The notes under the pieces were generated by a model, which had not been told where the DNA came from, did no database searches, and saw nothing but the letters and a program-made list of their open reading frames with translations. From an uncultured bacterium (lineage in GTDB: Bacteria; Fidelibacterota; Fidelibacteria; Fidelibacterales; Fidelibacteraceae), in the NCBI GenBank assembly GCA_964535585.1, contig CAZHTR010000002.1, forward strand, positions 77,169-141,168: a stretch of DNA of 64,000 nt. The letters run 5' to 3'. How positions within the stretch are numbered: position 1 is the stretch's first letter; each line of letters opens with the position of its first letter. Made by a program: the position numbers and the translations under genes. Below are positions 1-64,000 of the stretch, in pieces.

Positions 1-335
1 CCATCCCGGTCATGCTGGTTCCCGTCATGGTGTTCCTGTCCGCGGCTTTTATTGCTTTTTCGACCGGGACAAGCTTCGGTACCTTCGCGCTCATGATACC
101 GCTGGCCGTACCTCTGGCACTCGACATGGGGGTCGGTTTACCCTTGGTCGTTTCGGCTGTATTGGGCGGCGGGGTTTTTGGAGACCATTGTTCGCCGATC
201 TCGGATACCACCATCGTTGCATCCATGGCATCCGCCTGCGATCATATTGACCATGTCAACACACAGCTTCCGTACGCGCTGCTAAGCGCCGGAATAGCAT
301 CCGTCATATATATTATTGCAGGAATAGCGATATGA
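1..335 (+). CDS. NhaC-family Na+/H+ antiporter, C-terminal fragment (5' end lies outside the window)
   Basis: The frame is open to the window edge. The tail GDHCSPISDTTIVASMASACDHIDHVNTQLPYAL parallels the C-terminus of the full-length paralog at 5715..7433 (GDHCSPISDTTILSSMGAGCDHLAHVNTQIMYAL). Confidence 0.8.
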   Translation, partial: IPVMLVPVMVFLSAAFIAFSTGTSFGTFALMIPLAVPLALDMGVGLPLVVSAVLGGGVFGDHCSPISDTTIVASMASACDHIDHVNTQLPYALLSAGIASVIYIIAGIAI

Positions 336-1177
336 TACATCCCAAAATGAAATATTATGTAAAACTGGCGCGTCCTGCCAATATTGGACTGGTCATTGCG
401 GTGGTACTGATCACCTCCGCTTTTTTTACTCCCTATCCGCCGATCTGGCGCGTGTTGCTTGCGATTGTCTGTGTTTCATTTATTACTGCTGCGGGGAATG
501 CGCTTAACGATATCTGCGATATTGAAATAGACAGGATCAACAAGCCCAAGCGTCCGCTACCGGCGCAGTTGATCACGGTAGAGGGAGCACGCGGTTTTAT
601 GCTTATCATGTTCGTGCTCGGCAATCTGGCGGCTTTACTGCTTGGTATTGGTCCGCTGCTGATCTCTTTGCTCATTGTTACCCCGATGCTTTACTGGTAT
701 GCACATCATTTACGAAATGTCGCTCTCGCCGGGAATGTGCTGGTTGCCTTTCTATCATCACTTCCCTTTCTGTTCGCGGCCCTTGCCTTCGGCGATATGT
801 CGATCGGCTATGTGCCTGCCGTTTATTGTTTTGTGCTTTCCCTGATCCGCGAGATCGTTAAAGATCTGGAGGATCTTGACGGTGACGGAGCGCAAAACAG
901 CAGAACCCTGCCGGTCAGTATCGGCGAAACCCCGACCCGTATCCTTGCGGGCATTCTGATCGTTCTTTTTATCCCTTTCATCCCCCTGCCCTATGTCGCG
1001 GGCCTGTATGGAAAATGGTTCTTTTTTATTGCCGCCTTCGCGGGTGGTATCCCTCTGATCACGATCATGATCCAGCTGTTCCAGGTTAAACGCAAGATCA
1101 ATTATTATCAGATCGCATCTATGCTTAAGATCATTATGCTGATCGGGATCATTGCAATATTTCTGGGGAAATTCTGA
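332..1177 (+). CDS. UbiA-family prenyltransferase (DGGGP-synthase-like)
   Basis: The 281-aa protein is polytopic. It has a first Asp-rich motif NALNDICDIEIDRINKPKRPLP and a second acidic patch KDLEDLDGD. Its ATGA start overlaps the stop of the upstream gene. Confidence 0.8.
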   Translation: MIHPKMKYYVKLARPANIGLVIAVVLITSAFFTPYPPIWRVLLAIVCVSFITAAGNALNDICDIEIDRINKPKRPLPAQLITVEGARGFMLIMFVLGNLAALLLGIGPLLISLLIVTPMLYWYAHHLRNVALAGNVLVAFLSSLPFLFAALAFGDMSIGYVPAVYCFVLSLIREIVKDLEDLDGDGAQNSRTLPVSIGETPTRILAGILIVLFIPFIPLPYVAGLYGKWFFFIAAFAGGIPLITIMIQLFQVKRKINYYQIASMLKIIMLIGIIAIFLGKF

Positions 1178-1274
1178 TCTTTCTGACGAATATTTCCTAA
1201 ATATCTTTATTTTAGACCCATAGTTAATTATATTCCCCTTGAGTATAGCCAAAAACTTAAGAAAGGATGTTAAG

Positions 1275-2819
1275 ATGATCAAAGTAAGTGTAATCCTCCA
1301 CTACTACAAAGCAAAAGCCTTTAGCGAAGAGCATATAAAGGCGCAAATCGAAGGTATAGCGGGGCAAAGTTATAAGAACATCGAAACCATTATTATTACC
1401 TGCGACAAAAATGATGCAGAGAAGAAATTTGCCGCACTCTCACCAAAATGGGTTGCCTGCCAGGATGATGTTGCCATCAATCTGAATAAAGCCCTGTCGA
1501 TCGCGAGCGGAGAATGGATCTTATTGATCGATAATCGTGACAATCCCGTCATGATGAAAAAAGCCGCAATTGACGGTTTTGTCCTCGGTGCGGAACGTCA
1601 TGAAGATGCGGGGTTATTCTATACCAGCTATGAACTGGAAGATAAGGGCACGGTCAAAGAGCTACACTTGCTGGACCATCATATCGGCCGTGTTCGTGAC
1701 AACATGGATTATGGAAAGGTATATTTCATCCGCAAGACCGCGCTCGAAGCGATCGGCGGAATGGATGAATCGGTAAAATATAATCATTTTTACGATCTGC
1801 GTCTGAAGATATCCGAAAAATATAAACTCTACCGTATCGCCAACCGCTACAGCGGTTCCTATTACCGTGTTGTGGCGGCGGGTAAAAAAGCGGATGTTTT
1901 CGACTATCTCAAGGCGGGAAAGGATATTCAGCTTGAAGCCGAACGGGTTTTTACCAACCATCTGAAACGTATTGGAGCCTATCTTAAGCCCGGCGTGCTG
2001 ATGCCGATTAAAGAAGAGTATAAAGATAAATCCACCCTTAAGGCATCCATTATCATTCCCGTCGGTCACCGTCCCGAATTTATCGGGCCGGCCATTGACA
2101 GTGTTCAGCGTCAGACCGTCCGGGATATCGAAGTTATCGTTATGGTCAACGGGGGCGAAGACGACCCGACGGCAGATGTCGTGCGCAAATACATGGAAGG
2201 CGGAGATAAATATGATGCTTCAAAACCGGAAGTCCGCCTCTGCGTTCTGGACATTAACAGCATCGGCATGTGCTTAAACCTCGGCGCAAAGATCGCCCGC
2301 GGAAAATATTACGTACAGCTGGATTCGGACGATCAGCTGATCGAAGATGCGGTTGAAAAAATCCTCGCCGTTTACGATGCCGATCCGGAGATCGGTATGG
2401 TGGTCGGTTCTTACGAAGTATGGGAAAAACATGCGGACGGGACCATCACCCGTGTGGAAGATATTCCCGTTGTAACGCATGATGAATGGACCGATGATAA
2501 CGGACGCAACAATCTGCTGCGCATCAACGGTGCCGGAGCTCCGCGTTCCGCACGCATTGAAGTGATCAAGAACGCCGGATATTTCAGCATTAACGATGAT
2601 CCCTATGCCCGTAATTACGGTGAAGATTACGAACTGGTGAACAAGGTTGCCGAACATTATAAAATCGGCCGCGTCTGGGATCCCATTTACAAAGTTGTGC
2701 GTCATGCCGGCGGTACGGACCACAGTATTGATCAGCACACGATCGACCGGAACGATAACGCCAAGGATTGGGTTCGTATGGAAACCATTCTGCGGCGGCA
2801 GGCCTTTAATAAAAAATAG
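1275..2819 (+). CDS. Two-domain family-2 glycosyltransferase
   Basis: There are two GT2-like halves (VSVILHYY...SYKNIETIIITCD and ASIIIPVGHRPEF...RDIEVIVMVNGGEDD...VQLDSDDQL). I chose the ATG at 1275 behind AAAGGA over the TTG at 1239 in the ORF track. Confidence 0.8.
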   Translation: MIKVSVILHYYKAKAFSEEHIKAQIEGIAGQSYKNIETIIITCDKNDAEKKFAALSPKWVACQDDVAINLNKALSIASGEWILLIDNRDNPVMMKKAAIDGFVLGAERHEDAGLFYTSYELEDKGTVKELHLLDHHIGRVRDNMDYGKVYFIRKTALEAIGGMDESVKYNHFYDLRLKISEKYKLYRIANRYSGSYYRVVAAGKKADVFDYLKAGKDIQLEAERVFTNHLKRIGAYLKPGVLMPIKEEYKDKSTLKASIIIPVGHRPEFIGPAIDSVQRQTVRDIEVIVMVNGGEDDPTADVVRKYMEGGDKYDASKPEVRLCVLDINSIGMCLNLGAKIARGKYYVQLDSDDQLIEDAVEKILAVYDADPEIGMVVGSYEVWEKHADGTITRVEDIPVVTHDEWTDDNGRNNLLRINGAGAPRSARIEVIKNAGYFSINDDPYARNYGEDYELVNKVAEHYKIGRVWDPIYKVVRHAGGTDHSIDQHTIDRNDNAKDWVRMETILRRQAFNKK

Positions 2820-2833
2820 GCGTATTTAATATG

Positions 2834-2863
2834 AAAAACCCGTCCTCTGAGACGGGTTTTTTT
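2834..2863 (+). terminator. Rho-independent terminator after the GT2 gene
   Basis: Stem ACCCGTC (2838-2844) pairs with GACGGGT (2851-2857) around a 6-nt loop, followed by a T-run at 2857-2863. Confidence 0.7.
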
Positions 2864-2998
2864 ATATCCGGTGCCCGATGATCGGGAGAAATAATTAGGT
2901 GTTGGATTATCCCCTCATTGCATTTTGAGGGAAATCATTGTAACTTAACTGAGCGTTGAATAAAAGGAATACGTATAAAAGCAAAGAACGGAGAAATC

Positions 2999-4192
2999 AT
3001 GGCAAAGACATTATTAGTGGGTATTGACGGGGGCGCAACAAAGATAAGCGGTTGGACGACCGAGGTCAACAAGGACAAGACCTTTATGCTTGGAGATATA
3101 AATGTTGTAAAAGAATACCGCGAATACAGTGAATATATGCCATCTTTCAAGCCGGTTAACATTCAATTGCAGTTGGGTGAAATGAACGAAGACGAGATCG
3201 ATCTGACCGTAGAAGAAAAGCTGCACGGCAAATCCTATATGTATGCAGCCGCGGATGTCATTATTGAACTGGCAAAAAAGGTCGGCGCCGAACGCGTGTT
3301 GGTCGGTATCGGCATGCCAGGACTCAAGTCCAAAGATAAGCGCGGTATTGTTGCGCTTGCCAACGGACCCAGAATGCCGGAATATTGCAAAGTGATCGAA
3401 GAGCGTGTCGGGGCTGCCGGTATTATCATGGACAAACCGATCCATCATCTGGGCAGTGATGCCGACTATTGCGGCATCGGCGAGGAGTACAGCCAGAACG
3501 GCTTGTTTAGAAATGTCGAAAACGCCTATTATCTGGGTGGCGGTACCGGGGTCGCGGATGCCATGAAGCTTAAGGGAAAACTCCTTCCTTTCGATCAGGC
3601 AAAGACGTGGATCGCCAAAGCCTGGGAAATGAAGAACAGCGACGGGAAGTCCATGGAACGCTTTGCATCCTCCAACGGTATTCAGGCTATATACAGTGAA
3701 TTTTCCGACATCCCGGTTCACGAACTGAACGAAAAAGGTGTTTATCCCCCACAGATCATGGACCTGTATGATGAGGACCCCGCAGCAAAACGGACATTCA
3801 ATGATGTCAGTTACAATATCGCCAAACTGCTGTTTGAGCGTATTGTTACCATCTACAGCGGGTGGCGGCACTATTTTGAGTTTGTGAACTCAAATCGAGC
3901 GGATCTTGAAGAGAAACATCCTTACCGCAACATGCTGCTTGACAGCATTATTATCGGTCAGCGTCTGGGCGATCTGCTTGCATCATCAAAAGGCAAAGAT
4001 GTTTTTTACGAACCGTTCTTTGATTTCCTCACTAAGTTCATCGTTGAATGTCCCTATCTTGACGCCAAGTTTAAAAATCACTATCTGAAGGATGATCTTT
4101 TCGATGAAGCGCTCATCAAGACATCCAATTTGCGCGAAGCTCCGGCGATAGGTGCGGGTGTCGATGCATATTTGACGTATCATAAGGATTGA
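2999..4192 (+). CDS. BadF/BadG/BcrA/BcrD-type ATPase (N-acetylglucosamine-kinase-like, ASKHA fold)
   Basis: It shows the phosphate-1 motif LLVGIDGGATKISGW, then VGIGMPGL, then YYLGGGTGVADA. Confidence 0.65.
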   Translation: MAKTLLVGIDGGATKISGWTTEVNKDKTFMLGDINVVKEYREYSEYMPSFKPVNIQLQLGEMNEDEIDLTVEEKLHGKSYMYAAADVIIELAKKVGAERVLVGIGMPGLKSKDKRGIVALANGPRMPEYCKVIEERVGAAGIIMDKPIHHLGSDADYCGIGEEYSQNGLFRNVENAYYLGGGTGVADAMKLKGKLLPFDQAKTWIAKAWEMKNSDGKSMERFASSNGIQAIYSEFSDIPVHELNEKGVYPPQIMDLYDEDPAAKRTFNDVSYNIAKLLFERIVTIYSGWRHYFEFVNSNRADLEEKHPYRNMLLDSIIIGQRLGDLLASSKGKDVFYEPFFDFLTKFIVECPYLDAKFKNHYLKDDLFDEALIKTSNLREAPAIGAGVDAYLTYHKD

Positions 4193-4198
4193 TTTCGC

Positions 4199-5095
4199 GT
4201 GAGCGAACAACTTATAAAATTAAAATTCAAGGGGAATCGCAGGGAGTACTATTATAATCCCATGCAATTTCCCATTCAAGCGGGCGACTGCCTCGTAGTG
4301 GAAACCGACAAGGGTGAAGATTTTGGTATCGTTGTTGCCACGGCAAAGGATTATCAACCCAAAACACCCCCGCCGCCTTACCAGATCCTTCGTAAGGCCA
4401 ATGACCGGGACATGCAGACCCTGCGGCAAAACCGTACGGACGAAGATGATATCTTAAGTCAAAGCCGGGAAAAAATACGGGAACTGAACCTGCAGATGAA
4501 ACTCATGGATGTTGAATATCAGCTTGACCGTAAAAAACTGTCCTTTTATTATACCGCCGACGAGCGGGTGGATTTCCGTGAACTCGTACGGGTTCTTGCA
4601 GGGATGTTTCGGACCCGTATTGAAATGCGGCAGATCGGCGTGCGGGACGAAACCAAACGATTGAACGGGGTCGGGGCATGCGGCATGCCTTTGTGCTGCA
4701 GCACTTTTTTGGAGTCCTTTGAACCGGTCAGCACTCAGACCGCCAAGGATCAAAATCTTCCGATGAACCCCCTTAAGCTCAGCGGACAATGCAGTAAACT
4801 GAAATGCTGCCTTTTGTACGAACACGGTTTTTATATGGAAGAGCTCCATAAATATCCTCCCGTCGGGGAGCCGTTGCTCAAAAATCAGCGCAAAGGCTAT
4901 ATTCAGAAGATCGATATTTTTACCCAGACGGTCACCTGTGATTTTGAGGACGACACCCGCGAGGTCATTCCCGTCAGTGAGATCCGGGATTATCTGAGCG
5001 CCGCCCAAAGTCAGGGCCTAAAGAAACTGACGCATGTATTGCATGACCTTATGGGGAATGACGCAAGAGCATTAGAGCAAATAGAAGATAAATAA
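4199..5095 (+). CDS. PSP1-domain protein (YaaT/RicT-like)
   Basis: GTG start. The block KLSFYYTADERVDFRELVRVLAGMFRTRIEMRQIGVRDETKRLNGVGACGMPLCCSTFL is typical of the PSP1 C-terminal domain. Confidence 0.8.
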   Translation: MSEQLIKLKFKGNRREYYYNPMQFPIQAGDCLVVETDKGEDFGIVVATAKDYQPKTPPPPYQILRKANDRDMQTLRQNRTDEDDILSQSREKIRELNLQMKLMDVEYQLDRKKLSFYYTADERVDFRELVRVLAGMFRTRIEMRQIGVRDETKRLNGVGACGMPLCCSTFLESFEPVSTQTAKDQNLPMNPLKLSGQCSKLKCCLLYEHGFYMEELHKYPPVGEPLLKNQRKGYIQKIDIFTQTVTCDFEDDTREVIPVSEIRDYLSAAQSQGLKKLTHVLHDLMGNDARALEQIEDK

Positions 5096-5686
5096 ATGAA
5101 AAGTATCGCTGTTACCGGCGGGCTGGGATCCGGCAAATCCGCCGCCCTTGGCATCTTTTACCAACTGGGCGCCAATACTCTCAGTGCGGACGATATTGCA
5201 AAACATTTATTGCAGGTCAATCCCGATCTGATCAGGAGTGTCAAAGAAACTTTTGGGGAAGCCTGCTATCTTGACGGTGAACTGCAGACGCATATATTGG
5301 CGGCACGCGCTTTCGCCACCCCGGAAGAACAAAGGACCCTCAATGCGCTGGTCCACCCGCTGTTAAGAACATATCTGCACAAATACATCTCCGCGACCAA
5401 AGCCGTCCCGGGTATTTTAATGGTTGAAGCAGCGATCCTTCTGGAAGCGGGTTTTGAGGATCTGTTCGACAAGACCCTTCTGATTACAGCCGATAAAGAT
5501 ATCCGTATTCAACGGGCTGTCCGCGACGGGCATTTGCCGGAGGAGGACATTCTCCGGCGCATATCGCTTCAGATGCCGGAAGAAGAAAAGCGCGCACGCG
5601 CGGATCATGTGATCGAGAATAACGGCAGCCGGGAAGATCTTTTTGAGACATGTTCCGCCTTCTGGGAAATGATCCACAAAGAATAA
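5096..5686 (+). CDS. coaE: Dephospho-CoA kinase
   Basis: N-terminal P-loop IAVTGGLGSGKSAA, a length of 196 aa, and a start directly abutting the upstream stop. Confidence 0.85.
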   Translation: MKSIAVTGGLGSGKSAALGIFYQLGANTLSADDIAKHLLQVNPDLIRSVKETFGEACYLDGELQTHILAARAFATPEEQRTLNALVHPLLRTYLHKYISATKAVPGILMVEAAILLEAGFEDLFDKTLLITADKDIRIQRAVRDGHLPEEDILRRISLQMPEEEKRARADHVIENNGSREDLFETCSAFWEMIHKE

Positions 5687-5714
5687 TAAACACTCATATT
5701 CGACAGAATAGTGT

Positions 5715-7433
5715 CTATGCGGACATTCGGGGATATTTCATCTTCGGTTTTCCGGCATCCTCCGCATGCTTTCCGAAAATGAAAAGCAAGGCCGTAACGG
5801 CAGCCGCTCCCACCAGGAGACAGATATACACCGGAACGCCCAGAGAAACGGGAATAAAGCAAAAAATGATCGCGATCAGTGCAACAGGTAGTGCATACAT
5901 GATCTGTGTGTTCACATGCGCAAGATGGTCACAACCCGCACCCATGGAAGACAGGATCGTCGTATCGGAAATGGGCGAACAATGATCCCCGAAAATAGCA
6001 CCCGTAAGTACGGAACCGATGTTCATATAAAGAAAAACCGGTTCGGGCGATATGGCATAGGCCAGCGGTATGGTCAGCGGCATCAGAATACCCATAGTAC
6101 CGTAGGACGTGCCGGTGGCAAAAGAGATAACGGCAGCCATGATAAATATGACCAATGCCAGCAGAAAAGGAGGCATTTTCCCACTGATGAGACCGACAAG
6201 ATAATCGGCGGTACCCAAACTGCCGATGATGCCGCTGAGCGACCAGGCCAGGATCAGGATCGTAACCGTTATGACCATTGTACCCGCACCTTTTATCCAG
6301 GCATTTACGGCTTTTTTAATGGAGAATATCTTTTGTCTGCTTCCCATGAAAATTGCCACAAGACAGGCCAGCAGTGCTGCCTGACTCAGGGCCAGACTGG
6401 CATTCGACTCACTGAAACATTCCCGGAGTGTCGCAAAGGAAAAAGAGGACGTTACGATCGCAAGCTGTTCGGCATTGGCGGCAGCGAGGATGTTCTGATA
6501 TCCGTTATAGAACAGCGCGGCAAAGGCAGCCACGATCAGAGTGAGTACCGGAACAAGGGCGTTGGATACTTTCAGGGGACCCTTCCTGCCGGTGCTGAGT
6601 TTTTCCGTATCCGCCGCGGACATGATGGAAGCATCATCGGCAAAGACCTTTCCTTCAAGGCGTGCACGGCGCTCGGCCCTTAACATCGGACCGAAATCCC
6701 GCCGCGTTTTCGCACTGACAAAAATAAAGAGCAGAATAAGCAGACTGTAGAAACGATAGGGAATGGTTTGAATAAAAACACTGTAGGCATTCGCTTCGAT
6801 CCCGAGAGCGGCATATCCCTGCCGGATCAGTCCGAGTTCGTATCCGATCCAGGTTGAGATCAGCGCGATATCCGCGATAGGTGCTGCGGTGGAATCAATG
6901 ATAAATGCCAGTTTTTCCCTGCTGACTTTCAGTTTATCCGTGACCGGCCGCATGATCGGTCCGACAGTGAGCAGATTAGCATAATCGTCAAAGAAAATAA
7001 AGATCCCCATCAACCAGGTGTAGATCTGCGCACTTGCCGCGGACCGGGCTTTTTTGGCCATTTTCTCCGCGATGGCACGCGTGCCGCCCATGACGGAGAT
7101 CAGCGCGATCAGCCCGCCGATGGTAAATGTCTGAACAACAATACCCGCATTCCAGGGATCGGAGAGGGCGTTGATCATTTCCTGTGTCATTAACACAAAT
7201 GCCCGGATAATGGCCGAGGCCCAGTGCCCCTCGCGCAGCGCAACCAGATACGCACCCGAAAAAATACCGGTGAAAAGAGAGAAGACCACGTTTTTGCTGA
7301 TAAAAGCGAGCGAAATGGCGACCAGGGGAGGAATGATGCTCCATATTCCCCAGCCATCGGGGAAAAGCGGAAGCAAAAAAGGCATCAGAACGATCAAAAG
7401 AACAAGGAATACAAGCGTAATTATTTTTTTCAT
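5715..7433 (-). CDS. NhaC-family Na+/H+ antiporter
   Basis: The 572-aa protein is polytopic and carries the conserved GDHCSPISDTT...CDHLAHVNTQ block. It is a paralog of the fragment at 1..335. Confidence 0.85.
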   Translation of the reverse strand: MKKIITLVFLVLLIVLMPFLLPLFPDGWGIWSIIPPLVAISLAFISKNVVFSLFTGIFSGAYLVALREGHWASAIIRAFVLMTQEMINALSDPWNAGIVVQTFTIGGLIALISVMGGTRAIAEKMAKKARSAASAQIYTWLMGIFIFFDDYANLLTVGPIMRPVTDKLKVSREKLAFIIDSTAAPIADIALISTWIGYELGLIRQGYAALGIEANAYSVFIQTIPYRFYSLLILLFIFVSAKTRRDFGPMLRAERRARLEGKVFADDASIMSAADTEKLSTGRKGPLKVSNALVPVLTLIVAAFAALFYNGYQNILAAANAEQLAIVTSSFSFATLRECFSESNASLALSQAALLACLVAIFMGSRQKIFSIKKAVNAWIKGAGTMVITVTILILAWSLSGIIGSLGTADYLVGLISGKMPPFLLALVIFIMAAVISFATGTSYGTMGILMPLTIPLAYAISPEPVFLYMNIGSVLTGAIFGDHCSPISDTTILSSMGAGCDHLAHVNTQIMYALPVALIAIIFCFIPVSLGVPVYICLLVGAAAVTALLFIFGKHAEDAGKPKMKYPRMSA

Positions 7434-7434
7434 T

Positions 7435-9246
7435 TTACTTCAAGAGGACCATTTTTTGAGTTAGCGGAGATCTCCCGGTTATATCGAGAACACAAATATA
7501 AATTCCGGAAGGATGGGCGGAAGCATCCCAGACAAGCGAAACGGAGCCCGTACCGCGCAATGGCGGCGTCAGAGTGGTTACCCTGTCGCCGCGCATATTG
7601 TATATGTGTACCTGCGCCGTCCCCTGCGCCGGAATGCCGTTCAGCGTATAGCGAATATTGACAAGAGGATTAAAGGGATTGGGATAAACCTGTAATACGG
7701 CATGATCTGCCGGCAAAACGGGCGATATATCCGTTGCGGGACGCGGTATGCTCATCCGGAGATCATCGAGTATCATATAGCCGGCAGAGGAATTGTATTT
7801 AAAGCCAATATGTACAGGAAGGTTTTTAAATGATCTTAAATTATAAACGTATCTGTTCCAGTTCGTATTGTTCGGTTCGATGGTACCGAGTTCGACCGTA
7901 AAACTGCCGCGCAGGGTATCGGTCAGCGAAAGCAGGACTTTCCCGCTGCGATTGGCGGCGGACATTTTTGCCCAGACCGCCAGTTCGGCATTGTCGTTAT
8001 CGGGAATGTGTATCTTCGGAGAGATCAGCCAACTGTTGCTCGCGCTGATGCCATATCCGTAATCGCCGGTATAGCTTGCGGTATAATAACCGTCACCACC
8101 ATAGATCCATCCCTTGAATGCGGTGCGCTCAAAGTCATTGTACGCAAAATAAATGGCGGGATCTGTGTTCGGACGAATACCGAAGACCGCTCCCTGCATT
8201 TCGGAAAAATCATAACCTTCCGCAGGTGTCAGCGCACTCAGGAGGAACCACCCGTCATAATTTCCGCCCCAGCCCCAATTAATATGATAATACGTTTTGG
8301 TATCCGTTATCTGATATCCGTCACACAGATAAGCATGTCCTCCCATATCTCCCTGACCGCGATACGGCACGGGAAAGCCGCTATCCAGCTCTTCTTTCAG
8401 CATATTTGACCATGTTGCGGTGTGATCCGACCTGTTGGCATGGAACATGCCGGGATGATAATCAAAATAACTGACCATAGCATAAAGCATATCATCGTAA
8501 GACGCATAGGATCCGTCCGTCCGGAATTCCATTTCAACGGATACCGCAGACCGGTACAGCAGTCCGGATACCTCTTTGATCTTATCCGCGGCAGAGCTTG
8601 CATTCAGACTATTGGGCATATTGTCCCAGTGAAAGGCCGTTGTATCGAACCAGGCGGTAAGCAGACTGTCCGTCCCGGCATCATAATAGCTTCGGCGTCC
8701 GATGCCGCGCGGAGGATGTTCATAATAGCGCATCAGTTGCCCCATGACCACCGCGACACATCCGGCATACGCTTTGGTTTCTGTGCCGGCAAACCTTGGG
8801 AACTGATCATTATAGTATGGAGATTGATTCCATGTGCTGGTGATAAGGGGTTGCACCTCGCTGCGGACGGCCGGTTTCGAAAAGCCGGGTTTCATATACA
8901 GATCCCAAGAGGCATGCCTGTCCCGAAGCTGCGGGAGGATTTTTTCCATTTCACGGCCGTATACACTGCAATGGTCGATAAATGCCGGATGCAAACGATC
9001 TGCCGCCTCATCATCCGAATAGGCAAGAACAGCGGGGAAACGGTCATCTGCCGCCATGAGCAAAAATCCACCGCCTTCAAAGGTTACCAAATGCAGATAC
9101 TCCGACATTGAAATATATTCTGCTGTGATCTTCTCGGGATAAAAACGTTCCGCAAGGGACATTGCCGTTTCCTTGCTGACCGGTGCGGCGATCAGTACGG
9201 AAAAGAAAAAGAAGAGGATCAGAAATGTATTTTTAAATCTTTGCAT
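7435..9246 (-). CDS. C10 (streptopain-like) cysteine peptidase with a T9SS C-terminal sorting domain
   Basis: Signal peptide present. Catalytic-Cys region WNQSPYYNDQFP...AGCVAVVMGQLMRYYEHP and His region GGHAYLCDGY...HINWGWGG. The C-terminus is VYPNPFNP...KMVLLK. Confidence 0.8.
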   Translation of the reverse strand: MQRFKNTFLILFFFFSVLIAAPVSKETAMSLAERFYPEKITAEYISMSEYLHLVTFEGGGFLLMAADDRFPAVLAYSDDEAADRLHPAFIDHCSVYGREMEKILPQLRDRHASWDLYMKPGFSKPAVRSEVQPLITSTWNQSPYYNDQFPRFAGTETKAYAGCVAVVMGQLMRYYEHPPRGIGRRSYYDAGTDSLLTAWFDTTAFHWDNMPNSLNASSAADKIKEVSGLLYRSAVSVEMEFRTDGSYASYDDMLYAMVSYFDYHPGMFHANRSDHTATWSNMLKEELDSGFPVPYRGQGDMGGHAYLCDGYQITDTKTYYHINWGWGGNYDGWFLLSALTPAEGYDFSEMQGAVFGIRPNTDPAIYFAYNDFERTAFKGWIYGGDGYYTASYTGDYGYGISASNSWLISPKIHIPDNDNAELAVWAKMSAANRSGKVLLSLTDTLRGSFTVELGTIEPNNTNWNRYVYNLRSFKNLPVHIGFKYNSSAGYMILDDLRMSIPRPATDISPVLPADHAVLQVYPNPFNPLVNIRYTLNGIPAQGTAQVHIYNMRGDRVTTLTPPLRGTGSVSLVWDASAHPSGIYICVLDITGRSPLTQKMVLLK

Positions 9247-9374
9247 GAGTATGCCCGTTTATCGAAAGATAAGTTAACATATCCCCGGAAAGGATAAAAC
9301 AATTTTATCGCAGAAGCCTGTGCCTCATGCTTCAAACAAATTTCATTGTACGCCGGAATATCGTATATTCGTGC

Positions 9375-10256
9375 ATGTACAAAAGCATTACCTGTAAGAC
9401 GGCACTGAACCCCCTGAACAGTTCCTATCTGCCCTATCGATGGGATCTGAACATTTACCGCGGCTGCGCCCATCGCTGCCGATATTGCTATGCGCTGTAT
9501 TCCCACGAATATCTGGGAGCGGGTGATTTTTTCGGCGAAATATTCATTAAAGAAAATATTGCTGAAATGCTGGAGAAAAAATTATACTCCCGCAACTGGA
9601 AACATGAAACGGTCAACCTTGGGGGCGTCACGGACAGTTACCAGCCCATTGAAGCGGATAGAAAGCTTATGCCGGATATTTTACGGCTTCTGATCAAATA
9701 CCGGACACCCGCCAGTATTTCAACAAAGTCCGTTCTTATTTTGCGCGATCTGCCGCTGTATGAGGAACTGGATAAGGTTGCGGGTGTCGATATCGCTTTC
9801 AGCATCACATGCCATGATGAAAGCATCCGTAAAAAGATCGAGCCTGCATCCGCATCATCAGCCGCGCGCTTTGAGGCGTTGAGGGAAATAAACCGGGCCG
9901 GTATCCGCAGCGGGATCTTGTTCATGCCCGTCCTGCCGTTTATAACGGACAGTGAACAGAATGTCCGGGCAATATACCGGAATGCGCAGGAAAGCGGCGC
10001 AGAGTTCGTTATCCCGGGGCTACTGAACCTGCGCGGAGCGACCCGCGGTCACTTCCTGAATTTTATCAGAAACACCTTTCCTGACCTGTATCCGCGATAT
10101 CAGAAGCACTACGGTTCGCGTGCCGAAAGGACCCCGTACCGAAACGCGTTCTATCACATGCTGGCGGAAATAAAAAACGCATATCCCCTCCGGCGGAAAA
10201 AACATGTACGCATTTCCGGGCAGAAACAACTGGAGCTGTTCGGGGCCGGGTATTAA
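9375..10256 (+). CDS. Radical SAM protein (SplB/COG1533-like)
   Basis: CxxxCxxC cluster NIYRGCAHRCRYCYA. I chose the ATG at 9375 (MYKSITCKTALNPL). The ORF track starts at 9327, which remains possible. Confidence 0.75.
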   Translation: MYKSITCKTALNPLNSSYLPYRWDLNIYRGCAHRCRYCYALYSHEYLGAGDFFGEIFIKENIAEMLEKKLYSRNWKHETVNLGGVTDSYQPIEADRKLMPDILRLLIKYRTPASISTKSVLILRDLPLYEELDKVAGVDIAFSITCHDESIRKKIEPASASSAARFEALREINRAGIRSGILFMPVLPFITDSEQNVRAIYRNAQESGAEFVIPGLLNLRGATRGHFLNFIRNTFPDLYPRYQKHYGSRAERTPYRNAFYHMLAEIKNAYPLRRKKHVRISGQKQLELFGAGY

Positions 10257-10327
10257 GTTAAAAAATGTTTTGACATATAGTACTTTTTCTTATATTCGTT
10301 GGACATAAACAAATCATGGAGGGAAAC

Positions 10328-11623
10328 ATGAAAAAACGCATTTTGTTCTGTCTGTTCAGTGTGCTGATGTTACTGTCGGTACTGAGCGCGAACGATTTTG
10401 TCAAGACCGGTATCAGTGTCGGCCCGCTGCCGTCTGTCGCCTATAACACCGACACCGGTTTTCAGTACGGGCTACTGGCAAATATCTTTTTGTATGGTGA
10501 TGGTAAGATCTATCCGGACTACTATCATAATTTTTATGTCGAGTGGAATCAAACAACAAAAGGAGCAGGCCTGACACAGCTTACCTACGACTCCAAATAC
10601 CTGATCCCCGGCATTCGCATGACGGCCGATCTCAGTTATGTCGTTAAGCAGGCCTGGGGTTTCTACGGATTCAACGGAGCGGAGTCCCAATACAACCCGG
10701 AATGGGTGGACAAAACAAGCGACGACTACAGAAATTCGCTCTATTATGCCATGAAACGCAATCAGTTGCGCTTTACGGTGAATTTTCAGGGCAACATTAC
10801 CGATCAAAGCCTGCGCTGGCTGGGCGGTTTGGGTGTGATGAATTTTGATGTCGGCTCCGCCTCAACCACACGCGCCTGGGATACAAGCTTTGTGGACCAG
10901 AGCACCCTCTACGACGAATTTGTAGACTGGGGTGCCATCGATGCGGCAGAAGCCGACGGCGGTTTGGTCAGCTACGTCAAGGCCGGTGTTGTTTATGATA
11001 CGCGCGACAATGAAGCCTGTCCCATGACCGGTATGTGGGAAGAACTGATAATGACCTATGCCCCCGGATTCATCGGAGAAGGCGGCGGCTGGCTGCAGCT
11101 GTCTGCCATTCACCGTCAATATTTTACGCTGGTACCCGATAAATTATCACTGACCTACCGTTTGGCATATCAGGGCATCATCGCCGGCAAGCAGCCTTTC
11201 TATCTGCAGGGCAATTTGCCGGATTCAAGGAATAATCGCGACGGTCTGGGCGGCAGCAAGAACGTGCGCGGCATCATGGGTTCCCGGCTTGTCGGAGACG
11301 GCTATCTATACGGTAACCTCGAGGCGCGCTGGAAGATCGTCCGCTTTCAGTGGATCGGTCAGAGTTGGTACTTTGGCGTCAACCCCTTCCTGGATGCGGG
11401 TATGGTTGTGCAGCCCTATGATTATGATAAATCCGGTATCGAAGCCCTTGCGACAACAGCAGATTATCTGACAGGCAATAAAGAAACACTGCACCTGGCC
11501 TACGGCATGGGTATCAAACTGGCCATGAACGAGAACATGATCATTTCGGTCGATTACGGATTTGCCGGCAGCCCGAACGACGGCGGTACCGGACTGTATA
11601 TCGCCCTGGGATATTTGTATTAA
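10328..11623 (+). CDS. Omp85/BamA-TamA-family outer-membrane beta-barrel protein
   Basis: Signal peptide MKKRILFCLFSVLMLLSVLSA sits behind GGAGGG. It has VVYDTRDNEACPMTG (a surface-antigen motif) and an aromatic C-terminus GYLY. An alternative ATG lies at 10316. Confidence 0.65.
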   Translation: MKKRILFCLFSVLMLLSVLSANDFVKTGISVGPLPSVAYNTDTGFQYGLLANIFLYGDGKIYPDYYHNFYVEWNQTTKGAGLTQLTYDSKYLIPGIRMTADLSYVVKQAWGFYGFNGAESQYNPEWVDKTSDDYRNSLYYAMKRNQLRFTVNFQGNITDQSLRWLGGLGVMNFDVGSASTTRAWDTSFVDQSTLYDEFVDWGAIDAAEADGGLVSYVKAGVVYDTRDNEACPMTGMWEELIMTYAPGFIGEGGGWLQLSAIHRQYFTLVPDKLSLTYRLAYQGIIAGKQPFYLQGNLPDSRNNRDGLGGSKNVRGIMGSRLVGDGYLYGNLEARWKIVRFQWIGQSWYFGVNPFLDAGMVVQPYDYDKSGIEALATTADYLTGNKETLHLAYGMGIKLAMNENMIISVDYGFAGSPNDGGTGLYIALGYLY

Positions 11624-11643
11624 AAAGCGGATAGTATAAGAAA

Positions 11644-12009
11644 ATGGCAAAATATATCATGATAGCGATGGGCGGTGCCAGCGGCGCCGTCCTTCGCTTT
11701 TTGGTTTCGGGCGTATTTTATGATCCGGCGGACAACGCTTTCCCCTGGGGAACCCTGATCGTCAACGGACTCGGGTCCCTGCTGCTCGGTGTTTTTCTGG
11801 GCTTCAGCCCGGAACAGGACCGGGCGTACTTTTTTCTGGTCGTGGGACTGCTCGGTGCTTTCACGACATTTTCAACCTTCAGTTATGAAACGATCCACCT
11901 TCTCAGGATGGCTGCCGTCAATACGGCGTTGATCAATATCGCCGCGAATGTAGTGGTCAGCTTAAGCGCCGTACTCGGAGGGTATTACTTCTCCGGCCTG
12001 CTTCGCTGA
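11644..12009 (+). CDS. crcB: Fluoride ion channel CrcB/FluC
   Basis: The 121-aa protein has 4 TM segments and the motifs GGASGAVLRF and GAFTTFSTFSYE. Confidence 0.85.
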   Translation: MAKYIMIAMGGASGAVLRFLVSGVFYDPADNAFPWGTLIVNGLGSLLLGVFLGFSPEQDRAYFFLVVGLLGAFTTFSTFSYETIHLLRMAAVNTALINIAANVVVSLSAVLGGYYFSGLLR

Positions 12010-12094
12010 ACAAAAATTCCTATTCCTGTTGCATCCCTTTAAAATATGTCATAATTTCAAAAGGTTATTTATTAAGGAACCGAGAAATTCAAGG

Positions 12095-12128
12095 GCCACC
12101 CCGAGACCGCTTCGAGGTGGCGCGTTTT
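12095..12128 (+). terminator. Candidate terminator after crcB
   Basis: GCCACC (12095-12100) pairs with GGTGGC (12116-12121), extended by a CGA/TCG pair, then GCGTTTT. The stem is imperfect. Confidence 0.4.
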
Positions 12129-12158
12129 ACAATAACCCGTTATTTAGGGAGAGGAACC

Positions 12159-13277
12159 ATGGCAAAATACCGCATAGGCTGGATGCCCGGAGACGGTGTG
12201 GGCAACGAAGTGATGGAAGCCGCGAAGATCGTACTGGACAAACTGCAGTTGGATGCAGAATTTATCCATGGCGATATTGGCTGGGAATTCTGGAAAAGCG
12301 AAGGGGATGCCCTGCCGCAGCGCACGATCGATATGCTGCAGACCGTGGATTGCGCGCTGTTCGGTGCGATCACGTCCAAACCGAAAGAAGAAGCCGAAAA
12401 AGAACTCGCGCCGGAAATGCAGGGCAAAGGAAACGTATATTTCAGTCCCATCGTCCGGATGCGGCAATTATTCGACCTGCATACCAATATGCGTCCCTGC
12501 AAAGCCTATAAAGGCAATCCTCTCAATTATAAAGATGATATCGACATCACGATCTTTCGCGAGAACACCGAAGGCATGTACGGCGGTGTGGAATTTTTCC
12601 CTTTGCCGCAGGAAGTCTATGATGCGCTGGATAAGAATCACCCCAAAATGAAAAAATTCAAAGCGGCCGGACTAGAGAACATCGCCTTGTCTACACGCAT
12701 CATGACCAAACAAGGCTGCGAACGTATCGTGACCAATGCATTCGAATACGCGAAGGAAAAAGGCAAGAAAGCCGTCACGGTCTGCGACAAACCCAACGTT
12801 CTGCGGGAAACGGGCGGACTGATGATCCGTACCGCGCGCGAAGTGGCAAAGAAATATCCCGAAATTGAATTATGGGAAACGAACATTGATGCACAGTGCA
12901 TGTGGTTGGTGAAAGACCCCGGCAATTACGAAGTGATCGTTGCCGAGAACATGTTCGGCGATATTTTGAGCGACCTGGCGGCGCAGCTGGTCGGCGGACT
13001 CGGGTTCGCATGCTCCGCGAACATTGGTACCAAGCTGGCCGTATTCGAACCGACCCACGGTTCCGCGCCCAAGTATTACGGCCTGTACAAAGTCAACCCC
13101 ATCGCCATGATCCTGACCGCAAAGATGATGCTGGACTGGCTGGGTGAGGCGGACATGGCCGAACGGCTTGAAAATGCCGTGGCCGAAGTGATCGCGGAAG
13201 GGAAGGTCCGCACCTATGATATGGGCGGCAGCAATACGTCCCTGGAAGTTGCGGAAGCCATCGCGGCGAAATTATGA
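12159..13277 (+). CDS. Isocitrate/isopropylmalate dehydrogenase-family protein
   Basis: Family motifs IGWMPGDGVGNEV, IFRENTEGMYGG and ENMFGDILSDLAAQLVGGLG. The ATG at 12159 sits behind GGGAGAGGA; the ORF track's 12117 start is less likely. Confidence 0.85.
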   Translation: MAKYRIGWMPGDGVGNEVMEAAKIVLDKLQLDAEFIHGDIGWEFWKSEGDALPQRTIDMLQTVDCALFGAITSKPKEEAEKELAPEMQGKGNVYFSPIVRMRQLFDLHTNMRPCKAYKGNPLNYKDDIDITIFRENTEGMYGGVEFFPLPQEVYDALDKNHPKMKKFKAAGLENIALSTRIMTKQGCERIVTNAFEYAKEKGKKAVTVCDKPNVLRETGGLMIRTAREVAKKYPEIELWETNIDAQCMWLVKDPGNYEVIVAENMFGDILSDLAAQLVGGLGFACSANIGTKLAVFEPTHGSAPKYYGLYKVNPIAMILTAKMMLDWLGEADMAERLENAVAEVIAEGKVRTYDMGGSNTSLEVAEAIAAKL

Positions 13278-13316
13278 TCGCCCCAAGTATGTTTTAAAAA
13301 AATATATCTATTGTGT

Positions 13317-13384
13317 GGAACAGGCATGGGTCTTTGTCCCGAAAATCCGGGACTGCGCCGGACAAGTGCCTGTTCCGTATTTTC
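13317..13384 (+). terminator. Compound hairpin terminator after the dehydrogenase gene
   Basis: The outer stem GGAACAGGCA (13317-13326) pairs with TGCCTGTTCC (13367-13376). It encloses an inner hairpin GTCCCG/CGGGAC (13336-13353), followed by GTATTTTC. Confidence 0.55.
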
Positions 13385-13485
13385 ATAAGCACTTTTATTT
13401 TCAGAGAATTCTTAGAGCACTACGCTGCAAGAACAATGATCGACCGCACAGAAAGCGGGAGTATTATTTTCATTCCTTCCAATTA

Positions 13486-13514
13486 TTGACAAATATACCC
13501 CCTGGATTTAATAA
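13486..13514 (+). promoter_or_regulatory. Sigma70-like promoter candidate for the DUF2089 operon
   Basis: TTGACA (13486-13491), a 17-nt spacer, then TAATAA (13509-13514), in an AT-rich 330-bp intergenic region. Confidence 0.3.
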
Positions 13515-13610
13515 TATTTATAATAAGGCGTGATATTATTAAAATAATTAATAATAAACCTTGCATTGCTTAATTTAATGAATTAATATACGCCGTAAGG
13601 AGAAAATAAT

Positions 13611-13994
13611 ATGATACACGAATGGCAGGTTTTGACAACAATGACGGAAGGGAAACCCCTACGGGTGCTCAAGGTGCTGGTTCCCGAAACGAGTATTCAG
13701 ATCGAAGGGGAATTCGTGCTACCCGCACTGGCGCAATTATCGGTGGAAGATCAGTTGTTCGCCGCGGTGTTCCTGAAGACCCACGGGTCCATCAAGCAAA
13801 TGGAAAAAGTGTTCGGCATCAGTTATCCGACCGTGAAGAACAGATTGAACCGCATTGCCGGGAAGCTGGATCTGGTGCACGTTGATGTGGAGATCGAAGA
13901 AACGGAAACGGACAAGAGTGATCGCCTGAACATTCTGGACAAACTGGAAAGCGGCGAGATCAGCGTTGAAGACGCGTTAAAGGGTCTGGAGTAA
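13611..13994 (+). CDS. DUF2089-family putative DNA-binding protein
   Basis: Segment LSVEDQLFAAVFLKTHGSIKQMEKVFGISYPTVKNRLNRIAGKL (HTH-like) is followed by a SHOCT-like tail ILDKLESGEISVEDALKGLE. A strong SD (AAGGAG) precedes the start. Confidence 0.65.
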   Translation: MIHEWQVLTTMTEGKPLRVLKVLVPETSIQIEGEFVLPALAQLSVEDQLFAAVFLKTHGSIKQMEKVFGISYPTVKNRLNRIAGKLDLVHVDVEIEETETDKSDRLNILDKLESGEISVEDALKGLE

Positions 13995-13997
13995 AAC

Positions 13998-14282
13998 ATG
14001 GGCATCAGGATCATTTCAAAGGACAAAAACGGAAAAACCTTCAGGCTGTGGCTGCCCGGGATCGTGATCGGGTTCTTTCTGCTGCTGGCATTCATGCTGC
14101 TGATCGTTCCTGTTTTTCTTGTTCTGATCGGACTGTTGATCTGGAACCTGATACCGGGACAGGAAGAACGATCCCGCGCTTACACACGGCTCATTTTGAG
14201 TGTTCCAAAGATATTTTGGGCAATGCGTGGATTGACTGTTGACATTGAATCGGAAGATACGATCATTAAAATAAATTTTTAG
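13998..14282 (+). CDS. Small membrane protein (operon partner of DUF2089)
   Basis: The 94-aa protein has one long hydrophobic stretch VIGFFLLLAFMLLIVPVFLVLIGLLIW and lies 3 nt after the upstream stop. Confidence 0.5.
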   Translation: MGIRIISKDKNGKTFRLWLPGIVIGFFLLLAFMLLIVPVFLVLIGLLIWNLIPGQEERSRAYTRLILSVPKIFWAMRGLTVDIESEDTIIKINF

Positions 14283-14292
14283 GAGAAATACC

Positions 14293-14727
14293 ATGAACGA
14301 AGAAAAAATGAAAATACTGAACATGATCTCGGAAGGAAAGATCACGGCGGAAGAGGGTGCCCGGCTGATGGAAGCGCTGGATAAGAAAGAAGAAGCGAAG
14401 ACGGAACATTCCCCCGCGTCCGTTGCCGAAAAAAAGAACGGAGCCGGTCAGTATCTGTACGTGGACGTAACGCCCAAGACAGACAAGAACAGCGAAAAGG
14501 TCCATGTAAAAGTTCCCATGGCGCTGCTTCGGGCCGGTGTGAACATTGTTTCCCTGCTGCCCAAAGATATCCAGAAGACCGTTGACGGCGCCCTGGATGA
14601 AAAAGGCCTTGGATTTGATCTTTCATCGCTCAAACCGGAGAACATCGAACAGTTGATCGAAGCCCTGGGGGAAATGGAGGTCAATGTCGATGCCGAAGAT
14701 TACACCGTGCGGGTATTTTGTGCCTGA
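14293..14727 (+). CDS. SHOCT-like-domain protein
   Basis: The N-terminus is EKMKILNMISEGKITAEEGARLMEAL. An SD (AGGAGA) is present. This is the third gene of the DUF2089 operon. Confidence 0.55.
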   Translation: MNEEKMKILNMISEGKITAEEGARLMEALDKKEEAKTEHSPASVAEKKNGAGQYLYVDVTPKTDKNSEKVHVKVPMALLRAGVNIVSLLPKDIQKTVDGALDEKGLGFDLSSLKPENIEQLIEALGEMEVNVDAEDYTVRVFCA

Positions 14728-14752
14728 TCTTTGCGGTGTTTAGCGGGATAAT

Positions 14753-14781
14753 AAAAAAAGCCAGGACATCTCCGGCTTTTT
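14753..14781. terminator. Bidirectional terminator between convergent genes
   Basis: AAAAAAAGCCaGGA-catc-TCCGGCTTTTT has an A-run on one side and a T-run on the other. It lies between a + gene ending at 14727 and a - gene ending at 14806. Confidence 0.55.
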
Positions 14782-14805
14782 CTATTATGACCATTGTTTC
14801 CTTTA

Positions 14806-15693
14806 TTAGGCCGGGGTATTGCTCCCGAAAAGATCGAGCTGCGGATCCACGGGTTCGTAAAATTTCATCTGGGTTGCCAGTCGCAATTCCCGGCAGACCT
14901 TGTAATAGCTGTTGTGTAGCGCTTCGGCGTTCAGGCTTTCGCACTGGTAGGTATTCCCGAACAGTTCGATATACTTTTCTTTAACCCCGGGGAAATGCTG
15001 ATCCAGTTGATCGTAGTACCATTCCCGCTGTCCCCGGCGCAGGGTCATACCCGGCCAGGCCAGCGCGTATTTGGCGCCGGCATCATGCGCGCGGCGCAGC
15101 AGTCCGGCAATTATTTCCGGGGAATCGGTGATCCAGGGCAGGACGGGGGAAATGACGACCCCGGTATAGATGCCTTCTCTACTCAGCGTGTTCATCGCTT
15201 CAAAACGTCTGGAAGAAAGCGGTGCGTAGGGTTCGATGATAGAGGACAGATCGTCATCGGGGGTTGTGATCGTGAAGGATACCGCCGCATAGATCTTTGA
15301 TATCTCCTTCAGAAGATCGATGTCCCGCAATACAAGATGGCTTTTTGTGATCACGTGAATGGGATAACGAAAACGTACGATCTGCTCCAGCGCCCTGCGG
15401 GTCATGCCCAACTCCGCTTCCAGGGGCATGTAGGGGTCGTTCATGCTGCCTGTTCCGATGGTCAGTTTCTTTCTCTTGGCGGCAAGTTCGTTAACCAGCA
15501 GTTCGATCGCGTTCTCTTTGACCAGAATATCGGCAAAATTCTCGATCTGGTAACAGCTGCTGCGGGAATCGCAGTAAATGCACTGATGCTGACAGCCGCG
15601 GTAGATATTCATATTGTAGGAGATACCGAAGGGATCATATCCGCTGCTGCGCAAAGGGGAAAGAATTGTTTTTGCCTGAATGTTTTTGATCAT
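14806..15693 (-). CDS. Radical SAM protein (SplB/COG1533-like), paralog of 9375..10256
   Basis: It carries MNIYRGCQHQCIYCDS and has the same overall layout as the other copy. Confidence 0.8.
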   Translation of the reverse strand: MIKNIQAKTILSPLRSSGYDPFGISYNMNIYRGCQHQCIYCDSRSSCYQIENFADILVKENAIELLVNELAAKRKKLTIGTGSMNDPYMPLEAELGMTRRALEQIVRFRYPIHVITKSHLVLRDIDLLKEISKIYAAVSFTITTPDDDLSSIIEPYAPLSSRRFEAMNTLSREGIYTGVVISPVLPWITDSPEIIAGLLRRAHDAGAKYALAWPGMTLRRGQREWYYDQLDQHFPGVKEKYIELFGNTYQCESLNAEALHNSYYKVCRELRLATQMKFYEPVDPQLDLFGSNTPA

Positions 15694-15719
15694 AGAAACC
15701 GCGGATCGTGTAGATTAAA

Positions 15720-15824
15720 GAGCACGGAGCACGGAGCACTGGGCACTGAGAAAATTAATGAGATCTCAGCGCCAACTCTCTCAGCGCTCATTTTCTCAGC
15801 GCCCACCCTCTCAGCGCTCAGCGC
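15720..15824. repeat. Tandem-repeat block: GAGCAC(G/T) heptamers, then four 15-bp units containing CTCAGCGC
   Basis: CTCAGCGC starts at 15765, 15780, 15795 and 15810, an exact 15-bp period. The heptamers GAGCACG GAGCACG GAGCACT GGGCACTGAG occupy 15720-15750. Confidence 0.85.
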
Positions 15825-15835
15825 TTTCTTCTAAG

Positions 15836-16864
15836 TTACCACTTCCCTTCTTTCAACACCGTCTCGATCATGGCCAGATAATTCTCGGGTTTTACGTATT
15901 CCGGTATCGAATTGGAGGAGCCCGCGCACCAGCCGCCCTTGTCTTTGGCGATATGAATAAAATTACGCGTCATTTCGCGGATATGCTCCGGTTCGGCGCG
16001 GCAGAGTTGGTCCACATCGATGCCGCCGCAGAGGCAGAGTTTGTCACCCACGCGCTCCTTGAGTTCCGTCATATCCATGGAAATGGGCTCCACGGGATGC
16101 AGGGCCGTGATGCCGATATCGTTGATCAGGTCGTCCATCACATCATAGAGTACACCGTCGGAATGAAAAATAAAGGGAATATTGCGTTTTTTTGCGAGCG
16201 CACCGATGCGCTTCATATAGGGAAAAAGATTTTCGCGGTAGAAGTCCGGACTGACCATCAGTCCCGAGGAATAGGCCAGGTCGTCGCTGTACCACAGCAC
16301 TTTGACAAAATCCATGCTTGCCATGGTCTCGAACATACTGACCACCAGTTCGCCAATCTTGGCGAACATCGCCGTGATCAGGTCCGGATCCTCGTACATC
16401 TTCATGGAAAAATTCTCGAAGCCCAGCATTTCCCAGACCGTGGTATAGATATCGCCGTACTGACCGATGATACCCATATCGTCCGGGATCAGCTTACCGG
16501 CCTCTTCCAGTCGCGAATATTCCAGATCGCTACTTGTTGCCCAGGGGTATTGTTCAAAACTTTCCCAATCCTGCACCACGCCGTCATGTTCGGAGGACCA
16601 ACTGCGGTCCACGGCCACATTGGCGTTCTTGGCGATGGAACGGTTGATCTCGATATGGATGCCCGGCTGGACCTTGATATAATCGTAACCCAGACCGCGC
16701 ATGAAGGCGATCTCGTCCTTCACGCTTGTGGCCGGACGTCCGAAGATCTTTTCCCGCATCTCGGGATGGATCCCGAGTTCGATCAGGGGTATATAATCAT
16801 TAGTTTTATTGAACAAGGTTTTCTGAAAATGTTCAAAATCGGGTTTGCGTAAATGAGAGAACAT
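15836..16864 (-). CDS. Uroporphyrinogen-decarboxylase-family methyltransferase (MtaA/CmuA-like)
   Basis: The 342-aa protein has IPFIFHSDGVLYDVMDDLINDIGITALHPVEP and LCLCGGIDVDQL, typical of the URO-D/MtaA fold. It lies next to a corrinoid protein. Confidence 0.75.
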   Translation of the reverse strand: MFSHLRKPDFEHFQKTLFNKTNDYIPLIELGIHPEMREKIFGRPATSVKDEIAFMRGLGYDYIKVQPGIHIEINRSIAKNANVAVDRSWSSEHDGVVQDWESFEQYPWATSSDLEYSRLEEAGKLIPDDMGIIGQYGDIYTTVWEMLGFENFSMKMYEDPDLITAMFAKIGELVVSMFETMASMDFVKVLWYSDDLAYSSGLMVSPDFYRENLFPYMKRIGALAKKRNIPFIFHSDGVLYDVMDDLINDIGITALHPVEPISMDMTELKERVGDKLCLCGGIDVDQLCRAEPEHIREMTRNFIHIAKDKGGWCAGSSNSIPEYVKPENYLAMIETVLKEGKW

Positions 16865-16873
16865 AAGCCCCCC

Positions 16874-17548
16874 TTATGCGGCAATGCCCAGGAGGCGCTT
16901 GGCTTCCCGGACCGCCTGGTTGGCGTTCTTGGCGTATCCCTCGGCGCCGATCTCTTCGGCAAAACCCGGCGTGACCGGCGCGCCGCCGATAAATATTTTA
17001 TTGTCCAGTCCGTTCGCACGCAGCAGGTCGATCACGCCCTTCATGTTCTTCATGGTCACGGTCAGCAGGGCGGACATGCCGATCAGGGCATTCGGGTTCT
17101 TTTGCGCCGCATACAGGAATTTCTGCGGCATCACATTGATACCCAGATCCTCGATCTCGAATCCCGCGCCCTCCAGCATCATGCAGACCAGGTTCTTGCC
17201 GATATCATGCAGATCGCCCTGCACGGTCCCGATAATGACCTTGCCCAGGATCAGGTCATGCCCTTCCAACAGCAAGGGCTTGACCAATTCGAGTCCGGAT
17301 TTCATCGCCTTGGCGGAAAAGAGCATTTCCGGAACGAAGATCTCGTTGCGCTCATAACGCTGACCCACGATACTCATCGCCGGAATAAGTCCCTGGGTAA
17401 GAATATCCTCGACCGCCATTCCCTCATCAATGGCCTTTTGCGTCAGCTCCCGCACGCCTTCTTTTCCTTCCATCTCTTTGGGAAATTTGGACGTGGCGTC
17501 AATGTGACCCTGTACCACACATGTTTTAATAGATTCCAATAGTGACAT
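16874..17548 (-). CDS. Cobalamin-binding corrinoid protein (methyltransferase cognate)
   Basis: B12-binding DxHxxG motif GDLHDIGKNLV and a later GGAPVT motif. An N-terminal helical cap domain is present. Confidence 0.85.
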   Translation of the reverse strand: MSLLESIKTCVVQGHIDATSKFPKEMEGKEGVRELTQKAIDEGMAVEDILTQGLIPAMSIVGQRYERNEIFVPEMLFSAKAMKSGLELVKPLLLEGHDLILGKVIIGTVQGDLHDIGKNLVCMMLEGAGFEIEDLGINVMPQKFLYAAQKNPNALIGMSALLTVTMKNMKGVIDLLRANGLDNKIFIGGAPVTPGFAEEIGAEGYAKNANQAVREAKRLLGIAA

Positions 17549-17700
17549 AAAAAACTCCCGCTCATTATTTTAGGTATGAAAATATATTGCATGTACGGCG
17601 GATAAACAATGAAAAATCCCGTTCCGGCCGCCGGCGAAAAAAAGGAATGTAAAAATGCCGGAGAATGCCTAATTTACGGGAAAGAAAAAACGGAGCGACC

Positions 17701-19200
17701 ATGAAAAAACTCAAAGAGATCCTTTCGGATATTTACAAGATCGGCGCAGCGGCGGGACTGCTGCAGTGGGACCAGGAAACCTACATGCCCGAAGGCGGCG
17801 GAGCCTTTCGCGCGGATGTTCTGGCGTATCTAAACCTTGCCGCGCACCGGCTGGCAACGGGAAGCGAACTGCGGGACGCACTGGCGCGCCACATCGATCC
17901 GGAAAGCGGGGAATGTATCAACATCACACTCAACGATACTGAAAAGCGTATGCTTACCCTGGTTTGGAAAGAACTGAAAAAGAAACTCGTGCTGCCGGAC
18001 AGCTTTGTCGAAGAAATGTCCAAACATCTTTCCGTCTCCCAGCAGAAATGGGCCGGCGCGCGCAAAGAGAACAATTTTGCCGCCTTTGCGCCCTACCTGG
18101 AGAAGACCCTCGAACTGAAGAAACGCGAGGCCGAATACTACGGATACGAAGAACAAGCTTACGACGCCCTGCTGGACGGTTTTGAACCCGGCATGACCAC
18201 CGCACGGGTCGCCGCCCTGTTCGGCGAACTGAAACCGCGCCTGATCGCTCTGACGGAACGCATCGGGAAAGCACAGCAGATCGACGATACCTTACTGAAA
18301 CAGAGCTTCGACAAGGATGAACAGTGGGCCTTCGGCATGAAGATCGCCAAAGATATCGGACTGGATATGACGCGTGCCCGCCAGGATGTTTCCGCGCATC
18401 CCTTTACCATCGGTATCCATCCCGACGATGTGCGCATCACCACCCGGCTCAATGAAAAGGCGCTGCTCTCGGGACTGTTCTCCACCATCCATGAAGCGGG
18501 GCACGCCATGTACGAACAGGGACTGCCCAAAGCACATTTCGGCACCCCGCTGGGACAGGCGGCTTCTTTCGGCATTCACGAAAGTCAGTCACGCCTCTGG
18601 GAGAACATGATCGGCCGCAGCCGCGACTTCTGGGAATACGCCCTGCCCGTGCTGAAGGGTCATTTCCCCCAGCTGCAGGACGTGGATCTCGCGGACTGGT
18701 ACCGCATGATCAATACCGTCAAGCCCTCCCTGATCCGTGTCGAAGCGGACGAGGTGACCTATTCCCTGCACATCATGCTGCGCTTCGATATCGAAAGCAG
18801 GATGATGAACGGCGAGCTGAAGGTCGCGGACCTGCCGGAGATATGGAATGCCAAGATAAAGGACTATTTCGGGATCGTCCCGAAGAACGACGCAGAGGGC
18901 GTACTGCAGGACGTGCACTGGTCTTTCGGCGGGATCGGCTATTTCCCCTCCTACGCCATGGGCAACCTCTACGGCGCCCAGATCATGAGTACGGCCGAAA
19001 AGGACATTCCCGCATTTTGGGACAAGGTCCGCGCGGGCGACTTTACAGCACTGAAAAACTGGCTGAACGAAAAGGTCCACGCCCGGGGCCATCTTTACGA
19101 CCCCGAAGCATTGATCGAAGTGATCAGCGGCGCCCCGCTCAGCGCGGAACCGTTTATGGATTATCTGGAGAAGAAGTATGGGGATATCTATCGCTTATAG
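17701..19200 (+). CDS. M32 (Taq-type) carboxypeptidase
   Basis: HExxH site IHEAGHAMYEQG plus HESQSRLWEN, DVHWS and GYFPSY blocks. ATG at 17701 (MKKLKEIL...). Confidence 0.9.
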   Translation: MKKLKEILSDIYKIGAAAGLLQWDQETYMPEGGGAFRADVLAYLNLAAHRLATGSELRDALARHIDPESGECINITLNDTEKRMLTLVWKELKKKLVLPDSFVEEMSKHLSVSQQKWAGARKENNFAAFAPYLEKTLELKKREAEYYGYEEQAYDALLDGFEPGMTTARVAALFGELKPRLIALTERIGKAQQIDDTLLKQSFDKDEQWAFGMKIAKDIGLDMTRARQDVSAHPFTIGIHPDDVRITTRLNEKALLSGLFSTIHEAGHAMYEQGLPKAHFGTPLGQAASFGIHESQSRLWENMIGRSRDFWEYALPVLKGHFPQLQDVDLADWYRMINTVKPSLIRVEADEVTYSLHIMLRFDIESRMMNGELKVADLPEIWNAKIKDYFGIVPKNDAEGVLQDVHWSFGGIGYFPSYAMGNLYGAQIMSTAEKDIPAFWDKVRAGDFTALKNWLNEKVHARGHLYDPEALIEVISGAPLSAEPFMDYLEKKYGDIYRL

Positions 19201-19207
19201 AGGGTGA

Positions 19208-19282
19208 GCGATGGGAAGATGGGCACTGAGAAGATGAGCACTGGGAGGGGGAGCACTGAGAGGGGGAGCACTGAGACGCGGA
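19208..19282. repeat. Five 15-bp tandem units containing GCACTGAG, same family as 15765..15824 in inverted orientation
   Basis: GCACTG(A/G)G starts at 19223, 19238, 19253 and 19268, an exact 15-bp period, with a degenerate unit at 19208. The array begins 8 nt after the carboxypeptidase stop. Confidence 0.85.
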
Positions 19283-19297
19283 GAGATCAGGATAAAG

Positions 19298-19327
19298 GTC
19301 CCGAAAAATCCCGGGACAATTTTTATT
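19298..19327 (+). terminator. Weak terminator-like hairpin
   Basis: GTCCCG (19298-19303) pairs with CGGGAC (19312-19317), then AATTTTTATT. The hairpin sequence is nearly identical to the inner hairpin at 13336-13353. Confidence 0.4.
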
Positions 19328-19359
19328 ACCTCGATGTGCTTTGCGGGTAGGTGGTAATG

Positions 19360-19398
19360 GATGATGGAGAGAAAAAGAAGAGGGAGATCTATAAAATT
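19360..19398 (+). pseudogene. Relic copy 1 of the last 13 codons of the M32 carboxypeptidase gene
   Basis: It translates as DDGEKKKREIYKI, against the authentic C-terminus DYLEKKYGDIYRL at 19159..19197. Confidence 0.4.
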
Positions 19399-19411
19399 AT
19401 GGCATTAAGTA

Positions 19412-20731
19412 TTATTCCATTACATCCACAATTTCATTATTCTTATATAATTTTGGCAGAAATTTAGACTTAATTCTAAACTGGCTTCTCCTCTTAATCG
19501 ATGGATTTGTTGAAATATTTTCAAGTTTAATACCAGGGTCATAATAGATGTTTCCTTGTCCCATTTGAGAAAGAAAGAATTGAAAGTCAGTCCCAACTCC
19601 AAGTATTACCCGATTACCATATTTATACTTCCTGTTTCCGGCTGTTATTGATTGAGAGGGGACATAGCAGGCATTATTGTGTTTTCTGTTCCAGTGTAAC
19701 AGCATGGAAGAAAAGCTCCAGGAAGCTGTTTCGTTTTCATTCTGATCTATTAAAGCAATTTTTCCATTCGAATTTCTTATTTTTCCGGTTTCAATATCGA
19801 AACCAATAATTCTCATTTCCAATTGAGTTGTAGGATGAATTTCTCCTACTTTATGTATGCCACCAAAATTTAATCTGTCCGGACGCCCCATTTTATCAGG
19901 ATACCCATAAGTTCTAATAAAATAATCTGCACCCCGGGTTTTGTAAATTCCATCAGTTGGTTCGGGTGTCATCAATGTAATCACAGAAGAATTCAATCTT
20001 TCAAAATTTGTAACGCCAAATTGTTTAATTTCCCATCCCATAAAATCGGGTTCAGAATAACCATTGGGTGTTACTCCTAATTCAGCCTCTAAGGTATAAC
20101 CTCCGCAATTCGAAGACCTGCAAGGTAAAATATTTCCTTCAGAATCAAGTCTTTTTGAATCAATCCAATTCAGTTGATGAATTCGCGATAATTCATTTAA
20201 TAAAATTACTCTGCTGTTTTCAGATTTAGGTAAGTCAATAATCGAAAAAACCCCATGTTCTCCCAAATTTCTTTCTGCATTAAATTCATTAGCAATTATA
20301 GATTCCGGGTGTGAAACATATCCTAAAATTCGGCCTTGCCTGTCAACCGATAAAAAAAGAACTCTGTCAGCCAATCTTTGAGTCATTAACTCTGATGGCC
20401 CCCCCCTTGTCCCTTTTAAAAAACCTGAGAATCTTACTTCCGGGTATTTGGGATATAAAATTAACTGTGAATGAGGGGCAACTATGAGATTCCCATCATT
20501 ATCAATCCAAGAGAAGTTTACTTTTGCTTTAAATCTTTCTCTTTCCCAATCCCCTGCTTCTTCAGTCTCAATACCGGAAATCGGCAGAACATTTAAAATA
20601 TCAAAGCTTCCGGCTAAATATACCTGATTCTTTGAATTATCATTGGGTGAGAGTTTCTTTACATAGACTGATTTACAACCATTTTCAATCAGTAATTTTT
20701 TAAGATTAGTTAGATTCATTGAAGTCTTCAA
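19412..20731 (-). CDS. Type II restriction endonuclease: MvaI/BcnI-like catalytic domain with an N-terminal EcoRII-N-like extension
   Basis: The C-terminal half has PD-x4-E-x-K ([12 protein letters not shown]), then [13 protein letters not shown] and RKYKYGN blocks in the order I remember for R.MvaI. The N-terminus has [11 protein letters not shown]. Its start overlaps the dcm stop. Confidence 0.65.
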
Positions 20732-21890
20732 AAACTTTTATTACTTGTTTTGCGACAGCATGTATTAACGGTGAAACAACTGAATTTCCAAATTGACGAT
20801 ATGCCTGATTATCTGAAACAGGAATAATAAATTCATCAGGGAAACCCTGGAGTCTTGCACATTCCCTTGGAGTTAAACGCCTTGGATTGATCCCATTTTG
20901 AGGAATTAGTATTTCAGAACCATCCTTGTAATATCTTGCACTAATTGTTCGACTTATTCCATTTAAATCAGTTAAACCGAAACCAAACCCGTTTCCTTTT
21001 GCTTTATGTTTGGCAGCATAGTCTTGTAAATATTTCCAGAGTTTGTCTGAAAGCGTATATTTTGGATCAGGTTTTTCTTCCAAAATGTCATTTAATACCA
21101 TCTTTTGTTCGGGGAGTTTTGGGAAAACGAAAGATTCCTTTCCGTGAAATAGTTTTTTATCAAATCCAACAATAATAATGCGTTCCCTGTGCTGAGGTAC
21201 AAAATGTTTACCATCTAAAATGCGGTAATGAACCGAATAACCCAATTCATCCAATGTGTTATAAATAATTTTAAAAGTTCTGCCTTTGTCATGTGCAACC
21301 AGGTTCTTAACATTTTCGAGCATGAAAGCTTTGGGCCGTTTTTCTTTTACAATTCTGGCAATATCAAAAAACAGAGTGCCCTGAGTCTCATCTAAAAACC
21401 CATGTTTTTTACCTAAACTAATTTTTTTTGAAACCCCTGCAATTGAAAATGGCTGGCACGGGAACCCGGCTAATAAAATATCGTGACTTGGAATACTTTT
21501 CTCGTTAATTACAGTAATATCTCCAAATGGCACTTCCCCAAAATTTGCTTCATAGGTTACTTTGGCGAACTTGTCATATTCTGAAGAAAAAACACATTTA
21601 CCCCCGGCTTTTTGGTAGGCTAGTCTTATTCCGCCAATTCCCGCAAAAAGATCAATAAACGTGAATTTTGGATTCTTCGGAGTCGGGAAGGGAATATCCC
21701 ATTTAAAATCTAATTTCTCCTGTTGACCCATATTGTATTTGGCTAAATATGCAATCGCCGGTTCTTCAAAATATTGAGAAGCGCCGGTTCCTAAATTATG
21801 AAAATAGTGAGTCACAAAGGCTTGTTCATTTCCAGCATCTTTTAATGGCTCAATATTAATTATTTCCTTTAATTCAGAATATTTTAACAT
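20706..21890 (-). CDS. dcm: DNA cytosine-5 methyltransferase, Dcm/M.EcoRII-like
   Basis: [43 protein letters not shown] is very close to the E. coli Dcm motif I region. It also has [20 protein letters not shown] and QFGNSV. Confidence 0.9.
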
Positions 21891-22306
21891 AATTTCCTAT
21901 CTTTAATCACTTGTTCTACTTTATAAACACAAAGATCAGGATTATATTTAATTTCTTCGCCCCAAAATCGTATTACCTGCCAACCATTTTTCATCAAAGT
22001 TTCGTTTACGATCTTATCCCGTTCAATATTCCCCTCAATCTTTTTAATCCAGAACTCATTATTTGTCTTTATTCGGTGTTTTTTAATTTCCCAATCTTTT
22101 CCGTGAAAATACTCGCTATCACAGAAAATAGCAATTTTATATTTTTTAAAAGTGAAATCCGGCTTACCAAAAACATTCTTATTGTTTTTTCTGTATCTTA
22201 ATCCGTTCGACCATAAGGCTTTTCCAAGCAATTTTTCAATTTTAGTACCCTTGCTTTTTATGGCTCTCATATTTTTTCGTCTCTGTTCTTTTGTCAACAC
22301 ATCCAT
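21884..22306 (-). CDS. vsr: Very-short-patch repair endonuclease
   Basis: The 140-aa protein has [19 protein letters not shown]...[23 protein letters not shown]. It overlaps the dcm start by 7 nt. Confidence 0.9.
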
Positions 22307-22579
22307 GACACAAAGTTACTCTATTTTTTATAGATCGGCAATAAATAGGCTTGTTTTTATAAACCCAGGGAGCATCTTAATTTTGGATACTTTTAAGGAA
22401 ACATTTTGATAGGAATATTTTTTTTATGGACCGGATTGCCATGGAAACAAAGATTGGGGATCGGACCATTAATATACATACCATCCTCTTGAAGTTTTGT
22501 CCCAATAGAATGATTTTCAATATGTTTTTTCCGGAAGAATCTGCGATCTTTCGGTTTTTGGGTCGGGGATTGGGTTAGG

Positions 22580-22618
22580 GATGATTGGGAGAAAAAGTAT
22601 GGGGAGATTTATAAATTG
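22580..22618 (+). pseudogene. Relic copy 2 of the last 13 codons of the M32 carboxypeptidase gene
   Basis: It translates as DDWEKKYGEIYKL, matching 9 of 13 residues of DYLEKKYGDIYRL. A stop codon lies 23 codons upstream in the same frame, so this is only a fragment. Confidence 0.5.
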
Positions 22619-22660
22619 CAAGAATCAAAAAATACTTTTTTTTTGACTGCCGGGCTTCGT

Positions 22661-24304
22661 TCATTCCAATAGTTTTTTTATTCGCGCTTTTATATTTTCG
22701 TATGTTGTATTTAGGCTTTGTTTGGCAATAGAGGTAAGCAATGCGGTATGTGCCATTGCATCTCGGATAGGTTTGTATGTCTTCGCATCTCGTATAATTG
22801 CTGCTTCCCTGTTTCTATCACTCGGTCTGTCTGCCGTAATAGCTAATTCATTCATAGAAAGATACAGCAAGTCCTCGTTGTTTTGTCTGATTTCAAAACT
22901 CACATTACCAATATTTCTTGCTTCGTTTTCTCTTCTTTTATAATCAGCCAACTCATTAGTAAAATGTGAGTAGTCCTTATTCTTATGCTTAATAAATTTT
23001 CGTAGTAAATTCTCTGAAACAAAGCACTCTGCGTAAGAGGATAAATTAAATTGAGCATCTTCGCCCAATGACAAAACCCAATCATCAACTAAACTTCGGT
23101 TTGCTGAACCACTTGGAGGGACAAATTCATCGGCAACTGCATTAAATAGTTCCTTTGACCTTCTTTCCTTCCTCGTTTTCCTTGTATTATCAGGGTCTCC
23201 ATCTTGATTAATCAAATCTCTCCAAATGTCCCAATCAGCCATGATGGAAGCAACTATAGACTTCAATTCATCTAAAAACAATTTGAATAATGGGTCGTCT
23301 GATAAAACTCCTTCTCGACTACTTGTGAATCTATCTTTGCCAGAATCAAGAGCATTGTAATGAATTTGTCCGTAGAGATAGCTTTCAACAACTCTAGTTG
23401 AAGGAACGTGTCTCAACAAATCCTTTTCTCGTAATCTGCCATTAACATATAGGTCAACAGAAACAGTTTCGGTTGTCTGTTTAATTTTTAACTGTGAAGG
23501 TTTTTCAACCGAGCCAATGAATCCAGTTATTGGCAACGATGATTCGATTTTTTTATACTGCTTGATATGTTCACTTGTTGAAGAAATTTTATCTTTGAGA
23601 TAAGGGTCCTCCATAGAATTTATCTGCCAAACAAACTGTGTACTTAATGAAAGGTCATTGAGTTCATTCAATGTAATTGGGTCATCATTTAAATAAATTT
23701 TAAAAGAGTTGTCAATCAGAGAAAATCTAAAAAAAAGTGCTATTAATTTTCGGATATATTCAATTCGATTTCGAATTCCATCATTAATATCTTCAAAGTA
23801 GATTATCGTTCCCTTCTGCATACCCTCCTTTTTTGAATCAAAGACAGACAGGTCAATGTTTTCAAGAGGATATTGTTGAGGTGTTAAATCGTCATTTATT
23901 GCATTATCAAGATTTCTGTTGTCAATGATGCCCCCAACAAAACCTGTATTTAGCGTTTTTGTAGCAATATGAATTCGCTTTGCACACGATAAAAGTGCAA
24001 GTTTTCCAATCCCCTTCCGTCCAATGAACGGACGATTATTCTCGGTCTTTTCAACTCCATCTTTACGCTTTGTATAGCCAATTTTCAGAAACTTATTTTG
24101 AAAATCATCTGTTGTCATCCCATCACCATCATCTTTAATAATGAGATAATTTTTATCTCTGTCAATATAAATACGAACCTCTTTAGCATCAGCATCCCAA
24201 GAGTTTGATATGGCTTCTCCAAGTACCGTGATGAAGTTTCTATAAAGATTTCTCCCCAGATGATTAAGGACACTCAAAGAAATATTAAATGTAAATTTAT
24301 CCAT
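22661..24304 (-). CDS. GHKL (MORC/Hsp90-like) ATPase with a C-terminal HEPN-like domain
   Basis: Bergerat-fold motifs EAISNSWDA (N box), IIKDDGDGM (G1) and GRKGIGKLALL (G2). The C-terminal tail has RDAMAH (Rx4H) encoded at 22748..22765. Confidence 0.75.
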   Translation of the reverse strand: MDKFTFNISLSVLNHLGRNLYRNFITVLGEAISNSWDADAKEVRIYIDRDKNYLIIKDDGDGMTTDDFQNKFLKIGYTKRKDGVEKTENNRPFIGRKGIGKLALLSCAKRIHIATKTLNTGFVGGIIDNRNLDNAINDDLTPQQYPLENIDLSVFDSKKEGMQKGTIIYFEDINDGIRNRIEYIRKLIALFFRFSLIDNSFKIYLNDDPITLNELNDLSLSTQFVWQINSMEDPYLKDKISSTSEHIKQYKKIESSLPITGFIGSVEKPSQLKIKQTTETVSVDLYVNGRLREKDLLRHVPSTRVVESYLYGQIHYNALDSGKDRFTSSREGVLSDDPLFKLFLDELKSIVASIMADWDIWRDLINQDGDPDNTRKTRKERRSKELFNAVADEFVPPSGSANRSLVDDWVLSLGEDAQFNLSSYAECFVSENLLRKFIKHKNKDYSHFTNELADYKRRENEARNIGNVSFEIRQNNEDLLYLSMNELAITADRPSDRNREAAIIRDAKTYKPIRDAMAHTALLTSIAKQSLNTTYENIKARIKKLLE

Positions 24305-25394
24305 TATTTTTTCCTTTTAAATGTTTTATTATGCTTTTCCCAATTGCTAAACCGAGATTTACAGGGACAGCATTACCTATATGGGTGCCAGTTTGCGTGA
24401 GCAAAACATCATTATTCTTATCAACAAACTTATACTTCGCTGGGAAACTCTGAAGAATCGAAGCTTCTCTGATCGTTAATGCCCTGTCTTGTTCCGGATG
24501 GCCAAAACGCCCAGTTCCATAGTTATAAAATTGTGTTGTTATGGTTGGTGCTGGTTCATCCCAAGACATTCTTCCATAAACCGCTTTGTAGGTTTTTCCT
24601 GTTTCTTTTTTATGACAATCTAACCAAAGGCTTTTATCCCAATCTTCCCAAGTTCCATTAGGAAGTGATGATTTTATTCTTTTAAGATTAATAGCTGTTA
24701 GTTTAGTTGTAAAATGAAGAACATCAGACTTACTTCTCTCTCCGTTCCCTAAGGGTTCTAAATGACCAATTGCTTCACGAACAGTTTTATAGTTGTTCTT
24801 TTTATGCGTAGGCGGTATGAGATCAATTATTCCAAATCTTGACGCTAGCAGCACAAGTCTTCTTCTTTTTTGGGGGATGCCATAATCAGGGCAATATACG
24901 TTTTTGTAATTGACCCGATATCCATTATTTTCTAGTTGAAATACAAAGTCTTTAAAAATTTGCTTGTTTGATAAATTGGGTACATTTTCCATCGAAATAA
25001 TATCTGGAGTTGTTTCTTTTATTAATCTACTGAATTCATTTAACAAATTCCATTTATCGCCTTGCTTACTTCCTTTAAGTTTGTTCGCGTGAGATGAAAA
25101 GGGTTGGCAAGGAGCACAGCCAACCAAGAGTTTTACCTCATCATCTTTCCAATATTCTATAATTTGTTGACCTGTTACTTCGGTAATGTTGGCACAAATA
25201 AATTTTGCATTATTATTTGTCTCATAAGCATATTTACAACTTGTATCTAAGTCTATCCCCGCCCTAATGGTAATGCCTGATTTTTTTAATCCGTGAGTTA
25301 ATCCGCCCACACCACAAAACAAGTCAACTCCTGAAACAGTTGGAATTGTTATTTTTTTATTCTGTTGTTTTTGTGTAGTTGGTTTTATTTTCAT
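24297..25394 (-). CDS. DNA cytosine-5 methyltransferase (second, unrelated specificity)
   Basis: Motifs VDLFCGVGG, GCAPCQPFS, ENVPNL, QKRRRL and GNAVP. Its 3' end overlaps the GHKL gene start by 8 nt. Confidence 0.9.
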   Translation of the reverse strand: MKIKPTTQKQQNKKITIPTVSGVDLFCGVGGLTHGLKKSGITIRAGIDLDTSCKYAYETNNNAKFICANITEVTGQQIIEYWKDDEVKLLVGCAPCQPFSSHANKLKGSKQGDKWNLLNEFSRLIKETTPDIISMENVPNLSNKQIFKDFVFQLENNGYRVNYKNVYCPDYGIPQKRRRLVLLASRFGIIDLIPPTHKKNNYKTVREAIGHLEPLGNGERSKSDVLHFTTKLTAINLKRIKSSLPNGTWEDWDKSLWLDCHKKETGKTYKAVYGRMSWDEPAPTITTQFYNYGTGRFGHPEQDRALTIREASILQSFPAKYKFVDKNNDVLLTQTGTHIGNAVPVNLGLAIGKSIIKHLKGKNNG

Positions 25395-25767
25395 ATTCTT
25401 TTTCTAAAAATATACTAATGTGTCTGGTTTCTCAGCCTTGCGGTCAACGTATGTGTATGCGCCATATTTCGTTTATTCTTCCAATTTGGGGTGATATGCG
25501 CCACAGGAACCCTTATTTATTTCAGATGTCGAATACTAACAATCTATGTTTATATTTGCAATCTTAATTTTGAAAAATATTAAGAGGGGTCGAGTCGTCG
25601 ATCCCCTACGCTCCACGAAGCCTTGGCGTAGTGGAGCTTCGGGGATTAAAATAGATTAAAAGTTGATAAGCCTGCGCTGCGCCAAGCTGCTGCTTCGTCA
25701 AACAGAGGGGATCCCTCCGCTACGGTCGGGATGACAAATTGGAGAAATCGTTCGCGGGAAACGAGGC

Positions 25768-25830
25768 CTACCGTCTACGAATGAAATTCCTCCGACCAAA
25801 CGTCCCATCCTCCCATGTTCTTAACTTCCC
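25768..25830. repeat. 63-nt repeat, copy 1
   Basis: The sequence is ctaccgtctacgaatgaaattcctccgaccaaacgtcccatcctcccatgttcttaacttccc. It matches 26440..26502 at 55 of 63 positions, in the same orientation. Confidence 0.85.
25775..25816 (-). CDS. Candidate 13-codon micro-ORF (MGGWDVWSEEFHS) inside repeat copy 1
   Basis: ATG...TAG starts 4 nt after the stop of the upstream membrane-protein gene, with GGGAAG 8 nt upstream. Its paralog at 26447..26488 differs mainly by synonymous or conservative changes. Confidence 0.3.
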   Translation of the reverse strand: MGGWDVWSEEFHS

Positions 25831-26111
25831 GAAAACGGCGTGCCGAAGATGCCGACGGCAAGTTCCACCCAAACGAGGAAGAGGATCAGGAGCGCAAGGG
25901 CGATCCACAGGATCCGGTATGTGGTTTTTTCAACCTTTACCAGGATCAGGGTGATGCCCGCGCCGGTCACGAAGAGCAGGATGCCCGCGACCAAAAAATC
26001 AAAACCGCTCCACATCATTTCTCCGCTGGCAAACATCATCAACAGCGGAATGAGCAGCAGTGCGGGCGCGGCCAGGGGAAAGAACATCCATTTTTTTGTT
26101 TTGGTTTTCAT
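25821..26111 (-). CDS. Small membrane protein (about 3 TM), unknown function
   Basis: The 96-aa protein has hydrophobic segments FFPLAAPALLLIPLLMMFA, FLVAGILLFVTGAGITLILV and ILWIALALLILFLVWVELAV. Confidence 0.5.
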   Translation of the reverse strand: MKTKTKKWMFFPLAAPALLLIPLLMMFASGEMMWSGFDFLVAGILLFVTGAGITLILVKVEKTTYRILWIALALLILFLVWVELAVGIFGTPFSGS

Positions 26112-26279
26112 GGTATTTCGCTTTCGTGCGGATCGGAGCTCCTTTACTGTTATTAAACCCCTGTCGGGGTTTCAAGAACAAAAGATATTTCTCTGTTCAA
26201 CCTTCTTACCCTCTTACCTTCTTCTTCTTTCCTTCGCATATTGTATATTGCCTGCCCTGCGAAGCCTTGGCGTAGAAGG

Positions 26280-26384
26280 GTTAATCCTTGTTCGGATATC
26301 GTAATCCCCCATGCATGAACAGACGTGCCATGGCACGTCTCTACTTCGAAAATCATATATCGTTAATCCTTGTTCGGATATCGT
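26280..26384. repeat. Perfect 23-nt direct repeat flanking a perfect 20-bp palindrome
   Basis: gttaatccttgttcggatatcgt occurs at 26280-26302 and 26362-26384. AGACGTGCCATGGCACGTCT lies at 26321-26340. Confidence 0.9.
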
Positions 26385-26439
26385 TCCGTCCCCTGTTCAG
26401 GCGAATCGCCATTCGCCCCTACAGTCTACCGTCTTCTGG

Positions 26440-26502
26440 CTACCGTCTACGAATTAAATTCGTCTGACCAAACTTCCCATCCTCCCATCGTCCTAACCTC
26501 CC
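26440..26502. repeat. 63-nt repeat, copy 2
   Basis: The sequence is ctaccgtctacgaattaaattcgtctgaccaaacttcccatcctcccatcgtcctaacctccc. See copy 1. Confidence 0.85.
26447..26488 (-). CDS. Candidate 13-codon micro-ORF (MGGWEVWSDEFNS) inside repeat copy 2
   Basis: GGGAGG lies 8 nt upstream of the ATG, and the ORF ends in TAG at the same repeat position as copy 1. Confidence 0.3.
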   Translation of the reverse strand: MGGWEVWSDEFNS

Positions 26503-26520
26503 TCTTCTCATTGTCCATTG

Positions 26521-27162
26521 TCAATTGTCCATTGTTCGCAGGAGTTCCTTCGCATGTCCCATGCCCTGGTCGGCGGCGGATTTGACCCACTGATAGCCGG
26601 CTTCGCGCTGTTCGGGCGTTTCGGCGGTCTCGTAAAGCAATTTCCCCAGCAGATATTGTGGATAGGGGTGTCCGTTCGTAACACTTTTTTCCAGCCAGTG
26701 AATGGCCTTGGCCGTGTCGGGTTCCATGCCGCGGCCGCGGCTGTACATGATGCCCAGCATGTACTGGGACTGATCGTCCCCGCGTTTGGCGCTGCGGGTG
26801 AACCAGGTCAGGGCTTTGGCGTAATCTTGGTCCGTGCCGCTGCCGCTGTAATAGATCATGCCCATTTTGTTCTGCGCTTTGGGATCCCCGCCTTTTGCGG
26901 CGCGTTTATACCAGTCCAGCGCGCGAGTCGCATCCTTTTCCACACCGATGCCGTACTGATAATAGGTTCCCAGATGATACTGCGCTTCAGCGTTGCCCTT
27001 TTGGGCGGCGCTGCGGAAATGCTTCAGCGCCAGAACCGTGTCCGCGCTCGTCAGACTGTCGCCATGCATCAGCAATTTTGCCTGCTCCAGGTCGGAGCTG
27101 CCGGGTTGGGAACAGGCGAGGAGGAGGATGAACGGGATGAGGATCATTACATAATTTTTCAT
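26521..27162 (-). CDS. Sel1-repeat (TPR-like) lipoprotein
   Basis: Lipobox LLLACS follows the ATG at 27162. There are four or more Sel1 repeats (AQYHLGTYYQYGIGVEKDATRALDWYKRAA...). The longer ORF to 27300 would overlap glpK, so I chose the shorter start. Confidence 0.8.
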   Translation of the reverse strand: MKNYVMILIPFILLLACSQPGSSDLEQAKLLMHGDSLTSADTVLALKHFRSAAQKGNAEAQYHLGTYYQYGIGVEKDATRALDWYKRAAKGGDPKAQNKMGMIYYSGSGTDQDYAKALTWFTRSAKRGDDQSQYMLGIMYSRGRGMEPDTAKAIHWLEKSVTNGHPYPQYLLGKLLYETAETPEQREAGYQWVKSAADQGMGHAKELLRTMDN

Positions 27163-27274
27163 TTTTGGGTCCTTTTTTCTTCTTTTTGAGATACAAAATC
27201 CGTCATCTTGATGTATGGGAGGCTCTTGGGCCTCCCGCATGTCCCCGGGCGACTCGAGAGTCGCCCATACACGT

Positions 27275-28756
27275 CTATTTCTTCGCCTTTTCAACCGCAT
27301 TTATCCATCCGTCATACAAACGCTTCCTCGTCGTCTCATCCATATCCGGTTCGAAGCAGGCGCTGCCGGTTTTGCTTTTGATGAAATCGTCGCGGGTCCA
27401 GAAGCCACAGGCCAGTCCGGCCAGCATGGCAGCGCCCAGTGCGGTGGATTCCAGCTGGGGTGCGCGGCAGACGGGACAGTTCAGAATATCCGCCTGGAAC
27501 TGCATGAGGAAATCGTTGGCCGTGGCGCCGCCGTCCACATTCAGCGCGCGGAGTTTGACGCCCGCGTCGCGTTCCATAGCGTCCAGCACATCCTTGCTCT
27601 GGTAGGCAATGGATTCCAGGGTCGCCCGCACCAGATGGTTGGCCGTGGAGCCCTGGGTCAGACCGCTGATCGTGCCGCGGACATTCATGTCCCAGTGCGG
27701 CGCACCGAGTCCGCTGAATGCCGGCACCACATACACGCCGCCGTTGTCGCTCACGGCTTTGGCAGCGGACTCCGAATCCGCGGCGCTGCGGATCAGATGC
27801 AGTTTGTCCCGCAGCCACTGAATGGCCGCGCCGCCGGTGAAGACGGCGCCTTCCAGCGCGTAAGTAATATTGTTGTCCAGTCCCCAGGCGATGGTGGTCA
27901 GCAGTCCGCTGCGCGACACCACCGCATCGCTGCCGGTGTTCATCAGCATAAAGCAGCCGGTGCCGTAGGTGTTCTTTGCCATGCCGGGTTCGAAGCAGCC
28001 CTGACCGAACAGCGCGGCCTGCTGATCGCCGGCGATACCGCAGACGGGAAGCGACATGCCGTCAAAGCAGGCGGGATCGGTCATGCCGTAGATCTCGGAG
28101 GAATCCTTCACTTCCGGGAGCATGGTCTCCGGAATGCCGAAAAGCTTGAGCAACTCTTTGTCCCAGGTGCGGGTATGAATATTGAAGAGCATGGTGCGGG
28201 AGGCGTTGGACACATCCGTGATGTGCAGTTTTCCGCCGGTCAGCTTCCAGACGATCCAGGTATCGACCGTACCGAAGAGCAGGTCGCCCTTGTTCGCCCG
28301 GGCGCGTGCGCCGGGAACGTTCTCCAGTATCCATTCGATCTTTGTCGCGGAAAAATAGGCATCGATGATCAGACCGGTCTTATCGCGGATGTTTGCGGCA
28401 TGCCCGGTATTTTTCAGTTCTTCACAGCGTTTGGCGCTACGTTTGTCCTGCCAGACGATGGCATTGTACACCGGCTCGCCGCTATGGCGGTCCCAGACGA
28501 TGGTTGTCTCGCGCTGGTTGGTGATCCCGATCCCGGCGATATCCTTTGCGGAAAGATGCAGTTTTTTCAGGAGCTTGCGGGTAATGGCGATCTGGGTATT
28601 CCAGATATCGCGCGGATCCTGTTCCACCCGGCCGGGTGCGGGATAATGCTGCGGGAATTCCGCCTGTTCCATGCCGGCGATCCGGAAATCGCGATCAAAT
28701 ACGATGGCCCGCTCACTGGATGTCCCCAGGTCGAAGGTCAGAATATACGAAGCCAT
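27275..28756 (-). CDS. glpK: Glycerol kinase
   Basis: YILTFDLGTSSERAIVFD, GITNQRETTIVWD and GDQQAALFGQ match across the full length of 493 aa. Confidence 0.95.
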   Translation of the reverse strand: MASYILTFDLGTSSERAIVFDRDFRIAGMEQAEFPQHYPAPGRVEQDPRDIWNTQIAITRKLLKKLHLSAKDIAGIGITNQRETTIVWDRHSGEPVYNAIVWQDKRSAKRCEELKNTGHAANIRDKTGLIIDAYFSATKIEWILENVPGARARANKGDLLFGTVDTWIVWKLTGGKLHITDVSNASRTMLFNIHTRTWDKELLKLFGIPETMLPEVKDSSEIYGMTDPACFDGMSLPVCGIAGDQQAALFGQGCFEPGMAKNTYGTGCFMLMNTGSDAVVSRSGLLTTIAWGLDNNITYALEGAVFTGGAAIQWLRDKLHLIRSAADSESAAKAVSDNGGVYVVPAFSGLGAPHWDMNVRGTISGLTQGSTANHLVRATLESIAYQSKDVLDAMERDAGVKLRALNVDGGATANDFLMQFQADILNCPVCRAPQLESTALGAAMLAGLACGFWTRDDFIKSKTGSACFEPDMDETTRKRLYDGWINAVEKAKK

Positions 28757-28766
28757 TTAGTTCTTC

Positions 28767-29681
28767 CTAATTATGATACGTCATCCATTCCAGGATATCT
28801 TTATACACTTCTTTGCGGTTGGTTTCGTTGAGGATCTCGTGCCGTGCGTCTTTGAAGATATTGACCGTGACATCCTCCAGCTGGCAATCCAGATAAAGAT
28901 CGGCCACTTTTTCGGGTCCTTTCCCAAAATCGCCGACAGGATCCTTATCGCCGGAAACGATATAAACGGGAAGCGTAAAACGGATCCACTGATTATGTTC
29001 CTTTTTCGATATGTAATCCAGTCCGTAAAAAAGGTCCTGGAAAAACCCTACACTGCAGATAAAACCGCAGTACGGATCGTCGCGGTATTTTTGCACGACC
29101 TCCTTATCCCGGGAGAGCCAGGAAAAGGGGCCGTCCGATTCATAGGGTTTATTGAAACTTCCGAAACTTAATTTATCGAAAAAGGGGGAGGGTGTTTTTG
29201 CGCCATAGCGCAAGCGATGGAAACCGGCCAGCATCCGGGCGGTTTTAACCAGAAGGGGCGGCTGGGCCGCGGTGCCCGAGAGGATCAGACCGTGGACATC
29301 ATCGTACAGAGTGATGTAGGTGCGTGCAAGGAAAGAGCCCATGCTGTGACCGAAAAGGAACACAGGAATATCGGGATAATCTTTTTGTATGATCTTGGTC
29401 ACGCTGCGCATATCCGTAACGACCTTGATCCATCCGTTCTTTTCCGCAAAGTAGCCAAGATGTTCAACATCGCCGGCGGTCATACCGTGTCCGCGGTGAT
29501 CGTTGGCATACACGGCAATGCGGTGCTTGTTCAGAAAGAGCGCAAAATCCTCATAGCGCAGCGCATGTTCCGCCATACCGTGCGCGATCTGCATAACGGC
29601 AATGGGTTCTTCTTTCGGCAGCCAGCAGTGAAAGGCAATAGTTACACCGTCGTCCGTTTGAAAATAGTCCGTTTTTTTCAT
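28767..29681 (-). CDS. Alpha/beta hydrolase (lysophospholipase / monoacylglycerol-lipase-like)
   Basis: IAHGMAEHALRYEDF..., nucleophile elbow GHSMGS, and a C-terminal ...ARHEILNE. It sits next to glpK. Confidence 0.8.
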   Translation of the reverse strand: MKKTDYFQTDDGVTIAFHCWLPKEEPIAVMQIAHGMAEHALRYEDFALFLNKHRIAVYANDHRGHGMTAGDVEHLGYFAEKNGWIKVVTDMRSVTKIIQKDYPDIPVFLFGHSMGSFLARTYITLYDDVHGLILSGTAAQPPLLVKTARMLAGFHRLRYGAKTPSPFFDKLSFGSFNKPYESDGPFSWLSRDKEVVQKYRDDPYCGFICSVGFFQDLFYGLDYISKKEHNQWIRFTLPVYIVSGDKDPVGDFGKGPEKVADLYLDCQLEDVTVNIFKDARHEILNETNRKEVYKDILEWMTYHN

Positions 29682-29767
29682 ATTTCATCCGTTCGTAATT
29701 TGCCGATAAAGTATGATATAATTATTACTTTATCAATAAAAAACAAAAGGAACGGACAGCGGCCCCG

Positions 29768-30901
29768 TCAGAGATACTTTTTAAGCGCGTCCGCTTTATC
29801 CGTCGCTTCCCAGGTGAAACTGTCGCGACCGAAATGTCCGTAGGCGGCCGTTCTTTTATACACGGGTTTCCTCAGCTGCAGATGATCAATGATCCCCGCG
29901 GGTGTGAGCGGGAACTCTTTGCGCACGATCTTTGCGAGTTCGGCGTTGCTCAGGATGCCGGTACCAAAGGTTTCGACCAGCAGAGAAACGGGTTCCGCTT
30001 CGCCGATGGCATAGGCCACCTGGATCTCGCAGCGCTTGCACAGACCCGCGGCCACCAGATTTTTCGCGATATAGCGCATCATGTAAGCTGCGGAGCGGTC
30101 CACCTTGGTCGCATCCTTCCCCGAAAAGGCCCCGCCTCCGTGCCGCGCCATCCCGCCATAGGTATCCACGATGATCTTGCGGCCGGTCAGTCCGGCATCC
30201 GCCACGGGGCCGCCCTGTGTAAAGGCACCGGTGGGATTGATATGGATCTTGGTCTCCGTGTCCATCATATGGCCGCAGACCGGCTGGATAATATGTTCCT
30301 TGATGTCCGCGCGGATCTTTTCCATGGGGACGTCTTTTTTGTGATGATTGGAAACGACGACGGCTTCGATACGTGCGGGTGTGCCGTTGTCGTATTCGAT
30401 GGTCACCTGTGACTTGCCGTCCGGATAGAGATAATCCAGAATGCCTTTTTTACGTACTTCGGTCATTCTCATGGTCAGCTTGTGCGCCAGGGAAATGGGC
30501 AGCGGCATCAGTTCGGGTGTTTCATCGCAGGCGTAACCGAACATCATGCCCTGGTCGCCGGCGCCCTGATGGTCTACAACACCCATACTGATATCCGGGG
30601 ATTGTTCCGAGATGGAACTCAAAACCCCGCAATGCCGGCCATTGAATCCCACCTCACCGTTGTCGTAACCGATGCCGACGAGCGTATCGCGGGCGATCTT
30701 CTGGACATCGATGTATTCCGAGCGGGTCGACAGTTCGCCGCCGATCAGTACAAAACCGGTCTTAATGAAGGTCTCGATCGCTACGCGGGCTTGCGGATCT
30801 TTTTCGAGCACGGCGTCCAGAACGGCATCGCTGATCTGGTCGCAGACTTTATCGGGATGTCCCTCGGTCACCGATTCGGAAGTAAAAAATACTTTTTCCA
30901 T
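29768..30901 (-). CDS. metK: S-adenosylmethionine synthetase
   Basis: [36 protein letters not shown] and [20 protein letters not shown] chose the ATG at 30901 over the upstream extension to 30949. Confidence 0.95.
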
Positions 30902-31076
30902 GGTATAAATCCTTTTATTTATGGTTGCTACGCCAATGTCAACGGTCATTCGCGCATCATGAGATCAGTGTTGGAGAGAGGAAAAGATAACGTTTTGACC
31001 TCTCCGGCCCACATCATTTTGCCACCGTGGCGTTACTCGGTTGGCGTCCCACTGAAGGAACTCTCGATGCGGGGGA

Positions 31077-31105
31077 AAATTAATGTGAATTTCGCCTTCC
31101 GTCAA
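31077..31105 (-). promoter_or_regulatory. Sigma70-like promoter candidate for metK
   Basis: On the minus strand: TTGACG (31105-31100), a 17-nt spacer, then TAATTT (31082-31077). This implies a leader of about 165 nt. Confidence 0.3.
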
Positions 31106-31173
31106 TATATTTTTTATAAAAAGCCCTAAAGCCGATAAAAATATTTTAAAAATAATCCGGACCTTAAAAAAAG

Positions 31174-31202
31174 TTGCATTTATAAGTTGATGCCGTTAAA
31201 TT
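31174..31202 (+). promoter_or_regulatory. Promoter candidate of an orphan short transcription unit
   Basis: TTGCAT (31174-31179), a 17-nt spacer, then TAAATT (31197-31202). Confidence 0.35.
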
Positions 31203-31301
31203 TTCGAATGAAAAAAGCGAGGAGCTGTTAGATACCGATTATTTGTTAAAGGCTGTTGAAAATTAAAATATTACGGACCGGCGCCTTTAGCGGATAATTT
31301 T

Positions 31302-31332
31302 ACCGAACGTTAAAGCCCGTTCGGTTTTTTTT
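31302..31332 (+). terminator. Rho-independent terminator immediately upstream of uppP
   Basis: ACCGAACG (31302-31309) pairs with CGTTCGGT (31318-31325) around an 8-nt loop, followed by T7 (31326-31332). No + strand CDS lies upstream. Confidence 0.6.
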
Positions 31333-31344
31333 AGGAAAGGAAAC

Positions 31345-32148
31345 ATGGAATATTTAAAGATCATCATTTTAGCCATTATTCAGGGATTGACGGAATTCTT
31401 GCCGGTCAGCAGTTCGGGACATCTGGTTCTGGCAAAATACATGCTGGGCTTGGAGTCCCCGGGAGTTACACTGGAGGTCTTTTTGCATTTCGGTACCTTT
31501 ATGAGCGTGCTCGTGATCTTCTGGAAAGATGTGGTCCGTATTATTGCGGCGGTTCTCGGGAATTTCTGGAAAGTCTGGAAATATCCGTCCATCATGAAAA
31601 AGAACGAAGATTTTGCCATGGGGGTATATATTTTTATTTCCATGATCCCCGCGGGTTTGGTGGGTCTGTTCTTCGAAGAACAGATAGAGGGATTTTTTGA
31701 CAATATCATTATGGTCGGCATCGCCCTGCTGGTTACCGGCACGATGTTATTCCTAACGCAATGGGCCCAAAATGAAAAAAAACCGCTGAAGGGATGGCGG
31801 GCAATGCTGATGGGACTGGCACAGGCGCTGGCCATCATTCCGGGTATCTCACGTTCTGGCACGACGGTTTCGACCGGCATGTTCCTCGGCATGCCGCGCG
31901 AGAAACTTGCAAAATTCTCATTTTTAATGGCGCTGCCGATCATTTTCGGGGCAACCCTCATAGAGGCAAAGGACGCATTGGCAACGGACGGGTTTGCCTG
32001 GCCGGCGATCATTATCGGAACGTTCACATCTTTTCTGTTCGGATATTTTGCCGTGAAATGGCTGTTGTCCGCGATCATCAAAGGCAAGCTTCATTTTTTC
32101 GGTTTCTATTGTTTGACGGTAGGATTTTTAGCACTTATTTTCGGATAG
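31345..32148 (+). CDS. uppP: Undecaprenyl-diphosphate phosphatase
   Basis: IIQGLTEFLPVSSSGHL and PGISRSGTTV motifs in a polytopic 267-aa protein. Confidence 0.9.
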   Translation: MEYLKIIILAIIQGLTEFLPVSSSGHLVLAKYMLGLESPGVTLEVFLHFGTFMSVLVIFWKDVVRIIAAVLGNFWKVWKYPSIMKKNEDFAMGVYIFISMIPAGLVGLFFEEQIEGFFDNIIMVGIALLVTGTMLFLTQWAQNEKKPLKGWRAMLMGLAQALAIIPGISRSGTTVSTGMFLGMPREKLAKFSFLMALPIIFGATLIEAKDALATDGFAWPAIIIGTFTSFLFGYFAVKWLLSAIIKGKLHFFGFYCLTVGFLALIFG

Positions 32149-32152
32149 AACC

Positions 32153-33151
32153 ATGAGTTGGCTCAGTGACTATAACCATGAAATGGCGACCATCAGGAAC
32201 GGGAATGTTCAGCCGGTCTACTTTCTTTACGGCAACGATTTTTATCTCTGCGACACAGCGATCCGGGCGATCCGGGAAGTCATGAAAAAAAAGCACGCAT
32301 CCTGCGATTACAATTATATCAACGCATCCGATACGGACGCTCCCGAACTGCAGAACCACCTGTTTGGAACATCCCTGTTCCAGACCGCCTCCTGTCTGGT
32401 GATCAACAATATAAAAGGTCTGCTCCCTTCGGCAAGAAAGGTTCTGAACGCTTATCTCGAAAACCCCCCGGCCGAGAACGTCCTGATCCTGACGGCCGAT
32501 GAGATAGACTATAAAAACGCGTTTTACAAGCGCATAAAAGAAAAAGCCGTCACCCTGATGACCACCAGTCCGTTCGAGAACGAGATCCCCGCGTGGATAC
32601 GCAACTATACGGCGGAACGCGGCAGAGATATCGATGCCACCGCGATCAGCGAACTGATGCGTTGTGCCGGGTCCGATCTCACGAATCTGAGCAACGAACT
32701 CGATAAGATACACCTTTATCTGCCCGAAGATGCGAATATCACAGACAAGGATGTCCGCATGGTCAGCGGATATTCCAAAACCTTCAGTATCGAACACATA
32801 CTGGATGCGATCGGTCAAAAAGACAAATCGCGTGCGGTGGCGATCGCCAAAAATTTAATTGAAAATGGCGTCAGCGAGGTTTATCTTATCGTTGCGCTGT
32901 ATCAACATATCTGGAAACTGCTTATGCTGAAAGATCCCCGCTTGCTGAAAACCCCCGATTACGGTAAGGTCGTGAGGGTATACAATCCCAAACAACTGGA
33001 ACAGATGCGGACCGTATCCGCCCGCTATACCTTCGGGCAGCTGCGAAGCGCGATCAATGCGCTGGTCGATGCCGACCGCAGAGTGAAAACCACCAGTTGT
33101 GATCCCCTGAGCAATATGATGATGGCGCTTGAAGGAATCATGTGCGCATGA
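32153..33151 (+). CDS. holA: DNA polymerase III delta subunit
   Basis: The 332-aa protein has N-terminal VYFLYGNDFYL and the helical C-terminal domain layout typical of HolA. Confidence 0.75.
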   Translation: MSWLSDYNHEMATIRNGNVQPVYFLYGNDFYLCDTAIRAIREVMKKKHASCDYNYINASDTDAPELQNHLFGTSLFQTASCLVINNIKGLLPSARKVLNAYLENPPAENVLILTADEIDYKNAFYKRIKEKAVTLMTTSPFENEIPAWIRNYTAERGRDIDATAISELMRCAGSDLTNLSNELDKIHLYLPEDANITDKDVRMVSGYSKTFSIEHILDAIGQKDKSRAVAIAKNLIENGVSEVYLIVALYQHIWKLLMLKDPRLLKTPDYGKVVRVYNPKQLEQMRTVSARYTFGQLRSAINALVDADRRVKTTSCDPLSNMMMALEGIMCA

Positions 33152-33729
33152 ACACCGAGAAGATCAAATACACGGATGAAGAACTCGTAGCACGCTTTCA
33201 GAAAGGTGATGAACGGGCATATATCGAACTTGTGAAGCGCTATAAAGACCGTTTGCTCAATTTTGTCTACCGTTACCTGAATTCCTACGAACAGGCCGAA
33301 GATGTCGTTCAGGACACCCTGATGAAATTATACACCAGCGCGCACATGTACCGCGAGATCGCAAAATTCAGCACCTGGATATTCACCATTGCCGCCAACC
33401 TGGCCAAATCGGAATTGCGCCGGATAAAGCGGCGCCGTGTCGTCTCCATTCACGATCTCGGTTATGACGACAAAGAATACGAGATCCCGTCCGAGGTCTA
33501 CAGTCCGGAAAAAGAGACCACCTCCTCCTACGGCGAGAAACAGATCCAGCAGGCGATCGATACCCTTCCGGACCAGTTCAAGACCGTGATCATTTTGCGG
33601 GAGGTCCAGCAATTGTCCTATGAAGAGATCAGTCAGATCCTCGGTGTGTCGATCGGCACGGTCAAGAGCCGGATCAACCGCGGACGTCTGCGTCTGCAGA
33701 AACTTTTAAAAGAATTGAAGGAACAATAA
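33142..33729 (+). CDS. ECF-type RNA polymerase sigma factor
   Basis: Region 2 is ERAYIELVKRYKDRLLNFVYRYLNSYEQAEDVVQDTLMKLY. Region 4 is SYEEISQILGVSIGTVKSRINRGRLRLQ. Confidence 0.85.
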   Translation: MRMNTEKIKYTDEELVARFQKGDERAYIELVKRYKDRLLNFVYRYLNSYEQAEDVVQDTLMKLYTSAHMYREIAKFSTWIFTIAANLAKSELRRIKRRRVVSIHDLGYDDKEYEIPSEVYSPEKETTSSYGEKQIQQAIDTLPDQFKTVIILREVQQLSYEEISQILGVSIGTVKSRINRGRLRLQKLLKELKEQ

Positions 33730-33805
33730 AAACTAAGGAACATTTCATACTCGTTGGGTTTTTATACCTTGTTCGTTAATATGAAACTGGAGGAATTGCG
33801 TATCG

Positions 33806-34324
33806 ATGGATTGTTACAGTTTTGATAAGGTCCTTTCGGACTATATCGATTCAACCCTAAGCGTAAAACAAAGACAAGAAGCAAATGAGCATATCGCAGC
33901 GTGTCCCGGGTGCAGGGAAAAACTTGCGGATATGGTCAACATGTTGAACTGCATCCGATCGCTTCCGTCCTGTTCCGCGCGTCCGGGTTTTGAAGCGCGC
34001 CTGATGGCGAAGATCGCCCGGGAAAAGCACAAAAAAGAAGCTCCCTTTGCGAACATGCTCAGGGAATATTCGCGGGTCATTTCTGTTGCTGCCGCCGTGA
34101 TGCTTCTTTTTGCAACATCCCTTTTCATTTACACCTCGGTTGTTCTGCCGGGTCATTCTGCAACTCCGCCGGCCGCGGAGATCCGCAGCATTGATGCGGG
34201 ACCGGTCAATCCGGTTGCACAACGTCCCGACATGAGCGTAAGCGGCACTGAAAAGAATCTGCCGGACAGCAGTAAGGCCGAGAGACCAAATTATAACCGC
34301 CGGATCATGATGGTAAATGAATAA
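33806..34324 (+). CDS. Putative zinc-finger (zf-HC2) anti-sigma factor, single-pass membrane protein
   Basis: N-terminal H-x3-C-x2-C (HIAACPGCREKL) and a central TM segment VISVAAAVMLLFATSLFIYT. It lies directly downstream of the ECF sigma gene. Confidence 0.6.
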   Translation: MDCYSFDKVLSDYIDSTLSVKQRQEANEHIAACPGCREKLADMVNMLNCIRSLPSCSARPGFEARLMAKIAREKHKKEAPFANMLREYSRVISVAAAVMLLFATSLFIYTSVVLPGHSATPPAAEIRSIDAGPVNPVAQRPDMSVSGTEKNLPDSSKAERPNYNRRIMMVNE

Positions 34325-34388
34325 ATAATTTGGATTTATTCAATTAATGCTTATATTTGCCGGCGAATAATTGAGCGGAGGTTATATC

Positions 34389-34580
34389 ATGGCGAAGCCA
34401 CAAGGTTTTGGAGCAAAGATCGCGCACCGCGAGAAAGCCGGTAAAACATGTCCCGCATGCGGACAGCAGATATCCTATGTCAAACACTATGAAAATGTTA
34501 AGACCGCAGGTCAAACCGTACGGTTCAAACAAAAGGTCGTGGGTGTTTGCGGATGCAATAAAAAGGATTATTTCGGATAA
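34389..34580 (+). CDS. Small basic zinc-ribbon-like protein (63 aa)
   Basis: ATG at 34389 sits behind GGAGG. It has CPAC...CGC cysteine pairs and is followed by a strong terminator. Confidence 0.5.
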   Translation: MAKPQGFGAKIAHREKAGKTCPACGQQISYVKHYENVKTAGQTVRFKQKVVGVCGCNKKDYFG

Positions 34581-34602
34581 TCGGAATTCGATACAAGCTC
34601 AG

Positions 34603-34632
34603 AACACCCCGTTCCCGGGGTGTTTTTCTTTT
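34603..34632 (+). terminator. Rho-independent terminator
   Basis: AACACCCCG (34603-34611) pairs with CGGGGTGTT (34616-34624) around the loop TTCC, followed by TTTTTCTTTT. Confidence 0.7.
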
Positions 34633-34700
34633 CTGATCCTTTTTATGTCCTTTCCCCTTTTGCTGTTTTATTATTGAGGTTTTTTCATTATTATTATCAG

Positions 34701-36284
34701 ATGATACGTAAATATGTTCACATGATCGTTCTTGGACTGCTGTTGGTTTCCTGTGCCACCCGGGAGGTGATCCGCGAGGAAGCACCCGAACAGCGATCCG
34801 TCCCCGAAACCTATTCGACACCGGGTATCATGCATTTCATGTACGGTGAAATCTACCGGATGGACGGAAACCTTCCCTATGCCAATATGGAATACAGGCG
34901 GGCCCTGGAATATGATACGAGCGCAACCATACTGAACGCCATAGCAGAAACGTATCAGGCCATGGGCAAACACCAGCTGGCAACGGAATTTTTTGAAAGA
35001 TCATTATTGCTCGAATCCGGGAACCCCAAAGCGGTCTCCGCTTTGAGCGATCTTTATTTCAGGGAGAAAAGCTACGAAAAGGCGGTCCCTCTTTTGGAGA
35101 AACAGCGCGAGGAATCGCCGGAGAATTTACCGCTGCTTCAAAAACTGGCGGACAGTTATCGCCGGATCGGAGATTATGATAACGCCCTGCATGTTCTCGA
35201 TGAAATGATCCGCCTTGAACCTGATATTCCCTGGAGCTATATTTTTGCCGCGGAGACCATGTTCGAAGCAAAAAGAGCCGGCGATGCCGCGCCCTATCTC
35301 GAGAAGGTTCTGCAAATGATCCCTCCGAACGACGAATTGTTTGAGTTCTGGGTGCGCGCACTCTATGAAAAACGGGATATTCCCGGAATGTTGAGAGCGC
35401 TGAAGGCATGGGTGGATACGAAGCCCGAAAGTCTCAGCCCCTATTTTTTATATCTTGATCAGCTGAGCCGCGCGGATATGATTGACGAGATGGAGGATGT
35501 ATTGTCGAATATCGGACATCGCTGGCGGGAGGACGCAAAGATCTCCTACTTTCAGGGTCTGGTGGCAATGGCCGGCGGGGACAAGAATGCGGTATGGTTC
35601 TATTTTGAACGTGCCGACGGACTGCCCGGCGCGGAAGCCGATCTCTACATGCATTACGGGTTATGGTTCTGGGGTCAGGGCGAACCCGGCACTGCCGAAC
35701 GCATCGCCGACCGGGCTATCGCCCGCCTGGGTCCGGAAGCCCGCTGGCTGCACATGAAAGCCATGATCCGCGCACAGGAAAAGGATTATGACGCGGCGGA
35801 AACCTATTTACACACCCTGCTTTCACAGCACCCCGGCAATATCAATGCCAGGGAAGATCTGGCAAATATCTATATGGAGAACGGGAAATACGGCAAAGCC
35901 GATTCCCTCTACGCGGAACTGCTGGCCGATGATCCCGGGAACTCCACGATCCTGAACAATTATGCCTATACCCTGGCGCTGATGAACATGCGGCTGGATT
36001 ATGCCATGCAGCTCATTGACAAAGCGCTGAAAGAACACCAAAGCGCAGCGTATTACGATACCAAAGCCTGGATCTATTTCCGGCAGGAGAAATATCGCAG
36101 AGCGCTTTCACAGATAAACAGGGCGCTTCGTTATCCGGACGCGAACAGCGAAGTGCATTATCATCACGGTTTGATCTTACTGCAATTACGCCGGACCGAG
36201 CAGGCACGCACCGCGCTTGAACGGTCCCTGGCGCTGGATCCGCAAAACACCCTCGCAAAGAGGGCATTGGAGGGATTACAATAA
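34701..36284 (+). CDS. TPR-repeat lipoprotein
   Basis: ATG at 34701 gives MIRKYVHMIVLGLLLVSC (lipobox). Multiple TPR units follow (YRRALEYD, FERSLLLES, LERSLALDP...). Confidence 0.75.
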   Translation: MIRKYVHMIVLGLLLVSCATREVIREEAPEQRSVPETYSTPGIMHFMYGEIYRMDGNLPYANMEYRRALEYDTSATILNAIAETYQAMGKHQLATEFFERSLLLESGNPKAVSALSDLYFREKSYEKAVPLLEKQREESPENLPLLQKLADSYRRIGDYDNALHVLDEMIRLEPDIPWSYIFAAETMFEAKRAGDAAPYLEKVLQMIPPNDELFEFWVRALYEKRDIPGMLRALKAWVDTKPESLSPYFLYLDQLSRADMIDEMEDVLSNIGHRWREDAKISYFQGLVAMAGGDKNAVWFYFERADGLPGAEADLYMHYGLWFWGQGEPGTAERIADRAIARLGPEARWLHMKAMIRAQEKDYDAAETYLHTLLSQHPGNINAREDLANIYMENGKYGKADSLYAELLADDPGNSTILNNYAYTLALMNMRLDYAMQLIDKALKEHQSAAYYDTKAWIYFRQEKYRRALSQINRALRYPDANSEVHYHHGLILLQLRRTEQARTALERSLALDPQNTLAKRALEGLQ

Positions 36285-37192
36285 TGGATATCTCAGTCAT
36301 TGTTCCGGTCTATAATGAAGAAGGGACCATCCGTGAACTGGCCGCACGCGTGTCGGCGGTTTTTGGCGAACAGCAGTATAAGGGCGAGATCATTTTCGTC
36401 AATGACGGGTCAAGTGACCGTACGACGGAATTTTGTACCGAGCTTGCGGAACAGGATCCCCGGATACGGCATATTCACTTTCATCGCAATAAAGGAAAAG
36501 CGGCCGCGCTGCAGGCGGGTTTTGATATGGCAAAAGGAACATATGTCATTACCATGGACGGCGATCTGCAGGATGAGCCGGCGGAGATACCTGCGCTGAT
36601 CGCAAAGCTCAACGAAGGCTGGGATATCGTATCCGGCTGGAAGAAAAAACGCCATGACCCCATCTCAAAACGCTGGCCGTCCAAGCTGTTCAACTGGGCG
36701 GCGCGACGCATGTCCGGCATTAAGATCCATGATTTTAACTGCGGGCTCAAAGCCTACCGAAGCGAGGTTGTCAAAGCAATCAAAGTATATGGTGAAATGC
36801 ATCGCTGGATCCCCGTTCTGGCAAAAGTCGAAGGCTTTAAGACCACCGAGATCGTTGTGACGCACCATCCCCGTACAAGCGGGGTCAGCAAATACGGTTT
36901 CAGCCGCACCTTCAAGGGGTTCTTTGATTTTATGACCATCTTCTTTCTCAGCCGCTTCACCTTGCGGCCGATGCATTTTTTCGGTTTTTTCGGTTTATTA
37001 TCGGCCACGGCCGGCGTGATCATCGAGATCATCGTTCTGATCTACAAATACGGATACGGACATTCTTTCCAGACGCACCTGGCCATGTTGATATTGGGTG
37101 TGCTGCTGATCGTGCTGGGCGTGCAGCTCTTCTCCATCGGGCTTATCGGTGAAATGCTGGTCTATCAATCCAAAAAGAGAAATCAGACATGA
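36284..37192 (+). CDS. Polyprenol-phosphate glycosyltransferase (GT2; GtrB/DPM1/ArnC-like)
   Basis: ISVIVPVYNEEGTI, NDGSSDRT, GKAAALQAGF and MDGDLQDEP, plus two C-terminal TM helices. Its start overlaps the TPR gene stop (TAATG). Confidence 0.8.
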   Translation: MDISVIVPVYNEEGTIRELAARVSAVFGEQQYKGEIIFVNDGSSDRTTEFCTELAEQDPRIRHIHFHRNKGKAAALQAGFDMAKGTYVITMDGDLQDEPAEIPALIAKLNEGWDIVSGWKKKRHDPISKRWPSKLFNWAARRMSGIKIHDFNCGLKAYRSEVVKAIKVYGEMHRWIPVLAKVEGFKTTEIVVTHHPRTSGVSKYGFSRTFKGFFDFMTIFFLSRFTLRPMHFFGFFGLLSATAGVIIEIIVLIYKYGYGHSFQTHLAMLILGVLLIVLGVQLFSIGLIGEMLVYQSKKRNQT

Positions 37193-38214
37193 CCGAACAC
37201 AGCTGCCGTTTCTCCGTGATCGTGCCGACCTTTAACCGCCTCGAAGAGATACGGGAACTTCTTGCATCACTCGAAAAACAAACATTGGCACATGATGCCT
37301 TTGAGGTCATTATCGTTGATGACGGCTCCACGGACGAAACAGAAGCCTATGTCCGGGATGTTCAGCAAAAAGGGAAGCTAAACCTGTCATTCTATAAACA
37401 GGATCATAAAGGACCGGGTCCGGCACGCAATACGGGAATGGAACATGCCCGGGGAGAATATTATGTTTTTATCGACAGCGACTGTATTGCCGATGAGAAC
37501 TGGCTGAACGCTTATCATGAAGCATTGAACACCCCGGTTGCCGGTTTCGGCGGACCCGACAGAGTGCGCGCGGATTTCAGTCCGCTGCAGAAGGCCATCG
37601 ATTACTCCATGACCTCATTTATCACGACCGGAGGCATCCGCGGTTCCTCAACAAAGAAGATCTCAAAATATTATCCCAGAAGTTTTAATATGGGCGTACG
37701 TGCCGATGTTGTCCGTAAGATCGGGGGATTCGGAACGCTGCGTCACGGTCAGGATATCGAGTTCACCCATCGTGTGCGCACGCAGGGTGAAACCATCAAA
37801 GTCATGGATGCCGTGGTGTATCATAAGCGAAGAACATCCCTGCGGAGGTTCTTTAAACAGGTATTCAATTGGGGTGTCGCGCGTATCAATTTATATAAGA
37901 TCGACAAGGGTATGCTGGAAGCCATTCACTTTTTCCCTTTTCTTGCCACTTGTTGTGTGGTCGCCTTTCTTGCGGCTTTTGCGATATGGCCCGCGAGCCT
38001 GTGGCCGCTGCTGCTTGCCGGCGTGGGCGTGTTGCTGCTTATGGCGGTGCACGGGGTCGTGAAATATAAGGACATCCGGGTTTTCTTCTATATACCGCTG
38101 GTTGTCCCGGTACAGATACTCGCTTACGGGTTCGGTTTCGGCACGGCCTTTTTCCGGCGCGTACTTTTCGGCGGCAAAGAGAAAACAGGTTTTGTAAAAA
38201 ACTATTATAAATAA
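37189..38214 (+). CDS. Family-2 glycosyltransferase with a C-terminal membrane domain
   Basis: FSVIVPTFNRLEEI, VIIVDDGSTDET and YVFIDSDC motifs. ATGA start/stop overlap. Confidence 0.8.
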   Translation: MTEHSCRFSVIVPTFNRLEEIRELLASLEKQTLAHDAFEVIIVDDGSTDETEAYVRDVQQKGKLNLSFYKQDHKGPGPARNTGMEHARGEYYVFIDSDCIADENWLNAYHEALNTPVAGFGGPDRVRADFSPLQKAIDYSMTSFITTGGIRGSSTKKISKYYPRSFNMGVRADVVRKIGGFGTLRHGQDIEFTHRVRTQGETIKVMDAVVYHKRRTSLRRFFKQVFNWGVARINLYKIDKGMLEAIHFFPFLATCCVVAFLAAFAIWPASLWPLLLAGVGVLLLMAVHGVVKYKDIRVFFYIPLVVPVQILAYGFGFGTAFFRRVLFGGKEKTGFVKNYYK

Positions 38215-38226
38215 ACAGGAGTTGCC

Positions 38227-40686
38227 ATGACTGACTTAACGGCCCCAAACAAAACACACACACGCATAAAATACCTTATTATAGCCGTTGCTCTGCTTCT
38301 TCCGTTATTCTATTTCTTTTCGCCCATGGTCTTTCAGGGGATGCGGCCCATGGGGGTCGATATTTCCGCTTCTATGGGAAGCAACCAGCTCATCAGACAA
38401 TATGAAAAGGAAAGCGGGGAGCGTGCCCTCTGGAATCCGAATGTTTTTGCGGGCACACCGGTCTATCCGAGGATCACACCGGACATTGTGCATGTCGACA
38501 GTCTGCTGAAATATCTGGGAGAGATCAGCTATACCTATTTCTGGTATTTTCTTGCGGGAGCTTTAGGCGTGTTCTTTTTGCTCAGATATAAAAAACAACC
38601 CTGGTACATCGCGCTCATCGCCGCGCTGGCCTTTATGTTGCTGCCGCACTGGATCGCGCTGCTGCATACCGGACACTTTGCCAAGTTGCGTGCTTTCATG
38701 GTCATTCCGTGGCTGATCCTCAGCTTTAATTATCTCATCGACAAACGCAGCTGGTTGAGCGTAGCTCTTTTTGCCCTGTGCTTCTCGTGGATCACGCGCA
38801 CGCAGCATATGCAGATCGTATTCTATGGCATTCTTATTCTAATCTTTCTTTTTTTCGTACCGGTCGTCCGTCTGCTGATCCAAAAAGAATGGAAGCAATT
38901 TGCCGATGTTGCCCTGAAGATCCTTGCCGGTGTTGTCCTAACCATTGCCGTTTCCAGCCAGCCCTTTGTCAGCCTGGAAGAATATACGGAACACTCCACC
39001 CGCGGCGGGAACGCGGTTCAAATGCAGGCGGATAGCGAAACCTCCGGACAGGAAAAAGGGGTTGGACTGCGGTATGCGACCAACTGGTCCCTCGACGGAA
39101 AAGGTTTGCTTGCCTTCGTTATCCCGCGTTATGCCGGCGGCCTGTCCCAGGAAACCTATACCGGGAATAAATATCCGCAATTGAAAGGGCGCGCCATCCC
39201 GGGCTATTGGGGAGAAATGCCCTTTACCCAGAGTTATGATTTTGTCGGTATCCTTCTTTTTCTTCTTGCGGTGACCGGGGCGGTATTGAACTGGAAGAAG
39301 GAAGCTTTCATCCGCTGCCTGAGCATTTTCAGTGTTTTTGCCATTCTGCTTGCTTTCGGAAGGCACTTTATGCCCCTGTACAGAGTATTGTATGAGATCG
39401 TACCCTATTTTTCAAAATTCCGGGTACCCTCTATGATCGTAAATATGGTCTTCATTGCCATTATCATAATGGCCGCTTACGGTTTGCGCTCACTTCTCGA
39501 GGAAGAAAGTAAAAAGTACATCAAACAGATCGCCGGCATTTTTGGCGGTGCCGCGGTGCTCTTGGTTCTGCTTCTACTCCTAAGCAACGGTTTTTCCTAT
39601 GCCCGCGAGGGTGAGGCTGCCCGCTACGGCGCACAGACCATGGAGATCATTCGCTCTATCCGGAAAGAATATTTACAGACCGATACGCTGAAAGCATTGT
39701 TCTTTGTCCTTGCCGGGGGCGGACTGCTGATCGCGCGTGCTTTCAATAAACTTAAAAAAGTACCCGTTTATCTTCTGCTTGGACTCCTGATCACGCTGGA
39801 ACTTTTCACGGTTGCCAACAAGGCATATAAAAACATGCCCATGGGTCATCCCGAGACGCTGGAGCGCAGGGAATTCCGGCAGACGGATATCACGCGCTAT
39901 CTGGGACAGCAACCCCGCAATGCACGCGTCTTTGCCTACGGTCACGACAGTAACCACTATAACTATTTCTATCCGGGTATCAGCGGGTACAGCGCCATTA
40001 AGCTCCAGACCATTCAGGATCTGCGCGACCATTGCCTGTATACGGGTAACGGGCTGAACTGGAATGTGCTCAACATGCTTGGCGGTCGATATGTCATTTT
40101 ACCGGGACAGATGCAGGAAGATTTTCTTCAACAGGTTGCCGTGGATGAAAACCGCCGGGAGGTCCTGTATGTGAACCATAACGCCCTGCCGAAAGCATGG
40201 TTTGTTCAAAACGTCAGAACATTTCCCGAATTCAGGGATATGCTGCATTATATGAACGCCGCGGTTTTTGATCCGGCGTCCGAGGCATTGCTAAAAGGGG
40301 ATGCGGCCCCCGGTCAAACGAACTTCAGCGCAAGCGGCAGCATTCGCATGACCGCCAATACGCCAAACCGTATGGAGTTTGCCGTAAGTACACCGGACCC
40401 GCAGTTCGCGGTATTCTCGGAAATGTACTATCCCGAAGGATGGGTATTGACAAAGAACGGTGAAACGTTACCCCTCATTCAAACCAATTACGCTTTGCGT
40501 GGAGCAACCCTGCCGGCAGGCGACTATACCCTGACCATGGAATTTCATCCCCGTGCTTATTATAGCGGTATGAACGTTGTTTGGATCGGCAATACCATCA
40601 TGATCCTGATGATACTCCTTTCCGTGTTTATCGATCATCGTGAAAAATTACCGCGTATTTTAAGTAAGATCAGAAAGAAAGAATAA
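38227..40686 (+). CDS. YfhO-like polytopic membrane protein (putative GT-C glycosyltransferase)
   Basis: The 819-aa protein has more than 10 TM segments in its N-terminal two thirds, LWNPNVFAGTPVY near the N-terminus, a soluble C-terminal domain and a terminal TM. Confidence 0.65.
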   Translation: MTDLTAPNKTHTRIKYLIIAVALLLPLFYFFSPMVFQGMRPMGVDISASMGSNQLIRQYEKESGERALWNPNVFAGTPVYPRITPDIVHVDSLLKYLGEISYTYFWYFLAGALGVFFLLRYKKQPWYIALIAALAFMLLPHWIALLHTGHFAKLRAFMVIPWLILSFNYLIDKRSWLSVALFALCFSWITRTQHMQIVFYGILILIFLFFVPVVRLLIQKEWKQFADVALKILAGVVLTIAVSSQPFVSLEEYTEHSTRGGNAVQMQADSETSGQEKGVGLRYATNWSLDGKGLLAFVIPRYAGGLSQETYTGNKYPQLKGRAIPGYWGEMPFTQSYDFVGILLFLLAVTGAVLNWKKEAFIRCLSIFSVFAILLAFGRHFMPLYRVLYEIVPYFSKFRVPSMIVNMVFIAIIIMAAYGLRSLLEEESKKYIKQIAGIFGGAAVLLVLLLLLSNGFSYAREGEAARYGAQTMEIIRSIRKEYLQTDTLKALFFVLAGGGLLIARAFNKLKKVPVYLLLGLLITLELFTVANKAYKNMPMGHPETLERREFRQTDITRYLGQQPRNARVFAYGHDSNHYNYFYPGISGYSAIKLQTIQDLRDHCLYTGNGLNWNVLNMLGGRYVILPGQMQEDFLQQVAVDENRREVLYVNHNALPKAWFVQNVRTFPEFRDMLHYMNAAVFDPASEALLKGDAAPGQTNFSASGSIRMTANTPNRMEFAVSTPDPQFAVFSEMYYPEGWVLTKNGETLPLIQTNYALRGATLPAGDYTLTMEFHPRAYYSGMNVVWIGNTIMILMILLSVFIDHREKLPRILSKIRKKE

Positions 40687-40697
40687 GCGCGGATCAT

Positions 40698-42008
40698 ATG
40701 GAAGCACCCCTGAAAAAAGTACTGATCATTACCTACTACTGGCCTCCTGCGGGCGGTCCGGGTGTTCAGCGCATATTAAAATTTTCGAAGTATCTGCCGG
40801 ATTTTGGCTGGGAACCCCTGGTCCTGACGGTCCGGAACGGTGAATACCCCGCATATGACGAAAGTCTGCTGAAGGAAGTGCCCGCCGGGATGAAAGTATA
40901 TAAAACCAAGACCCGCGAACCCATTGGACTGTATAAAAAAATGACCGGCATCAAACACAGTGAACCGCTCCCGGTAGGCGTACTTGCCCAAAAAGAACGA
41001 TCCCTGACAAAAAGAATAGCCAACTTTGTGCGGATGAATATGATCATTCCCGATGCAAAAAGGGGCTGGAAACGTCACGCCCTGCGCGAAGCGGGAAAGA
41101 TCATTCGCGAAGAACGACCCGATCTGATCCTGTCCTCTTCGCCCCCGCCGACCGTTCATCTGATCGCCCGGGAACTTGCCCGGAAGTATAAACTCAAATG
41201 GGTGGCGGACCTGCGCGACCCCTGGTCGAACATTCATTATTATCAGAGCGGGCGGCTTAAGATCGCCGCCACCATCGATGCCGCACTGGAGCGGAAAACA
41301 CTTTCACAAGCGGATGCCGTGGTGACCGTAAGCGAACATTTCGCGGAGCGGATCCTGGCCGACAGGAAGAAGGTCCGTATTGTCCCGAACGGATATGATC
41401 CGGATGATTTTACCCAAATCCCTCACAAGCCGGCAGCCAGCAGCACGATGCGCATCGCCTATATCGGAGGCATGAACAGCAACCGCTATTATCCGGAATT
41501 TTTCACTGCGCTGCGGCAGTTTGCCGAAACGAAAAAACCGGCATCCACAACCATCGAAATGGTCTTTGCCGGAGTGGTCCCGGACACGATCCGCGAAGAG
41601 ATTTCTGCGATACTCGGACAACGCGTTCGAACGGAATTCCTGGGATACCTCTCGCATCCAAGCGCGCTGGAATTAATGCATCACTCCGATCTCTTGCTTC
41701 TTTTCATGGAACGAGCCGACGATTACGCCGGACATGTTCCCGGCAAACTTTTCGAATACCTGAATACCGGACGTTTTATTTTGGGAATGGGCAATAAAGA
41801 TGGCGACACATCCGGTATTCTGAAGAGAACGAACGGTGGTCTGATCATCGAAGAGCGGGATCGGATCGACGAGATCATCCGGGACATATATAACAAATGG
41901 GCAAACGGAGATCTCCGGGGCGCGCCGCCGGAAAGATTAACATCCTTTTCAAGAAAAGCACAAACACAGTATCTGGCCGAGATCCTGGGAGACATGATAT
42001 GCGGATAA
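40698..42008 (+). CDS. GT-B fold glycosyltransferase (GT4-like)
   Basis: KVLIITYYWPPAGGPGVQRILKFSKYLPDFGWEPLVLT at the N-terminus and a C-terminal ...PGKLFEYL... (E-x7-E-like region). Confidence 0.65.
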   Translation: MEAPLKKVLIITYYWPPAGGPGVQRILKFSKYLPDFGWEPLVLTVRNGEYPAYDESLLKEVPAGMKVYKTKTREPIGLYKKMTGIKHSEPLPVGVLAQKERSLTKRIANFVRMNMIIPDAKRGWKRHALREAGKIIREERPDLILSSSPPPTVHLIARELARKYKLKWVADLRDPWSNIHYYQSGRLKIAATIDAALERKTLSQADAVVTVSEHFAERILADRKKVRIVPNGYDPDDFTQIPHKPAASSTMRIAYIGGMNSNRYYPEFFTALRQFAETKKPASTTIEMVFAGVVPDTIREEISAILGQRVRTEFLGYLSHPSALELMHHSDLLLLFMERADDYAGHVPGKLFEYLNTGRFILGMGNKDGDTSGILKRTNGGLIIEERDRIDEIIRDIYNKWANGDLRGAPPERLTSFSRKAQTQYLAEILGDMICG

Positions 42009-43000
42009 AGAAATATATATTTATGCTGGATAAATTCCGAAGGGACATCCGGACACCGAAACAACGCTATCGCATCCCCGAAGATCTGCATGGCCCTGAA
42101 TTGAAAGAGTATTATTTCATTTTTTCCGAACGCCGCGTTTCTTCCGGAGCGGATCAGCCTCTGATCAGTGCGTTCAACGAGAACGGGATCCCGGTTAACA
42201 GGACCTACGTTGATGTCAAAGACCAGGATTACGTATACTTTCCGATCACCATCGGGCAGATGGGGATCGCGGTTTTTCATACCTATCTGCAAACAAAAAG
42301 CGAACACGATAAAGACCGTTTTTTAAAATTCGCGGAATGGTTCACCGACGAAAGCAATATGGATACGGACGAACATCTCGGGGTCCGCTGGTTGACGCAT
42401 GTACCCTTACCCCAGTATAATAACCCCGGGCCCTGGCAGTCCGCCTTTTCACAAAGCCGGGGACTTTCCATTCTGCTTCGGGCTTATCAGCTTAGCGGTA
42501 AAAAACATTATGCCGAAATCGCCGAAAAAGCGTTGAAGGCGTTTACCGTTCCCGTTGCGGACGGCGGTGTGTGTGCGATCACGCAATGGGGTCCCTTTTA
42601 CGAAGAATACACCGCCGCTTTCCCCACGCTTGTGCTGAACGGTATGATCTTCTCACTGTGCGGTGTGTATGATTTTGTCCGGGTCTTTCCGGAAAACCCA
42701 ATAGCAAGTAAGATATATGATGACGGTATCCGCACCCTGGAGAATATTCTTCCGCAGTATGATCTGGGCTATTGGTCAAAATATAACCTTTGTGCCGACG
42801 AAGGTTATCCCAAGACCGACCCCGCGACCATCGCCTATCAGCGGTTGCACGTCGACCAGCTGAACATGCTCTACAGGCTGACGGGTAAAGAAACATTCAA
42901 ACGCTATGCCGACATTTTTCGGCGGCAGGATACATTTTTCAATGCGCTAAAAATGTACAGAGTAAAATATTCTGCGCTTAAAAAGATCGGCAGATTATAA
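41999..43000 (+). CDS. D-glucuronyl C5-epimerase C-terminal-domain-like protein
   Basis: I chose the ATG at 41999 (MRIKKYIFML). It has GMIFSLCGVYDF, YDLGYWSKYNL and YQRLHVDQLNMLYRLTG blocks, recalled from that family. Confidence 0.55.
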   Translation: MRIKKYIFMLDKFRRDIRTPKQRYRIPEDLHGPELKEYYFIFSERRVSSGADQPLISAFNENGIPVNRTYVDVKDQDYVYFPITIGQMGIAVFHTYLQTKSEHDKDRFLKFAEWFTDESNMDTDEHLGVRWLTHVPLPQYNNPGPWQSAFSQSRGLSILLRAYQLSGKKHYAEIAEKALKAFTVPVADGGVCAITQWGPFYEEYTAAFPTLVLNGMIFSLCGVYDFVRVFPENPIASKIYDDGIRTLENILPQYDLGYWSKYNLCADEGYPKTDPATIAYQRLHVDQLNMLYRLTGKETFKRYADIFRRQDTFFNALKMYRVKYSALKKIGRL

Positions 43001-43187
43001 ACAATCCAGGGATTGTTCCGGCTTTTTTGGGATTTACCACCCCACGATCCAATAAATAAAAAAATAAAAAAATTGTTGTGAATATTTCCGGATAGCATTA
43101 AAATTTATCAAGGAAGTAATAAAAAACAGGAAATACCAAAATTCTGAAAAGGATAATTAAAGTTAATAACTTTAAAGGAGGTTATTT

Positions 43188-46187
43188 ATGAAGAAGCTTG
43201 TTGTGGCCGTATTGGCTATTCTGATGGTTTTTCCCGCATGTGTTTATGCACAGGCAACGGGGAAGATTGTCGGAGTAGTGACGGACGTCAAGACAAACCA
43301 ACCTTTGGCCGGAACCAACGTTTTAATTGAGGGAACGGTCATGGGAGCCGCGGCGGATGCCGACGGTGTGTTTATCATCTTGAATGTCCCTGTTGGAACC
43401 TACGATGTTTCCGCATCGATCATCTCACACAAGAAACTCACGGTTCAGGAAGTACGTGTGCTTTCGGGTGTGACGACAGACCTTAGCTTCCAGTTGGAAG
43501 AATCCGTGATACGCGGACAGGAAGTGACGGTTGTCGCCGAGCGCAGATTGTTCGAAAAAAGCGTGACATCCAGTGTTTCTCTGGCAACATCCGATGAACT
43601 GGAAAATATGCCGGTTCGCGGTGTGGGAAATGTCATTTCCAACATGGCGGGCGTGATCACCCAGGATGGGTCCGTTCACGTTCGCGGTGGTCGTCCTCAC
43701 GAAGTAAAATTTCTTGTGGGTGGTGTTTCGACATCCTTGCCCACGACGAATGTGAACGTGATGACGATCATTCACGAAGCCATTGAAGAGATCCAGGTTT
43801 TTGCCGGCGGATACACCGCCGATATGGGAAATGCAAATGCCGGTATCGTGAAAACCGAGATCAAGGGCGGAACTCAGAACCTTAAAGGATCCCTTGAATT
43901 CCGTACGGACGGATTCCGCGACCCCGCATTGGGGAAAAGGGTCCTTGGCACTTACAACTACGGACACAATGCGGTTGTTGCCACTATCGGCGGACCGATC
44001 AGCGAAAAGGTCAAATTCTTTATTGCCGGTCAGTATGAGAACCGCAAAGACTCAGAAGTCCGTTTCAGCGAGGGTTTTGCTTTCGAAGGGAAGGTGAACA
44101 ACAACCCGAATGATCCGACGAACAAAGATACGGTTGATCTGGTCTATCCGGACGGATTCACACCAAACACCAGTGATATGACCTACGCGATCAATGCATC
44201 GCTCACCATGGACTTCCCGACACGTATCCGTATCGATGTCCTGCATGATTTTTCAAAATACGATCGTGTCTATAACGCGCCCCCCATGCTCAACACCTTG
44301 AGAGAGCGCACATATTATTATACGTCACCTACGACTTTGGTCACCGCAAAAGCAACAAAATTACTCTCTCCGACATCCTTTGTTGACTTGAAAGCAAGTT
44401 ATTTCCGTTATGCCCGCGAATTGAATGATCCGTATTTCGGGAACGACTGGACCAAATGGTACGACAGCACAGCCGTATACGAAGCCACGGACGGTGAAGT
44501 GGTTTACAGAAATGCATGGAGACCGAAACACAACTACGTCATCAACGGTTTCCCGATCCAACCCAAGGGCACTCCACTTAATGTTTATGCAAACGATGAA
44601 CAATTATACTGGGGATTGAATCTCGATTATGTCAATCAGGTCAATCGTCATCATGAGATCAAGGCCGGAGCGGATTTTAAACGCTATACCGTTCGCCGCT
44701 ATGTTGTCAGTCCCTCGGCGATGATCTACTCCGCGGAACCCGGCACGGTCGAAGGGTGGACAACCTACGGCAGCCTGGAAAATGTTCCAATGGATATCTG
44801 GATATTCAACGCCGGCGTGGATGCGTACGGATTTGATGCTTACGGCAATAAAACAAAAGGTGGAACGGAATATGCCGACGGAACCTACATCGATGCACCC
44901 AAGCACCCCCTGGAATTTGCCGCTTTCTTAATGGATAAGATCGAATACAACGATCTTATTATCAATGCGGGTCTGCGTTTTGATTATTTTGACACGGATG
45001 ACCGTGAGCTGGTCGACCCCGCAAATCCGGCAGTCAATCAGACCACCGGTATGCTTGCGGATACGGCATGGATCAAAAAAGCGCCTACCCTGCACATCAG
45101 TCCCCGCATCGGGTTTTCATTCCCGGTCGACGATAAGACCGTATTTTATCTGAACTATGGTCAATTTGTTCAGATGCCGCAATTGAGTGAGGCTTACTTC
45201 AGTTCCTATACCTATGCACGCCAGATCGTACGTCAGGGATACTATTTCCTCAATCCTGTCGGCTTTGGTCTGGACCCTCTGCATACAACATCCTATGAGG
45301 TGGGTTTCCGTCGCGAGATCAGTGATATCGCCGCATTTGACCTGACCGCATTTTATAAGAACGTCAAGGGTCTCATAGAAGTATTCAAACAGCTTCCCAC
45401 TCCCGGATCAACCATTCCGGGCTACTATGACCGGTTCGCCAACGGCGACTTTGCTACGCAGAAAGGTGTAGAGTTGCGCGTGAACATGCGCCGGACAAAT
45501 CGTATAGCGGGAAGCATCAACTATACGCTGACCTTCGCGGAAGGCACCGCTTCGAACAGTACATCTGCACACGGCGCGCTGTATACCAACACCATTATGC
45601 CGTCAACGATCAATCCGCTTGATTTCTCACAGATGCATACGGGCGCGATCAATCTTGATTATCGTTTCGGTGATAAGGACGGCGGTCCGATACTGCAGAA
45701 CATGGGTGCAAATCTTTTGATCAGCTTTTCCAGCGGACATCCGTTTACCCTGGTCACCGTTCCGGTCGGAGGCCAGGCGGATCCCTACACTGCAGGTATA
45801 GACTATATGCAGGATACGCGAAGCCGTATAGCTGTTGAACCCCTTGGTTCATCAAAAACACCCTGGCAGTTCTATGCTGACCTGCGTGTTGATAAATCTT
45901 TCATACTCGGTGGTATGAATGCAAATGTGTTTGTTACGGTTACGAACCTCTTTAACCGTAAGAACGTGATCAATGTTTACGAATTAACCGGAAACGCGGC
46001 CGATGACGGGTTCCTGTCAGATCCCGTACGTTCGGGAGCGAATGTTGCAAATAATGGCGGCGATGAATACATTGATATGTATACAGCAATCAACCTTGTC
46101 AACGGCCAGGCTTACTGGGATCGTATCGGCAGAGAACTGTATGGCACACCCCGTCAGATCAACGTTGGTTTCCGTCTGTCATTTTAA
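43188..46187 (+). CDS. TonB-dependent-receptor-like outer-membrane protein with an N-terminal CarboxypepD_reg domain (cassette 1)
   Basis: Signal peptide present. GKIVGVVTDVKTNQPLAGTNVLIEGT...VGTYDV; plug region VHVRGGRPHEV; barrel ending RLSF. Confidence 0.8.
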   Translation: MKKLVVAVLAILMVFPACVYAQATGKIVGVVTDVKTNQPLAGTNVLIEGTVMGAAADADGVFIILNVPVGTYDVSASIISHKKLTVQEVRVLSGVTTDLSFQLEESVIRGQEVTVVAERRLFEKSVTSSVSLATSDELENMPVRGVGNVISNMAGVITQDGSVHVRGGRPHEVKFLVGGVSTSLPTTNVNVMTIIHEAIEEIQVFAGGYTADMGNANAGIVKTEIKGGTQNLKGSLEFRTDGFRDPALGKRVLGTYNYGHNAVVATIGGPISEKVKFFIAGQYENRKDSEVRFSEGFAFEGKVNNNPNDPTNKDTVDLVYPDGFTPNTSDMTYAINASLTMDFPTRIRIDVLHDFSKYDRVYNAPPMLNTLRERTYYYTSPTTLVTAKATKLLSPTSFVDLKASYFRYARELNDPYFGNDWTKWYDSTAVYEATDGEVVYRNAWRPKHNYVINGFPIQPKGTPLNVYANDEQLYWGLNLDYVNQVNRHHEIKAGADFKRYTVRRYVVSPSAMIYSAEPGTVEGWTTYGSLENVPMDIWIFNAGVDAYGFDAYGNKTKGGTEYADGTYIDAPKHPLEFAAFLMDKIEYNDLIINAGLRFDYFDTDDRELVDPANPAVNQTTGMLADTAWIKKAPTLHISPRIGFSFPVDDKTVFYLNYGQFVQMPQLSEAYFSSYTYARQIVRQGYYFLNPVGFGLDPLHTTSYEVGFRREISDIAAFDLTAFYKNVKGLIEVFKQLPTPGSTIPGYYDRFANGDFATQKGVELRVNMRRTNRIAGSINYTLTFAEGTASNSTSAHGALYTNTIMPSTINPLDFSQMHTGAINLDYRFGDKDGGPILQNMGANLLISFSSGHPFTLVTVPVGGQADPYTAGIDYMQDTRSRIAVEPLGSSKTPWQFYADLRVDKSFILGGMNANVFVTVTNLFNRKNVINVYELTGNAADDGFLSDPVRSGANVANNGGDEYIDMYTAINLVNGQAYWDRIGRELYGTPRQINVGFRLSF

Positions 46188-46219
46188 CATTGATGAAACG
46201 TATAGTTAAGGAGTCAATA

Positions 46220-49200
46220 ATGAAGAAAATAATTATTTGCGTTATGCTTGCCGCCTTTCTCTTTGCGGTTGGCCTGACCGCTAAACCATTAGACGGTCAG
46301 CCCTTGCAAAAAAGTGCGGCAACAACAGCAGGCCAGGTTACCCGAACCTTGTCAAACCTGTCAAACTGGAGCTACTGGACGTATTATAACGGTCAGTCAG
46401 CACAAGCCCCCAACGGGAACTCCGGCGGTATTTATCCGCGAGGAACTGCCGGTGCCATCTTTCAGGATGGTTTTATCTGGGGCGGAAAAGTAGATACCAC
46501 CGGAAATAATGTGGGTGACCACATTCGTGTGGGCGGCCAGACCTATAACATCGGTACCGTTCCCGGAAGAGTGATCACCGGCGGAAATCCCAAAGGGACA
46601 TCCTGGCAAATTGCCGATCCCTCAGACCCGAGAGTACGCGTTTACCGGATCCGCCCGGATTACGAAAGTCTGACCCATGCCATGCTGGTTCAGGATGCTG
46701 CGGAACAGAATATGATCGACGCCAGTAGCGTTACGGAAGCCATGACACAAGAGATCATAGACCAGTATGCCCTCGACTGGGAAGAATGGCCGGTCGAATG
46801 GGGCGCACCCTATTATGATCTGGATGATGACGGCACCTGGACACCCGGCGTGGATGAACCCGGAATTGCACAGGCCGATCAGGTCGTATGGTATGTGGTG
46901 AACGACTACAGTCCTTCGGCAACAAACAGCTTATATGGTTCGCCGCCTATCGGACTTGAACTCCAGACGACCCTTTGGTCTTATAATCAGCCCGGTGTAC
47001 GACTTGGACAGATCATATTTAAATCTTACAAACTCATCAACAAATCCGGCCGGGCCATCACGGATATGTATGTGTCACAATGGTCGGACCCGGACCTTGG
47101 AACCTATTCCAATGACTTTGCCGGTTGCGATACGGTTTTAAGTCTGGGTTTTGCCTACAACGGGGAAGCCACGGATGCGGACTATGCCGCTTTCGACCTG
47201 CCGCCCGCGGCTATTGGATACGACTTTTTCCAGGGACCGATGGTGTCGAGTCCCGGAGACACGGCGATCTTTGAATTGAAATACGTTGCCGATCATAAGA
47301 ATCTTCCAATGACCTCTTTCGGATGGTTTGCGGCCGGTTCAGCCATCTCCGATCCGGAGTTGGGCGAATATATCGGAACACTGCAGTTCTATAACCTGAT
47401 CCGCGGATATGTGCCGACCGAAGACATAGCCAGTCCAAGCCCCTGGTATATCGGGAACAACAGCGCAAACGCCACGACCATGTTCCCGCTTTCCGGTGAT
47501 CCTGTCGCAAATACAGGCGATCTTGACGGACAGAATAATTACTTCCCGCCGGGTGACCGTCGTATCTGCCTTTCTTCCGGACCGTTCACGTTTGCTCCGG
47601 ATGATGTTCAGGAGATCGTGGTTGCCGTTGTCGGAGGTATGGGGAACACGCACCTGGGTTCGGTCACGGATCTGAAAATGACAGATGCCGTTGCGCAACA
47701 GCTTTTTGACGGATTGTTCCTTGAGGTTCCCAAACCGCCTGCAACCCCGAATGTTACCGTACGTCCTTTTGAGAACACGATCGTTCTTGAATGGGGAAGT
47801 GATGCGGCACGCGTTGCCCTGATCGAAGAAACAGAGGTATCCGGGTATGAATTTGAAGGCTATAATGTCTATCAGTTGCCGCACGGAGCCGCCAGCAAAG
47901 ATCAGGCCAAGCGTCTTGCAACCTTTGATATTGAAAACGATATTAAAGTGATCTATGAACACCGGAATCCCGCTGCTTTCGAAGGTATGGCAGTCGAAGT
48001 CCCCATCATTTACGGTACCGATTCCGGGATCCAGCGTTACCTGATCATAGATTGGGATCATATCAACAATAAACCCCTGTATGAGGGCTCGACCTATTAT
48101 TTCGCAGTGACCGCTTACAACCAGAACCACGATGAAGGAAGATTGGCCGAAAAAGCAATGGAGTCGCCGCTAATTGCATTAAGTGTTACATTGCAGGAAC
48201 CGCTTCCGGGAGTCGGACTGAATACCGAGGTCGGCAGTGAAGTCGAAGTTGAACACACCGCCGGCGCAAGCGGCGGACAGGTTCAGGTAAAGGTCGTTGA
48301 TCCATTCGCGATAACCGGTCACGACTACAGCGTTACTTTCTCTTGGAATGAAGATTCAACCGCGATCCTTTTTAATGTTATCGACGTGACCGACGGTGTT
48401 ACCCTGAGCAGCGGTAATTCCCAGGTCGTGAGCCTGAGCGACAAAGCCGGTGCACCCATTGTGGACGGACTGGAGATCAAGGTTTCGGGTCCCCCCGCGG
48501 GTGTGAAGGAAGTTGTTCAGATGGATGCTCCCGACGGAAACATTATTAAGAATTTGTTCTGGGCGCTCAACTGGATCGGTGACGGATCACAGCCCTGGCA
48601 CCGGGAAGCGGGAGCCCCTGCTTTTTATGTTGATTCCCCGCTTGGTGAAATCAATGGAGAGTTTGGTGATGCGACGTTCGACCGTTTCCACAACTGGGGT
48701 ACCTCCGATTTTGAAGTGGTCTTCGGTGATTCTTCCATTGGATGGAGCTACCTCAATGATGTGGTTCTGGACGAGAAGCTTCCCTTCGCGATCTATAAGT
48801 ATGATGTGGACGGGACCGTTCGCCGCATGTTCATTGCGATCTATGACGGCGAAGTTACCGGTACCGACGGAACCTGGGATCAGGGCCGCGGAGCAGCATT
48901 CAGCACCACCGGCGCATATGAGCGTATTTATGCGTATGACAACTCCGGAACCGGCTATCAGGTTGCCGACGAAGCAGCGTACATAGCAGCGGATGATATC
49001 TATGAGGCACCCTCCAGCACCGGCTGGGGCAGCCCTGACAACCCCTACGGTTATCCGCAAATGAACAACCTTATTATTGCGATGTATCCGGATGCGGTCG
49101 TCGGTCCGCCGGCAAACGGTTCGGTGATCCGCTTCAACACACATAAACCGATCGATGTGGATGATGTATTCACATTCTCAACCGCCGGACTTGATCCGAC

Positions 49201-49549
49201 AAGCAATGATTCCCTGATGGCAGTAGCGATCGAAAAGATCAATGTTTTCCCGAATCCTTATTATGCATACAACGAACAGGCAACATCGCCCTATGATCAA
49301 TATGTGACCTTTACCCATTTACCGGCAAAAGCCACGATAAAGATCTTCAACCTGGCGGGTGTCCTGGTTAAGACGGTTGAACATAATAATCCCACGTCCC
49401 AGTTCGCAAAATGGGATCTGACCAATGCCTCCAATATCCCGGTCGGAAGTGGAATGTATATTGCACATATCAATATGCCGGATGTGGGTGAGCAGAAGAT
49501 CCTGAAATTCATGATCATTCAGAGTAAACAAATTCTGGAATTCTATTGA
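46220..49549 (+). CDS. Large secreted protein (1109 aa) with an FN3-like domain and a T9SS-type C-terminal domain (cassette 1 cargo)
   Basis: ATG at 46220 sits behind AAGGAG, and a signal peptide is present. The C-terminal domain is INVFPNPYY...ATIKIFNLAGVLVKTV...GMYIAHI. It is a paralog of 56252..59527. Confidence 0.7.
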   Translation: MKKIIICVMLAAFLFAVGLTAKPLDGQPLQKSAATTAGQVTRTLSNLSNWSYWTYYNGQSAQAPNGNSGGIYPRGTAGAIFQDGFIWGGKVDTTGNNVGDHIRVGGQTYNIGTVPGRVITGGNPKGTSWQIADPSDPRVRVYRIRPDYESLTHAMLVQDAAEQNMIDASSVTEAMTQEIIDQYALDWEEWPVEWGAPYYDLDDDGTWTPGVDEPGIAQADQVVWYVVNDYSPSATNSLYGSPPIGLELQTTLWSYNQPGVRLGQIIFKSYKLINKSGRAITDMYVSQWSDPDLGTYSNDFAGCDTVLSLGFAYNGEATDADYAAFDLPPAAIGYDFFQGPMVSSPGDTAIFELKYVADHKNLPMTSFGWFAAGSAISDPELGEYIGTLQFYNLIRGYVPTEDIASPSPWYIGNNSANATTMFPLSGDPVANTGDLDGQNNYFPPGDRRICLSSGPFTFAPDDVQEIVVAVVGGMGNTHLGSVTDLKMTDAVAQQLFDGLFLEVPKPPATPNVTVRPFENTIVLEWGSDAARVALIEETEVSGYEFEGYNVYQLPHGAASKDQAKRLATFDIENDIKVIYEHRNPAAFEGMAVEVPIIYGTDSGIQRYLIIDWDHINNKPLYEGSTYYFAVTAYNQNHDEGRLAEKAMESPLIALSVTLQEPLPGVGLNTEVGSEVEVEHTAGASGGQVQVKVVDPFAITGHDYSVTFSWNEDSTAILFNVIDVTDGVTLSSGNSQVVSLSDKAGAPIVDGLEIKVSGPPAGVKEVVQMDAPDGNIIKNLFWALNWIGDGSQPWHREAGAPAFYVDSPLGEINGEFGDATFDRFHNWGTSDFEVVFGDSSIGWSYLNDVVLDEKLPFAIYKYDVDGTVRRMFIAIYDGEVTGTDGTWDQGRGAAFSTTGAYERIYAYDNSGTGYQVADEAAYIAADDIYEAPSSTGWGSPDNPYGYPQMNNLIIAMYPDAVVGPPANGSVIRFNTHKPIDVDDVFTFSTAGLDPTSNDSLMAVAIEKINVFPNPYYAYNEQATSPYDQYVTFTHLPAKATIKIFNLAGVLVKTVEHNNPTSQFAKWDLTNASNIPVGSGMYIAHINMPDVGEQKILKFMIIQSKQILEFY

Positions 49550-49585
49550 TGCCACATGGGAAAAAAATCACAATAAAGGAGTGTT

Positions 49586-50614
49586 ATGATGAAATATCAC
49601 AATAAATTCATGTCGCTTGTCCTGATCATGGCCCTGGTTGTTACTGTGGCTTACGCAGGGGATGTTGACCGCGCCGGAACAACCGCCGGTGTTCAGGTAC
49701 AGATCCCGGTCGGTGGCCGCAGCCTGGGTATGAGCGGATCCGATATCGCATACACCACAGGCGTGGATGCGATGTATTGGAATCCGGCAGGATTGAGCGC
49801 TTTCGATGGCCGGGTGGATGCAATGTTCTCCTCGGCAAAAAACATTGCCGAGATCGGTAATAACTTTTTCGGCATTGCCTTTAATACCGGGCAGTCCGGT
49901 GTTATCGGTATCAGCATGAAAGCACTGTCATTCGGAGAAATCCCCATTACCACCGTTCAGGATATGGATGGCGACGGGGGCGCAACCTATTCTCCCTCAT
50001 TCAGCGTGATAGGCGCAAGCTATGCAAGAAAACTGACTGACAGGATCAATGTCGGTCTGACCGCAAAACTGATCTATGAGAGTGTTCCGCGGGCAAGTGC
50101 AACATCACTTGCGTTCGATTTTGGTATACAGTATAAGGACCTCATAGAGATCAAAGGCTTGTCGCTTGGTCTTGCTATCCGGAATATCGGTACAAATATG
50201 GAATACACCGGAACCGGATTGCTGGTTTCCGCACGCCAGGTGGGTGAAACGTATAATGATTACCTCTACCATCCGACATCCTCCGACCAGTTACCGGCCA
50301 GCCTTGAAATGGGATTATCCTTCAAGCCGACGGATATGCTGATGTTAAGTGCCGTATATCAGAACAGTAACACCGAAACGGATTATCTTCGTGTCGGTAC
50401 GGAACTTAATTTCGCGAACATCGGATTTGTCCGTGCGGGATATGCCTTCCAACTGGATGGCGGATCCGAACTCGGCAACAGTGTGTACGGTCTGACCCTG
50501 GGCGCAGGCGTAAAATTCCAGATAAACCAAACGAATATCTGTGTTGATTATGTCTATCGTCCGGCACAACTGCTTGGCAATGAGAATCTCATTTGTTTGG
50601 GTGTCGGACTCTGA
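49586..50614 (+). CDS. PorV/PorQ-family outer-membrane beta-barrel (cassette 1)
   Basis: AGTTAGVQVQIPVGGRSLGMSGSDIAYTTGVDAMYWNPAGLSAF fits the PorV/PorQ N-terminal signature (FL.I..gaRa..mGga....D..a..WNPAGL). Confidence 0.7.
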   Translation: MMKYHNKFMSLVLIMALVVTVAYAGDVDRAGTTAGVQVQIPVGGRSLGMSGSDIAYTTGVDAMYWNPAGLSAFDGRVDAMFSSAKNIAEIGNNFFGIAFNTGQSGVIGISMKALSFGEIPITTVQDMDGDGGATYSPSFSVIGASYARKLTDRINVGLTAKLIYESVPRASATSLAFDFGIQYKDLIEIKGLSLGLAIRNIGTNMEYTGTGLLVSARQVGETYNDYLYHPTSSDQLPASLEMGLSFKPTDMLMLSAVYQNSNTETDYLRVGTELNFANIGFVRAGYAFQLDGGSELGNSVYGLTLGAGVKFQINQTNICVDYVYRPAQLLGNENLICLGVGL

Positions 50615-50641
50615 TCCGATCAGGAACATTATGGATTTGTG

Positions 50642-50674
50642 CACCGTCCCGGATTGACCGGGACGGTGTTTTTT
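50642..50674 (+). terminator. Strong Rho-independent terminator closing cassette 1
   Basis: CACCGTCCCGG (50642-50652) pairs with CCGGGACGGTG (50658-50668) around the loop ATTGA, followed by T6. Confidence 0.85.
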
Positions 50675-50791
50675 ATACCTGTTTAAAAAACAAATAATCG
50701 AACAAACAGCCAGAAATAAAGGTTTTATGCGCTTTTTTTCTTGGATGGCTGTAAAAATACGTGTATTTTCATATTCACAGGGAGAAATTTT

Positions 50792-51241
50792 ATGCTGGAC
50801 CAGAAAGATAAAGTCATTTTAAAGATCCTGCAGGACAATGCCAGGACATCCAACGCCGAGATCGCCCGTCACATGAACATGACGGCGTCGGCCATCTACG
50901 AACGCGTAAAAAAACTGGAAAAATCAGGGATCGTAAAAAGATATGAGACCCGGCTGGATCCCGGCGTTATGGGTCTTGATCTTTTAGCCTTTGTTCTGAT
51001 ATCCCTTTACGACCTTACAAAAATGAAAGAGACCGGCAAGGCACTTTCCCGGCTGGATAAGATCCAGGAGATCCATTATATAGCAGGAAAGGGTTCCATG
51101 CTCGCAAAGGTCCGTGCATCGGGTACGGCCGACCTGGAAAAATTACTGGATAATATTAATTTGATCGATAATGTTAAAATGACCGAGTCAACGATCGTTC
51201 TGACATCTGAGAAAGAGACATCGAAGTTATACGTAGAATAA
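50792..51241 (+). CDS. Lrp/AsnC-family transcriptional regulator
   Basis: LDQKDKVILKILQDNARTSNAEIARHMNMTASAIYERVKKLEKSGIV. ATG at 50792 sits behind GGGAGA. Confidence 0.85.
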   Translation: MLDQKDKVILKILQDNARTSNAEIARHMNMTASAIYERVKKLEKSGIVKRYETRLDPGVMGLDLLAFVLISLYDLTKMKETGKALSRLDKIQEIHYIAGKGSMLAKVRASGTADLEKLLDNINLIDNVKMTESTIVLTSEKETSKLYVE

Positions 51242-51259
51242 AATATATTGGAGGTTATC

Positions 51260-53296
51260 ATGAAGCGTATTGTTATTGCATTATGTGCAGTGCTGTTCGT
51301 ATCGGGATTGTTCGCACAGAAAGTCGCAAGCATCCCGGTCACTCACAGAGACCGCTATGAACGCATGGAAAAGGGCACCGGGCAAGAACTTTTCACCTAC
51401 CAACTGTCCAAGACAACGGCAAAATCCGCATCATCGTATGATCCGGAATTTACGGCTGTTTTGATCGATTCGAGTAAAAACGGATATGGTATGGTTTCCG
51501 GTGTAACAAATCCCATTTCCCACAGCGGAGAGACTTTTGTTATGGCTTACCGTCAATGGATCGGCGTTAACGCGTCGGCCGGTGCGATCGGTATGGCCTA
51601 CAGTCTAGACGGCGGAGAAAGCTGGACAAATGCCACCAACGTTAATGCTGAATTACCCGGGGTTACGGAAGGGCGTTATCCTTCGGCCATCGGTGCCGGT
51701 GACTATCCCTTTATCGCCTGGAGCGAATATACCGGCGTGGGATCAGGGATCGAAAACGATGCGAAACCCCTGTATGCCATGGATCAGCTTGGTTTTGGCG
51801 GCGGGTGGTTGTCCTCTCCGCAGTATATCGGATCAAACGCCACCAATCCGGAAGGTATGTGGATGGGTTGTCCGAACTATTCCGAAGATGCCTCAGGGAA
51901 TGGATTTATCAACATGACCTTCAGCACATGGCGGGAATTCGATGCGAACCAAATCGGCAGCAGAAATATCTATTTGTTCCGCACGACCAGTATGAGCGAA
52001 GGAAGCCTAACCTGGGCTCCCGCAGTTAAAATACTCGACTCAAGAACATATTTTGAACCGGGTTCGTCCAGCGGCTCAACCACGTCAGACGCCTTGATAT
52101 CGATCGCGGACAACGGGATCGGATATGTCGCCAATGTCGCTTACTGGAATGACAGCTACAGTGTGGATAATAATGCATATCACACCTTTAAATTCCGGAA
52201 AACAAGCGATCACGGCGCAACCTGGAGCGAAGAATCTTTTGATGATGATGTTCCCTACTACTTTATCCCGGACAATGTGTTCGATGACAATATTTTTGAC
52301 ATCTTTATTCCCAGTCAGATCTTTGAAGTCGTATACGGAACGGATACCGTAACCGTGGATGAACTAACCGGTGAAGAAGACACGGTCCTTGATGTCATGA
52401 ATTTTCCGGGTCTGTTCATCGGATATGATAATGAAATGATCGTTGATCAAAACGGCGGCGTACACATTATGTGTCTTGTGATCCCGGAATCGGAAGAATC
52501 CGGATATATTATGCCTACGGTACATCACGGATGCGGTTTTTATCATCTCTACTGCGCCGATCCCACACAGGAAGACGCCGAATGGAAAGTCAATTTCGTA
52601 ACCAGCATGCAGAACACCTGGCGCTTTAACTATCACAACAGCACCCGGGCATGGCAGAGCTTTTTCCCCAGCATGGCAACGTCCATTGAGGATCCGAACA
52701 TTATTTATGCCGTGTATCCGAAAGGGAACATCTATGAAGAAGACGGCTTGCTTTATATGAAAAGCTATGACATTTACGTCAGCCGTTCCTCCGACGCCGG
52801 TGTGACCTGGCAGGAAGAGATCAATGTTACGAATACGGATGATTTCGACGAGATCACGGCACATGCCGATCCGGACGCGACCAACGACAAGGTATATCTC
52901 GTTTATCAGGTTCCGGATTATTCGACCCTGACGGTTAATGAAGATGAGACTCCTGAGGATTATAAGAACCGCGTGTATTTCATGGCGGTCACACATCCTT
53001 ACAGCAGTGTGGAGCCGGTGGTTCAGATACCTGCCGCTTTTGAGCTTAAGCAGAACTATCCGAACCCCTTTAACCCTGTGACAAAGATCGAATATGACAT
53101 TCATCATGCAGGAGAATATCGTCTTGATGTTTACAATACGCTGGGTCAAAAAGTAACGACATTGTTCAGCGGATACAAAGAAAGCGGATATCATCATATT
53201 GATTTTGATGGTTCGCTGCTTCCTTCCGGTATCTATTTTTATTCGCTGACCGGCAATAATACGACACGTACGTTAAAATCAGTATTGCTAAAATAA
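51260..53296 (+). CDS. BNR/Asp-box repeat (sialidase-fold-like) secreted protein with a T9SS C-terminal sorting domain
   Basis: Asp-boxes SLDGGESW, SDHGATW and SSDAGVTW. The C-terminus is NYPNPFNPVTKIEY...KSVLLK. Confidence 0.75.
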   Translation: MKRIVIALCAVLFVSGLFAQKVASIPVTHRDRYERMEKGTGQELFTYQLSKTTAKSASSYDPEFTAVLIDSSKNGYGMVSGVTNPISHSGETFVMAYRQWIGVNASAGAIGMAYSLDGGESWTNATNVNAELPGVTEGRYPSAIGAGDYPFIAWSEYTGVGSGIENDAKPLYAMDQLGFGGGWLSSPQYIGSNATNPEGMWMGCPNYSEDASGNGFINMTFSTWREFDANQIGSRNIYLFRTTSMSEGSLTWAPAVKILDSRTYFEPGSSSGSTTSDALISIADNGIGYVANVAYWNDSYSVDNNAYHTFKFRKTSDHGATWSEESFDDDVPYYFIPDNVFDDNIFDIFIPSQIFEVVYGTDTVTVDELTGEEDTVLDVMNFPGLFIGYDNEMIVDQNGGVHIMCLVIPESEESGYIMPTVHHGCGFYHLYCADPTQEDAEWKVNFVTSMQNTWRFNYHNSTRAWQSFFPSMATSIEDPNIIYAVYPKGNIYEEDGLLYMKSYDIYVSRSSDAGVTWQEEINVTNTDDFDEITAHADPDATNDKVYLVYQVPDYSTLTVNEDETPEDYKNRVYFMAVTHPYSSVEPVVQIPAAFELKQNYPNPFNPVTKIEYDIHHAGEYRLDVYNTLGQKVTTLFSGYKESGYHHIDFDGSLLPSGIYFYSLTGNNTTRTLKSVLLK

Positions 53297-53357
53297 ACGA
53301 TAAACATAAAGAGCAGACACCCCGTTCATCGGGGTGCCTGCCGTTTAAGGGGTTTGT

Positions 53358-56240
53358 ATGAAAAAAGGTTATATCCTTTTTGTAATTTGTTTCATCATTA
53401 CGGGTATTGCCCATGCCGATATTATCGGTACGATCCGTGGAAGTGTTACAGATGCCGCAACAGGGGACGCTCTCACGGGGGTCAATATTATGATCGAAGG
53501 CACACGGACAGGCACCTTTACCGACAATGCCGGATATTACAGTATTATCAATCTGCCGATCGGTGAATACTCTGTTTCCTTTACCATGATCGGTTACAAA
53601 AAGGTTATTCAGCATAATGTGCGGGTAATGCGAGATCAATCTACGATCATCAATGTGTTCATGGAGGTCGAAGCGGTTCTCGGAGAGATCGTGGAGGTCG
53701 TTGCGGAGCGCCCCTCAGTGGAAAAGGATGTGATCGGACGAAAGATCACCATGGAAGCCGAGCAGGTTGTCAATTTGCCGGTCAGGGATATGACGGAGAT
53801 CTATACCCTGCAGTCCGGTATTATCGAGATCAAAACGGCAGACCTGGGCATTCCCGGTTTTGAGGAACGCGGCATCGAGCAGATCCATGTGCGTGGCGGG
53901 CGTGCCAACGAAACGGGATTTATGATCGACGGCCTGTATATCGAAAATCCCATTTACGGAGGGAAAGGAAAAGGAACGCGCTTAAACCAGTTTGCGGTTT
54001 CTCAGGTTGACTTTCAGACCGGATTTTTCAATGCCGAATACGGGGACGCCATGTCGGGTATGATCAATACCGTTACCCGGACAGGTCCCGAAAAACTTAC
54101 CGGCGTTGTCCGGCTTGAACGCAGTAATTTTGGCGTGCTGTCCTCAGAACAGGACCAACTCAGGAACTATTCAAAGATCGCCGGCGGTTTTGGAGGTCCC
54201 TTATTTACCAAGAACATACGCTGGTGGACAAGTTTTGATCAGTCCAGGCAAGCATATGCCGTTTATGAATTTGATGATCTCGCTTTTGATATGAGCGATC
54301 CGTTAAGTGACTACAATACCAAGAATTTCATTAATCCTCTGGATACGATCCCCGGATGGCGGTCTTTCGGATTTGACAATACCTTCGATATCTTTAACAA
54401 ACTGAGCTTCATAATATCTCCCAAGATCCGGCTGAATCTCTCTCACTGGTATGTTACGTCCAATTATAAAGCATTTGACCCGGCGTATATATTTTATGAC
54501 CTGGGAAAAAATGAAGTTGAAAAAACATCTCAGCGCTATACGCTTGAATGGCGGCACCAGCTGAACGACAGAACCTTTTATACCTTCAATTATTCGGATT
54601 TTACGCAGGAAATGACGATGGGCGTCCGGAACTACGATTCCGACGGGGACGGATATCCCGACTGGGTGGAACAGCGTTATTTTGCGGATTTTTATGACAG
54701 TACGAAAGTTCCGCGCATTGACGGTATCCCTCTGGAATATGTCATCTCAGGAACAGATACGATCTGGAAGCTGGGTGATGAACTGGCGGAATGGCTTACG
54801 CCGGAACAGTATAATCAACCCTATACTTACTACCCCTTCGTTTTTGGTTACAGGAACGAGGATATCATTGTCCGGTATCAGAACAGCCCGAACCTCTTGC
54901 GGTATTACGGAGAATTTTACTATAGTGGCGCCGACCGCTACCATCACTATACCCGGTCAAGGACCCGGGAATACAAATTCGATATCACCTCACAAGTGCA
55001 CAGACATCATCAGATAAAGACGGGTATCGACTATAAAACGCACGATATTACCTTTGATGAGATCCAGTTGCCATGGCTTTCGACTCCCTATACCGAGAAA
55101 TACGATCGCCGTCCTCAGGAATTTGCAGGGTATATACAAGATAAGATAGAATATCCCTGGATGGTCATCAATGCCGGTTTGCGTTTTGATGCTTCCAATT
55201 CACGTGATTCCATGTGGGCGGATCCCCGGGTTCCCGATACAACACTGCATCCCACCACCTGGGAATTTCTATGGAGCCCGCGTCTTGGGTTCTCGCATGT
55301 AATAACCGAAAAGTCCACATTTACCTTCGGGTACGGTATCTATTATCAGAACCCCACCTACCGTGATGTGTATAACAACATTGACAAGCGTGCGAACATG
55401 GATGAATTCTTTAATACCCCGATGCCGCTTGTAGGAAACCCCTCTGTCAGCGCACAAAAAGTGACAAGCTATGAGTTTGGTTTCAATACGGAAGTAATGA
55501 ATGATTATGTGCTTGGTGTCGTTGGTTGGTCTAAAGATTACAGTAATATGAATTCAACCGAACAGGTTCGCGTGGGCTCGGTGAGGTATACAACATTTGT
55601 GAATTACGATTATGGTTCCGCGCGCGGAATTGACCTTATCTTCGAAAAACGGCGCGGTCGTTTCTTCACCGGAAATCTGCAATATACCTATTCGGTTGCC
55701 ATGGGGAACCGTTCCGACCCCTGGGCGGGTTACCGGAATTCCGAAGACCCCCTGACCATGCCGAAAACCGAAGTACTGCAGGAATACGACAGGACACATG
55801 ATTTTAGTGCCCAGATGACGATTCGCATGCCCAAGGGATACGGTATCCCGCTGGGAGCGTATCATCTTTTCCAGAATACCATGACCAACATTACGCTTAT
55901 TGCCATTTCGGGCGCGCCCTATACCCCGATCCTTTTGAACGATAAGGCGGGCCCCGTTAACAGTGAGCGCATGCCCCCGATCTTTACCGCCAACATGGCA
56001 TTCAGAAAATATATCAATGTACTGGGTGACAGTCGCATGGTTCTGGGGTTCGTGTGTACGAACATCTTCAATCGTAAAAACCCGGTCTATGTCTTTCCCC
56101 GGACCGGAGACCCGGAAAACCCGGGCGGGATAGATCAGCGCTATATCCAGGAAGGTCTCAGAAGTTCCACATTCTATGACAGACCGTGGCACTATGATGA
56201 CGCGCGCAGTATTGACTTCTTTGTTGAAGTTGAGTTTTAA
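53358..56240 (+). CDS. TonB-dependent-receptor-like outer-membrane protein with a CarboxypepD_reg domain (cassette 2)
   Basis: It parallels 43188..46187: GTIRGSVTDAATGDALTGVNIMIEGT, IHVRGGRANET, INAGLRFD, NIFNRKNPVYVF, and a C-terminal VEF. Confidence 0.8.
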   Translation: MKKGYILFVICFIITGIAHADIIGTIRGSVTDAATGDALTGVNIMIEGTRTGTFTDNAGYYSIINLPIGEYSVSFTMIGYKKVIQHNVRVMRDQSTIINVFMEVEAVLGEIVEVVAERPSVEKDVIGRKITMEAEQVVNLPVRDMTEIYTLQSGIIEIKTADLGIPGFEERGIEQIHVRGGRANETGFMIDGLYIENPIYGGKGKGTRLNQFAVSQVDFQTGFFNAEYGDAMSGMINTVTRTGPEKLTGVVRLERSNFGVLSSEQDQLRNYSKIAGGFGGPLFTKNIRWWTSFDQSRQAYAVYEFDDLAFDMSDPLSDYNTKNFINPLDTIPGWRSFGFDNTFDIFNKLSFIISPKIRLNLSHWYVTSNYKAFDPAYIFYDLGKNEVEKTSQRYTLEWRHQLNDRTFYTFNYSDFTQEMTMGVRNYDSDGDGYPDWVEQRYFADFYDSTKVPRIDGIPLEYVISGTDTIWKLGDELAEWLTPEQYNQPYTYYPFVFGYRNEDIIVRYQNSPNLLRYYGEFYYSGADRYHHYTRSRTREYKFDITSQVHRHHQIKTGIDYKTHDITFDEIQLPWLSTPYTEKYDRRPQEFAGYIQDKIEYPWMVINAGLRFDASNSRDSMWADPRVPDTTLHPTTWEFLWSPRLGFSHVITEKSTFTFGYGIYYQNPTYRDVYNNIDKRANMDEFFNTPMPLVGNPSVSAQKVTSYEFGFNTEVMNDYVLGVVGWSKDYSNMNSTEQVRVGSVRYTTFVNYDYGSARGIDLIFEKRRGRFFTGNLQYTYSVAMGNRSDPWAGYRNSEDPLTMPKTEVLQEYDRTHDFSAQMTIRMPKGYGIPLGAYHLFQNTMTNITLIAISGAPYTPILLNDKAGPVNSERMPPIFTANMAFRKYINVLGDSRMVLGFVCTNIFNRKNPVYVFPRTGDPENPGGIDQRYIQEGLRSSTFYDRPWHYDDARSIDFFVEVEF

Positions 56241-56251
56241 GGAGTTTATTC

Positions 56252-59200
56252 ATGAAATATATACAACGCATCGGATGTTTACTTTTACCCGTTTTGCTTC
56301 TTGCGATACCGCTTGATGAGGTTAAGCCAAAGACGGTTTTATCCAAACAAACATCCTCAAATCCCCTTCTGGAGCGCGCAAAGAGCTATGCGGACCAGGG
56401 TAAATTAAAAACGGCCATTTTGAACTACGGTAATTTTGTTGATCATTGGCAAGGTGATGTTGCAGGAGCCTGGGGCGAATATCAGTGGCTTGCCAATGTT
56501 TCCTTTATGCTGGGTGTGCCGGGAAAAGATAAAGACGGCGACCCCTATCCCTGGGCGATGCGCCCCCATCCGGACAATCCAGATTCGATCATTTACTGGG
56601 GACCGAGCGTTTCGGAATCCTGGCTTGACAGAACATCCAACCAGATCAATACTGACTGGGATGTGGTCTTGGGATCGAAAGGAAGAACCTATTCCGGCGA
56701 GATCACGGCAGGTGATTATGTGGGAGGTGTCTGGACGGACGAAAACGATACCTGGCCGCTATTGGCAACATCCATCGTTCCCGAATCCTGGCCGGTGCGC
56801 GTTGACGAATTTGGCGAAGAAGAACGATTCTGGCCCGGCTGGTTCGCTACCGATACGGATCCCTCTTCACCAACGTACCTGCAAGAGGTCCCCGGGCGTT
56901 TTGTTTCCGATGTGGATATCTATCTGGAATTTGATGATCGCTTTGCCGATCGTGAACCCGTATCTCGATTTACGGGGTACCCTACAGGCAGTAAGGTGCT
57001 GGCCACCGTGCATTCCTACGGACGTGCCTACGCGGAAGATATTATTTTTGTAACAATGAAGGTTGTTAACGAAAGTGATAAATATGGCTTGAACGGCGGT
57101 CTGGGATATGATTATGAAGATGTATATTTCGGATTTTATTTCGATGCCGACATGTTCAGTTCCTTTTATTACGGAGGATATCGTCCCTGTAATACGAACG
57201 ACGGCGATATGATGGGATACAACACAGAATATAACTATGCGTATATTTACGACCTGACGGGCACGGAATGCGGTGGAGCATATGAGTTCAACGCATATGC
57301 CGCCGTTAAGCTTCTGGATACGCCGACCGCCAGCGATACGGTGTGGCTGGATGATTTGAACTATGTTGCGCCGGGCGAAGAACTGGGTCTGACGGACTGG
57401 CATTGGTTCGACTGGTATAACCGTCCCGGTGTGGTTGACAAAGAAGGGTCCGGAGGCCCGTTTGTGGGAGACGCGAGAACACCTGAGTCTCCCAAAAAAG
57501 AACAATTAATGTATCAGCTCATGTCGGGCGATACGACAGGATTAAGTGAAAAAGAATGGCAGTGGTATTTCCATCGCGACACCAGAGGAAACCTGAACCC
57601 CCATTTTGACAGCATGGAAGGACTTCTTGCGCAATTCCCCGATGGTTTGGACTGCGTATGCATGATGTCCTCCGGCCCCTTTACTTTTGCGGTCGGTGAT
57701 ACGGCCATGTTCTCCTTTGCGATCATCATGGGTGAGGACATTCCCGACCTGAACCGGAACGCGAACATGGCACAGATCATGTATGACCTCCGCTATCAGG
57801 GTTTTTCCGCGCCACAGGCACCAACGGTATCGGCGATCACGGAGTGGGACCCCGAAACCCAGCGCGCCGCCGTTCGGCTTGTCTGGGATGACGCGGCCGA
57901 ATATTCCCGGGATATTGTAACCGGATATGCCGATTTTCAGGGTTACCGGGTCTATAAATCAACTGATGGCGGTAAAAGCTGGGGTACAAAGATCTTTGAT
58001 ATCAATCAGACCCATGCCGGCTGGAAGCCGATCGCACAGTATGACCTGAGCCTGGAACAGGATCTTGCACGTTACGGCAGAGATATTTCGGGTCCCGACC
58101 CCCTGGCTCCCTGGTTCAGTCTGGGCGAAAATACCGGGTTGCGACATGAATACCTCGATACGGATGTGCAGCTGGGCAAGGAATACACATATTCCGTGAC
58201 TGCGTATGATATCGGCATGGAACCCGGCTTTACCATTGAAGTATACAGTGAAGAGATCACAGATCCCGTTTCGGGGTTTACCTATGAGGTAATACGGTAC
58301 GATACGACTTGGTCGCAAACCAATACGAGCAGTCAGTGGGCATATTATTCCCTTGAAAGCCTTGAAAGCCCGAAAGGTACCACGCCACAGTCTCCGCAGT
58401 TTATCAAAGTCACCCCAACCAGGACCCCGGTGGACCTGAAGGGTAAAATTGACCTTATCCCGGGACCGAACACCATAGGGAATACGGAAACAAAGATAAG
58501 GATCACAGATCCCGCAAAAGTAAAAGAACATCAATACAAGATCGCAATATCCGCAAGTTCTGCACTTTCAACCTATGGTCCCTATATAAGATACCCGAAG
58601 TATTCCGTTATCAACATGAATACCGGAGACACACTGATCAACAAACACACGAACAGTGACCTTGATCCCAATTCCAAAGTACATTACCGTCCGATCTTTG
58701 ATGGTCTCCAGGTGATTTTTTCCAATCTGGAACGTGCCGCGATCAAGAATGTCTATTGGGCTTCCGATCAGAAATATGTGTCGGCACATGCCAGATCGAC
58801 ACTGCCATACCCGCCTTCAGCCGATTACGCTGTCATTTTCGGTGCGCTCGATGAAGTATTGGATACGGTCTTCTGGCGGCTTCCCACACCGGCGAACAGA
58901 GTGGGTGTCCCCTTTAAGGCGATCAAACTTCCTTCCGGAGAACGTGTTGAACTGTTGGTCATGGAACATGTTAACAGCAGGGACGGGATCCTGAACTATA
59001 TGGACGAGATCGCTTTCCGCGAATCAAATGTTCCCGGACAGCCGCCGGCAAATTTTGTTCAGACCTGGCAGATACGGTTCGAATGGGACACTCTTTTGGT
59101 TGCAAAGGATGAATATCCCTTTGTCCCGGGAGACACGCTTTTTGTTTATACGAACAAGCCGCTGCATAACGGAGACGAATATACCTTTACCGCTGCGGAT

Positions 59201-59527
59201 TATCGACAGGAAGTGGAGGTCACGGAAGAAGAGCTTGCGGAAATCAGGGTTGTTCCCAATCCTTACATTGTTTCCGCGCAATGGGAACAGAGCCAGTATA
59301 CGAAAAAGCTGTTGTTCATGAACTTACCGTCCGAATGTACGATCACGATCTTCACCCTGACGGGAGAATATGTCAACACGATCGTCCATAACAATCCCTA
59401 CGATAATTCGGCGGCCTGGAATTTAACCACGATCAACCGTCAGGAAGTTGCCCCGGGTCTGTATGTATTTACAGTTGAAATGCCCAACGGCAAAAAACAT
59501 GTCGGCAAATTTGCAATTATTCGATAA
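56252..59527 (+). CDS. Large secreted protein (1091 aa) with an FN3-like domain and a T9SS-type C-terminal domain (cassette 2 cargo)
   Basis: It shares SSGPFTFA, Y.Y.VTAYD/N and the C-terminal domain IRVVPNPYI...CTITIFTLTGEYVNTI...GLYVFTV with 46220..49549. Confidence 0.7.
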   Translation: MKYIQRIGCLLLPVLLLAIPLDEVKPKTVLSKQTSSNPLLERAKSYADQGKLKTAILNYGNFVDHWQGDVAGAWGEYQWLANVSFMLGVPGKDKDGDPYPWAMRPHPDNPDSIIYWGPSVSESWLDRTSNQINTDWDVVLGSKGRTYSGEITAGDYVGGVWTDENDTWPLLATSIVPESWPVRVDEFGEEERFWPGWFATDTDPSSPTYLQEVPGRFVSDVDIYLEFDDRFADREPVSRFTGYPTGSKVLATVHSYGRAYAEDIIFVTMKVVNESDKYGLNGGLGYDYEDVYFGFYFDADMFSSFYYGGYRPCNTNDGDMMGYNTEYNYAYIYDLTGTECGGAYEFNAYAAVKLLDTPTASDTVWLDDLNYVAPGEELGLTDWHWFDWYNRPGVVDKEGSGGPFVGDARTPESPKKEQLMYQLMSGDTTGLSEKEWQWYFHRDTRGNLNPHFDSMEGLLAQFPDGLDCVCMMSSGPFTFAVGDTAMFSFAIIMGEDIPDLNRNANMAQIMYDLRYQGFSAPQAPTVSAITEWDPETQRAAVRLVWDDAAEYSRDIVTGYADFQGYRVYKSTDGGKSWGTKIFDINQTHAGWKPIAQYDLSLEQDLARYGRDISGPDPLAPWFSLGENTGLRHEYLDTDVQLGKEYTYSVTAYDIGMEPGFTIEVYSEEITDPVSGFTYEVIRYDTTWSQTNTSSQWAYYSLESLESPKGTTPQSPQFIKVTPTRTPVDLKGKIDLIPGPNTIGNTETKIRITDPAKVKEHQYKIAISASSALSTYGPYIRYPKYSVINMNTGDTLINKHTNSDLDPNSKVHYRPIFDGLQVIFSNLERAAIKNVYWASDQKYVSAHARSTLPYPPSADYAVIFGALDEVLDTVFWRLPTPANRVGVPFKAIKLPSGERVELLVMEHVNSRDGILNYMDEIAFRESNVPGQPPANFVQTWQIRFEWDTLLVAKDEYPFVPGDTLFVYTNKPLHNGDEYTFTAADYRQEVEVTEEELAEIRVVPNPYIVSAQWEQSQYTKKLLFMNLPSECTITIFTLTGEYVNTIVHNNPYDNSAAWNLTTINRQEVAPGLYVFTVEMPNGKKHVGKFAIIR

Positions 59528-59539
59528 AGGAGAGCGCAA

Positions 59540-60583
59540 ATGCATTTTATGAAGCGTTCATTCATTATAACACTGATCTTACTATTCACCGCTGCCGGTT
59601 TCGCACAGACCGATATCCCGGAAGATATCTCAAAGGTAGCGACACGTGCGGGACAATTCCTGAAAATGGAAGTCGGCGCTAAGGCCGCTTCGCTGGGCGG
59701 TGCGCATGTTGCCGGTGTTAACGACCTGTCGGCGCTGGCCTGGAATCCTGCCGGACTTGCGCATATTTCCCAGCAGAGTTTTTACGGGACATATACATCC
59801 CTGTACGCAGGGATCCAGCATGGATTTGTTGCTTACGGTACAAAGATCTCACATTCGGATTATCTGGGTGCAAGTGTTACCTATCTCAATTCCGGAGAAA
59901 TGGAAGTAACAAGCCTTCGGTTCCCTGACGGATCCGGAGAGTTCTTCTATGTCAGCAACCTTGCGGTGGGATTGTCCTATGCGCGCAAACTGACCGATCG
60001 TCTGAGTATCGGAGCAACCGCCAAATTCGTTCACGAGACCATTTGGCGCGAGAAGGCTTCCGCCTTCGGATTTGATATCGGCTCGCAGTTCGATACCGGT
60101 ATCAAGGGTATCCACCTCGGCATGGCGATCACAAATTTCAGTACAAAAATGAAATTTGACGGACCCGATCTGAATATAGATGTCGATACTGATCCGACCT
60201 ACGAAGGCAATCCGGATACTCCCGCCCGGCTGAATACGCTGGAATGGTCCCTGCCGCTTGTGTTCAGGCTGGGCATCATGGCCGATGTCATGGGTCCGCG
60301 AAGCGAATTGATCCAGAATCAGAAGCACAGGGTCACAGTCTATTTCGATGGAAATGATCCGTTGGACAATGTTCTGCGTTTCAATACGGGTGTTGAATAT
60401 TCCTTTCAGGAAATACTTGCTTTACGTGCCGGATATCACCTAAATTACGATACAGCAAATTTTTCTGCCGGTGTCGGCCTGAATTTGGAGTTGAACAACA
60501 TGCCGTTGAACATTGATTATGCTATTGTCAGTTACGGTATATTAGGATTTGTGAATCAAGTGAGCATCCAAATAGGATTATAA
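59540..60583 (+). CDS. PorV/PorQ-family outer-membrane beta-barrel (cassette 2)
   Basis: TRAGQFLKMEVGAKAASLGGAHVAGVNDLSALAWNPAGLAHI. SYARKLTDRLSIGATAKFVHET parallels SYARKLTDRINVGLTAKLIYES in the cassette 1 copy. Confidence 0.75.
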   Translation: MHFMKRSFIITLILLFTAAGFAQTDIPEDISKVATRAGQFLKMEVGAKAASLGGAHVAGVNDLSALAWNPAGLAHISQQSFYGTYTSLYAGIQHGFVAYGTKISHSDYLGASVTYLNSGEMEVTSLRFPDGSGEFFYVSNLAVGLSYARKLTDRLSIGATAKFVHETIWREKASAFGFDIGSQFDTGIKGIHLGMAITNFSTKMKFDGPDLNIDVDTDPTYEGNPDTPARLNTLEWSLPLVFRLGIMADVMGPRSELIQNQKHRVTVYFDGNDPLDNVLRFNTGVEYSFQEILALRAGYHLNYDTANFSAGVGLNLELNNMPLNIDYAIVSYGILGFVNQVSIQIGL

Positions 60584-60617
60584 ATAATAAAAAATGAAAC
60601 CTTTGAAAGGAGAACAC

Positions 60618-63482
60618 ATGAAACGTGTAATCGCTTTGTTATTGATTGCCGGTGTAGCCCTATTTGCGGCAACGGCACCTCAAAGTGATCCCGTGGAAAA
60701 TGCAGGTACCCCGAGAGCCAAAGAGACACAGGTCTATATCAAGACTGCGCCTCTTCCGCTAGACGAGGTCCGCACACGTACTTCGGCCTTTAACAGATTG
60801 ATGGCTCCCGCCGTCACTGTTGATACATCGGCCGTGGAAGTGATCTATTTTGAGGACTTTGAAAATGGTGCACCCGGATGGGTGAACTTTGACGGTACCG
60901 CGCCGGACCCCCGCGGGAAATTCCACCTGCTTGATTATTTTGATACGGGTGATTCCCTTTGGTGGTGCGGAGACCCGGTCCTGGGCGGTTATCTGAATAA
61001 CTGGAACGTCGCACTTGAAACCCCGGAAGTTGTTCTTACCGGCGGGGACAGCATTCTGTCCTTTGATATCAGAATGTATGCCGAACCTCCCGAAGTATAC
61101 AACGAATGGGATGGCTGGGATGGCGGAAATGTTCAGATCACCAATGACGGCGGCGCAACATGGACCATTCTTCAGCCTACCGGTGTTCCGTATAACGTTA
61201 CCAGCATGTATTCATTTGGTACCGTTCTGGGCATGGGTCCCGGAGTCCCCGGATGGGGCGGTGAAGTTGCCGGTCGTGCCGAAGTGAATATAGCCGAATA
61301 TATCGGCGATACAGTTAAGGTTCGCTTTGTATTTGTTGCCGACGTTGCTTATGACGTATTGGACGATGATGACCTGATCGGTATGATGGTTGACAGTATT
61401 CACGTTGCCGGCGATGCCGAATTCAACGGAAGCGTCAGCGACGGTTTGATCACATACGGTATTAAAACGCCGAGCGGCTCTTACTGGACCGTTCATGAAA
61501 CGACCGATTCCATTCCTTCTCCGACACATGCGTTAAGGAACTTTGACGGCGATACGTATGCCTTGAACCTCGAAGATTATTTTGTTTCTCCCTCCATTGT
61601 TCTGCCGGATGAAGAAAACATGCTGATCTTCTGCGATTTTGAATTTATGGCGGATTTTGTCGATAATGACGAATTCCCGGATGTCGAATACTGGCGCATG
61701 GAATTCTCGCCGGATAATGGTGTTACATGGCGGGCGATCTCAAACCATGAGAACTCCGGAAATCCGAACTACGTATATACCGGATCCGGCCCGAACTGGT
61801 ATCCGTTCCGCGGGTCGTTTAGTTACAGTGAATGTAATCTGACGGCACATGCCGGAAAAACCGTAAAATTCCGTTTTTACTTCCGCAGCGATGGTGATAC
61901 ACCTTCGGGTAGCGGTCTGTGGATCGATGATTTTATCGTCTATTCCATTCCGGACCTCCCTGTTCCGCCAAATGTTGTAGCGGAAATGGACGCGGAAGAA
62001 CACATCGTTATCAGCTGGTACGAACTGAATGGCACACATATGCTGCCCATTGAATTCATGGGTGCAGACCCTGCAGATTGCGGAACCTATAATGGCCCCG
62101 GAGCTACCTTTTTTGGCGGCGCAGCAGGGGTCGGCATGGGTATGAATTACGATACGCAAGGTAAAGACGTGTTACTTTCGAGTCTGGATTTTGCTTTGCC
62201 GGGAATCAATCCCGATGGGGACAGTATTTCCGTCATGCTTTACAGTCCGAGTGTGGGTGTCTTGTATTGGAGCGATAATTTTGTTCCTGCCGTGGGCGGC
62301 GGATTTGAAAGCATCGATATCAGCGATGACTCGATTGCCGTGAACGGTCCCTTCCGTGTATTGATCTTCTGGGAAACATCAGCATCTCGGCCTGCTTGTT
62401 ATATTGATCTTGATGGTTCCGGTATGTCCCTTTATAGCGGAGGTTTCTATACTGCTGCCTATGGTACACCGGTTGGCGCCCAGGGCGAATTCGGGGTTAC
62501 CTATGAAGGTATGACCTATAATGTATACCGCCGGGTAGCAACCACGTCAACCTTTACGCGTATCGCATCCGGTGTGGCGGAGAACTCCTATACGGATGAA
62601 ACGGCTGAGCCTTTCGTTGAATATGAATATTATGTCACCAGCACCAAGGGCGACTTTGAAAGTCAGCCGAGTGCGCGCAGACGTGCTTATGTCGTTCCGA
62701 ACGATGTAGAAGAGATCGCGTACGACGACGGTAGCTTCGAAGACTACTTTGATCTTGGTTTGGATACCATGGTTGTGATCAAGATCACGCCTTCAAGCTA
62801 TCCTGCCAAACTGGAAGCTCTGCGTTTCAATAATATTTATGCGGGAGATGCTTATAAGATCAAGGTATTTGCCGACGATAACGGAATGCCCGGTGAAAGC
62901 TGGCTCCGTATTGAACCTTCCATCGCTGCCGCGATCGCGGGCTGGAATACATTTAAACTGACCAACCCCATCACCCAAACCCAAAGCGGTATTGTCCTTG
63001 AAGACGGTGAAAGCATCTGGATCGGCGTAAAAGGCGCGGATACCCGATGGGCTTCCTGGCTTGCAATGGATATGAACAGTGGGTATTCCGGACTGGCAAC
63101 CATGCAGGTTCCCAGCGGCGGATGGACTTCGATCGTGCCGGTGAAAGCAGGTAATCCGATGATCCGCGGATATTTTGATGTGGACATTGACCTGACCGCA
63201 ACCGAAGAGATCGTTCCTGCGAAATATGTATTGTCGCAGAACTATCCGAACCCCTTTAACCCGGTTACCACCATTCGTTTTGAGCTCAGGGAAGCCGGCA
63301 TGACAAAGATCGAAGTATTCGATATTACCGGTCGTCATGTCCGTACTCTGGTAGATAAACCGATGGAAGCCGGTTCGTACAATCTGAAATTTGATGCCTC
63401 TGCACTCTCAAGCGGTATCTATTTCTATCGTATGACCTCGGGTAATTTTACTGACATTAAGAAGATGTCACTCCTGAAGTAA
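60618..63482 (+). CDS. Large secreted protein with a T9SS C-terminal sorting domain, unknown function
   Basis: ATG at 60618 sits behind AAAGGAG, and a signal peptide is present. The C-terminus is NYPNPFNPVTTIRF...KKMSLLK. Confidence 0.7.
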   Translation: MKRVIALLLIAGVALFAATAPQSDPVENAGTPRAKETQVYIKTAPLPLDEVRTRTSAFNRLMAPAVTVDTSAVEVIYFEDFENGAPGWVNFDGTAPDPRGKFHLLDYFDTGDSLWWCGDPVLGGYLNNWNVALETPEVVLTGGDSILSFDIRMYAEPPEVYNEWDGWDGGNVQITNDGGATWTILQPTGVPYNVTSMYSFGTVLGMGPGVPGWGGEVAGRAEVNIAEYIGDTVKVRFVFVADVAYDVLDDDDLIGMMVDSIHVAGDAEFNGSVSDGLITYGIKTPSGSYWTVHETTDSIPSPTHALRNFDGDTYALNLEDYFVSPSIVLPDEENMLIFCDFEFMADFVDNDEFPDVEYWRMEFSPDNGVTWRAISNHENSGNPNYVYTGSGPNWYPFRGSFSYSECNLTAHAGKTVKFRFYFRSDGDTPSGSGLWIDDFIVYSIPDLPVPPNVVAEMDAEEHIVISWYELNGTHMLPIEFMGADPADCGTYNGPGATFFGGAAGVGMGMNYDTQGKDVLLSSLDFALPGINPDGDSISVMLYSPSVGVLYWSDNFVPAVGGGFESIDISDDSIAVNGPFRVLIFWETSASRPACYIDLDGSGMSLYSGGFYTAAYGTPVGAQGEFGVTYEGMTYNVYRRVATTSTFTRIASGVAENSYTDETAEPFVEYEYYVTSTKGDFESQPSARRRAYVVPNDVEEIAYDDGSFEDYFDLGLDTMVVIKITPSSYPAKLEALRFNNIYAGDAYKIKVFADDNGMPGESWLRIEPSIAAAIAGWNTFKLTNPITQTQSGIVLEDGESIWIGVKGADTRWASWLAMDMNSGYSGLATMQVPSGGWTSIVPVKAGNPMIRGYFDVDIDLTATEEIVPAKYVLSQNYPNPFNPVTTIRFELREAGMTKIEVFDITGRHVRTLVDKPMEAGSYNLKFDASALSSGIYFYRMTSGNFTDIKKMSLLK

Positions 63483-63501
63483 TTACCCGTTAACGTACAT
63501 T

Positions 63502-63532
63502 AAAAAACCCTCCCACCCGGGAGGGTTTTTTT
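63502..63532 (+). terminator. Strong Rho-independent terminator
   Basis: CCCTCCC (63508-63514) pairs with GGGAGGG (63519-63525) around the loop ACCC, followed by T7, with an A-run upstream. Confidence 0.85.
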
Positions 63533-63692
63533 ATATCAATAATTAATTTTTCATCCCCGGTCATTTCTTTAAGATGAAAAGTTGTTGAAAAATATTGTTA
63601 TTTCTCTGATATATCAGGAACTACGGCACTTTAATGTTGTTTTATTTATTGTAAAATCCTATCATAGGTCATTGAAAAGACAGGAAGAATTC

Positions 63693-64000
63693 ATGAAAAG
63701 AACCAAAATTATTATCGCACTTACAATAATGCTGACCGTGGCCTTCGCGGAATATTACCCGAATCATATTTTGTTTTCCCTTCGGCCGCACGAGGCACCG
63801 CTAACCCCCGAACAATGTATAAGCATGGAAACACCCTATCCCGGGTTGAATACATTTATTAAAAAACACAACGTTATTAGGCTCGAACCCTGGATACCCA
63901 ATGCCCGTCCCGAAGACCGTGACGGCGATGTGTATCTGAACCGTATTTATCGCATAGTGATCCATCCGGAAATCGAAGAAGCACCGGGCATATTGCAGGA
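63693..64000 (+). CDS. Secreted protein, N-terminal fragment (continues beyond the window)
   Basis: ATG at 63693 gives MKRTKIIIALTIMLTVAFAEYYPNHILFSL... The frame stays open to the window end. It is absent from the ORF track because no stop codon is reached. Confidence 0.45.
   Translation, partial: MKRTKIIIALTIMLTVAFAEYYPNHILFSLRPHEAPLTPEQCISMETPYPGLNTFIKKHNVIRLEPWIPNARPEDRDGDVYLNRIYRIVIHPEIEEAPGILQ

Follow-up and report, generated by a model that had tools for sequence, protein, structure and literature searches.

A vsr-dcm-endonuclease operon with a probable UbaLAI-type two-domain nuclease in an uncultured member of the Fidelibacteraceae

The window analysed here, a stretch of 64,000 nucleotides from an uncultured bacterium of the family Fidelibacteraceae, carries on its minus strand a three-gene defence module composed of a repair nickase, a cytosine methylase and a DNA cutter, of the UbaLAI design that was already described in 2017. 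As a whole, this operon is probably best explained as a Type II restriction-modification system (vsr, methylase and nuclease, in this order) located on a horizontally acquired low-GC island, with a nuclease acting on two sites in the manner of UbaLAI and with CCWGG as the recognition sequence. The GC content of this island is about 35%, vs. about 50% in its flanks. The features of the region are the following:

21884..22306, minus strand: vsr (140 aa), endonuclease of very-short-patch repair acting on T:G mismatches, gene 1 of the operon (Pfam Vsr, 4.8e-31)
20706..21890, minus strand: Dcm-type C5-cytosine DNA methyltransferase, 394 aa (Pfam DNA_methylase, 6.6e-100)
19412..20719, minus strand: restriction endonuclease with two domains, 435 aa if started at ATG 20719 (100% identical database protein; AF2 model)
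20204..20719, minus strand: N-terminal domain of the nuclease, residues 1-172, predicted B3-like DNA-binding pseudobarrel, putative second-site effector or tether (AF2 and Foldseek)
20618..20659, minus strand: 'N-arm' motif K21-x-L-S-x-N26-D27-N-S-K-N31-Q32-x-Y34 (conservation among 101 diverse homologues)
20417..20467, minus strand: 'C-arm' hairpin motif Q85-L-I-L-Y89-P-K-Y92-P-E94-V-R96-F-S-G-F-L101 (conservation and hairpin in the model)
19415..20203, minus strand: C-terminal domain of the nuclease, residues about 173-435, MvaI/BcnI-type PD-(D/E)XK nuclease, presumably monomeric (Pfam PF15515; Foldseek)
20024..20089, minus strand: catalytic motif E211 ... P-D225-x4-E230-x-K232 (invariant; aligned to the MvaI active site)
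19298..19317, no strand assigned: GC-rich hairpin, candidate bidirectional terminator (consensus match on both strands)

The three open reading frames overlap one another and were found at the coordinates given in the original prediction, as was the 7-nt overlap between vsr and dcm. As for the overlap between dcm and the nuclease gene, the predicted value of 26 nt holds only if translation starts at TTG 20731, which corresponds to the listed frame (19412-20731, 439 aa), while it is 14 nt from ATG 20719. Since the homologues present in the databases are all about 435 aa long and begin with MNL..., that is at ATG 20719, this start and the shorter overlap are the more likely; the window nuclease also has a 100% identical counterpart of 435 aa in the databases (P0001). 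Between the nuclease gene and a convergent M32 peptidase gene lies the GC-rich hairpin, which is a possible but weak candidate for a bidirectional terminator, since terminator-consensus matches are no more numerous in this region than expected from shuffling.

The C-terminal half of the nuclease is a bona fide MvaI/BcnI-family nuclease, as originally predicted. Its match to PF15515 (1.6e-46; 159.6 bits vs. a cutoff of 25) covers the full profile (positions 1-227 of 227), and a profile search of the PDB with the nuclease family retrieved MvaI (2OA9, 3.2e-11) and BcnI (2ODH, 5.3e-7). The full-length AF2 model has a pLDDT of 92.3 and a pTM of 0.88. The two-lobe MvaI/BcnI fold is present in the nuclease model, for which Foldseek returned 2OAA_B (4.8e-13) and 2ODI_A (1.0e-12) with TM-scores of 0.76-0.77 normalised to the target. 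Residues E211, D225, E230 and K232 are invariant among 101 diverse homologues and align with E36, D50, E55 and K57 of MvaI, the E/D/E/K active site being identical to that of MvaI and BcnI. The MvaI segments quoted in the original prediction (APDFHDIEIKT, TLFTKSPT, WSFDS and KYYKYNS) agree with the PDB alignment, and the peptides quoted from the window are all present in its translations. MvaI and BcnI are single-domain monomeric Type IIP enzymes (2OAA, 2ODI) that share the fold in both lobes, the catalytic and the recognition one (TM ~0.76) but, unlike the window nuclease, are devoid of any N-terminal domain. The proteins of the window family are at present annotated as 'MvaI/BcnI family' only.

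Within this domain, the MvaI residues responsible for reading the GG half-site (T68, D207 and R230) have conserved equivalents in T248, D394 and R415. Those reading the central base are not: in the alignment, the MvaI residue in contact with the central T, R209, corresponds to G396, the H223-D224-H225 loop of MvaI is changed to K-R-R, and T251 and Q413 stand at the positions of H77 and H219, the two histidines with which BcnI reads the central C:G pair. In the way it reads the central base, the catalytic domain thus appears to match neither MvaI nor BcnI.

Concerning the N-terminal part of the nuclease (about 172 aa), the AF2 model (pLDDT 89.9) confidently predicts a B3-like DNA-binding pseudobarrel, of the same fold class as the effector domain of EcoRII. 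Its best Foldseek match in the PDB is UbaLAI-N with CCWGG DNA (5O63_B; E 8.3e-6, probability 1.00, TM 0.53/0.55), although the aligned residues are only about 15% identical (TM ~0.55). BfiI-C, the B3 domains of ARF and TEM1 and LlaJI.R1-N come next, and all other credible matches are B3-type pseudobarrels; EcoRII-N does not figure in the list of 50 fold matches for the N domain. In Pfam, neither EcoRII-N (PF09217) nor B3 (PF02362) was matched by the window protein at E<=1 or by 31 diverse members of the N-domain family at E<=10. When the PDB sequences were searched with the N domain, as a single sequence and as profiles, no match was obtained either, a null result that shows only a divergence beyond the reach of HMMs. 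Similarly, 5O63 was not matched at E<=10 by the single sequence or by the family profiles A1 and A3, and EcoRII-N used as bait at E<=10 returned EcoRII alone and no UbaLAI. With hhalign, the N-domain family and EcoRII-N were aligned with a probability of 25% over 21 columns only, corresponding to the VYxKxLSxND motif, and such a short match would not be enough to claim homology between the two. By these searches, membership of the EcoRII-N sequence family is not detectable for the domain. The EcoRII-like N-terminal domain of the original prediction is therefore retained as regards the modelled fold class, but not as an EcoRII-N profile match, the nearest structure being UbaLAI-N. The EcoRII segment cited in its support (FVYIKRLSAND) is indeed found in 1NA6.

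The most conserved residues of the N domain are held by two motifs, and they include an N, a Y and an R that match by spacing the central-T:A readers of UbaLAI and EcoRII. Across the 101 diverse homologues, the N-arm residues are invariant or nearly so, and the motif was aligned to EcoRII K23-R-L-S-A-N28-D29. The spacing N26...N31-Q32 is that of UbaLAI N32...R37-H38, R37 and H38 thus probably corresponding to N31 and Q32, an equivalence based on spacing rather than on superposition. In the C-arm, Y89, Y92, P93, E94, R96, S98 and G99 are invariant, and the motif is located on a beta-hairpin in the model (strands 85-89 and 94-98). The spacing of Y89-x-K91-Y92-x-E94-x-R96 is the same as that of the UbaLAI base contacts Y84/Y87/E89/R91 and of EcoRII E96/R98, again by spacing and not by superposition. 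In UbaLAI, the arm residues reading CCWGG are N32, R37, H38, Y84, R86, Y87, E89 and R91 (PMC5766183).

UbaLAI, a monomeric Type IIE CC/WGG enzyme known from a single environmental clone, is a fusion of an EcoRII-N-like and an MvaI-like domain whose biochemistry and structure were reported by Sasnauskas et al. (NAR 2017; PMC5766183); there, the alignment of UbaLAI-C to MvaI required HHpred. The domain combination, originally considered as uncharacterised, had thus been characterised before. Both nucleases have the same domain order and similar domain sizes (1-164 and 165-405 in UbaLAI vs. about 1-172 and 173-435 here), a pseudobarrel, modelled in the window protein, followed by an MvaI-like domain, and, by spacing, the same C-arm pattern, Y-x-(R/K)-Y-x-E-x-R. 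Besides the low identity of their N domains, which family profiles do not bridge at E<=10, they differ by the N-arm contacts (R37-H38 vs. N31-Q32) and by the tie of the window family to a Dcm-type C5 methylase, often accompanied by Vsr. As for EcoRII, a homodimeric Type IIE enzyme (/CCWGG; 1NA6, 3HQF), it shares with the window nuclease a pseudobarrel at the N terminus (an effector domain in EcoRII, a putative one here), a short motif, (V/I)Y(V/I)K(K/R)LSxND, the E-x-R pair of the C-arm and a Dcm-type methylase partner (49-52% identity to the window methylase), whereas its catalytic domain is a base-flipping dimer of the PspGI/Ecl18kI type and not MvaI-like.

The window nuclease belongs to a large and very divergent sister family to UbaLAI, with at least 541 species and more than 5,700 protein clusters at 90% identity, mostly from Bacteroidota, where this architecture is very common in its very divergent form and counts among the commoner restriction-modification nuclease families. 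The closest named homologue (82% identity) is that of Bacteroidales bacterium UBA2295. Among the named genomes, a Dcm-type methylase adjoins the nuclease in 78 of the 78 informative loci, usually overlapping the nuclease start, and Vsr is present in about a third (26/80). A methylation-dependent (Type IV/IIM) nuclease was also considered and ruled out, since the cognate methylase invariably adjoins the nuclease. Nothing specific was found in the literature on characterised Bacteroidota members or on their m5C motifs.

The methylase itself is a C5 enzyme of the Dcm/M.EcoRII/M.SsoII group. It matches TIGR00675 (345 bits vs. a cutoff of 100.65) and the C5-MTase core PF00145 (335 bits, 6.6e-100), reaches 402.8 bits with the Dcm subfamily model PRK10458, below its cutoff of 710, and possesses neither of the insertions of Dcm/M.EcoRII. 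Its identity is 49% to Dcm of E. coli K-12 and 57% to the Ecl18kI-type methylase that plasmid pKPN2 carries. The Vsr protein matches TIGR00632 (150.3 bits vs. a cutoff of 97.85) and PF03852 (4.8e-31); with both proteins well above the curated TIGR cutoffs, their original assignment as Dcm-like methylase and Vsr is upheld. A similar vsr-dcm overlap exists in E. coli, where the gene order is reversed (dcm before vsr).

The likely, albeit unproven, recognition site is CCWGG; the original prediction of a CCWGG system is plausible without being demonstrated, the methylase being about equally identical to CCWGG and CCNGG enzymes. In gap-free columns, the identities are 193/370 with Dcm, 201/385 with M.EcoRII and 197/368 with the Ecl18kI-type (CCNGG) enzyme, i.e. 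52-54% throughout, and in the target-recognition domain 42/92 and 46/92 with the CCWGG enzymes vs. 47/93 with the CCNGG enzyme. Since the methylase is equidistant from both kinds of enzymes, the central-base specificity suggested by its sequence is ambiguous between CCWGG and CCNGG. The same architecture and mechanism combined with CCNGG, CCSGG or another CC-x-GG variant as the site is accordingly to be weighed, and is rather unlikely. It would fit the marginally highest gap-free identity, which is that to the Ecl18kI-type methylase, and the compact layout, free of the Dcm/M.EcoRII insertions, that the latter has in common with the window methylase; on the nuclease side, it would fit the lack of conservation of the R209 contact of MvaI and the matches to BcnI (CCSGG), which are nearly as good as those to MvaI with the family profile as well as by fold. 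However, the histidines with which BcnI reads its central pair are missing, the N...Y-x2-Y-x-E-x-R pattern, by which UbaLAI and EcoRII read the central T:A pair, is preserved in the N domain, and one 21-residue stretch of target recognition in the methylase favours CCWGG, with 15-16 of 21 residues shared with Dcm and M.EcoRII vs. 8 of 21 with the CCNGG enzyme. Site avoidance is uninformative in this respect, because neither CCWGG (observed/expected 0.95) nor CCSGG is depleted in the host sequence.

With CCWGG as the likely site, the methylase would modify the inner cytosine of CCWGG (possibly of CCNGG), and Vsr, from what is generally known of this enzyme, would repair the T:G mismatches resulting from deamination of the 5-methylcytosine so produced. 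In the nuclease, the N-terminal pseudobarrel would bind one copy of the recognition site and the MvaI-like domain, presumably monomeric and with a single active site, would cut another. UbaLAI achieves double-strand cleavage as a monomer, with two CC/WGG sites and by sequential nicking (PMC5766183). By analogy, the N domain would bind first and license or tether the catalytic domain, which would nick one strand, swivel and nick the other. In that case, two unmethylated sites would be required for efficient double-strand cleavage, and this requirement would act as a safety catch against self-cleavage.

A pseudobarrel serving as recognition module for the same site, or as an autoinhibitory lid, instead of a second-site effector would make the enzyme an orthodox one-site Type IIP nuclease. 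The high pTM of the full-length model suggests a fixed arrangement of the domains and not a free tether, and in BfiI a pseudobarrel domain is the sole recognition module. Nevertheless, this reading is quite improbable: with T248, D394 and R415, the C domain still has MvaI-like recognition residues and hence would need no external reader, UbaLAI-N, structurally the nearest relative of the N domain, has been proven by experiment to act as a second-site effector within the same domain arrangement, and the N domain of EcoRII is both lid and effector, so that autoinhibition is compatible with Type IIE behaviour. MvaI, whose partner is an N4-cytosine methylase, is indifferent to m5C, whereas the window family is partnered with a C5 methylase; since MvaI is not blocked by m5C, the m5C sensitivity of the window nuclease is only an assumption, drawn solely from its methylase partner. 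It is conceivable, if unlikely, that the Bacteroidota family arose by an independent (convergent) fusion in which the pseudobarrel and not the catalytic domain supplies the sensitivity to 5-methylcytosine. If true, the effector would refuse Dcm-methylated sites and thereby keep off a possibly m5C-tolerant, MvaI-like catalytic domain, which would explain why an MvaI-type cutter is partnered with a C5 rather than an N4 methylase.

The module reveals no new kind of system, and its practical value is modest. For annotation, it offers a new domain model for the N domain, for which Pfam has no model, together with REBASE typing. Concerning the transformation of these bacteria, Dcm-type methylation of the incoming DNA might be protective. 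Finally, the family constitutes a natural series on how an MvaI-type nuclease became compatible with a C5 methylase.

The low-GC island (~35% GC, with flanks of ~50%) covers roughly 19.3-25.6 kb of the window and is identical on several metagenomic contigs, where its chromosomal context is unchanged. Three overlapping minus-strand ORFs were found at one end of it, exactly where the original prediction had placed them, and a second methylase/nuclease-like pair (22661-25394, minus) is also present within the island.

Genes of the low-GC island (window coordinates)
21884-22306, minus strand: vsr, 140-aa ORF
20706-21890, minus strand: dcm (C5-cytosine methyltransferase), 394-aa ORF
19412-20731, minus strand: nuclease, 439-aa ORF counted from TTG
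24297-25394, minus strand: C5 methyltransferase, 365 aa, with an 8-nt overlap with the GHKL gene
22661-24304, minus strand: GHKL/HATPase_c_3 protein, 547 aa, matching NCBIfam 'BbrUII/HgiDII family restriction enzyme'

Concerning the second pair, the 547-aa GHKL protein matches the BbrUII/HgiDII profile at 1e-87 over positions 1-363 of 659 only, with 295 bits (below the cutoff of 550), and its C-terminal ~180 aa lie outside the assigned part. Just past the peptidase M32 gene flanking the island, a corrinoid-protein, URO-D-like methyltransferase and radical-SAM cluster (window 16874-17548 and neighbours; 11172-13914 in locus L001) is host metabolism, unrelated to the operon.

The nuclease almost certainly starts at ATG 20719, rather than at the mechanically listed TTG 20731, because a 435-aa protein from a public collection (P0001) is identical to it from this ATG and hundreds of homologues have MNL... 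as N-terminus. The dcm/nuclease overlap would thus be 14 nt instead of the 26 nt first proposed, while the vsr/dcm overlap of 7 nt was correct. ATG 20719 falls within the final dcm codons (…AATGAATCTAACTAA; window 20706-20731), and the 14-nt overlap suggests translational coupling between the two genes.

As for the catalytic domain, the whole length of the Pfam MvaI_BcnI model is matched by residues 174-425 of the 435-aa nuclease, or 178-429 when counted in the 439-aa ORF (1.6e-46; 159.6 bits vs. a cutoff of 25). A profile of 101 diverse homologues (A1), 35-51% identical to the window nuclease, matched MvaI (2OA9, 3.2e-11) and BcnI (2ODH, 5.3e-7) in the PDB. The AlphaFold2 model of the whole nuclease, built from an 81-sequence alignment (mean pLDDT 92.3, pTM 0.88), also retrieved MvaI and BcnI first with Foldseek (~1e-12; target-normalised TM 0.76-0.77), followed by BfiI, auxin-response-factor (ARF) B3 domains and LlaJI.R1-N. 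The assignment of the C-terminal half to MvaI/BcnI was therefore confirmed. Every peptide originally quoted from the window is present, and the strings given for comparison are genuine: those of MvaI were seen in the PDB alignment of the family profile, and FVYIKRLSAND occurs in EcoRII from an IncN plasmid, confirmed as 1NA6.

The MvaI active site (E36/D50/E55/K57) aligns with E211/D225/E230/K232, all four invariant among the 101 homologues, and T248, D394 and R415 are the conserved counterparts of MvaI T68, D207 and R230, which contact the GG half-site. The central base pair is another matter. The MvaI contact to the central T, R209, is aligned with G396, an invariant K398 lying two residues beyond, whereas the MvaI loop H223-D224-H225 corresponds to K409-R410-R411. 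BcnI H77 and H219, reading the central C:G pair, are replaced by T251 and the invariant Q413, so that the BcnI-type CCSGG readout is absent. Nor is the MvaI-type readout of W simply kept.

The N-terminal half had been predicted to be EcoRII-N-like. The Pfam scan of the window protein assigned no family to the N domain (residues 1 to ~172), and neither phmmer nor a pair of family profiles (E ≤ 10) gave a PDB match. Scanning 31 diverse family members with Pfam, again at E ≤ 10, brought up neither EcoRII-N nor B3. By hhalign, the family profile and authentic EcoRII-N could be aligned, at a probability of 25%, over 21 columns only, those around (V)Y(V)K(K)LS(P)ND; the motif originally noticed is real, yet insufficient alone for homology to EcoRII-N. 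At the fold level, the model of the isolated N domain (pLDDT 89.9) had as best PDB match 5O63_B, the UbaLAI N-terminal B3 domain on a CCWGG duplex (E 8.3e-6, probability 1.00, TM 0.53/0.55, 15% identity), followed by BfiI-C, ARF, TEM1 and VRN1 B3 domains and LlaJI.R1-N. All credible matches are DNA-binding pseudobarrels, and EcoRII-N was not among the 50 listed. The original reading of the domains is thus essentially right, save that the modelled fold is B3-like and nearest to UbaLAI-N, with EcoRII-N not detected at the sequence level. This pseudobarrel (window 20204-20719, minus; database homologues P0121-P0270) has no Pfam model and is missed by EcoRII-N and B3 profiles, which is why public names read only 'MvaI/BcnI family' or 'hypothetical'.

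The invariant N-domain residues fall into two motifs. The N-arm (K21-x-L23-S-x-N26-D27-N28-S29-K30-N31-Q32-x-Y34), on the loop and strand after beta-1, parallels EcoRII K23-R-L-S-A-N28-D29...H36-Q37 and its N-to-(+5,+6) spacing is also that of the UbaLAI contacts N32, R37 and H38. The C-arm (Y89-P-K91-Y92-P-E94-V-R96) forms a beta-hairpin in the model (strands 85-89 and 94-98), with exactly the spacing of the UbaLAI contacts Y84, R86, Y87, E89 and R91, and also that of EcoRII R94-x-E96-x-R98. Judging from spacing and secondary structure, these positions appear equivalent to those of UbaLAI, in which the central A:T pair is recognised by N32, Y84 and R91 (PMC5766183). That these three seem to be kept is the strongest argument at hand for CCWGG binding by the N domain.

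Concerning the other two genes, the first is a Vsr (Pfam 4.8e-31; TIGR00632, 150 bits vs. a cutoff of 98), which would counter the mutagenic deamination of m5C made by the methylase, and the second a C5-cytosine methyltransferase (Pfam 6.6e-100; TIGR00675, 345 bits vs. a cutoff of 101). The latter shares 49% identity with E. coli K-12 Dcm and 57% with the methylase of plasmid pKPN2, a CCNGG system since its nuclease is Ecl18kI (match to 2FQZ, 3.6e-203). In a four-way alignment, Dcm, M.EcoRII and the CCNGG enzyme are all 52-54% identical to it (46-51% in the target-recognition region), and one 21-residue stretch shares 15-16 of 21 positions with the CCWGG pair vs. 8 of 21 with the CCNGG enzyme. 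Sequence comparison firmly places the methylase in the CC(N/W)GG inner-cytosine group, the central base being left ambiguous.

The CCWGG system originally proposed is plausible, although the methylase does not settle its central base: with CCNGG and CCSGG as alternatives, the residues make CCWGG the rather probable site. In the host sequence of the window, CCWGG (obs/exp 0.95) and CCSGG (1.03) occur at expected frequencies, which is uninformative on the site and fits a recent acquisition. In the same host sequence (window 1-19300 and 25601-64000), GGWCC is clearly scarce and among the lowest-ranked pentamers (113 observed, where a third-order Markov model predicts 168; z ~ -4.2), which may come from an AvaII-type restriction system encoded at another place in the genome, and CTAGG/CCTAG has 0 occurrences.

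Nuclease homologues are numerous: 5,919 clusters at 90% identity among the candidates scored with the full-length query (E ≤ 1e-3), and 502 clusters at 50% identity with the N domain as sole query, the listed matches being nearly all ~415-470 aa long, or shorter and probably fragments. Relatives were found in at least 541 genomes (one genome per species scanned), overwhelmingly of Bacteroidota (Flavobacteriales, Cytophagales, Chitinophagales, Sphingobacteriales and Bacteroidales). Among the best 80 loci from these genomes, 76 have a Dcm orthologue (62-84% identity) directly upstream of the nuclease, normally overlapping its start, one has the order R-vsr-dcm and one a divergent methylase (43% identity). 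Setting aside two loci cut by a contig end, a methylase thus accompanies the nuclease in 78 of 78. A Vsr homologue no more than 5 kb away is present in 26 of 80, about 15 of these with the tight vsr-dcm-R arrangement of the window. Methylase and nuclease therefore form the conserved module, to which Vsr is added facultatively, and the window operon is a typical full version of it. In four loci (L031, from a Saprospiraceae MAG, L055, L077 and L079), vsr-dcm or vsr alone lies downstream, not upstream, of the nuclease, so the gene order is not rigid.

MvaI is indifferent to m5C, its partner being an N4 methylase. Given its invariable C5 partner, the window nuclease would have to be m5C-sensitive somewhere; candidates are the altered K-R-R loop, whose MvaI counterpart adjoins the cytosine C5 positions, and the effector domain.

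The domain combination had been thought uncharacterised; exactly such a fusion, an EcoRII-N-like B3 domain (1-164) with an MvaI-like catalytic domain (165-405), was described in UbaLAI (Sasnauskas et al., NAR 2017; PMC5766183). [quoted passage not shown] The window nuclease has an intact MvaI-type single active site, an N-terminal B3-like pseudobarrel, a vsr-M-R operon and strict methylase linkage. By analogy, its N domain would bind one unmethylated site and license or tether the catalytic domain, which would then make two successive nicks at a second site. A double-strand break would thus need two unmethylated sites in cis, a possible safety catch for the host. The window nuclease is an uncharacterised and very divergent representative of a kind of enzyme that has been characterised before, and the large family to which it belongs carries database labels for its C-terminal domain only.

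Follow-up and report, generated by a model that had tools for sequence, protein, structure and literature searches.

A cytosine-5 DNA methyltransferase gene overlapping that of a GHKL ATPase with a probable C-terminal HEPN domain

Introduction

What does a DNA methyltransferase do beside an ATPase whose C-terminus resembles an RNase rather than a DNase? The question is raised by two minus-strand genes in a 64,000-nt stretch of DNA from an uncultured bacterium (the window), which encode a cytosine-5 (m5C) DNA methyltransferase (MTase) and a GHKL ATPase that ends in a helical domain. Designs of this kind have been catalogued before. Restriction endonuclease subfamilies with a GHKL N-terminus, including GHKL+Ymh, were listed by Orlowski & Bujnicki 2008 (PMC2441816), a histidine-kinase-like variant of the MTase+GHKL platform has been published, and in 2013 paraMORC-HEPN fusions were reported from restriction-modification (R-M) neighbourhoods, with a PrrC/RloC-like action proposed for them (PMC3710099). 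Our literature search found no experimental test of the predicted paraMORC-HEPN R-M design and no paper on any member of the family found in the window. An earlier annotation made from the DNA alone (the sequence-only reading) had called the two-gene architecture uncharacterised; this stands for experimental study, but the N-terminus of the ATPase is homologous to a documented restriction-enzyme family and related designs were already in the 2008 and 2013 catalogues. Because paraMORC-HEPN proteins in R-M contexts were predicted in 2013, we regard the present pair as an uncharacterised variant of a predicted design.

Organization of the gene pair and the methyltransferase

The MTase (365 aa; 24297..25394, minus strand) lies upstream of the GHKL ATPase-HEPN fusion protein, an ORF of 547 aa (22661..24304, minus strand, the end coordinate including the stop codon). 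Translation of both ORFs places the MTase stop and the ATPase start in an 8-nt overlap (ATGGATAA; 24297..24304, minus strand), with the ATPase ATG sitting within the final MTase codons. The 8-nt overlap is also found in the loci L001, L003-L007, L013 and L014, and it has therefore been kept even where members are only ~27-40% identical. Of 20 distinct loci, 19 have an m5C MTase directly upstream of the ATPase, also where C-terminal identity is only 27-31%; the set takes in a conjugative plasmid and seven viral contigs, and no third gene is conserved across the loci compared. The sequence-only reading had taken the overlapping minus-strand ORFs to be co-translated and had named conservation of the gene neighbourhood as a check. 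Both ORFs, the overlap and the synteny are borne out, and the MTase and the ATPase form a conserved operon that, judging from the overlap, is probably translationally coupled.

The MTase is complete, as had been read from its motifs. Specifically, it matches PF00145 over profile positions 3-324 of 324 (E 1e-60, 206 bits, cutoff 22) and TIGR00675 (dcm) at 135 bits, above the cutoff of 100.65, and its translation contains the C-5 cytosine MTase motifs I (FxGxG, in FCGVGG), IV (PCQ, in PCQPFS), VI (ENV, in ENVPNL), VIII (QxRxR, in QKRRRL) and X (GNAVP). The enzyme belongs to an M.HgiDII/M.BbrUII-like lineage: it is 50-53% identical to the MTases that partner true BbrUII/HgiDII-family enzymes (NF050001; SalI isoschizomers, GTCGAC), and the target-recognition region (TRD) between motifs VIII and IX is conserved between them. 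Since its TRD matches that of these partner MTases, it probably marks host DNA at GTCGAC or a closely related site. The window holds 5 GTCGAC sites versus 12.7 ± 4.2 expected, a weak depletion that we count against our best explanation.

The N-terminal GHKL module

The ATPase begins with a module (aa 4-364; 23213..24295, minus strand) that is common to BbrUII/HgiDII enzymes and comprises a GHKL ATP-binding domain (Pfam core aa 24-118) and a middle domain. HATPase_c_3 (PF13589) matches with E 8e-19 (68 bits, cutoff 25). Among 36 divergent relatives, the Bergerat residues E30, N34, D58 and K97 are conserved in 100% and G60, G62, G98, G100, G165 and T166 in 94-97%, which covers GHKL motifs I (ExxxN), II (DxGxG), III (GxxGxG) and IV (GT). 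We take the ATPase to be active, because the Bergerat residues are kept in relatives down to ~30% identity. The full Bergerat fold that had been proposed from EAISNSWDA, DDGDGM and GRKGIGK is thus confirmed; of the accompanying label 'MORC-like', only the GHKL core could be verified. The Foldseek neighbours of this core, TRAP1/Hsp90, the MutL N-terminal domain and MORC2, are about equally close (E 1e-8 to 2e-7), and the matches to MORC3 (E 0.3) and MORC2 score no better than those to Hsp90 or MutL. There are also weak matches to sacsin (NCBIfam 'P_loop_sacsin', E 1e-5; Pfam SACS, E 0.004 in one family member), and a profile search of the PDB matches aa 41-121 only. The neighbourhood itself is of the MORC/paraMORC type, with the upstream MTase nearly constant and a Vsr gene adjacent in several loci. 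In the AlphaFold model, pLDDT is below 50 at aa 219-337, where the S5 transducer is expected; R290, R292 and R330, 97-100% conserved, are candidates for its basic residue in this poorly modelled fold. A linker (aa 365-402; 23099..23212, minus strand) follows, with a charged DGDPDN...KERR segment and one helix (modelled at aa 378-394); it varies in length and sequence between relatives.

The BbrUII/HgiDII model of NCBIfam, NF050001, matches aa 4-364 with E 1e-87 and 295 bits over profile positions 1-363 of 659, a homology absent from the sequence-only reading. Membership in the BbrUII/HgiDII family was rejected, since 295 bits fall below the cutoff of 550. The PADLOC REase_II profiles PDLC03419/03485 cover aa 2-362, and hence the ATPase half only. 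A true BbrUII/HgiDII member from Halobaculum scores 801 bits over NF050001 1-659 and shares only aa 4-358 with the window protein; over aa 4-358 the window protein shows 32% identity to a bona fide enzyme of the BbrUII/HgiDII family, and the C-termini are unrelated by BLASTP. The likeness to these enzymes consists of the N-terminal ~360 residues, the gene order of MTase then ATPase, and the partner MTase with its TRD, whereas their ~300-aa C-terminal half is absent here and a ~145-aa HEPN-like domain stands in its place. The BbrUII/HgiDII C-terminal half has its fold unassigned in PMC2441816, and our searches found no Pfam or PDB match for it.

The C-terminal domain

The C-terminal all-alpha domain (aa 403-547; 22664..23098, minus strand) is a probable Swt1/Abi2-like HEPN domain and putative RNase effector, as suggested by its AlphaFold model and weak Pfam matches. 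The model is confident (pLDDT 93.7, pTM 0.82) and contains helices H1 (403-440), H2 (446-465), H3 (502-518) and H4 (525-546), with an insert (466-501) of short helices between H2 and H3. This predicted layout of H1-H2-insert-H3(Rx4H)-H4 is a four-helix bundle fitting the HEPN topology defined by Anantharaman et al. 2013 (PMC3710099). The Rx4H motif R514-D-A-M-A-H519 (22748..22765, minus strand) lies where the sequence-only reading had located it, within IRDAMAHT near the C-terminus; R514 is near the end of H3 and H519 in the following loop. In the 36 divergent relatives, R514 and H519 are 100% conserved and T520 94%. Both are also invariant in A2 and A3 and intact in 7/7 viral-contig homologs, and all relatives examined have D or N directly after R514, in agreement with the HEPN pattern of Rx4-6H plus a polar residue. 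Because R514 and H519 stay invariant down to ~27% C-terminal identity, the motif is far more than a chance occurrence. Additionally, E431, N432 and R435 are 100% conserved in the 36 relatives, in A2 and in A3; the motif E431-N432-L-L-R435 of helix 1 (23000..23014, minus strand) aligns with the start of the Swt1-like HEPN profile and is a candidate second part of the active site.

The domain's matches to named families are confined to Swt1-like HEPN and DUF3644; weak but recurrent and collinear, they fall below formal significance. PF18731 (HEPN_Swt1) matches 3 of 55 members, all under the 27.5-bit cutoff (best E 6.8e-4), and it matches the family consensus, also under cutoff, with E 0.013 over profile positions 8-107 of 115; DUF3644 matches at E 0.1. 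The window protein's own sequence gives no HEPN match in Pfam, and PF09509 (Ymh-family HEPN) has none at E <= 1 in it or any of the 55 relatives. An hhalign comparison of the domain with Ymh aligns the Rx4H motif alone (E 0.11). Foldseek against PDB and BFVD gives 0 matches at E <= 0.001; the HEPN 2q00 has the highest probability (0.38) and TM-score (TMt 0.51) and ranks third by E-value, at a non-significant E 1.8. The sequence-profile search of the PDB with the domain returned no HEPN. Nuclease families in Pfam, NCBIfam and PADLOC do not match the C-terminus either, consistent with the earlier failure to find PD-(D/E)XK, HNH or GIY-YIG motifs in the protein, and the PLD nuclease family is likewise not detected. 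Thus the HEPN assignment of the sequence-only reading is strengthened by the invariant Rx4H, the confident model with a HEPN layout and the recurrent weak Pfam matches, although it misses formal significance in Foldseek, Pfam and hhalign. On this combination of model and conservation, the domain is very probably a HEPN, and we infer that it may act as an RNase.

Related systems and a proposed exchange of effectors

Comparable layouts elsewhere carry other effectors. In Neisseria, a sister protein on the MTase+GHKL platform (paraMORC-Ymh, R.NmeAIP type) likewise follows an m5C MTase and has a C-terminal Rx4H domain, which is a Ymh-HEPN (PF09509, E 2.9e-25); the probable HEPN of the window protein is from another family, nearest to Swt1-like HEPN and DUF3644, and the two N-terminal modules are only ~27% identical. 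The Listeria GHKL-TIR protein (R.LweSORF291P type; paraMORC4 of Iyer et al. 2008) also has an upstream m5C MTase with the common conserved TRD and a homologous GHKL module (27.5% identity over aa 3-365), but its C-terminal effector resembles the TIR protein SpbK (9phb, E 2.9e-6) rather than a HEPN. VcSduA (GHKL-Shedu / paraMORC3; PMC12137116) places an N-terminal GHKL ATPase in control of a C-terminal effector in a single polypeptide, and its phage defence requires both ATPase and nuclease residues; this effector is a PD-(D/E)xK DNase (DUF4263) instead of a HEPN, and the system is described as acting on its own, with no methyltransferase, and as protecting without host killing. In the literature we found no other experimentally validated defence protein with the GHKL-effector layout. 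Because the Neisseria Ymh-HEPN, the Listeria TIR and the VcSduA DNase all occupy this position on comparable GHKL layouts, we propose an effector role for the C-terminus of the window protein. As far as its sequence matches indicate, a Swt1-like HEPN on the MTase+GHKL platform would be a previously uncatalogued effector swap, distinct from the Ymh fusions reported earlier.

Two more distant likenesses concern the architecture. PrrC lies within a Type I R-M locus, where it is silenced by the restriction complex, and is not known to be directly paired with an m5C MTase. PrrC (with EcoprrI) and RloC combine an NTPase with a C-terminal HEPN RNase tied to DNA R-M, the functional analogy proposed in the literature, but their NTPases are of the ABC/Rad50 type and not GHKL (PMC3710099); the comparisons made found no sequence relationship with the window protein. 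Sacsin also joins a GHKL/Hsp90-like ATP-binding domain to a C-terminal HEPN (PMC3710099), but it is a giant eukaryotic multi-domain chaperone with no methyltransferase link, and the likeness is weak and limited to the ATP-binding core.

Genomic context and mobility

At least 24 metagenome contigs encode an identical 547-aa protein in the chromosomal setting seen in the window. The databases hold 4683 relatives of the ATPase-HEPN protein, of which the best 120 are full length, 72-100% identical and spread over several phyla. The family is thus large, with thousands of entries, and highly conserved, and it is represented in Bacteroidota, Chlorobiota, Verrucomicrobiota and Pseudomonadota and on plasmids and phages. 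The C-terminal domain is confined to the C-terminus of this architecture, with 187 representatives among 1.84 billion proteins. The MTase-ATPase operon is present on a conjugative plasmid, and in one phage the cassette is placed between the terminase and portal genes; the operon moves on plasmids and phages.

In the window, the pair lies within a ~6-kb low-GC island (0.35 vs ~0.50) that also holds a second, Vsr-Dcm-MvaI/BcnI-like m5C system; the sequence-only reading mentioned neither the island nor this system. The low GC is a further sign of mobility. The gene for the Vsr very-short-patch repair endonuclease (140 aa; 21884..22306, minus strand; PF03852 E 5e-31, TIGR00632 above cutoff) overlaps the start of the downstream Dcm gene. 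Vsr adjoins the MTase-ATPase pair in other loci as well (L005, L020-L023), and the association of MORC/paraMORC with Dcm and Vsr recurs in the 2008 paraMORC paper (Iyer et al. 2008). We regard Vsr as an optional accessory that is shared with, or belongs to, the neighbouring Dcm system.

Discussion

At slightly better than even confidence, we propose that the two genes form a methylation-gated cassette, for defence or addiction, of the paraMORC/GHKL R-M type, one that cuts RNA instead of DNA. The MTase would mark host DNA, and the ATPase would act as an ATP-driven dimeric clamp on unmethylated sites, either on incoming DNA or on host DNA after a lapse of methylation. Nucleotide-dependent closure might then join two HEPN domains, or re-orient them, so that they form a composite and active RNase site, which would cleave tRNA, rRNA or mRNA without metal. 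Translation would stop, so that infection is aborted or cassette-losing cells are killed, and the invader DNA would be left uncut. This abortive-infection-type output is made more plausible, by analogy, by the sister platforms with a Ymh-HEPN or an SpbK-like TIR. Against the mechanism, the window protein has no obvious DNA-reading domain for recognition of unmethylated sites, and its closest characterised relatives, HgiDII and BbrUII, cut DNA.

HEPN catalysis uses the 2'-OH of RNA and cannot cleave DNA, and we disfavour DNA cleavage by the ATPase partner because its effector is HEPN-like. The pair could still be an ordinary DNA-cutting Type II (or ATP-modulated Type II-like) system that restricts unmethylated DNA like HgiDII/BbrUII, with the C-terminus serving as a novel DNA-recognition/DNase module or a repurposed HEPN. 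This reading, which we consider unlikely, draws on the NF050001 and REBASE-derived PADLOC matches, on an MTase TRD that is the same as in true BbrUII/HgiDII partners, on the strict linkage of a classic M-R operon and on the statistical weakness of the HEPN assignment. However, the restriction-enzyme similarity does not extend beyond the ATPase half, the C-terminal ~300 aa of BbrUII/HgiDII are missing and the four nuclease families named above are undetected. Helix 3 ends in an invariant R[D/N]AxxH, which is the HEPN signature, and the effectors of the sister families, TIR and Ymh-HEPN, are not DNases.

A dimerisation domain at the C-terminus is usually required by GHKL proteins, and the C-terminus here might be a helical domain without catalytic activity that serves dimerisation or regulation, its Rx4H being structural; an unlinked or host protein would then provide the effector in trans. 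We find this improbable. It accords with the finding that no catalytic family is matched significantly, by structure or by profile, and with the existence of HEPN domains that are non-catalytic binders, but such HEPNs typically lose Rx4H (HEPN census, PMC3710099), whereas R, H and the polar residue are kept here together with E431/N432/R435, and no third gene is conserved across the loci. Least likely of all, and in our view very improbable, is that the ATPase is no toxin but a MutL-like accessory of very-short-patch repair. The MTase would make 5mC, whose deamination gives the T:G mismatches that Vsr nicks, and the GHKL ATPase would stimulate or coordinate Vsr in the way that E. coli MutL does, with the C-terminus as a dimerisation or nucleic-acid-binding module. 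In its favour, MutL stimulates Vsr, the GHKL core resembles the MutL N-terminal domain, and Vsr adjoins the pair not only in the window but also in L005 and four of the seven viral contigs, as in the recurring MORC/paraMORC-Dcm-Vsr association. Against it, most loci are without Vsr while nearly all have the MTase; the invariance of five charged or polar residues down to 27% identity is unexpected for a purely structural domain; the sister families carry toxin-type domains; and the BbrUII system has been documented as a barrier to transformation.

The RNA-cutting, methylation-gated cassette that we favour also fits a broader scheme, to which we give somewhat less than even credence. A GHKL sensor, co-inherited with one MTase lineage whose target is probably GTCGAC, would read DNA methylation and fire interchangeable effectors: a DNase (BbrUII/HgiDII), a TIR (Listeria), a Ymh-HEPN (Neisseria) and the uncatalogued Swt1-like HEPN described here. 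In the window's version, unmethylated DNA would license an RNase; abortive infection or post-segregational killing would then be under epigenetic control, with phages and plasmids distributing the cassette as a moron. Pfam, NCBIfam and PADLOC have no entry for the effector domain, and current annotation pipelines name the whole protein 'ATP-binding protein' or might confuse it with a Type II restriction enzyme. If an active RNase is indeed gated by DNA methylation, the self/non-self logic of R-M would be coupled directly to an abortive-infection effector; so far, the link between methylation and RNA cleavage has been indirect in PrrC-EcoprrI and on paper for paraMORC-Ymh proteins. Together, the family and its sisters form a natural domain-swap series, in which one MTase lineage and one ATPase platform are combined with DNase-type, TIR and two HEPN modules, and which offers ready material for studying what signal the GHKL engine detects and how it turns an effector on.

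The methyltransferase-ATPase gene pair

The cassette consists of a 365-aa m5C methyltransferase (MTase; 24297-25394, minus strand) and a 547-aa GHKL ATPase with a predicted C-terminal HEPN domain (22661-24304, minus strand). Both positions and the 8-nt overlap agree with the sequence-only reading, and the overlap, ATGGATAA, holds the ATPase start codon and the MTase stop codon. The upstream product matches PF00145 over the whole profile (E 1e-60) and scores above the cutoff of TIGR00675, and every motif on which its identification as a complete C-5 cytosine MTase had rested was seen in the translation. The partner contains a HATPase_c_3 GHKL domain (E 8e-19), and its ATP-binding residues (E30, N34, D58, G60, G62, K97, G98, G100, G165, and T166) are 94–100% conserved in 36 relatives reaching down to ~30% identity, which bears out the Bergerat ATP-binding fold claimed for it.

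The window MTase is 50–53% identical to the MTases of true BbrUII/HgiDII enzymes, and 44–57% identical to those of divergent members of its own family. Since the target-recognition region (motifs VIII-IX) is conserved in all compared MTases, BbrUII/HgiDII partners included, the comparison suggests that the window MTase has the same or a similar target, by inference GTCGAC, the sequence recognised by the m5C restriction-modification (R-M) systems to which HgiDII and BbrUII belong (PMC5867850; PMC5829577). This site occurs five times in the window (30726, 38494, 42851, 45012, and 45126), with 12.7 ± 4.2 expected from shuffles, and nowhere inside the low-GC island. We rejected the depletion as evidence for specificity, as it is mild, too weak, and not significant alone.

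Operon conservation and mobility

The linkage to an MTase is obligate. Of the 20 distinct loci examined, 19 have an m5C MTase gene immediately upstream of the ATPase gene, in line with the synteny that the sequence-only reading had proposed to check. Seven of the 19 belong to Vulcanimicrobiota, Cytophagales, Chlorobiaceae, Bacteroidota, Sediminibacterium, Bacteroidales, and Taibaiella genomes; the rest are a Paracoccus conjugative plasmid, three relatives with 27–31% C-terminal identity, seven IMG/VR viral contigs, and the window itself. The sole exception, a metagenome contig (ERZ24894575:ctg20684l, 5001-11290), groups three GHKL paralogs (HATPase_c_3 genes of 551, 561, and 558 aa) round a single m5C MTase; upstream lie genes for an SNF2 helicase and for a 448-aa protein that lacks annotation.

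The cassette is mobile on plasmids and phages. Specifically, on a viral contig (IMGVR_UViG_3300023486_000225, 1293-11324) an MTase - ATPase/HEPN - Vsr cassette sits between the large terminase and portal genes, within the head-packaging module of a genuine phage whose flanking genes give strong PHROG matches; this is a typical moron position. Among the best 120 of 4683 relatives, the ATPase protein is 72–100% identical across several phyla, which indicates frequent horizontal transfer. In a Cytophagales MAG (42-2748) the ATPase is 88% identical to that of the window and the MTase 50%, with the target-recognition motifs kept, a mismatch suggestive of recombination between the MTase and ATPase genes.

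Directly downstream of one divergent family member lies a gene for a 1565-aa protein (6670-11367, minus strand) with DUF4011, SF1 helicase (AAA_11/AAA_12), MTES_1575 Vsr-like REase, and DUF3320 domains. This giant architecture often bears a Swt1/Abi2 HEPN according to the HEPN census of Anantharaman et al. (PMC3710099). No PF18731 match and no HEPN was detected in this protein, and we discarded it as an independent Swt1-HEPN seed.

The low-GC island

The pair sits in a ~6-kb block at 35% GC, the rest of the window being at ~50%. The same island holds a second, independent m5C R-M system (19412-22306, minus strand) with overlapping gene ends, comprised of Vsr (21884-22306, 140 aa), a Dcm-like MTase (20706-21890, 394 aa), and an MvaI/BcnI-family endonuclease (19412-20731, 439 aa), all on the minus strand. 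In the endonuclease, the nuclease domain recognised by Pfam begins at residue 178, leaving an N-terminus of ~177 aa with no assigned domain. Between the ATPase stop and the Vsr start lies a non-coding gap of 354 nt (22307-22660), which contains neither a terminator-like hairpin on the minus strand nor any match to Rfam.

At least 24 metagenome contigs encode an ATPase identical to this one in the same chromosomal setting, and the island is therefore fixed in an uncultured lineage. A 29-aa ORF is called across the ATPase stop in metagenome contigs with the identical protein. Neither a tRNA gene nor a recognisable integration signature was found in the window, and promoter-like and terminator-like sites were no more numerous than in shuffles when the island boundaries were checked. 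An Rfam search of the island returned a single sub-threshold match to a eukaryotic snoRNA, which we dismissed.

An N-terminal platform in common with restriction enzymes

Residues 4-364 of the ATPase match the NCBIfam model NF050001, 'BbrUII/HgiDII family restriction enzyme' (E 1e-87), but the alignment is limited to profile positions 1-363 of 659 and its 295 bits fall below the family cutoff of 550. The match to the REBASE-derived REase_II profiles of PADLOC is likewise restricted to residues 2-362. A Halobaculum plasmid protein that is a bona fide BbrUII/HgiDII member scores 801 bits over the whole NF050001 profile; it is 32% identical to the window ATPase over residues 4-358, with no similarity beyond. 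In the account of Orlowski and Bujnicki, R.HgiDII starts with a GHKL domain and ends in a C-terminal domain left unassigned, and four more REase subfamilies combine N-terminal GHKL domains with other C-termini (PMC2441816). We considered reading the BbrUII/HgiDII C-terminus as PD-(D/E)xK from 'HPWLL...IIDLKRP', and dropped this as unsupported by Pfam or by a PDB sequence search.

A full-length AlphaFold model built with 53 close homologs reached a pLDDT of 59 (<50 in the C-terminus) and was unusable for the effector domain. In the N-terminal part of this low-confidence model, Hsp90/TRAP1, the MutL N-terminal domain, and MORC2 were about equally similar, and a sequence-profile search against solved structures matched the GHKL core alone, so the label 'MORC-like' gained no specific support, and this model did not confirm an S5 transducer domain. 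Residues 27-113 weakly match the sacsin-specific NCBIfam model P_loop_sacsin (E 1e-5), and one family relative has a Pfam SACS match (E 0.004). Eukaryotic sacsin likewise pairs Hsp90-like ATPase domains with a HEPN at its C-terminus (PMC3710099), the layout predicted for the ATPase described here. Additionally, a protein annotated 'ParaMORC3' in Escherichia phage PhiR44_1 (PV340563.1, 32 kb; 7999-9069) is 35% identical to residues 1-362, having only the N-terminal platform in common.

The C-terminal domain

An exhaustive search with residues 365-547 against 1.84 billion representative proteins retrieved 187 relatives. Nearly all full-length ones are 550–590 aa long with the domain at the C-terminus, and the domain is therefore confined to this architecture. 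Catalytic-type residues are conserved: in 36 divergent full-length relatives E431, N432, R435, R514, and H519 are 100% conserved, and N420, Y424, R473, Y481, L487, and T520 more than 90%. All relatives examined keep R514 and H519 unchanged, so the Rx4H signature noticed by the sequence-only reading (R514-DAMA-H519; nt 22748-22765, minus strand) is no chance motif.

Modelling the C-terminus alone with a diverse alignment remedied the poor full-length run (pLDDT 93.7, pTM 0.82). The model is all-alpha. Helix H1 (residues 403-440) carries E431, N432, and R435, and is followed by H2 (446-465), an insert of short helices (466-501), H3 (502-518), which ends at R514 and is followed by a loop opening with H519, and H4 (525-546). 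In the census, a HEPN domain is defined as an up-down bundle of four helices in which an insert separates the second from the third (PMC3710099), and the predicted structure agrees with this layout at each point.

Sequence support for a HEPN is weak but coherent. PF18731 (Swt1-like HEPN) matched 3 of 55 relatives (best E 6.8e-4), the family consensus aligned to its positions 8-107 of 115 (E 0.013), and one member touched DUF3644, itself a HEPN family in the census (PMC3710099). With the window's own C-terminus, Pfam at E values up to 10 returned noise alone and no HEPN match, and the C-terminal consensus had no match in NCBIfam. A Foldseek search of the model against PDB and BFVD gave no match at E ≤ 0.001; the HEPN structure 2q00 had the top probability (0.38) and TM-score (TMt 0.51), but at E 1.8. 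Searching PDB sequences with the C-terminal profile gave no HEPN and nothing but a spurious match to a ferritin helix, and hhalign against a shallow Ymh-HEPN profile (5 relatives, word-indexed search) aligned the Rx4H motif alone, at a non-significant E of 0.11. Profile searches upheld the ATPase half of the sequence-only reading; its HEPN call is favoured by the invariant motif, the model topology, and the weak sequence matches, with formal fold and profile tests below significance. From sequence and model, the domain is very probably a HEPN, short of formal proof, and we consider it likely to be a catalytic one.

An effector-swap series

Across the compared loci, one MTase lineage and one ATPase platform recur with apparently exchanged C-terminal modules. 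The Halobaculum enzyme ends in a BbrUII/HgiDII module, and the window's family in the predicted Swt1-like HEPN. In Listeria monocytogenes (NZ_CP030101.1, 2419-5414), an MTase with the same target-recognition region as that of the window precedes a 644-aa GHKL protein, whose C-terminus is similar to SpbK, a TIR protein of abortive infection (PDB 9phb, E 2.9e-6), and has neither a Pfam call nor a record annotation. A Neisseria gonorrhoeae locus (NZ_CP119142.1, 2598-5135) carries a Ymh-HEPN (PF09509, E 2.9e-25); its frameshifted MTase is broken into two ORFs and its ATPase is separated from the Ymh domain, so that this locus, which probably represents the R.NmeAIP type recorded in 2008, is apparently pseudogenised. 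A variant with a histidine-kinase-like C-terminal module has been published (PMC8011034). Such variation on a common base speaks for an effector role of the C-terminal module, with the shared N-terminal part as the sensor or engine.

TIR and HEPN domains are classical abortive-infection effectors rather than DNA-cutting ones. The main rival reading, in which the protein is a Type II-like enzyme that cuts DNA through a novel DNase at its C-terminus, appears unlikely to us, although it is the best placed of the alternatives. VcSduA (paraMORC3) is a related single-chain design of GHKL plus effector, in which the effector is a Shedu nuclease, and both its ATPase and nuclease residues are required for phage defence (PMC12137116). 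An inert dimerisation domain at the C-terminus seems improbable, and a MutL-like helper of Vsr, whose gene is the neighbour here, more improbable still, because the polar residues are invariant, Vsr is patchy, and the modules of sister families are toxin-type.

Proposed mechanism and relation to known systems

Under the preferred reading of a catalytic HEPN, the MTase would mark host DNA, and the GHKL protein would engage unmethylated sites as an ATP-dependent dimer. Dimer closure may then switch on a composite HEPN RNase, and RNA cleavage would arrest the cell, resulting in abortive infection or post-segregational killing. PrrC and RloC are analogues of such a mechanism, an analogy proposed in 2013 for paraMORC-Ymh proteins (PMC3710099).

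Literature searches on GHKL-HEPN anti-phage systems, bacterial MORC defence, and HEPN with cytosine MTase and ATPase found no experimental study of any GHKL-HEPN system, and to that extent the description as an uncharacterised module stands. The concept is not categorically new, since m5C R-M operons with GHKL/paraMORC ATPases, some of which end in a HEPN domain, were catalogued computationally in 2008 and 2013 (PMC2441816; PMC3710099). What is new is that the HEPN-like domain of the window's family is missing from Pfam, NCBIfam, and PADLOC, and that this family stands as direct sister to a restriction-enzyme family already documented, with an MTase lineage in common, belongs to a clear effector-swap series, and is abundant and phage-borne.

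Follow-up and report, generated by a model that had tools for sequence, protein, structure and literature searches.

The window (the whole 64,000-nucleotide stretch of DNA that was analysed) contains two cassettes of three genes, each in the order TonB-dependent receptor, giant secreted protein (the cargo) and PorV/PorQ-family barrel. These genes, and all other features described here, are on the + strand. In cassette A, the receptor is at 43188-46187 (999 aa), the cargo at 46190-49549 (1119 aa) and the barrel at 49586-50614 (342 aa). In cassette B, they are at 53358-56240 (960 aa), 56252-59527 (1091 aa) and 59540-60583 (347 aa), respectively. A first-pass annotation of this DNA had described the same doubled, tightly spaced gene order: the open reading frames were found at the exact coordinates it gave, each motif it quoted occurs in the protein named, and the intergenic gaps are indeed short (2, 36, 11 and 12 bp).

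Organisation of the two cassettes

Pairwise BLASTP agrees with the annotation that each gene is a paralogue of its counterpart. The receptors share 24% identity over their full length (E 3e-53) and the barrels 28% (E 2e-37), while the cargos share 34% in their last 139 aa (E 1e-19) and 22% across ~650 aa (E 5e-10). The annotation also called the cassette duplicated. The paralogy behind that word is real, but a recent copy is not what we see: with 24-34% identity, and with both cassette classes also occurring separately in Caldithrix, the cassettes are, judged by their sequences, ancient paralogues.

The leader of cassette A (43000..43187) is AT-rich and, read directly from the sequence, has a ribosome-binding site (AAAGGAGG) directly 5' of the ATG. 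At ~43000-43030, a hairpin and T-run end the preceding glycosyltransferase/epimerase genes, and a promoter scan of the leader gave nothing above shuffle expectation. An intrinsic-terminator-like hairpin (50641..50669; 12 bp stem with 9 GC pairs, followed by a T-run) starts 27 bp past the barrel A stop and closes the transcription unit of cassette A. We read the genes as operons because of the 2-36 bp gaps, the leader and ribosome-binding site before receptor A, and the strong terminator after barrel A.

Two genes lie between the cassettes. One encodes an Lrp/AsnC-type transcription regulator (50741..51241; Pfam HTH_24/HTH_AsnC/AsnC_trans_reg), and a regulator of this type is at the same place in a Marinimicrobia locus (L084). 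The other encodes a 682-aa secreted protein (51248..53296) with sub-threshold BNR/Asp-box matches and a canonical type IX secretion system (T9SS) type-A C-terminal domain (CTD), and it is kept between the cassettes in related Marinimicrobia (L002, L006 and L007). Cassette B also has a fourth gene, absent from the first-pass annotation, which is co-oriented and begins 10 bp past barrel B (60594..63482). Its product is a secreted protein of 962 aa with a canonical type-A CTD (PF18962 46.1 bits, TIGR04183 39.8 bits) and no other recognisable domain. In Caldithrix locus L082, some gene is in the fourth-gene position, but its product is cut by the contig end, so the likeness is by position alone. 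The last gene, of which the window contains the start (63573..64000), encodes an S8 subtilase with FG-GAP repeats and a T9SS CTD. It is a neighbour that is possibly linked in function, and an S8 subtilase of the same type is directly upstream of the triplet in four Calditrichota loci.

Receptor A (43188..46187) has a signal peptide, a CarboxypepD_reg extension, a TonB-box-like QEVTVVAE at residues ~111-118, a Plug domain, a 22-strand-type barrel and a C-terminal Phe, and it exceeds the Pfam cut-offs for PF13620, PF13715, PF07715 and PF00593. Receptor B (53358..56240) has CarboxypepD_reg, the TonB-box-like EIVEVVAE, Plug, a barrel and a C-terminal Phe. Pfam finds CarboxypepD_reg and Plug in both receptors and the TonB_dep_Rec barrel additionally in receptor A. 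SusC-family identity was rejected for both (TIGR04056 38-42 bits, 38 for receptor A, against a cut-off of 368).

The small proteins are PorV/PorQ-like, as the annotation had proposed, and not the unrelated porins it had named as the alternative. Against the PorV/PorQ family model NF033709 (cut-off 90), barrel A (49586..50614) scores 141 bits and barrel B (59540..60583) 198 bits. Both match Flavobacterium johnsoniae PorV in the PDB (6h3i_F; E 1.9e-6 for A and 1.7e-9 for B), and barrel B also scores 42.9 bits against Pfam PorV (cut-off 27). They are not equivalogs of PorV, PorQ or PorV2, and barrel A is far below the cut-off of all three equivalog models.

Cargo proteins and a distinct C-terminal domain

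Cargo A (46190..49549) is 1119 aa when read from a TTG, though homologue consensus makes the ATG at 46220 (M11) the more likely true start. It consists of a Sec signal peptide, a ~470-aa N-terminal domain, an Fn3/Ig-like middle and a specialised CTD. We found 1331 homologues of cargo A and 410 of cargo B (56252..59527), and cargo A has no Pfam or PDB sequence match. The AF2 model of its N-terminal domain (residues 48-520; 46331..47749) has a pLDDT of 92.4 and a pTM of 0.92. Foldseek searches with AF2 models indicate that this domain contains a beta-supersandwich and partly resembles the N-terminal beta-sandwich domains of GH116, GH94, GH149, GH63 and dextran dextrinase; these matches are partial (TMq 0.25-0.35, probability ~1.0).

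The CTD of cargo A (49202..49546) has a PNPY motif, a ~13-aa insertion, a beta-sandwich and a tail (IIQ-x-x-Q-I-L-E-F-Y) that is conserved at the C-terminus in the alignment. That of cargo B is also specialised, without the aromatic tail. Neither reaches the type-A threshold (TIGR04183 21.3 bits for A and 15.8 for B, against 23) or has a Pfam match, and type-B identity was rejected, as neither matches PF13585/TIGR04131. Because the CTDs of both proteins miss the curated thresholds, we infer, rather than read from a model match, that they are "T9SS cargo", as the annotation termed them.

For both cargos, the top NCBIfam match is the PorZ C-terminus model (cargo A E 3.6e-9); the cargo score of 35.6 bits compares with a 260-bit cut-off. 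When a profile of the CTD is compared to all PDB chains, the best match is the PorZ CTD (E 3.3e-4), followed by the PorU CTD (E 0.013), both weak similarities (24 and 19 bits), while 8glk_D, a CTD chain from a PorV translocon-complex entry, has an E of 7.8. The CTDs of PorZ and PorU are described in a review as retained and bound to PorQ and PorV, respectively (PMC10202324). Within the window, an HMM of the cargo CTD matches cargo A (186 bits) and cargo B (61 bits) alone, leaving the three canonical CTD proteins unmatched, and neither cargo scores above 23 bits with an HMM of canonical CTDs. By these sequence measures, the cargo CTD is a distinct subclass, new here, and not a canonical type-A CTD.

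The CTD type follows the partner genes. The special CTD occurs in 70/70 cargo genes that have a barrel next downstream, whereas seven cargo paralogues with a canonical CTD (L073, two in L074, P0262, P0280, P0057 and P0076) have no upstream receptor and, where assessable, no downstream barrel. Naive Fisher tests give p = 6e-4 and 5e-6, values that come from few, phylogenetically non-independent paralogues. That the special CTD co-varies with barrel and receptor and most resembles the PorZ/PorU CTDs lends indirect support to reading the barrel as a cargo-specific partner.

Conservation and module classes

The annotation had left room for a triplet peculiar to this genome. It is widely conserved: 67 of the 84 loci compared have a complete receptor/cargo/barrel triplet (median gaps 32 and 37 bp), and 76 cargo genes have a receptor directly 5' (median gap 32 bp). 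These loci come from Marinimicrobia, Calditrichota, Latescibacterota, KSB1, Ignavibacteria/Melioribacter, Kryptoniota and Gemmatimonadaceae, i.e., the triplet is in at least seven FCB lineages, including the cultured Caldithrix abyssi and Melioribacter sp.

There are three module classes. In classes A and B, receptor, cargo and barrel each belong to a lineage particular to the class. Class C has a cargo of ~700 aa, a receptor weakly similar to receptor A and a barrel that best matches barrel B, and its operon carries further canonical-CTD proteins, as in cassette B. In L066 and L083, special-CTD cargos form tandem arrays with one or no adjoining barrel. A GWxTD-domain protein follows the barrel in about a third of loci. 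Among recurrent neighbours, GWxTD is present in 23 loci and DUF4397 in 10, and no CAZyme or peptide-transport gene is a fixed partner in the loci compared.

The literature searched held no study of this module, but its gene order can be seen in published maps of Rhodothermus marinus. The alginate locus has tonB, a T9SS sorting-domain protein, a PorV/PorQ family protein and a hypothetical gene, adjoining alginate lyases (PMC9530828 Fig. 2), and the xylan locus has the same order (Rmar_1070-1073; PMC6987092 Table 1). The enzymes of both loci were characterised, with the module-order genes left as grey "hypothetical" arrows (PMC9530828, PMC6987092). Compared by annotation alone, gene order and annotation classes are identical to ours, down to the fourth gene that cassette B has, but the R. 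marinus cargo gene is shorter (2181 nt). The class C search retrieved no Rhodothermus.

A proposed capture and import unit

Our preferred reading, which we hold tentatively, is that the barrel anchors the T9SS-exported cargo through an uncleaved CTD beside the receptor, making a capture and import unit. Weighing against it are the low PorZ/PorU scores of the CTD, the partial Foldseek matches of the N-terminal domain, the small and non-independent set of canonical-CTD paralogues, the tandem cargo arrays, the lack of fixed CAZyme or peptide-transport partners, and the GWxTD-domain protein after the barrel, for which this reading has no explanation. Each cassette would be a self-contained outer-membrane acquisition unit. 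All of its proteins would cross the inner membrane via Sec (their signal peptides are visible in the sequence), and the receptor and the 14-strand-type PorV/PorQ-family barrel would insert into the outer membrane. The cargo would bypass the general PorV shuttle and clipping by the PorU sortase; the dedicated barrel encoded by the neighbouring gene would capture its specialised CTD, which would stay uncleaved, as with PorZ on PorQ and PorU on PorV. Since the barrel would hold this CTD, the cargo would be displayed on the surface non-covalently, next to its cognate TonB-dependent transporter. Its large N-terminal beta-sandwich domain, on Fn3/Ig-like spacers, would bind (or perhaps process) a polymer-derived substrate and pass it to the transporter, which would import it with TonB energy. 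The N-terminal extension, TonB-box-like motif and Plug domain are visible in the receptor sequences.

The module may be the counterpart, in these phyla, of the Bacteroides SusC/SusD nutrient-capture pair. As in SusC/SusD and RagA/RagB, a CarboxypepD_reg-type TonB-dependent transporter gene is immediately 5' of the gene for a large surface-exposed partner, a genome has multiple diverged copies, and polysaccharide loci (those of R. marinus) contain the same gene order. However, the module receptors stay far below the SusC/RagA cut-off (38-42 bits against 368). In place of a SusD-fold lipoprotein, the partner is a beta-rich protein of ~1100 aa that has a Sec signal peptide and a T9SS-like CTD, and T9SS and a PorQ-like barrel, not a lipid anchor, would tether it. 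The barrel is an obligatory third gene, and the complex is putative. With PorQ-PorZ and PorV-PorU of Porphyromonas gingivalis, the module shares a PorV/PorQ-family barrel and a partner, presumably T9SS-exported, whose CTD is nearest PorZ/PorU. It differs in that its barrels are not PorQ/PorV equivalogs, CTD retention is predicted, the pair shares an operon with a TonB-dependent receptor, and there are several classes per genome. The cargo has only the CTD in common with PorZ (whole-chain Foldseek TM about 0.1).

The barrel could instead be only a cargo-specific secretion helper or anchor, with the cargo a surface enzyme or adhesin and the receptor co-regulated but importing independently, with no complex or lid. 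Cognate PorV-like barrels beside their cargo are an established pattern: in SprB/SprF and PG1035/PorP, a CTD subclass is served by a neighbour-encoded barrel, the proposed surface anchor (PMC10202324). The module follows the same principle, although its CTD is not type B, its barrel matches the PorV/PorQ family model and its unit includes a receptor gene. The co-variation of CTD type with barrel, the tandem cargo arrays with a single barrel, and the extra canonical-CTD proteins in cassette B and class C operons also fit a helper role. We nevertheless consider it unlikely, as the receptor is conserved and spaced as tightly as the barrel, canonical-CTD paralogues lack receptor and barrel together, and all three genes diversified as a set in classes A and B. 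It is scarcely credible that the small barrel is unrelated to the cargo CTD and serves, like FadL, as a channel for some small or hydrophobic substrate: barrel B has a sub-threshold Toluene_X/FadL match (22.1 bits against 29.7) and PorV itself has been called a FadL homologue (PMC12578637), but both barrels exceed the PorV/PorQ family cut-off and match PDB PorV, and the strict co-variation with CTD subclass would be left without explanation.

Very unlikely, in our view, is a catalytic cargo, i.e., a new glycan- or protein-degrading family in a degrade-and-import unit. The N-terminal domain resembles domains of glycoside hydrolases and phosphorylases, it has many invariant Asp, Glu, Arg, Trp and Tyr residues, and secreted peptidases adjoin the module. 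However, we take the matched domains to be the non-catalytic N-terminal sandwiches of those enzyme families, and the cargo models, mostly strands with few helices, could not accommodate an (alpha/alpha)6 catalytic domain. The cargo has no enzyme-family sequence match in Pfam, NCBIfam or PDB, and no invariant His, Cys or Ser triad was found. A non-nutritional module, with an Oar-type transporter engaged in export or assembly or with the set forming a housekeeping structure on the surface, seems highly improbable. The receptors do have the Oar-subclass architecture of CarboxypepD_reg, Plug and barrel (PMC6434023), conservation is very wide, the recurrent neighbours (GWxTD and DUF4397) are non-catabolic and no catabolic genes are fixed alongside. 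Oar of Myxococcus xanthus, needed for PopC secretion, also shares the TonB box, but Myxococcus has no T9SS, Oar has no adjoining PorV-like barrel or CTD cargo, and for the present module import is presumed. With its own T9SS-type CTD and PorV-family partner, the cargo needs no TonB-dependent exporter. The presence of an Lrp-type regulator and of several diverged classes in one genome fits substrate-specific uptake better than one housekeeping machine, and the same gene order is found within the R. marinus alginate and xylan loci.

If the cassettes are capture and import units, the Lrp/AsnC regulator and the nearby S8, C10 and M32 peptidases suggest that the substrate in this organism is proteinaceous or glycoprotein material. 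The module would add to SusCD and not replace it, at least in Melioribacter and Rhodothermus, because its receptors are not SusC-family and both genera are reported to have ordinary SusC/SusD pairs as well (for Rhodothermus, PMC6987092).

Two divergent cassettes and their surroundings

Cassettes A and B each encode, on the forward strand, a TonB-dependent receptor, a secreted protein of approximately 1100 aa (the cargo) and a small PorV/PorQ-family protein (the barrel). Cassette A comprises receptor A (43188-46187, 999 aa), cargo A (46190-49549, 1119 aa) and barrel A (49586-50614, 342 aa), with gaps of 2 and 36 bp between the genes; cassette B comprises receptor B (53358-56240, 960 aa), cargo B (56252-59527, 1091 aa) and barrel B (59540-60583, 347 aa), with gaps of 11 and 12 bp. 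The first-pass annotation had placed the six ORFs, in this repeated order, at exactly these positions, and all of the peptide motifs it quoted are present. Its description of a duplicated cassette holds in that the counterparts are homologous, but the duplication is ancient, not recent. In pairwise BLASTP, the receptors share 24% identity over their full length (E 3e-53), the barrels 28% (E 2e-37) and the cargos 34% in their last 139 aa (E 1e-19) and 22% across a stretch of ~650 aa (E 5e-10). We rejected a recent duplication or an assembly artefact because the paralogues are just 24-34% identical and both classes occur separately in Caldithrix.

Both receptors carry CarboxypepD_reg and Plug domains in Pfam, with Plug (PF07715, cut-off 23.9) scoring 32.9 bits in receptor A and 24.0 bits in receptor B. 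The 22-strand barrel (PF00593, cut-off 27) scores 77.3 bits in receptor A; Pfam does not detect it in receptor B, yet this protein aligns with receptor A from end to end. Motifs resembling a TonB box, read by eye, precede the plug at residues ~111-118 (QEVTVVAE in receptor A, EIVEVVAE in receptor B), and both C-termini end in an aromatic residue (...RLSF, ...VEVEF). With plug, barrel, TonB-box-like motif and C-terminal aromatic, both genes are predicted to encode TonB-dependent receptors/transporters. The SusC/RagA model TIGR04056 (cut-off 368.25) gives 38.4 and 41.6 bits, matching the N-terminal extension alone; the extension-plug-barrel architecture is common to SusC, the Oar subclass and these receptors. 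No SusD/RagB lipoprotein lies directly downstream of either receptor, where the genes have neither a Pfam match nor a lipobox.

The small barrels had been called PorV/PorQ-like, and the family model agrees: NF033709 (NCBIfam, cut-off 90) scores 141.0 bits for barrel A and 197.9 bits for barrel B, and each has PorV of Flavobacterium johnsoniae as a PDB match (6h3i_F; E 1.9e-6 and 1.7e-9, respectively). The equivalog models for PorV, PorQ and PorV2 (NF033710, NF033711, NF052325) reach at best 85, 97 and 83 bits against cut-offs of 250, 220 and 325, so by profile score these barrels are additional PorV/PorQ-family paralogues, not orthologues of the core T9SS components.

Receptor A is preceded by an AT-rich 187-bp leader carrying a ribosome-binding site, AAAGGAGG, and before the leader a terminator-like hairpin with a T-run closes the upstream glycosyltransferase/epimerase genes. 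Those genes (36284-43000, +) include GT2 and GT4 glycosyltransferases, a YfhO/PTPS-related membrane protein and a D-glucuronyl C5-epimerase homologue (PF06662, E 6e-43), which also occurs upstream of the receptor in the Marinimicrobia locus L084. Two of the ORFs (40698-42008 and 41897-43000) share 112 bp, which probably means that one of their start codons is miscalled. The glycosyltransferases are biosynthetic and set apart by the hairpin, and the region does not resemble a canonical polysaccharide utilisation locus: it has no SusD, and no degradative CAZyme families were found among the genes scanned (37-64 kb).

A terminator with a 12-bp stem (50641-50669) lies 27 bp past the barrel A stop codon. 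Between the cassettes are an Lrp/AsnC regulator (50741-51241) and a 682-aa BNR-like protein (51248-53296) with weak BNR/Asp-box matches and a canonical (type-A) T9SS C-terminal domain (CTD). A GC-rich hairpin with a 13-bp stem and no T-run on the + strand (53312-53342) separates the BNR-like gene from receptor B, so cassette B may have a promoter of its own or be transcribed by read-through. Cassette B runs on into a fourth gene (60594-63482) whose product has a canonical CTD and no other functional domain in Pfam, NCBIfam or PDB sequence searches; farther along, the contig carries an S8 subtilase with FG-GAP repeats and a T9SS CTD. A sigma-70 scan found 29 candidate promoters where shuffled sequence gave 29.6, so we claim none.

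A CTD subclass that co-varies with partner genes

The earlier label of T9SS cargo needs qualification. Both cargos fall below the type-A cut-off (TIGR04183, 23 bits; cargo A 21.3, cargo B 15.8), lack PF18962 and have no match to the type-B models PF13585/TIGR04131. What stands is a distant relationship to canonical CTDs: an iterative search started from a canonical CTD recruited 80 of 88 cargo ORFs. The cargo-type CTD nevertheless forms its own subclass. With an HMM trained on cargo-family CTDs, cargo A (186 bits) and cargo B (61 bits) are the sole matches in the window, and its three canonical CTD proteins give none; with one trained on 30 canonical CTDs, the cargos do not exceed 23 bits. The subclass has an insertion of ~13 residues following the PNPY motif, and class A members (those resembling cargo A) end in a tail kept across phyla, IIQ-x-x-Q-[I/F]-L-x-x-[Y/F], whose last residue is always aromatic (49520-49546 in the window). 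This tail, which class B lacks and for which AlphaFold2 (AF2) confidence is low, resembles an outer-membrane-protein beta-signal or strand-insertion motif.

The window contains no T9SS core genes. Its canonical CTD proteins are the BNR-like protein, the fourth gene product and a streptopain-family C10 peptidase (7435-9246, -) with an I69 inhibitor-like pro-region, and the S8 subtilase just past the window is a fourth of this type, so a T9SS is implied to exist in the genome.

CTD type follows gene context. Every cargo gene that is followed by a barrel has the cargo-type CTD (70/70). The paralogues whose CTD is canonical (scoring about 100 bits, or matching PF18962; L073, two in L074, P0262, P0280, P0057 and P0076) all lack an upstream receptor and, wherever this can be assessed, a downstream barrel. 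Naive Fisher tests of CTD type against partner genes give p = 6e-4 and 5e-6, with few, phylogenetically non-independent cases and, in the second table, approximate counts. Binding of T9SS CTDs at the cell surface is a putative function of the barrels, on which this co-variation bears only indirectly. Two of the canonical-CTD paralogues are shortened (P0076 in L088:215-6236 and P0262 in L085:4300-8411) and have as neighbours not a receptor or barrel but further CTD proteins, two of which are SASA (sialate O-acetylesterase-like) proteins.

Searched against all PDB chains, the CTD profile has as its top two matches the CTDs of PorZ (5m11, E 3.3e-4) and PorU (6za2, E 0.013); 8glk_D, a CTD chain of a PorV translocon-complex entry, has E 7.8. 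PorZ is also the top NCBIfam match for both cargos, through the last ~90 positions of the model. The full-length model (NF052228, cut-off 260), which covers two beta-propellers and the CTD, scores 35.6 and 18.1 bits, from the last ~90 residues alone. According to a review, PorZ and PorU are the T9SS proteins that keep their CTDs and remain attached to PorQ and PorV; its authors speculate that cognate PorV-like beta-barrels shield the CTD from cleavage, as likewise proposed for type-B CTDs with PorP/SprF (PMC10202324).

Conservation across phyla

Of the candidates scored, 1331 are homologues of cargo A, with the closest in Candidatus Marinimicrobia (Fidelibacterota). Caldithrix abyssi (Calab_2073) has full-length relatives with ~43% identity. 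Scanning one genome per species yielded at least 572 confirmed relatives; the 80 best loci are from Marinimicrobia, Calditrichota, Latescibacterota, KSB1, Ignavibacteria/Melioribacteraceae, Kryptoniota, a Gemmatimonadaceae MAG and assorted 'Bacteroidota' MAGs, and include the cultured Melioribacter sp. Ez-97.

We scored the ORFs of each locus against the window proteins to establish gene order. Almost all loci with enough flank have receptor, cargo and barrel in this order on one strand, and the triplet is complete in 67 of 84 loci, its genes lying a median of 32 and 37 bp apart. The first-pass annotation would have abandoned its proposal had the triplet been confined to this genome; it is instead conserved in many phyla. 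Two Marinimicrobia loci (L006 and L007) have triplet A, then the BNR-like gene, then receptor B and cargo B, to the end of the available sequence. Caldithrix keeps cassette B as well, including the position of the fourth gene, so the A/B split is older than the divergence of those phyla.

Marinimicrobia also have a class C, made up of a receptor, a ~700-aa cargo with a weak cargo-type CTD, a PorV-like barrel and a 550-aa canonical-CTD protein (L003:1887-9566 and L011:1751-9540); in both loci the next gene is a cargo of the class A type that has no receptor of its own. The class C cargo family has 157 matches.

Calditrichaceae have tandem arrays of cargo paralogues (L066:1-12519, L083:10001-23375, L013 and L074). 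For example, L066 has four cargos in a row, and C. abyssi (L083) has receptor, cargo and barrel plus three further cargos of ~1110 aa. The cargos in these arrays mostly keep the cargo-type CTD despite having one adjoining barrel or none.

A candidate role in nutrient capture

By sequence, neither cargo matches Pfam or the PDB, and searches of Pfam, NCBIfam and the PDB give no functional domain outside the CTD. In the AF2 model of cargo A (pLDDT 77.5), a signal peptide and a large N-terminal domain are followed by Fn3/Ig-like beta domains and, at the C-terminus, a beta-sandwich. Whole-chain Foldseek returns low-TM multidomain matches with PorZ on top at TM ~0.1 (5m11, 0.10-0.13), so we claim no PorZ homology beyond the CTD. 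Modelled alone, residues 48-520 reach pLDDT 92.4 and pTM 0.92, and Foldseek matches them partially (TMq 0.25-0.35, probability ~1) to the N-terminal beta-sandwiches of GH116, GH94/GH149 phosphorylases, GH63 and dextran dextrinase. We rejected a glycosidase because the model leaves no room for the (alpha/alpha)6 catalytic domain of the matched enzymes, which has no counterpart in the mostly-strand cargo A models. The family also shows no catalytic-type invariant triad; most of the residues that never vary are Asp, Asn, Gly, Trp and Tyr. On these grounds we read the cargo as a putative surface binding protein with a glycan-binding-like fold, and we consider it improbable that the cargo is an enzyme.

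Our preferred reading, which we hold tentatively and with slightly less than even confidence, is a capture/import mechanism. The cargo would be exported by the T9SS; its specialised CTD would stay uncleaved and be caught by the barrel encoded alongside, displaying the cargo beside its cognate TonB-dependent transporter; and the displayed cargo would bind a polymer-derived substrate for the transporter to import. The sequences show how the genes are arranged, which families they belong to, how widely the module is conserved and that a CTD subclass co-varies with partner genes; dependence on the T9SS, retention of the CTD, docking on the barrel, association with the receptor and import are inferred. 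A narrower role, in which the barrel does no more than help to secrete or anchor its particular cargo, with a receptor that is just co-regulated, seems unlikely, though less so than an enzymatic cargo. It is more doubtful still that the module is non-nutritional or serves Oar-like export, a reading in whose favour are two recurrent neighbours, GWxTD proteins (23 loci) and DUF4397 proteins (10 loci). Least probable is that the barrel, with its PorV/PorQ-family score, is a FadL-like channel.

In Ignavibacteria/Melioribacter, Calditrichia, KSB1 and others, the GWxTD protein (~455-475 aa, PF20094/TIGR04514) has a Sec signal peptide and is encoded after the PorV-like barrel (e.g., L045:14467-15825, L020, L022, L028, L036, L054, L062 and L076). 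The window has none, and a literature search on GWxTD returned nothing; the DUF4397 literature was irrelevant to the module.

Published loci support the nutritional reading through their architecture alone. The Rhodothermus marinus alginate locus is drawn with the same gene order, uninterpreted (PMC9530828). The order is tabulated for the R. marinus xylan locus too, where Rmar_1070 is a receptor predicted to be co-transcribed with Xyn10A, and Rmar_1071 and Rmar_1073 have Por sorting domains (PMC6987092). The legend to a Porphyromonas hmu-cluster figure names 'T9SS', 'porV/Q' and 'pepS8' genes (PMC12106395). The class C cargo search had been aimed at 'hypA' of R. marinus but brought up no Rhodothermus protein, so that link is architectural only. 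We had considered the module a replacement for SusD in SusD-less phyla and have softened this, since ordinary SusC/SusD pairs are reported in Melioribacter roseus and R. marinus (PMC6987092 for R. marinus); the module therefore coexists with SusCD. Our literature search found no published interpretation of a receptor, T9SS cargo and PorV/PorQ module, and the metaproteome literature on SAR406 TonB receptors was uninformative for it.

Each part belongs to a known kind; what is new is their combination and the CTD subclass by which it is marked. A T9SS-exported binding protein that keeps a PorZ/PorU-like CTD, docks through it on a PorQ-like barrel of its own and works with an Oar/SusC-type TonB-dependent transporter may constitute an unrecognised, phylum-spanning class of outer-membrane system for nutrient capture, a possibility we rate a little below the mechanism itself. 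For Marinimicrobia, Calditrichota, Ignavibacteria, Latescibacterota and KSB1, the understanding of polymer uptake comes mainly from analogy to Bacteroides SusCD. If our reading is true, these phyla would have a counterpart of SusD lipoproteins that is anchored by the T9SS, and with it a defined uptake module that can be annotated and sought in metatranscriptomes. The PorV-family barrel would extend from secretion shuttle to permanent anchor in nutrient acquisition, and a third functional CTD class ('anchor-to-barrel, receptor-linked') would join types A and B, giving a sequence rule that predicts whether a T9SS protein is released/A-LPS-linked or barrel-docked. Cultured hosts (Caldithrix abyssi, Melioribacter sp.) and the gene order in the R. 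marinus alginate and xylan loci make the hypothesis directly testable.

Hints to the substrate are mixed. A proteinaceous or glycoprotein substrate is suggested by the Lrp/AsnC regulator, by S8 subtilases next to the module here and in four Calditrichota loci, and by two peptidases elsewhere in the window, the C10 enzyme and an M32 carboxypeptidase (17665-19200, +), which fit a protein-degrading lifestyle. Glycans are suggested by the sandwich fold, the BNR-like neighbour and the canonical-CTD paralogue beside SASA esterases. Elsewhere in the window, a low-GC stretch (19412-25394, -; 35-39% vs ~50% elsewhere) encodes an MvaI/BcnI-family restriction endonuclease, two C-5 cytosine DNA methylases and a HATPase_c_3 protein, and is probably a horizontally acquired restriction-modification island.
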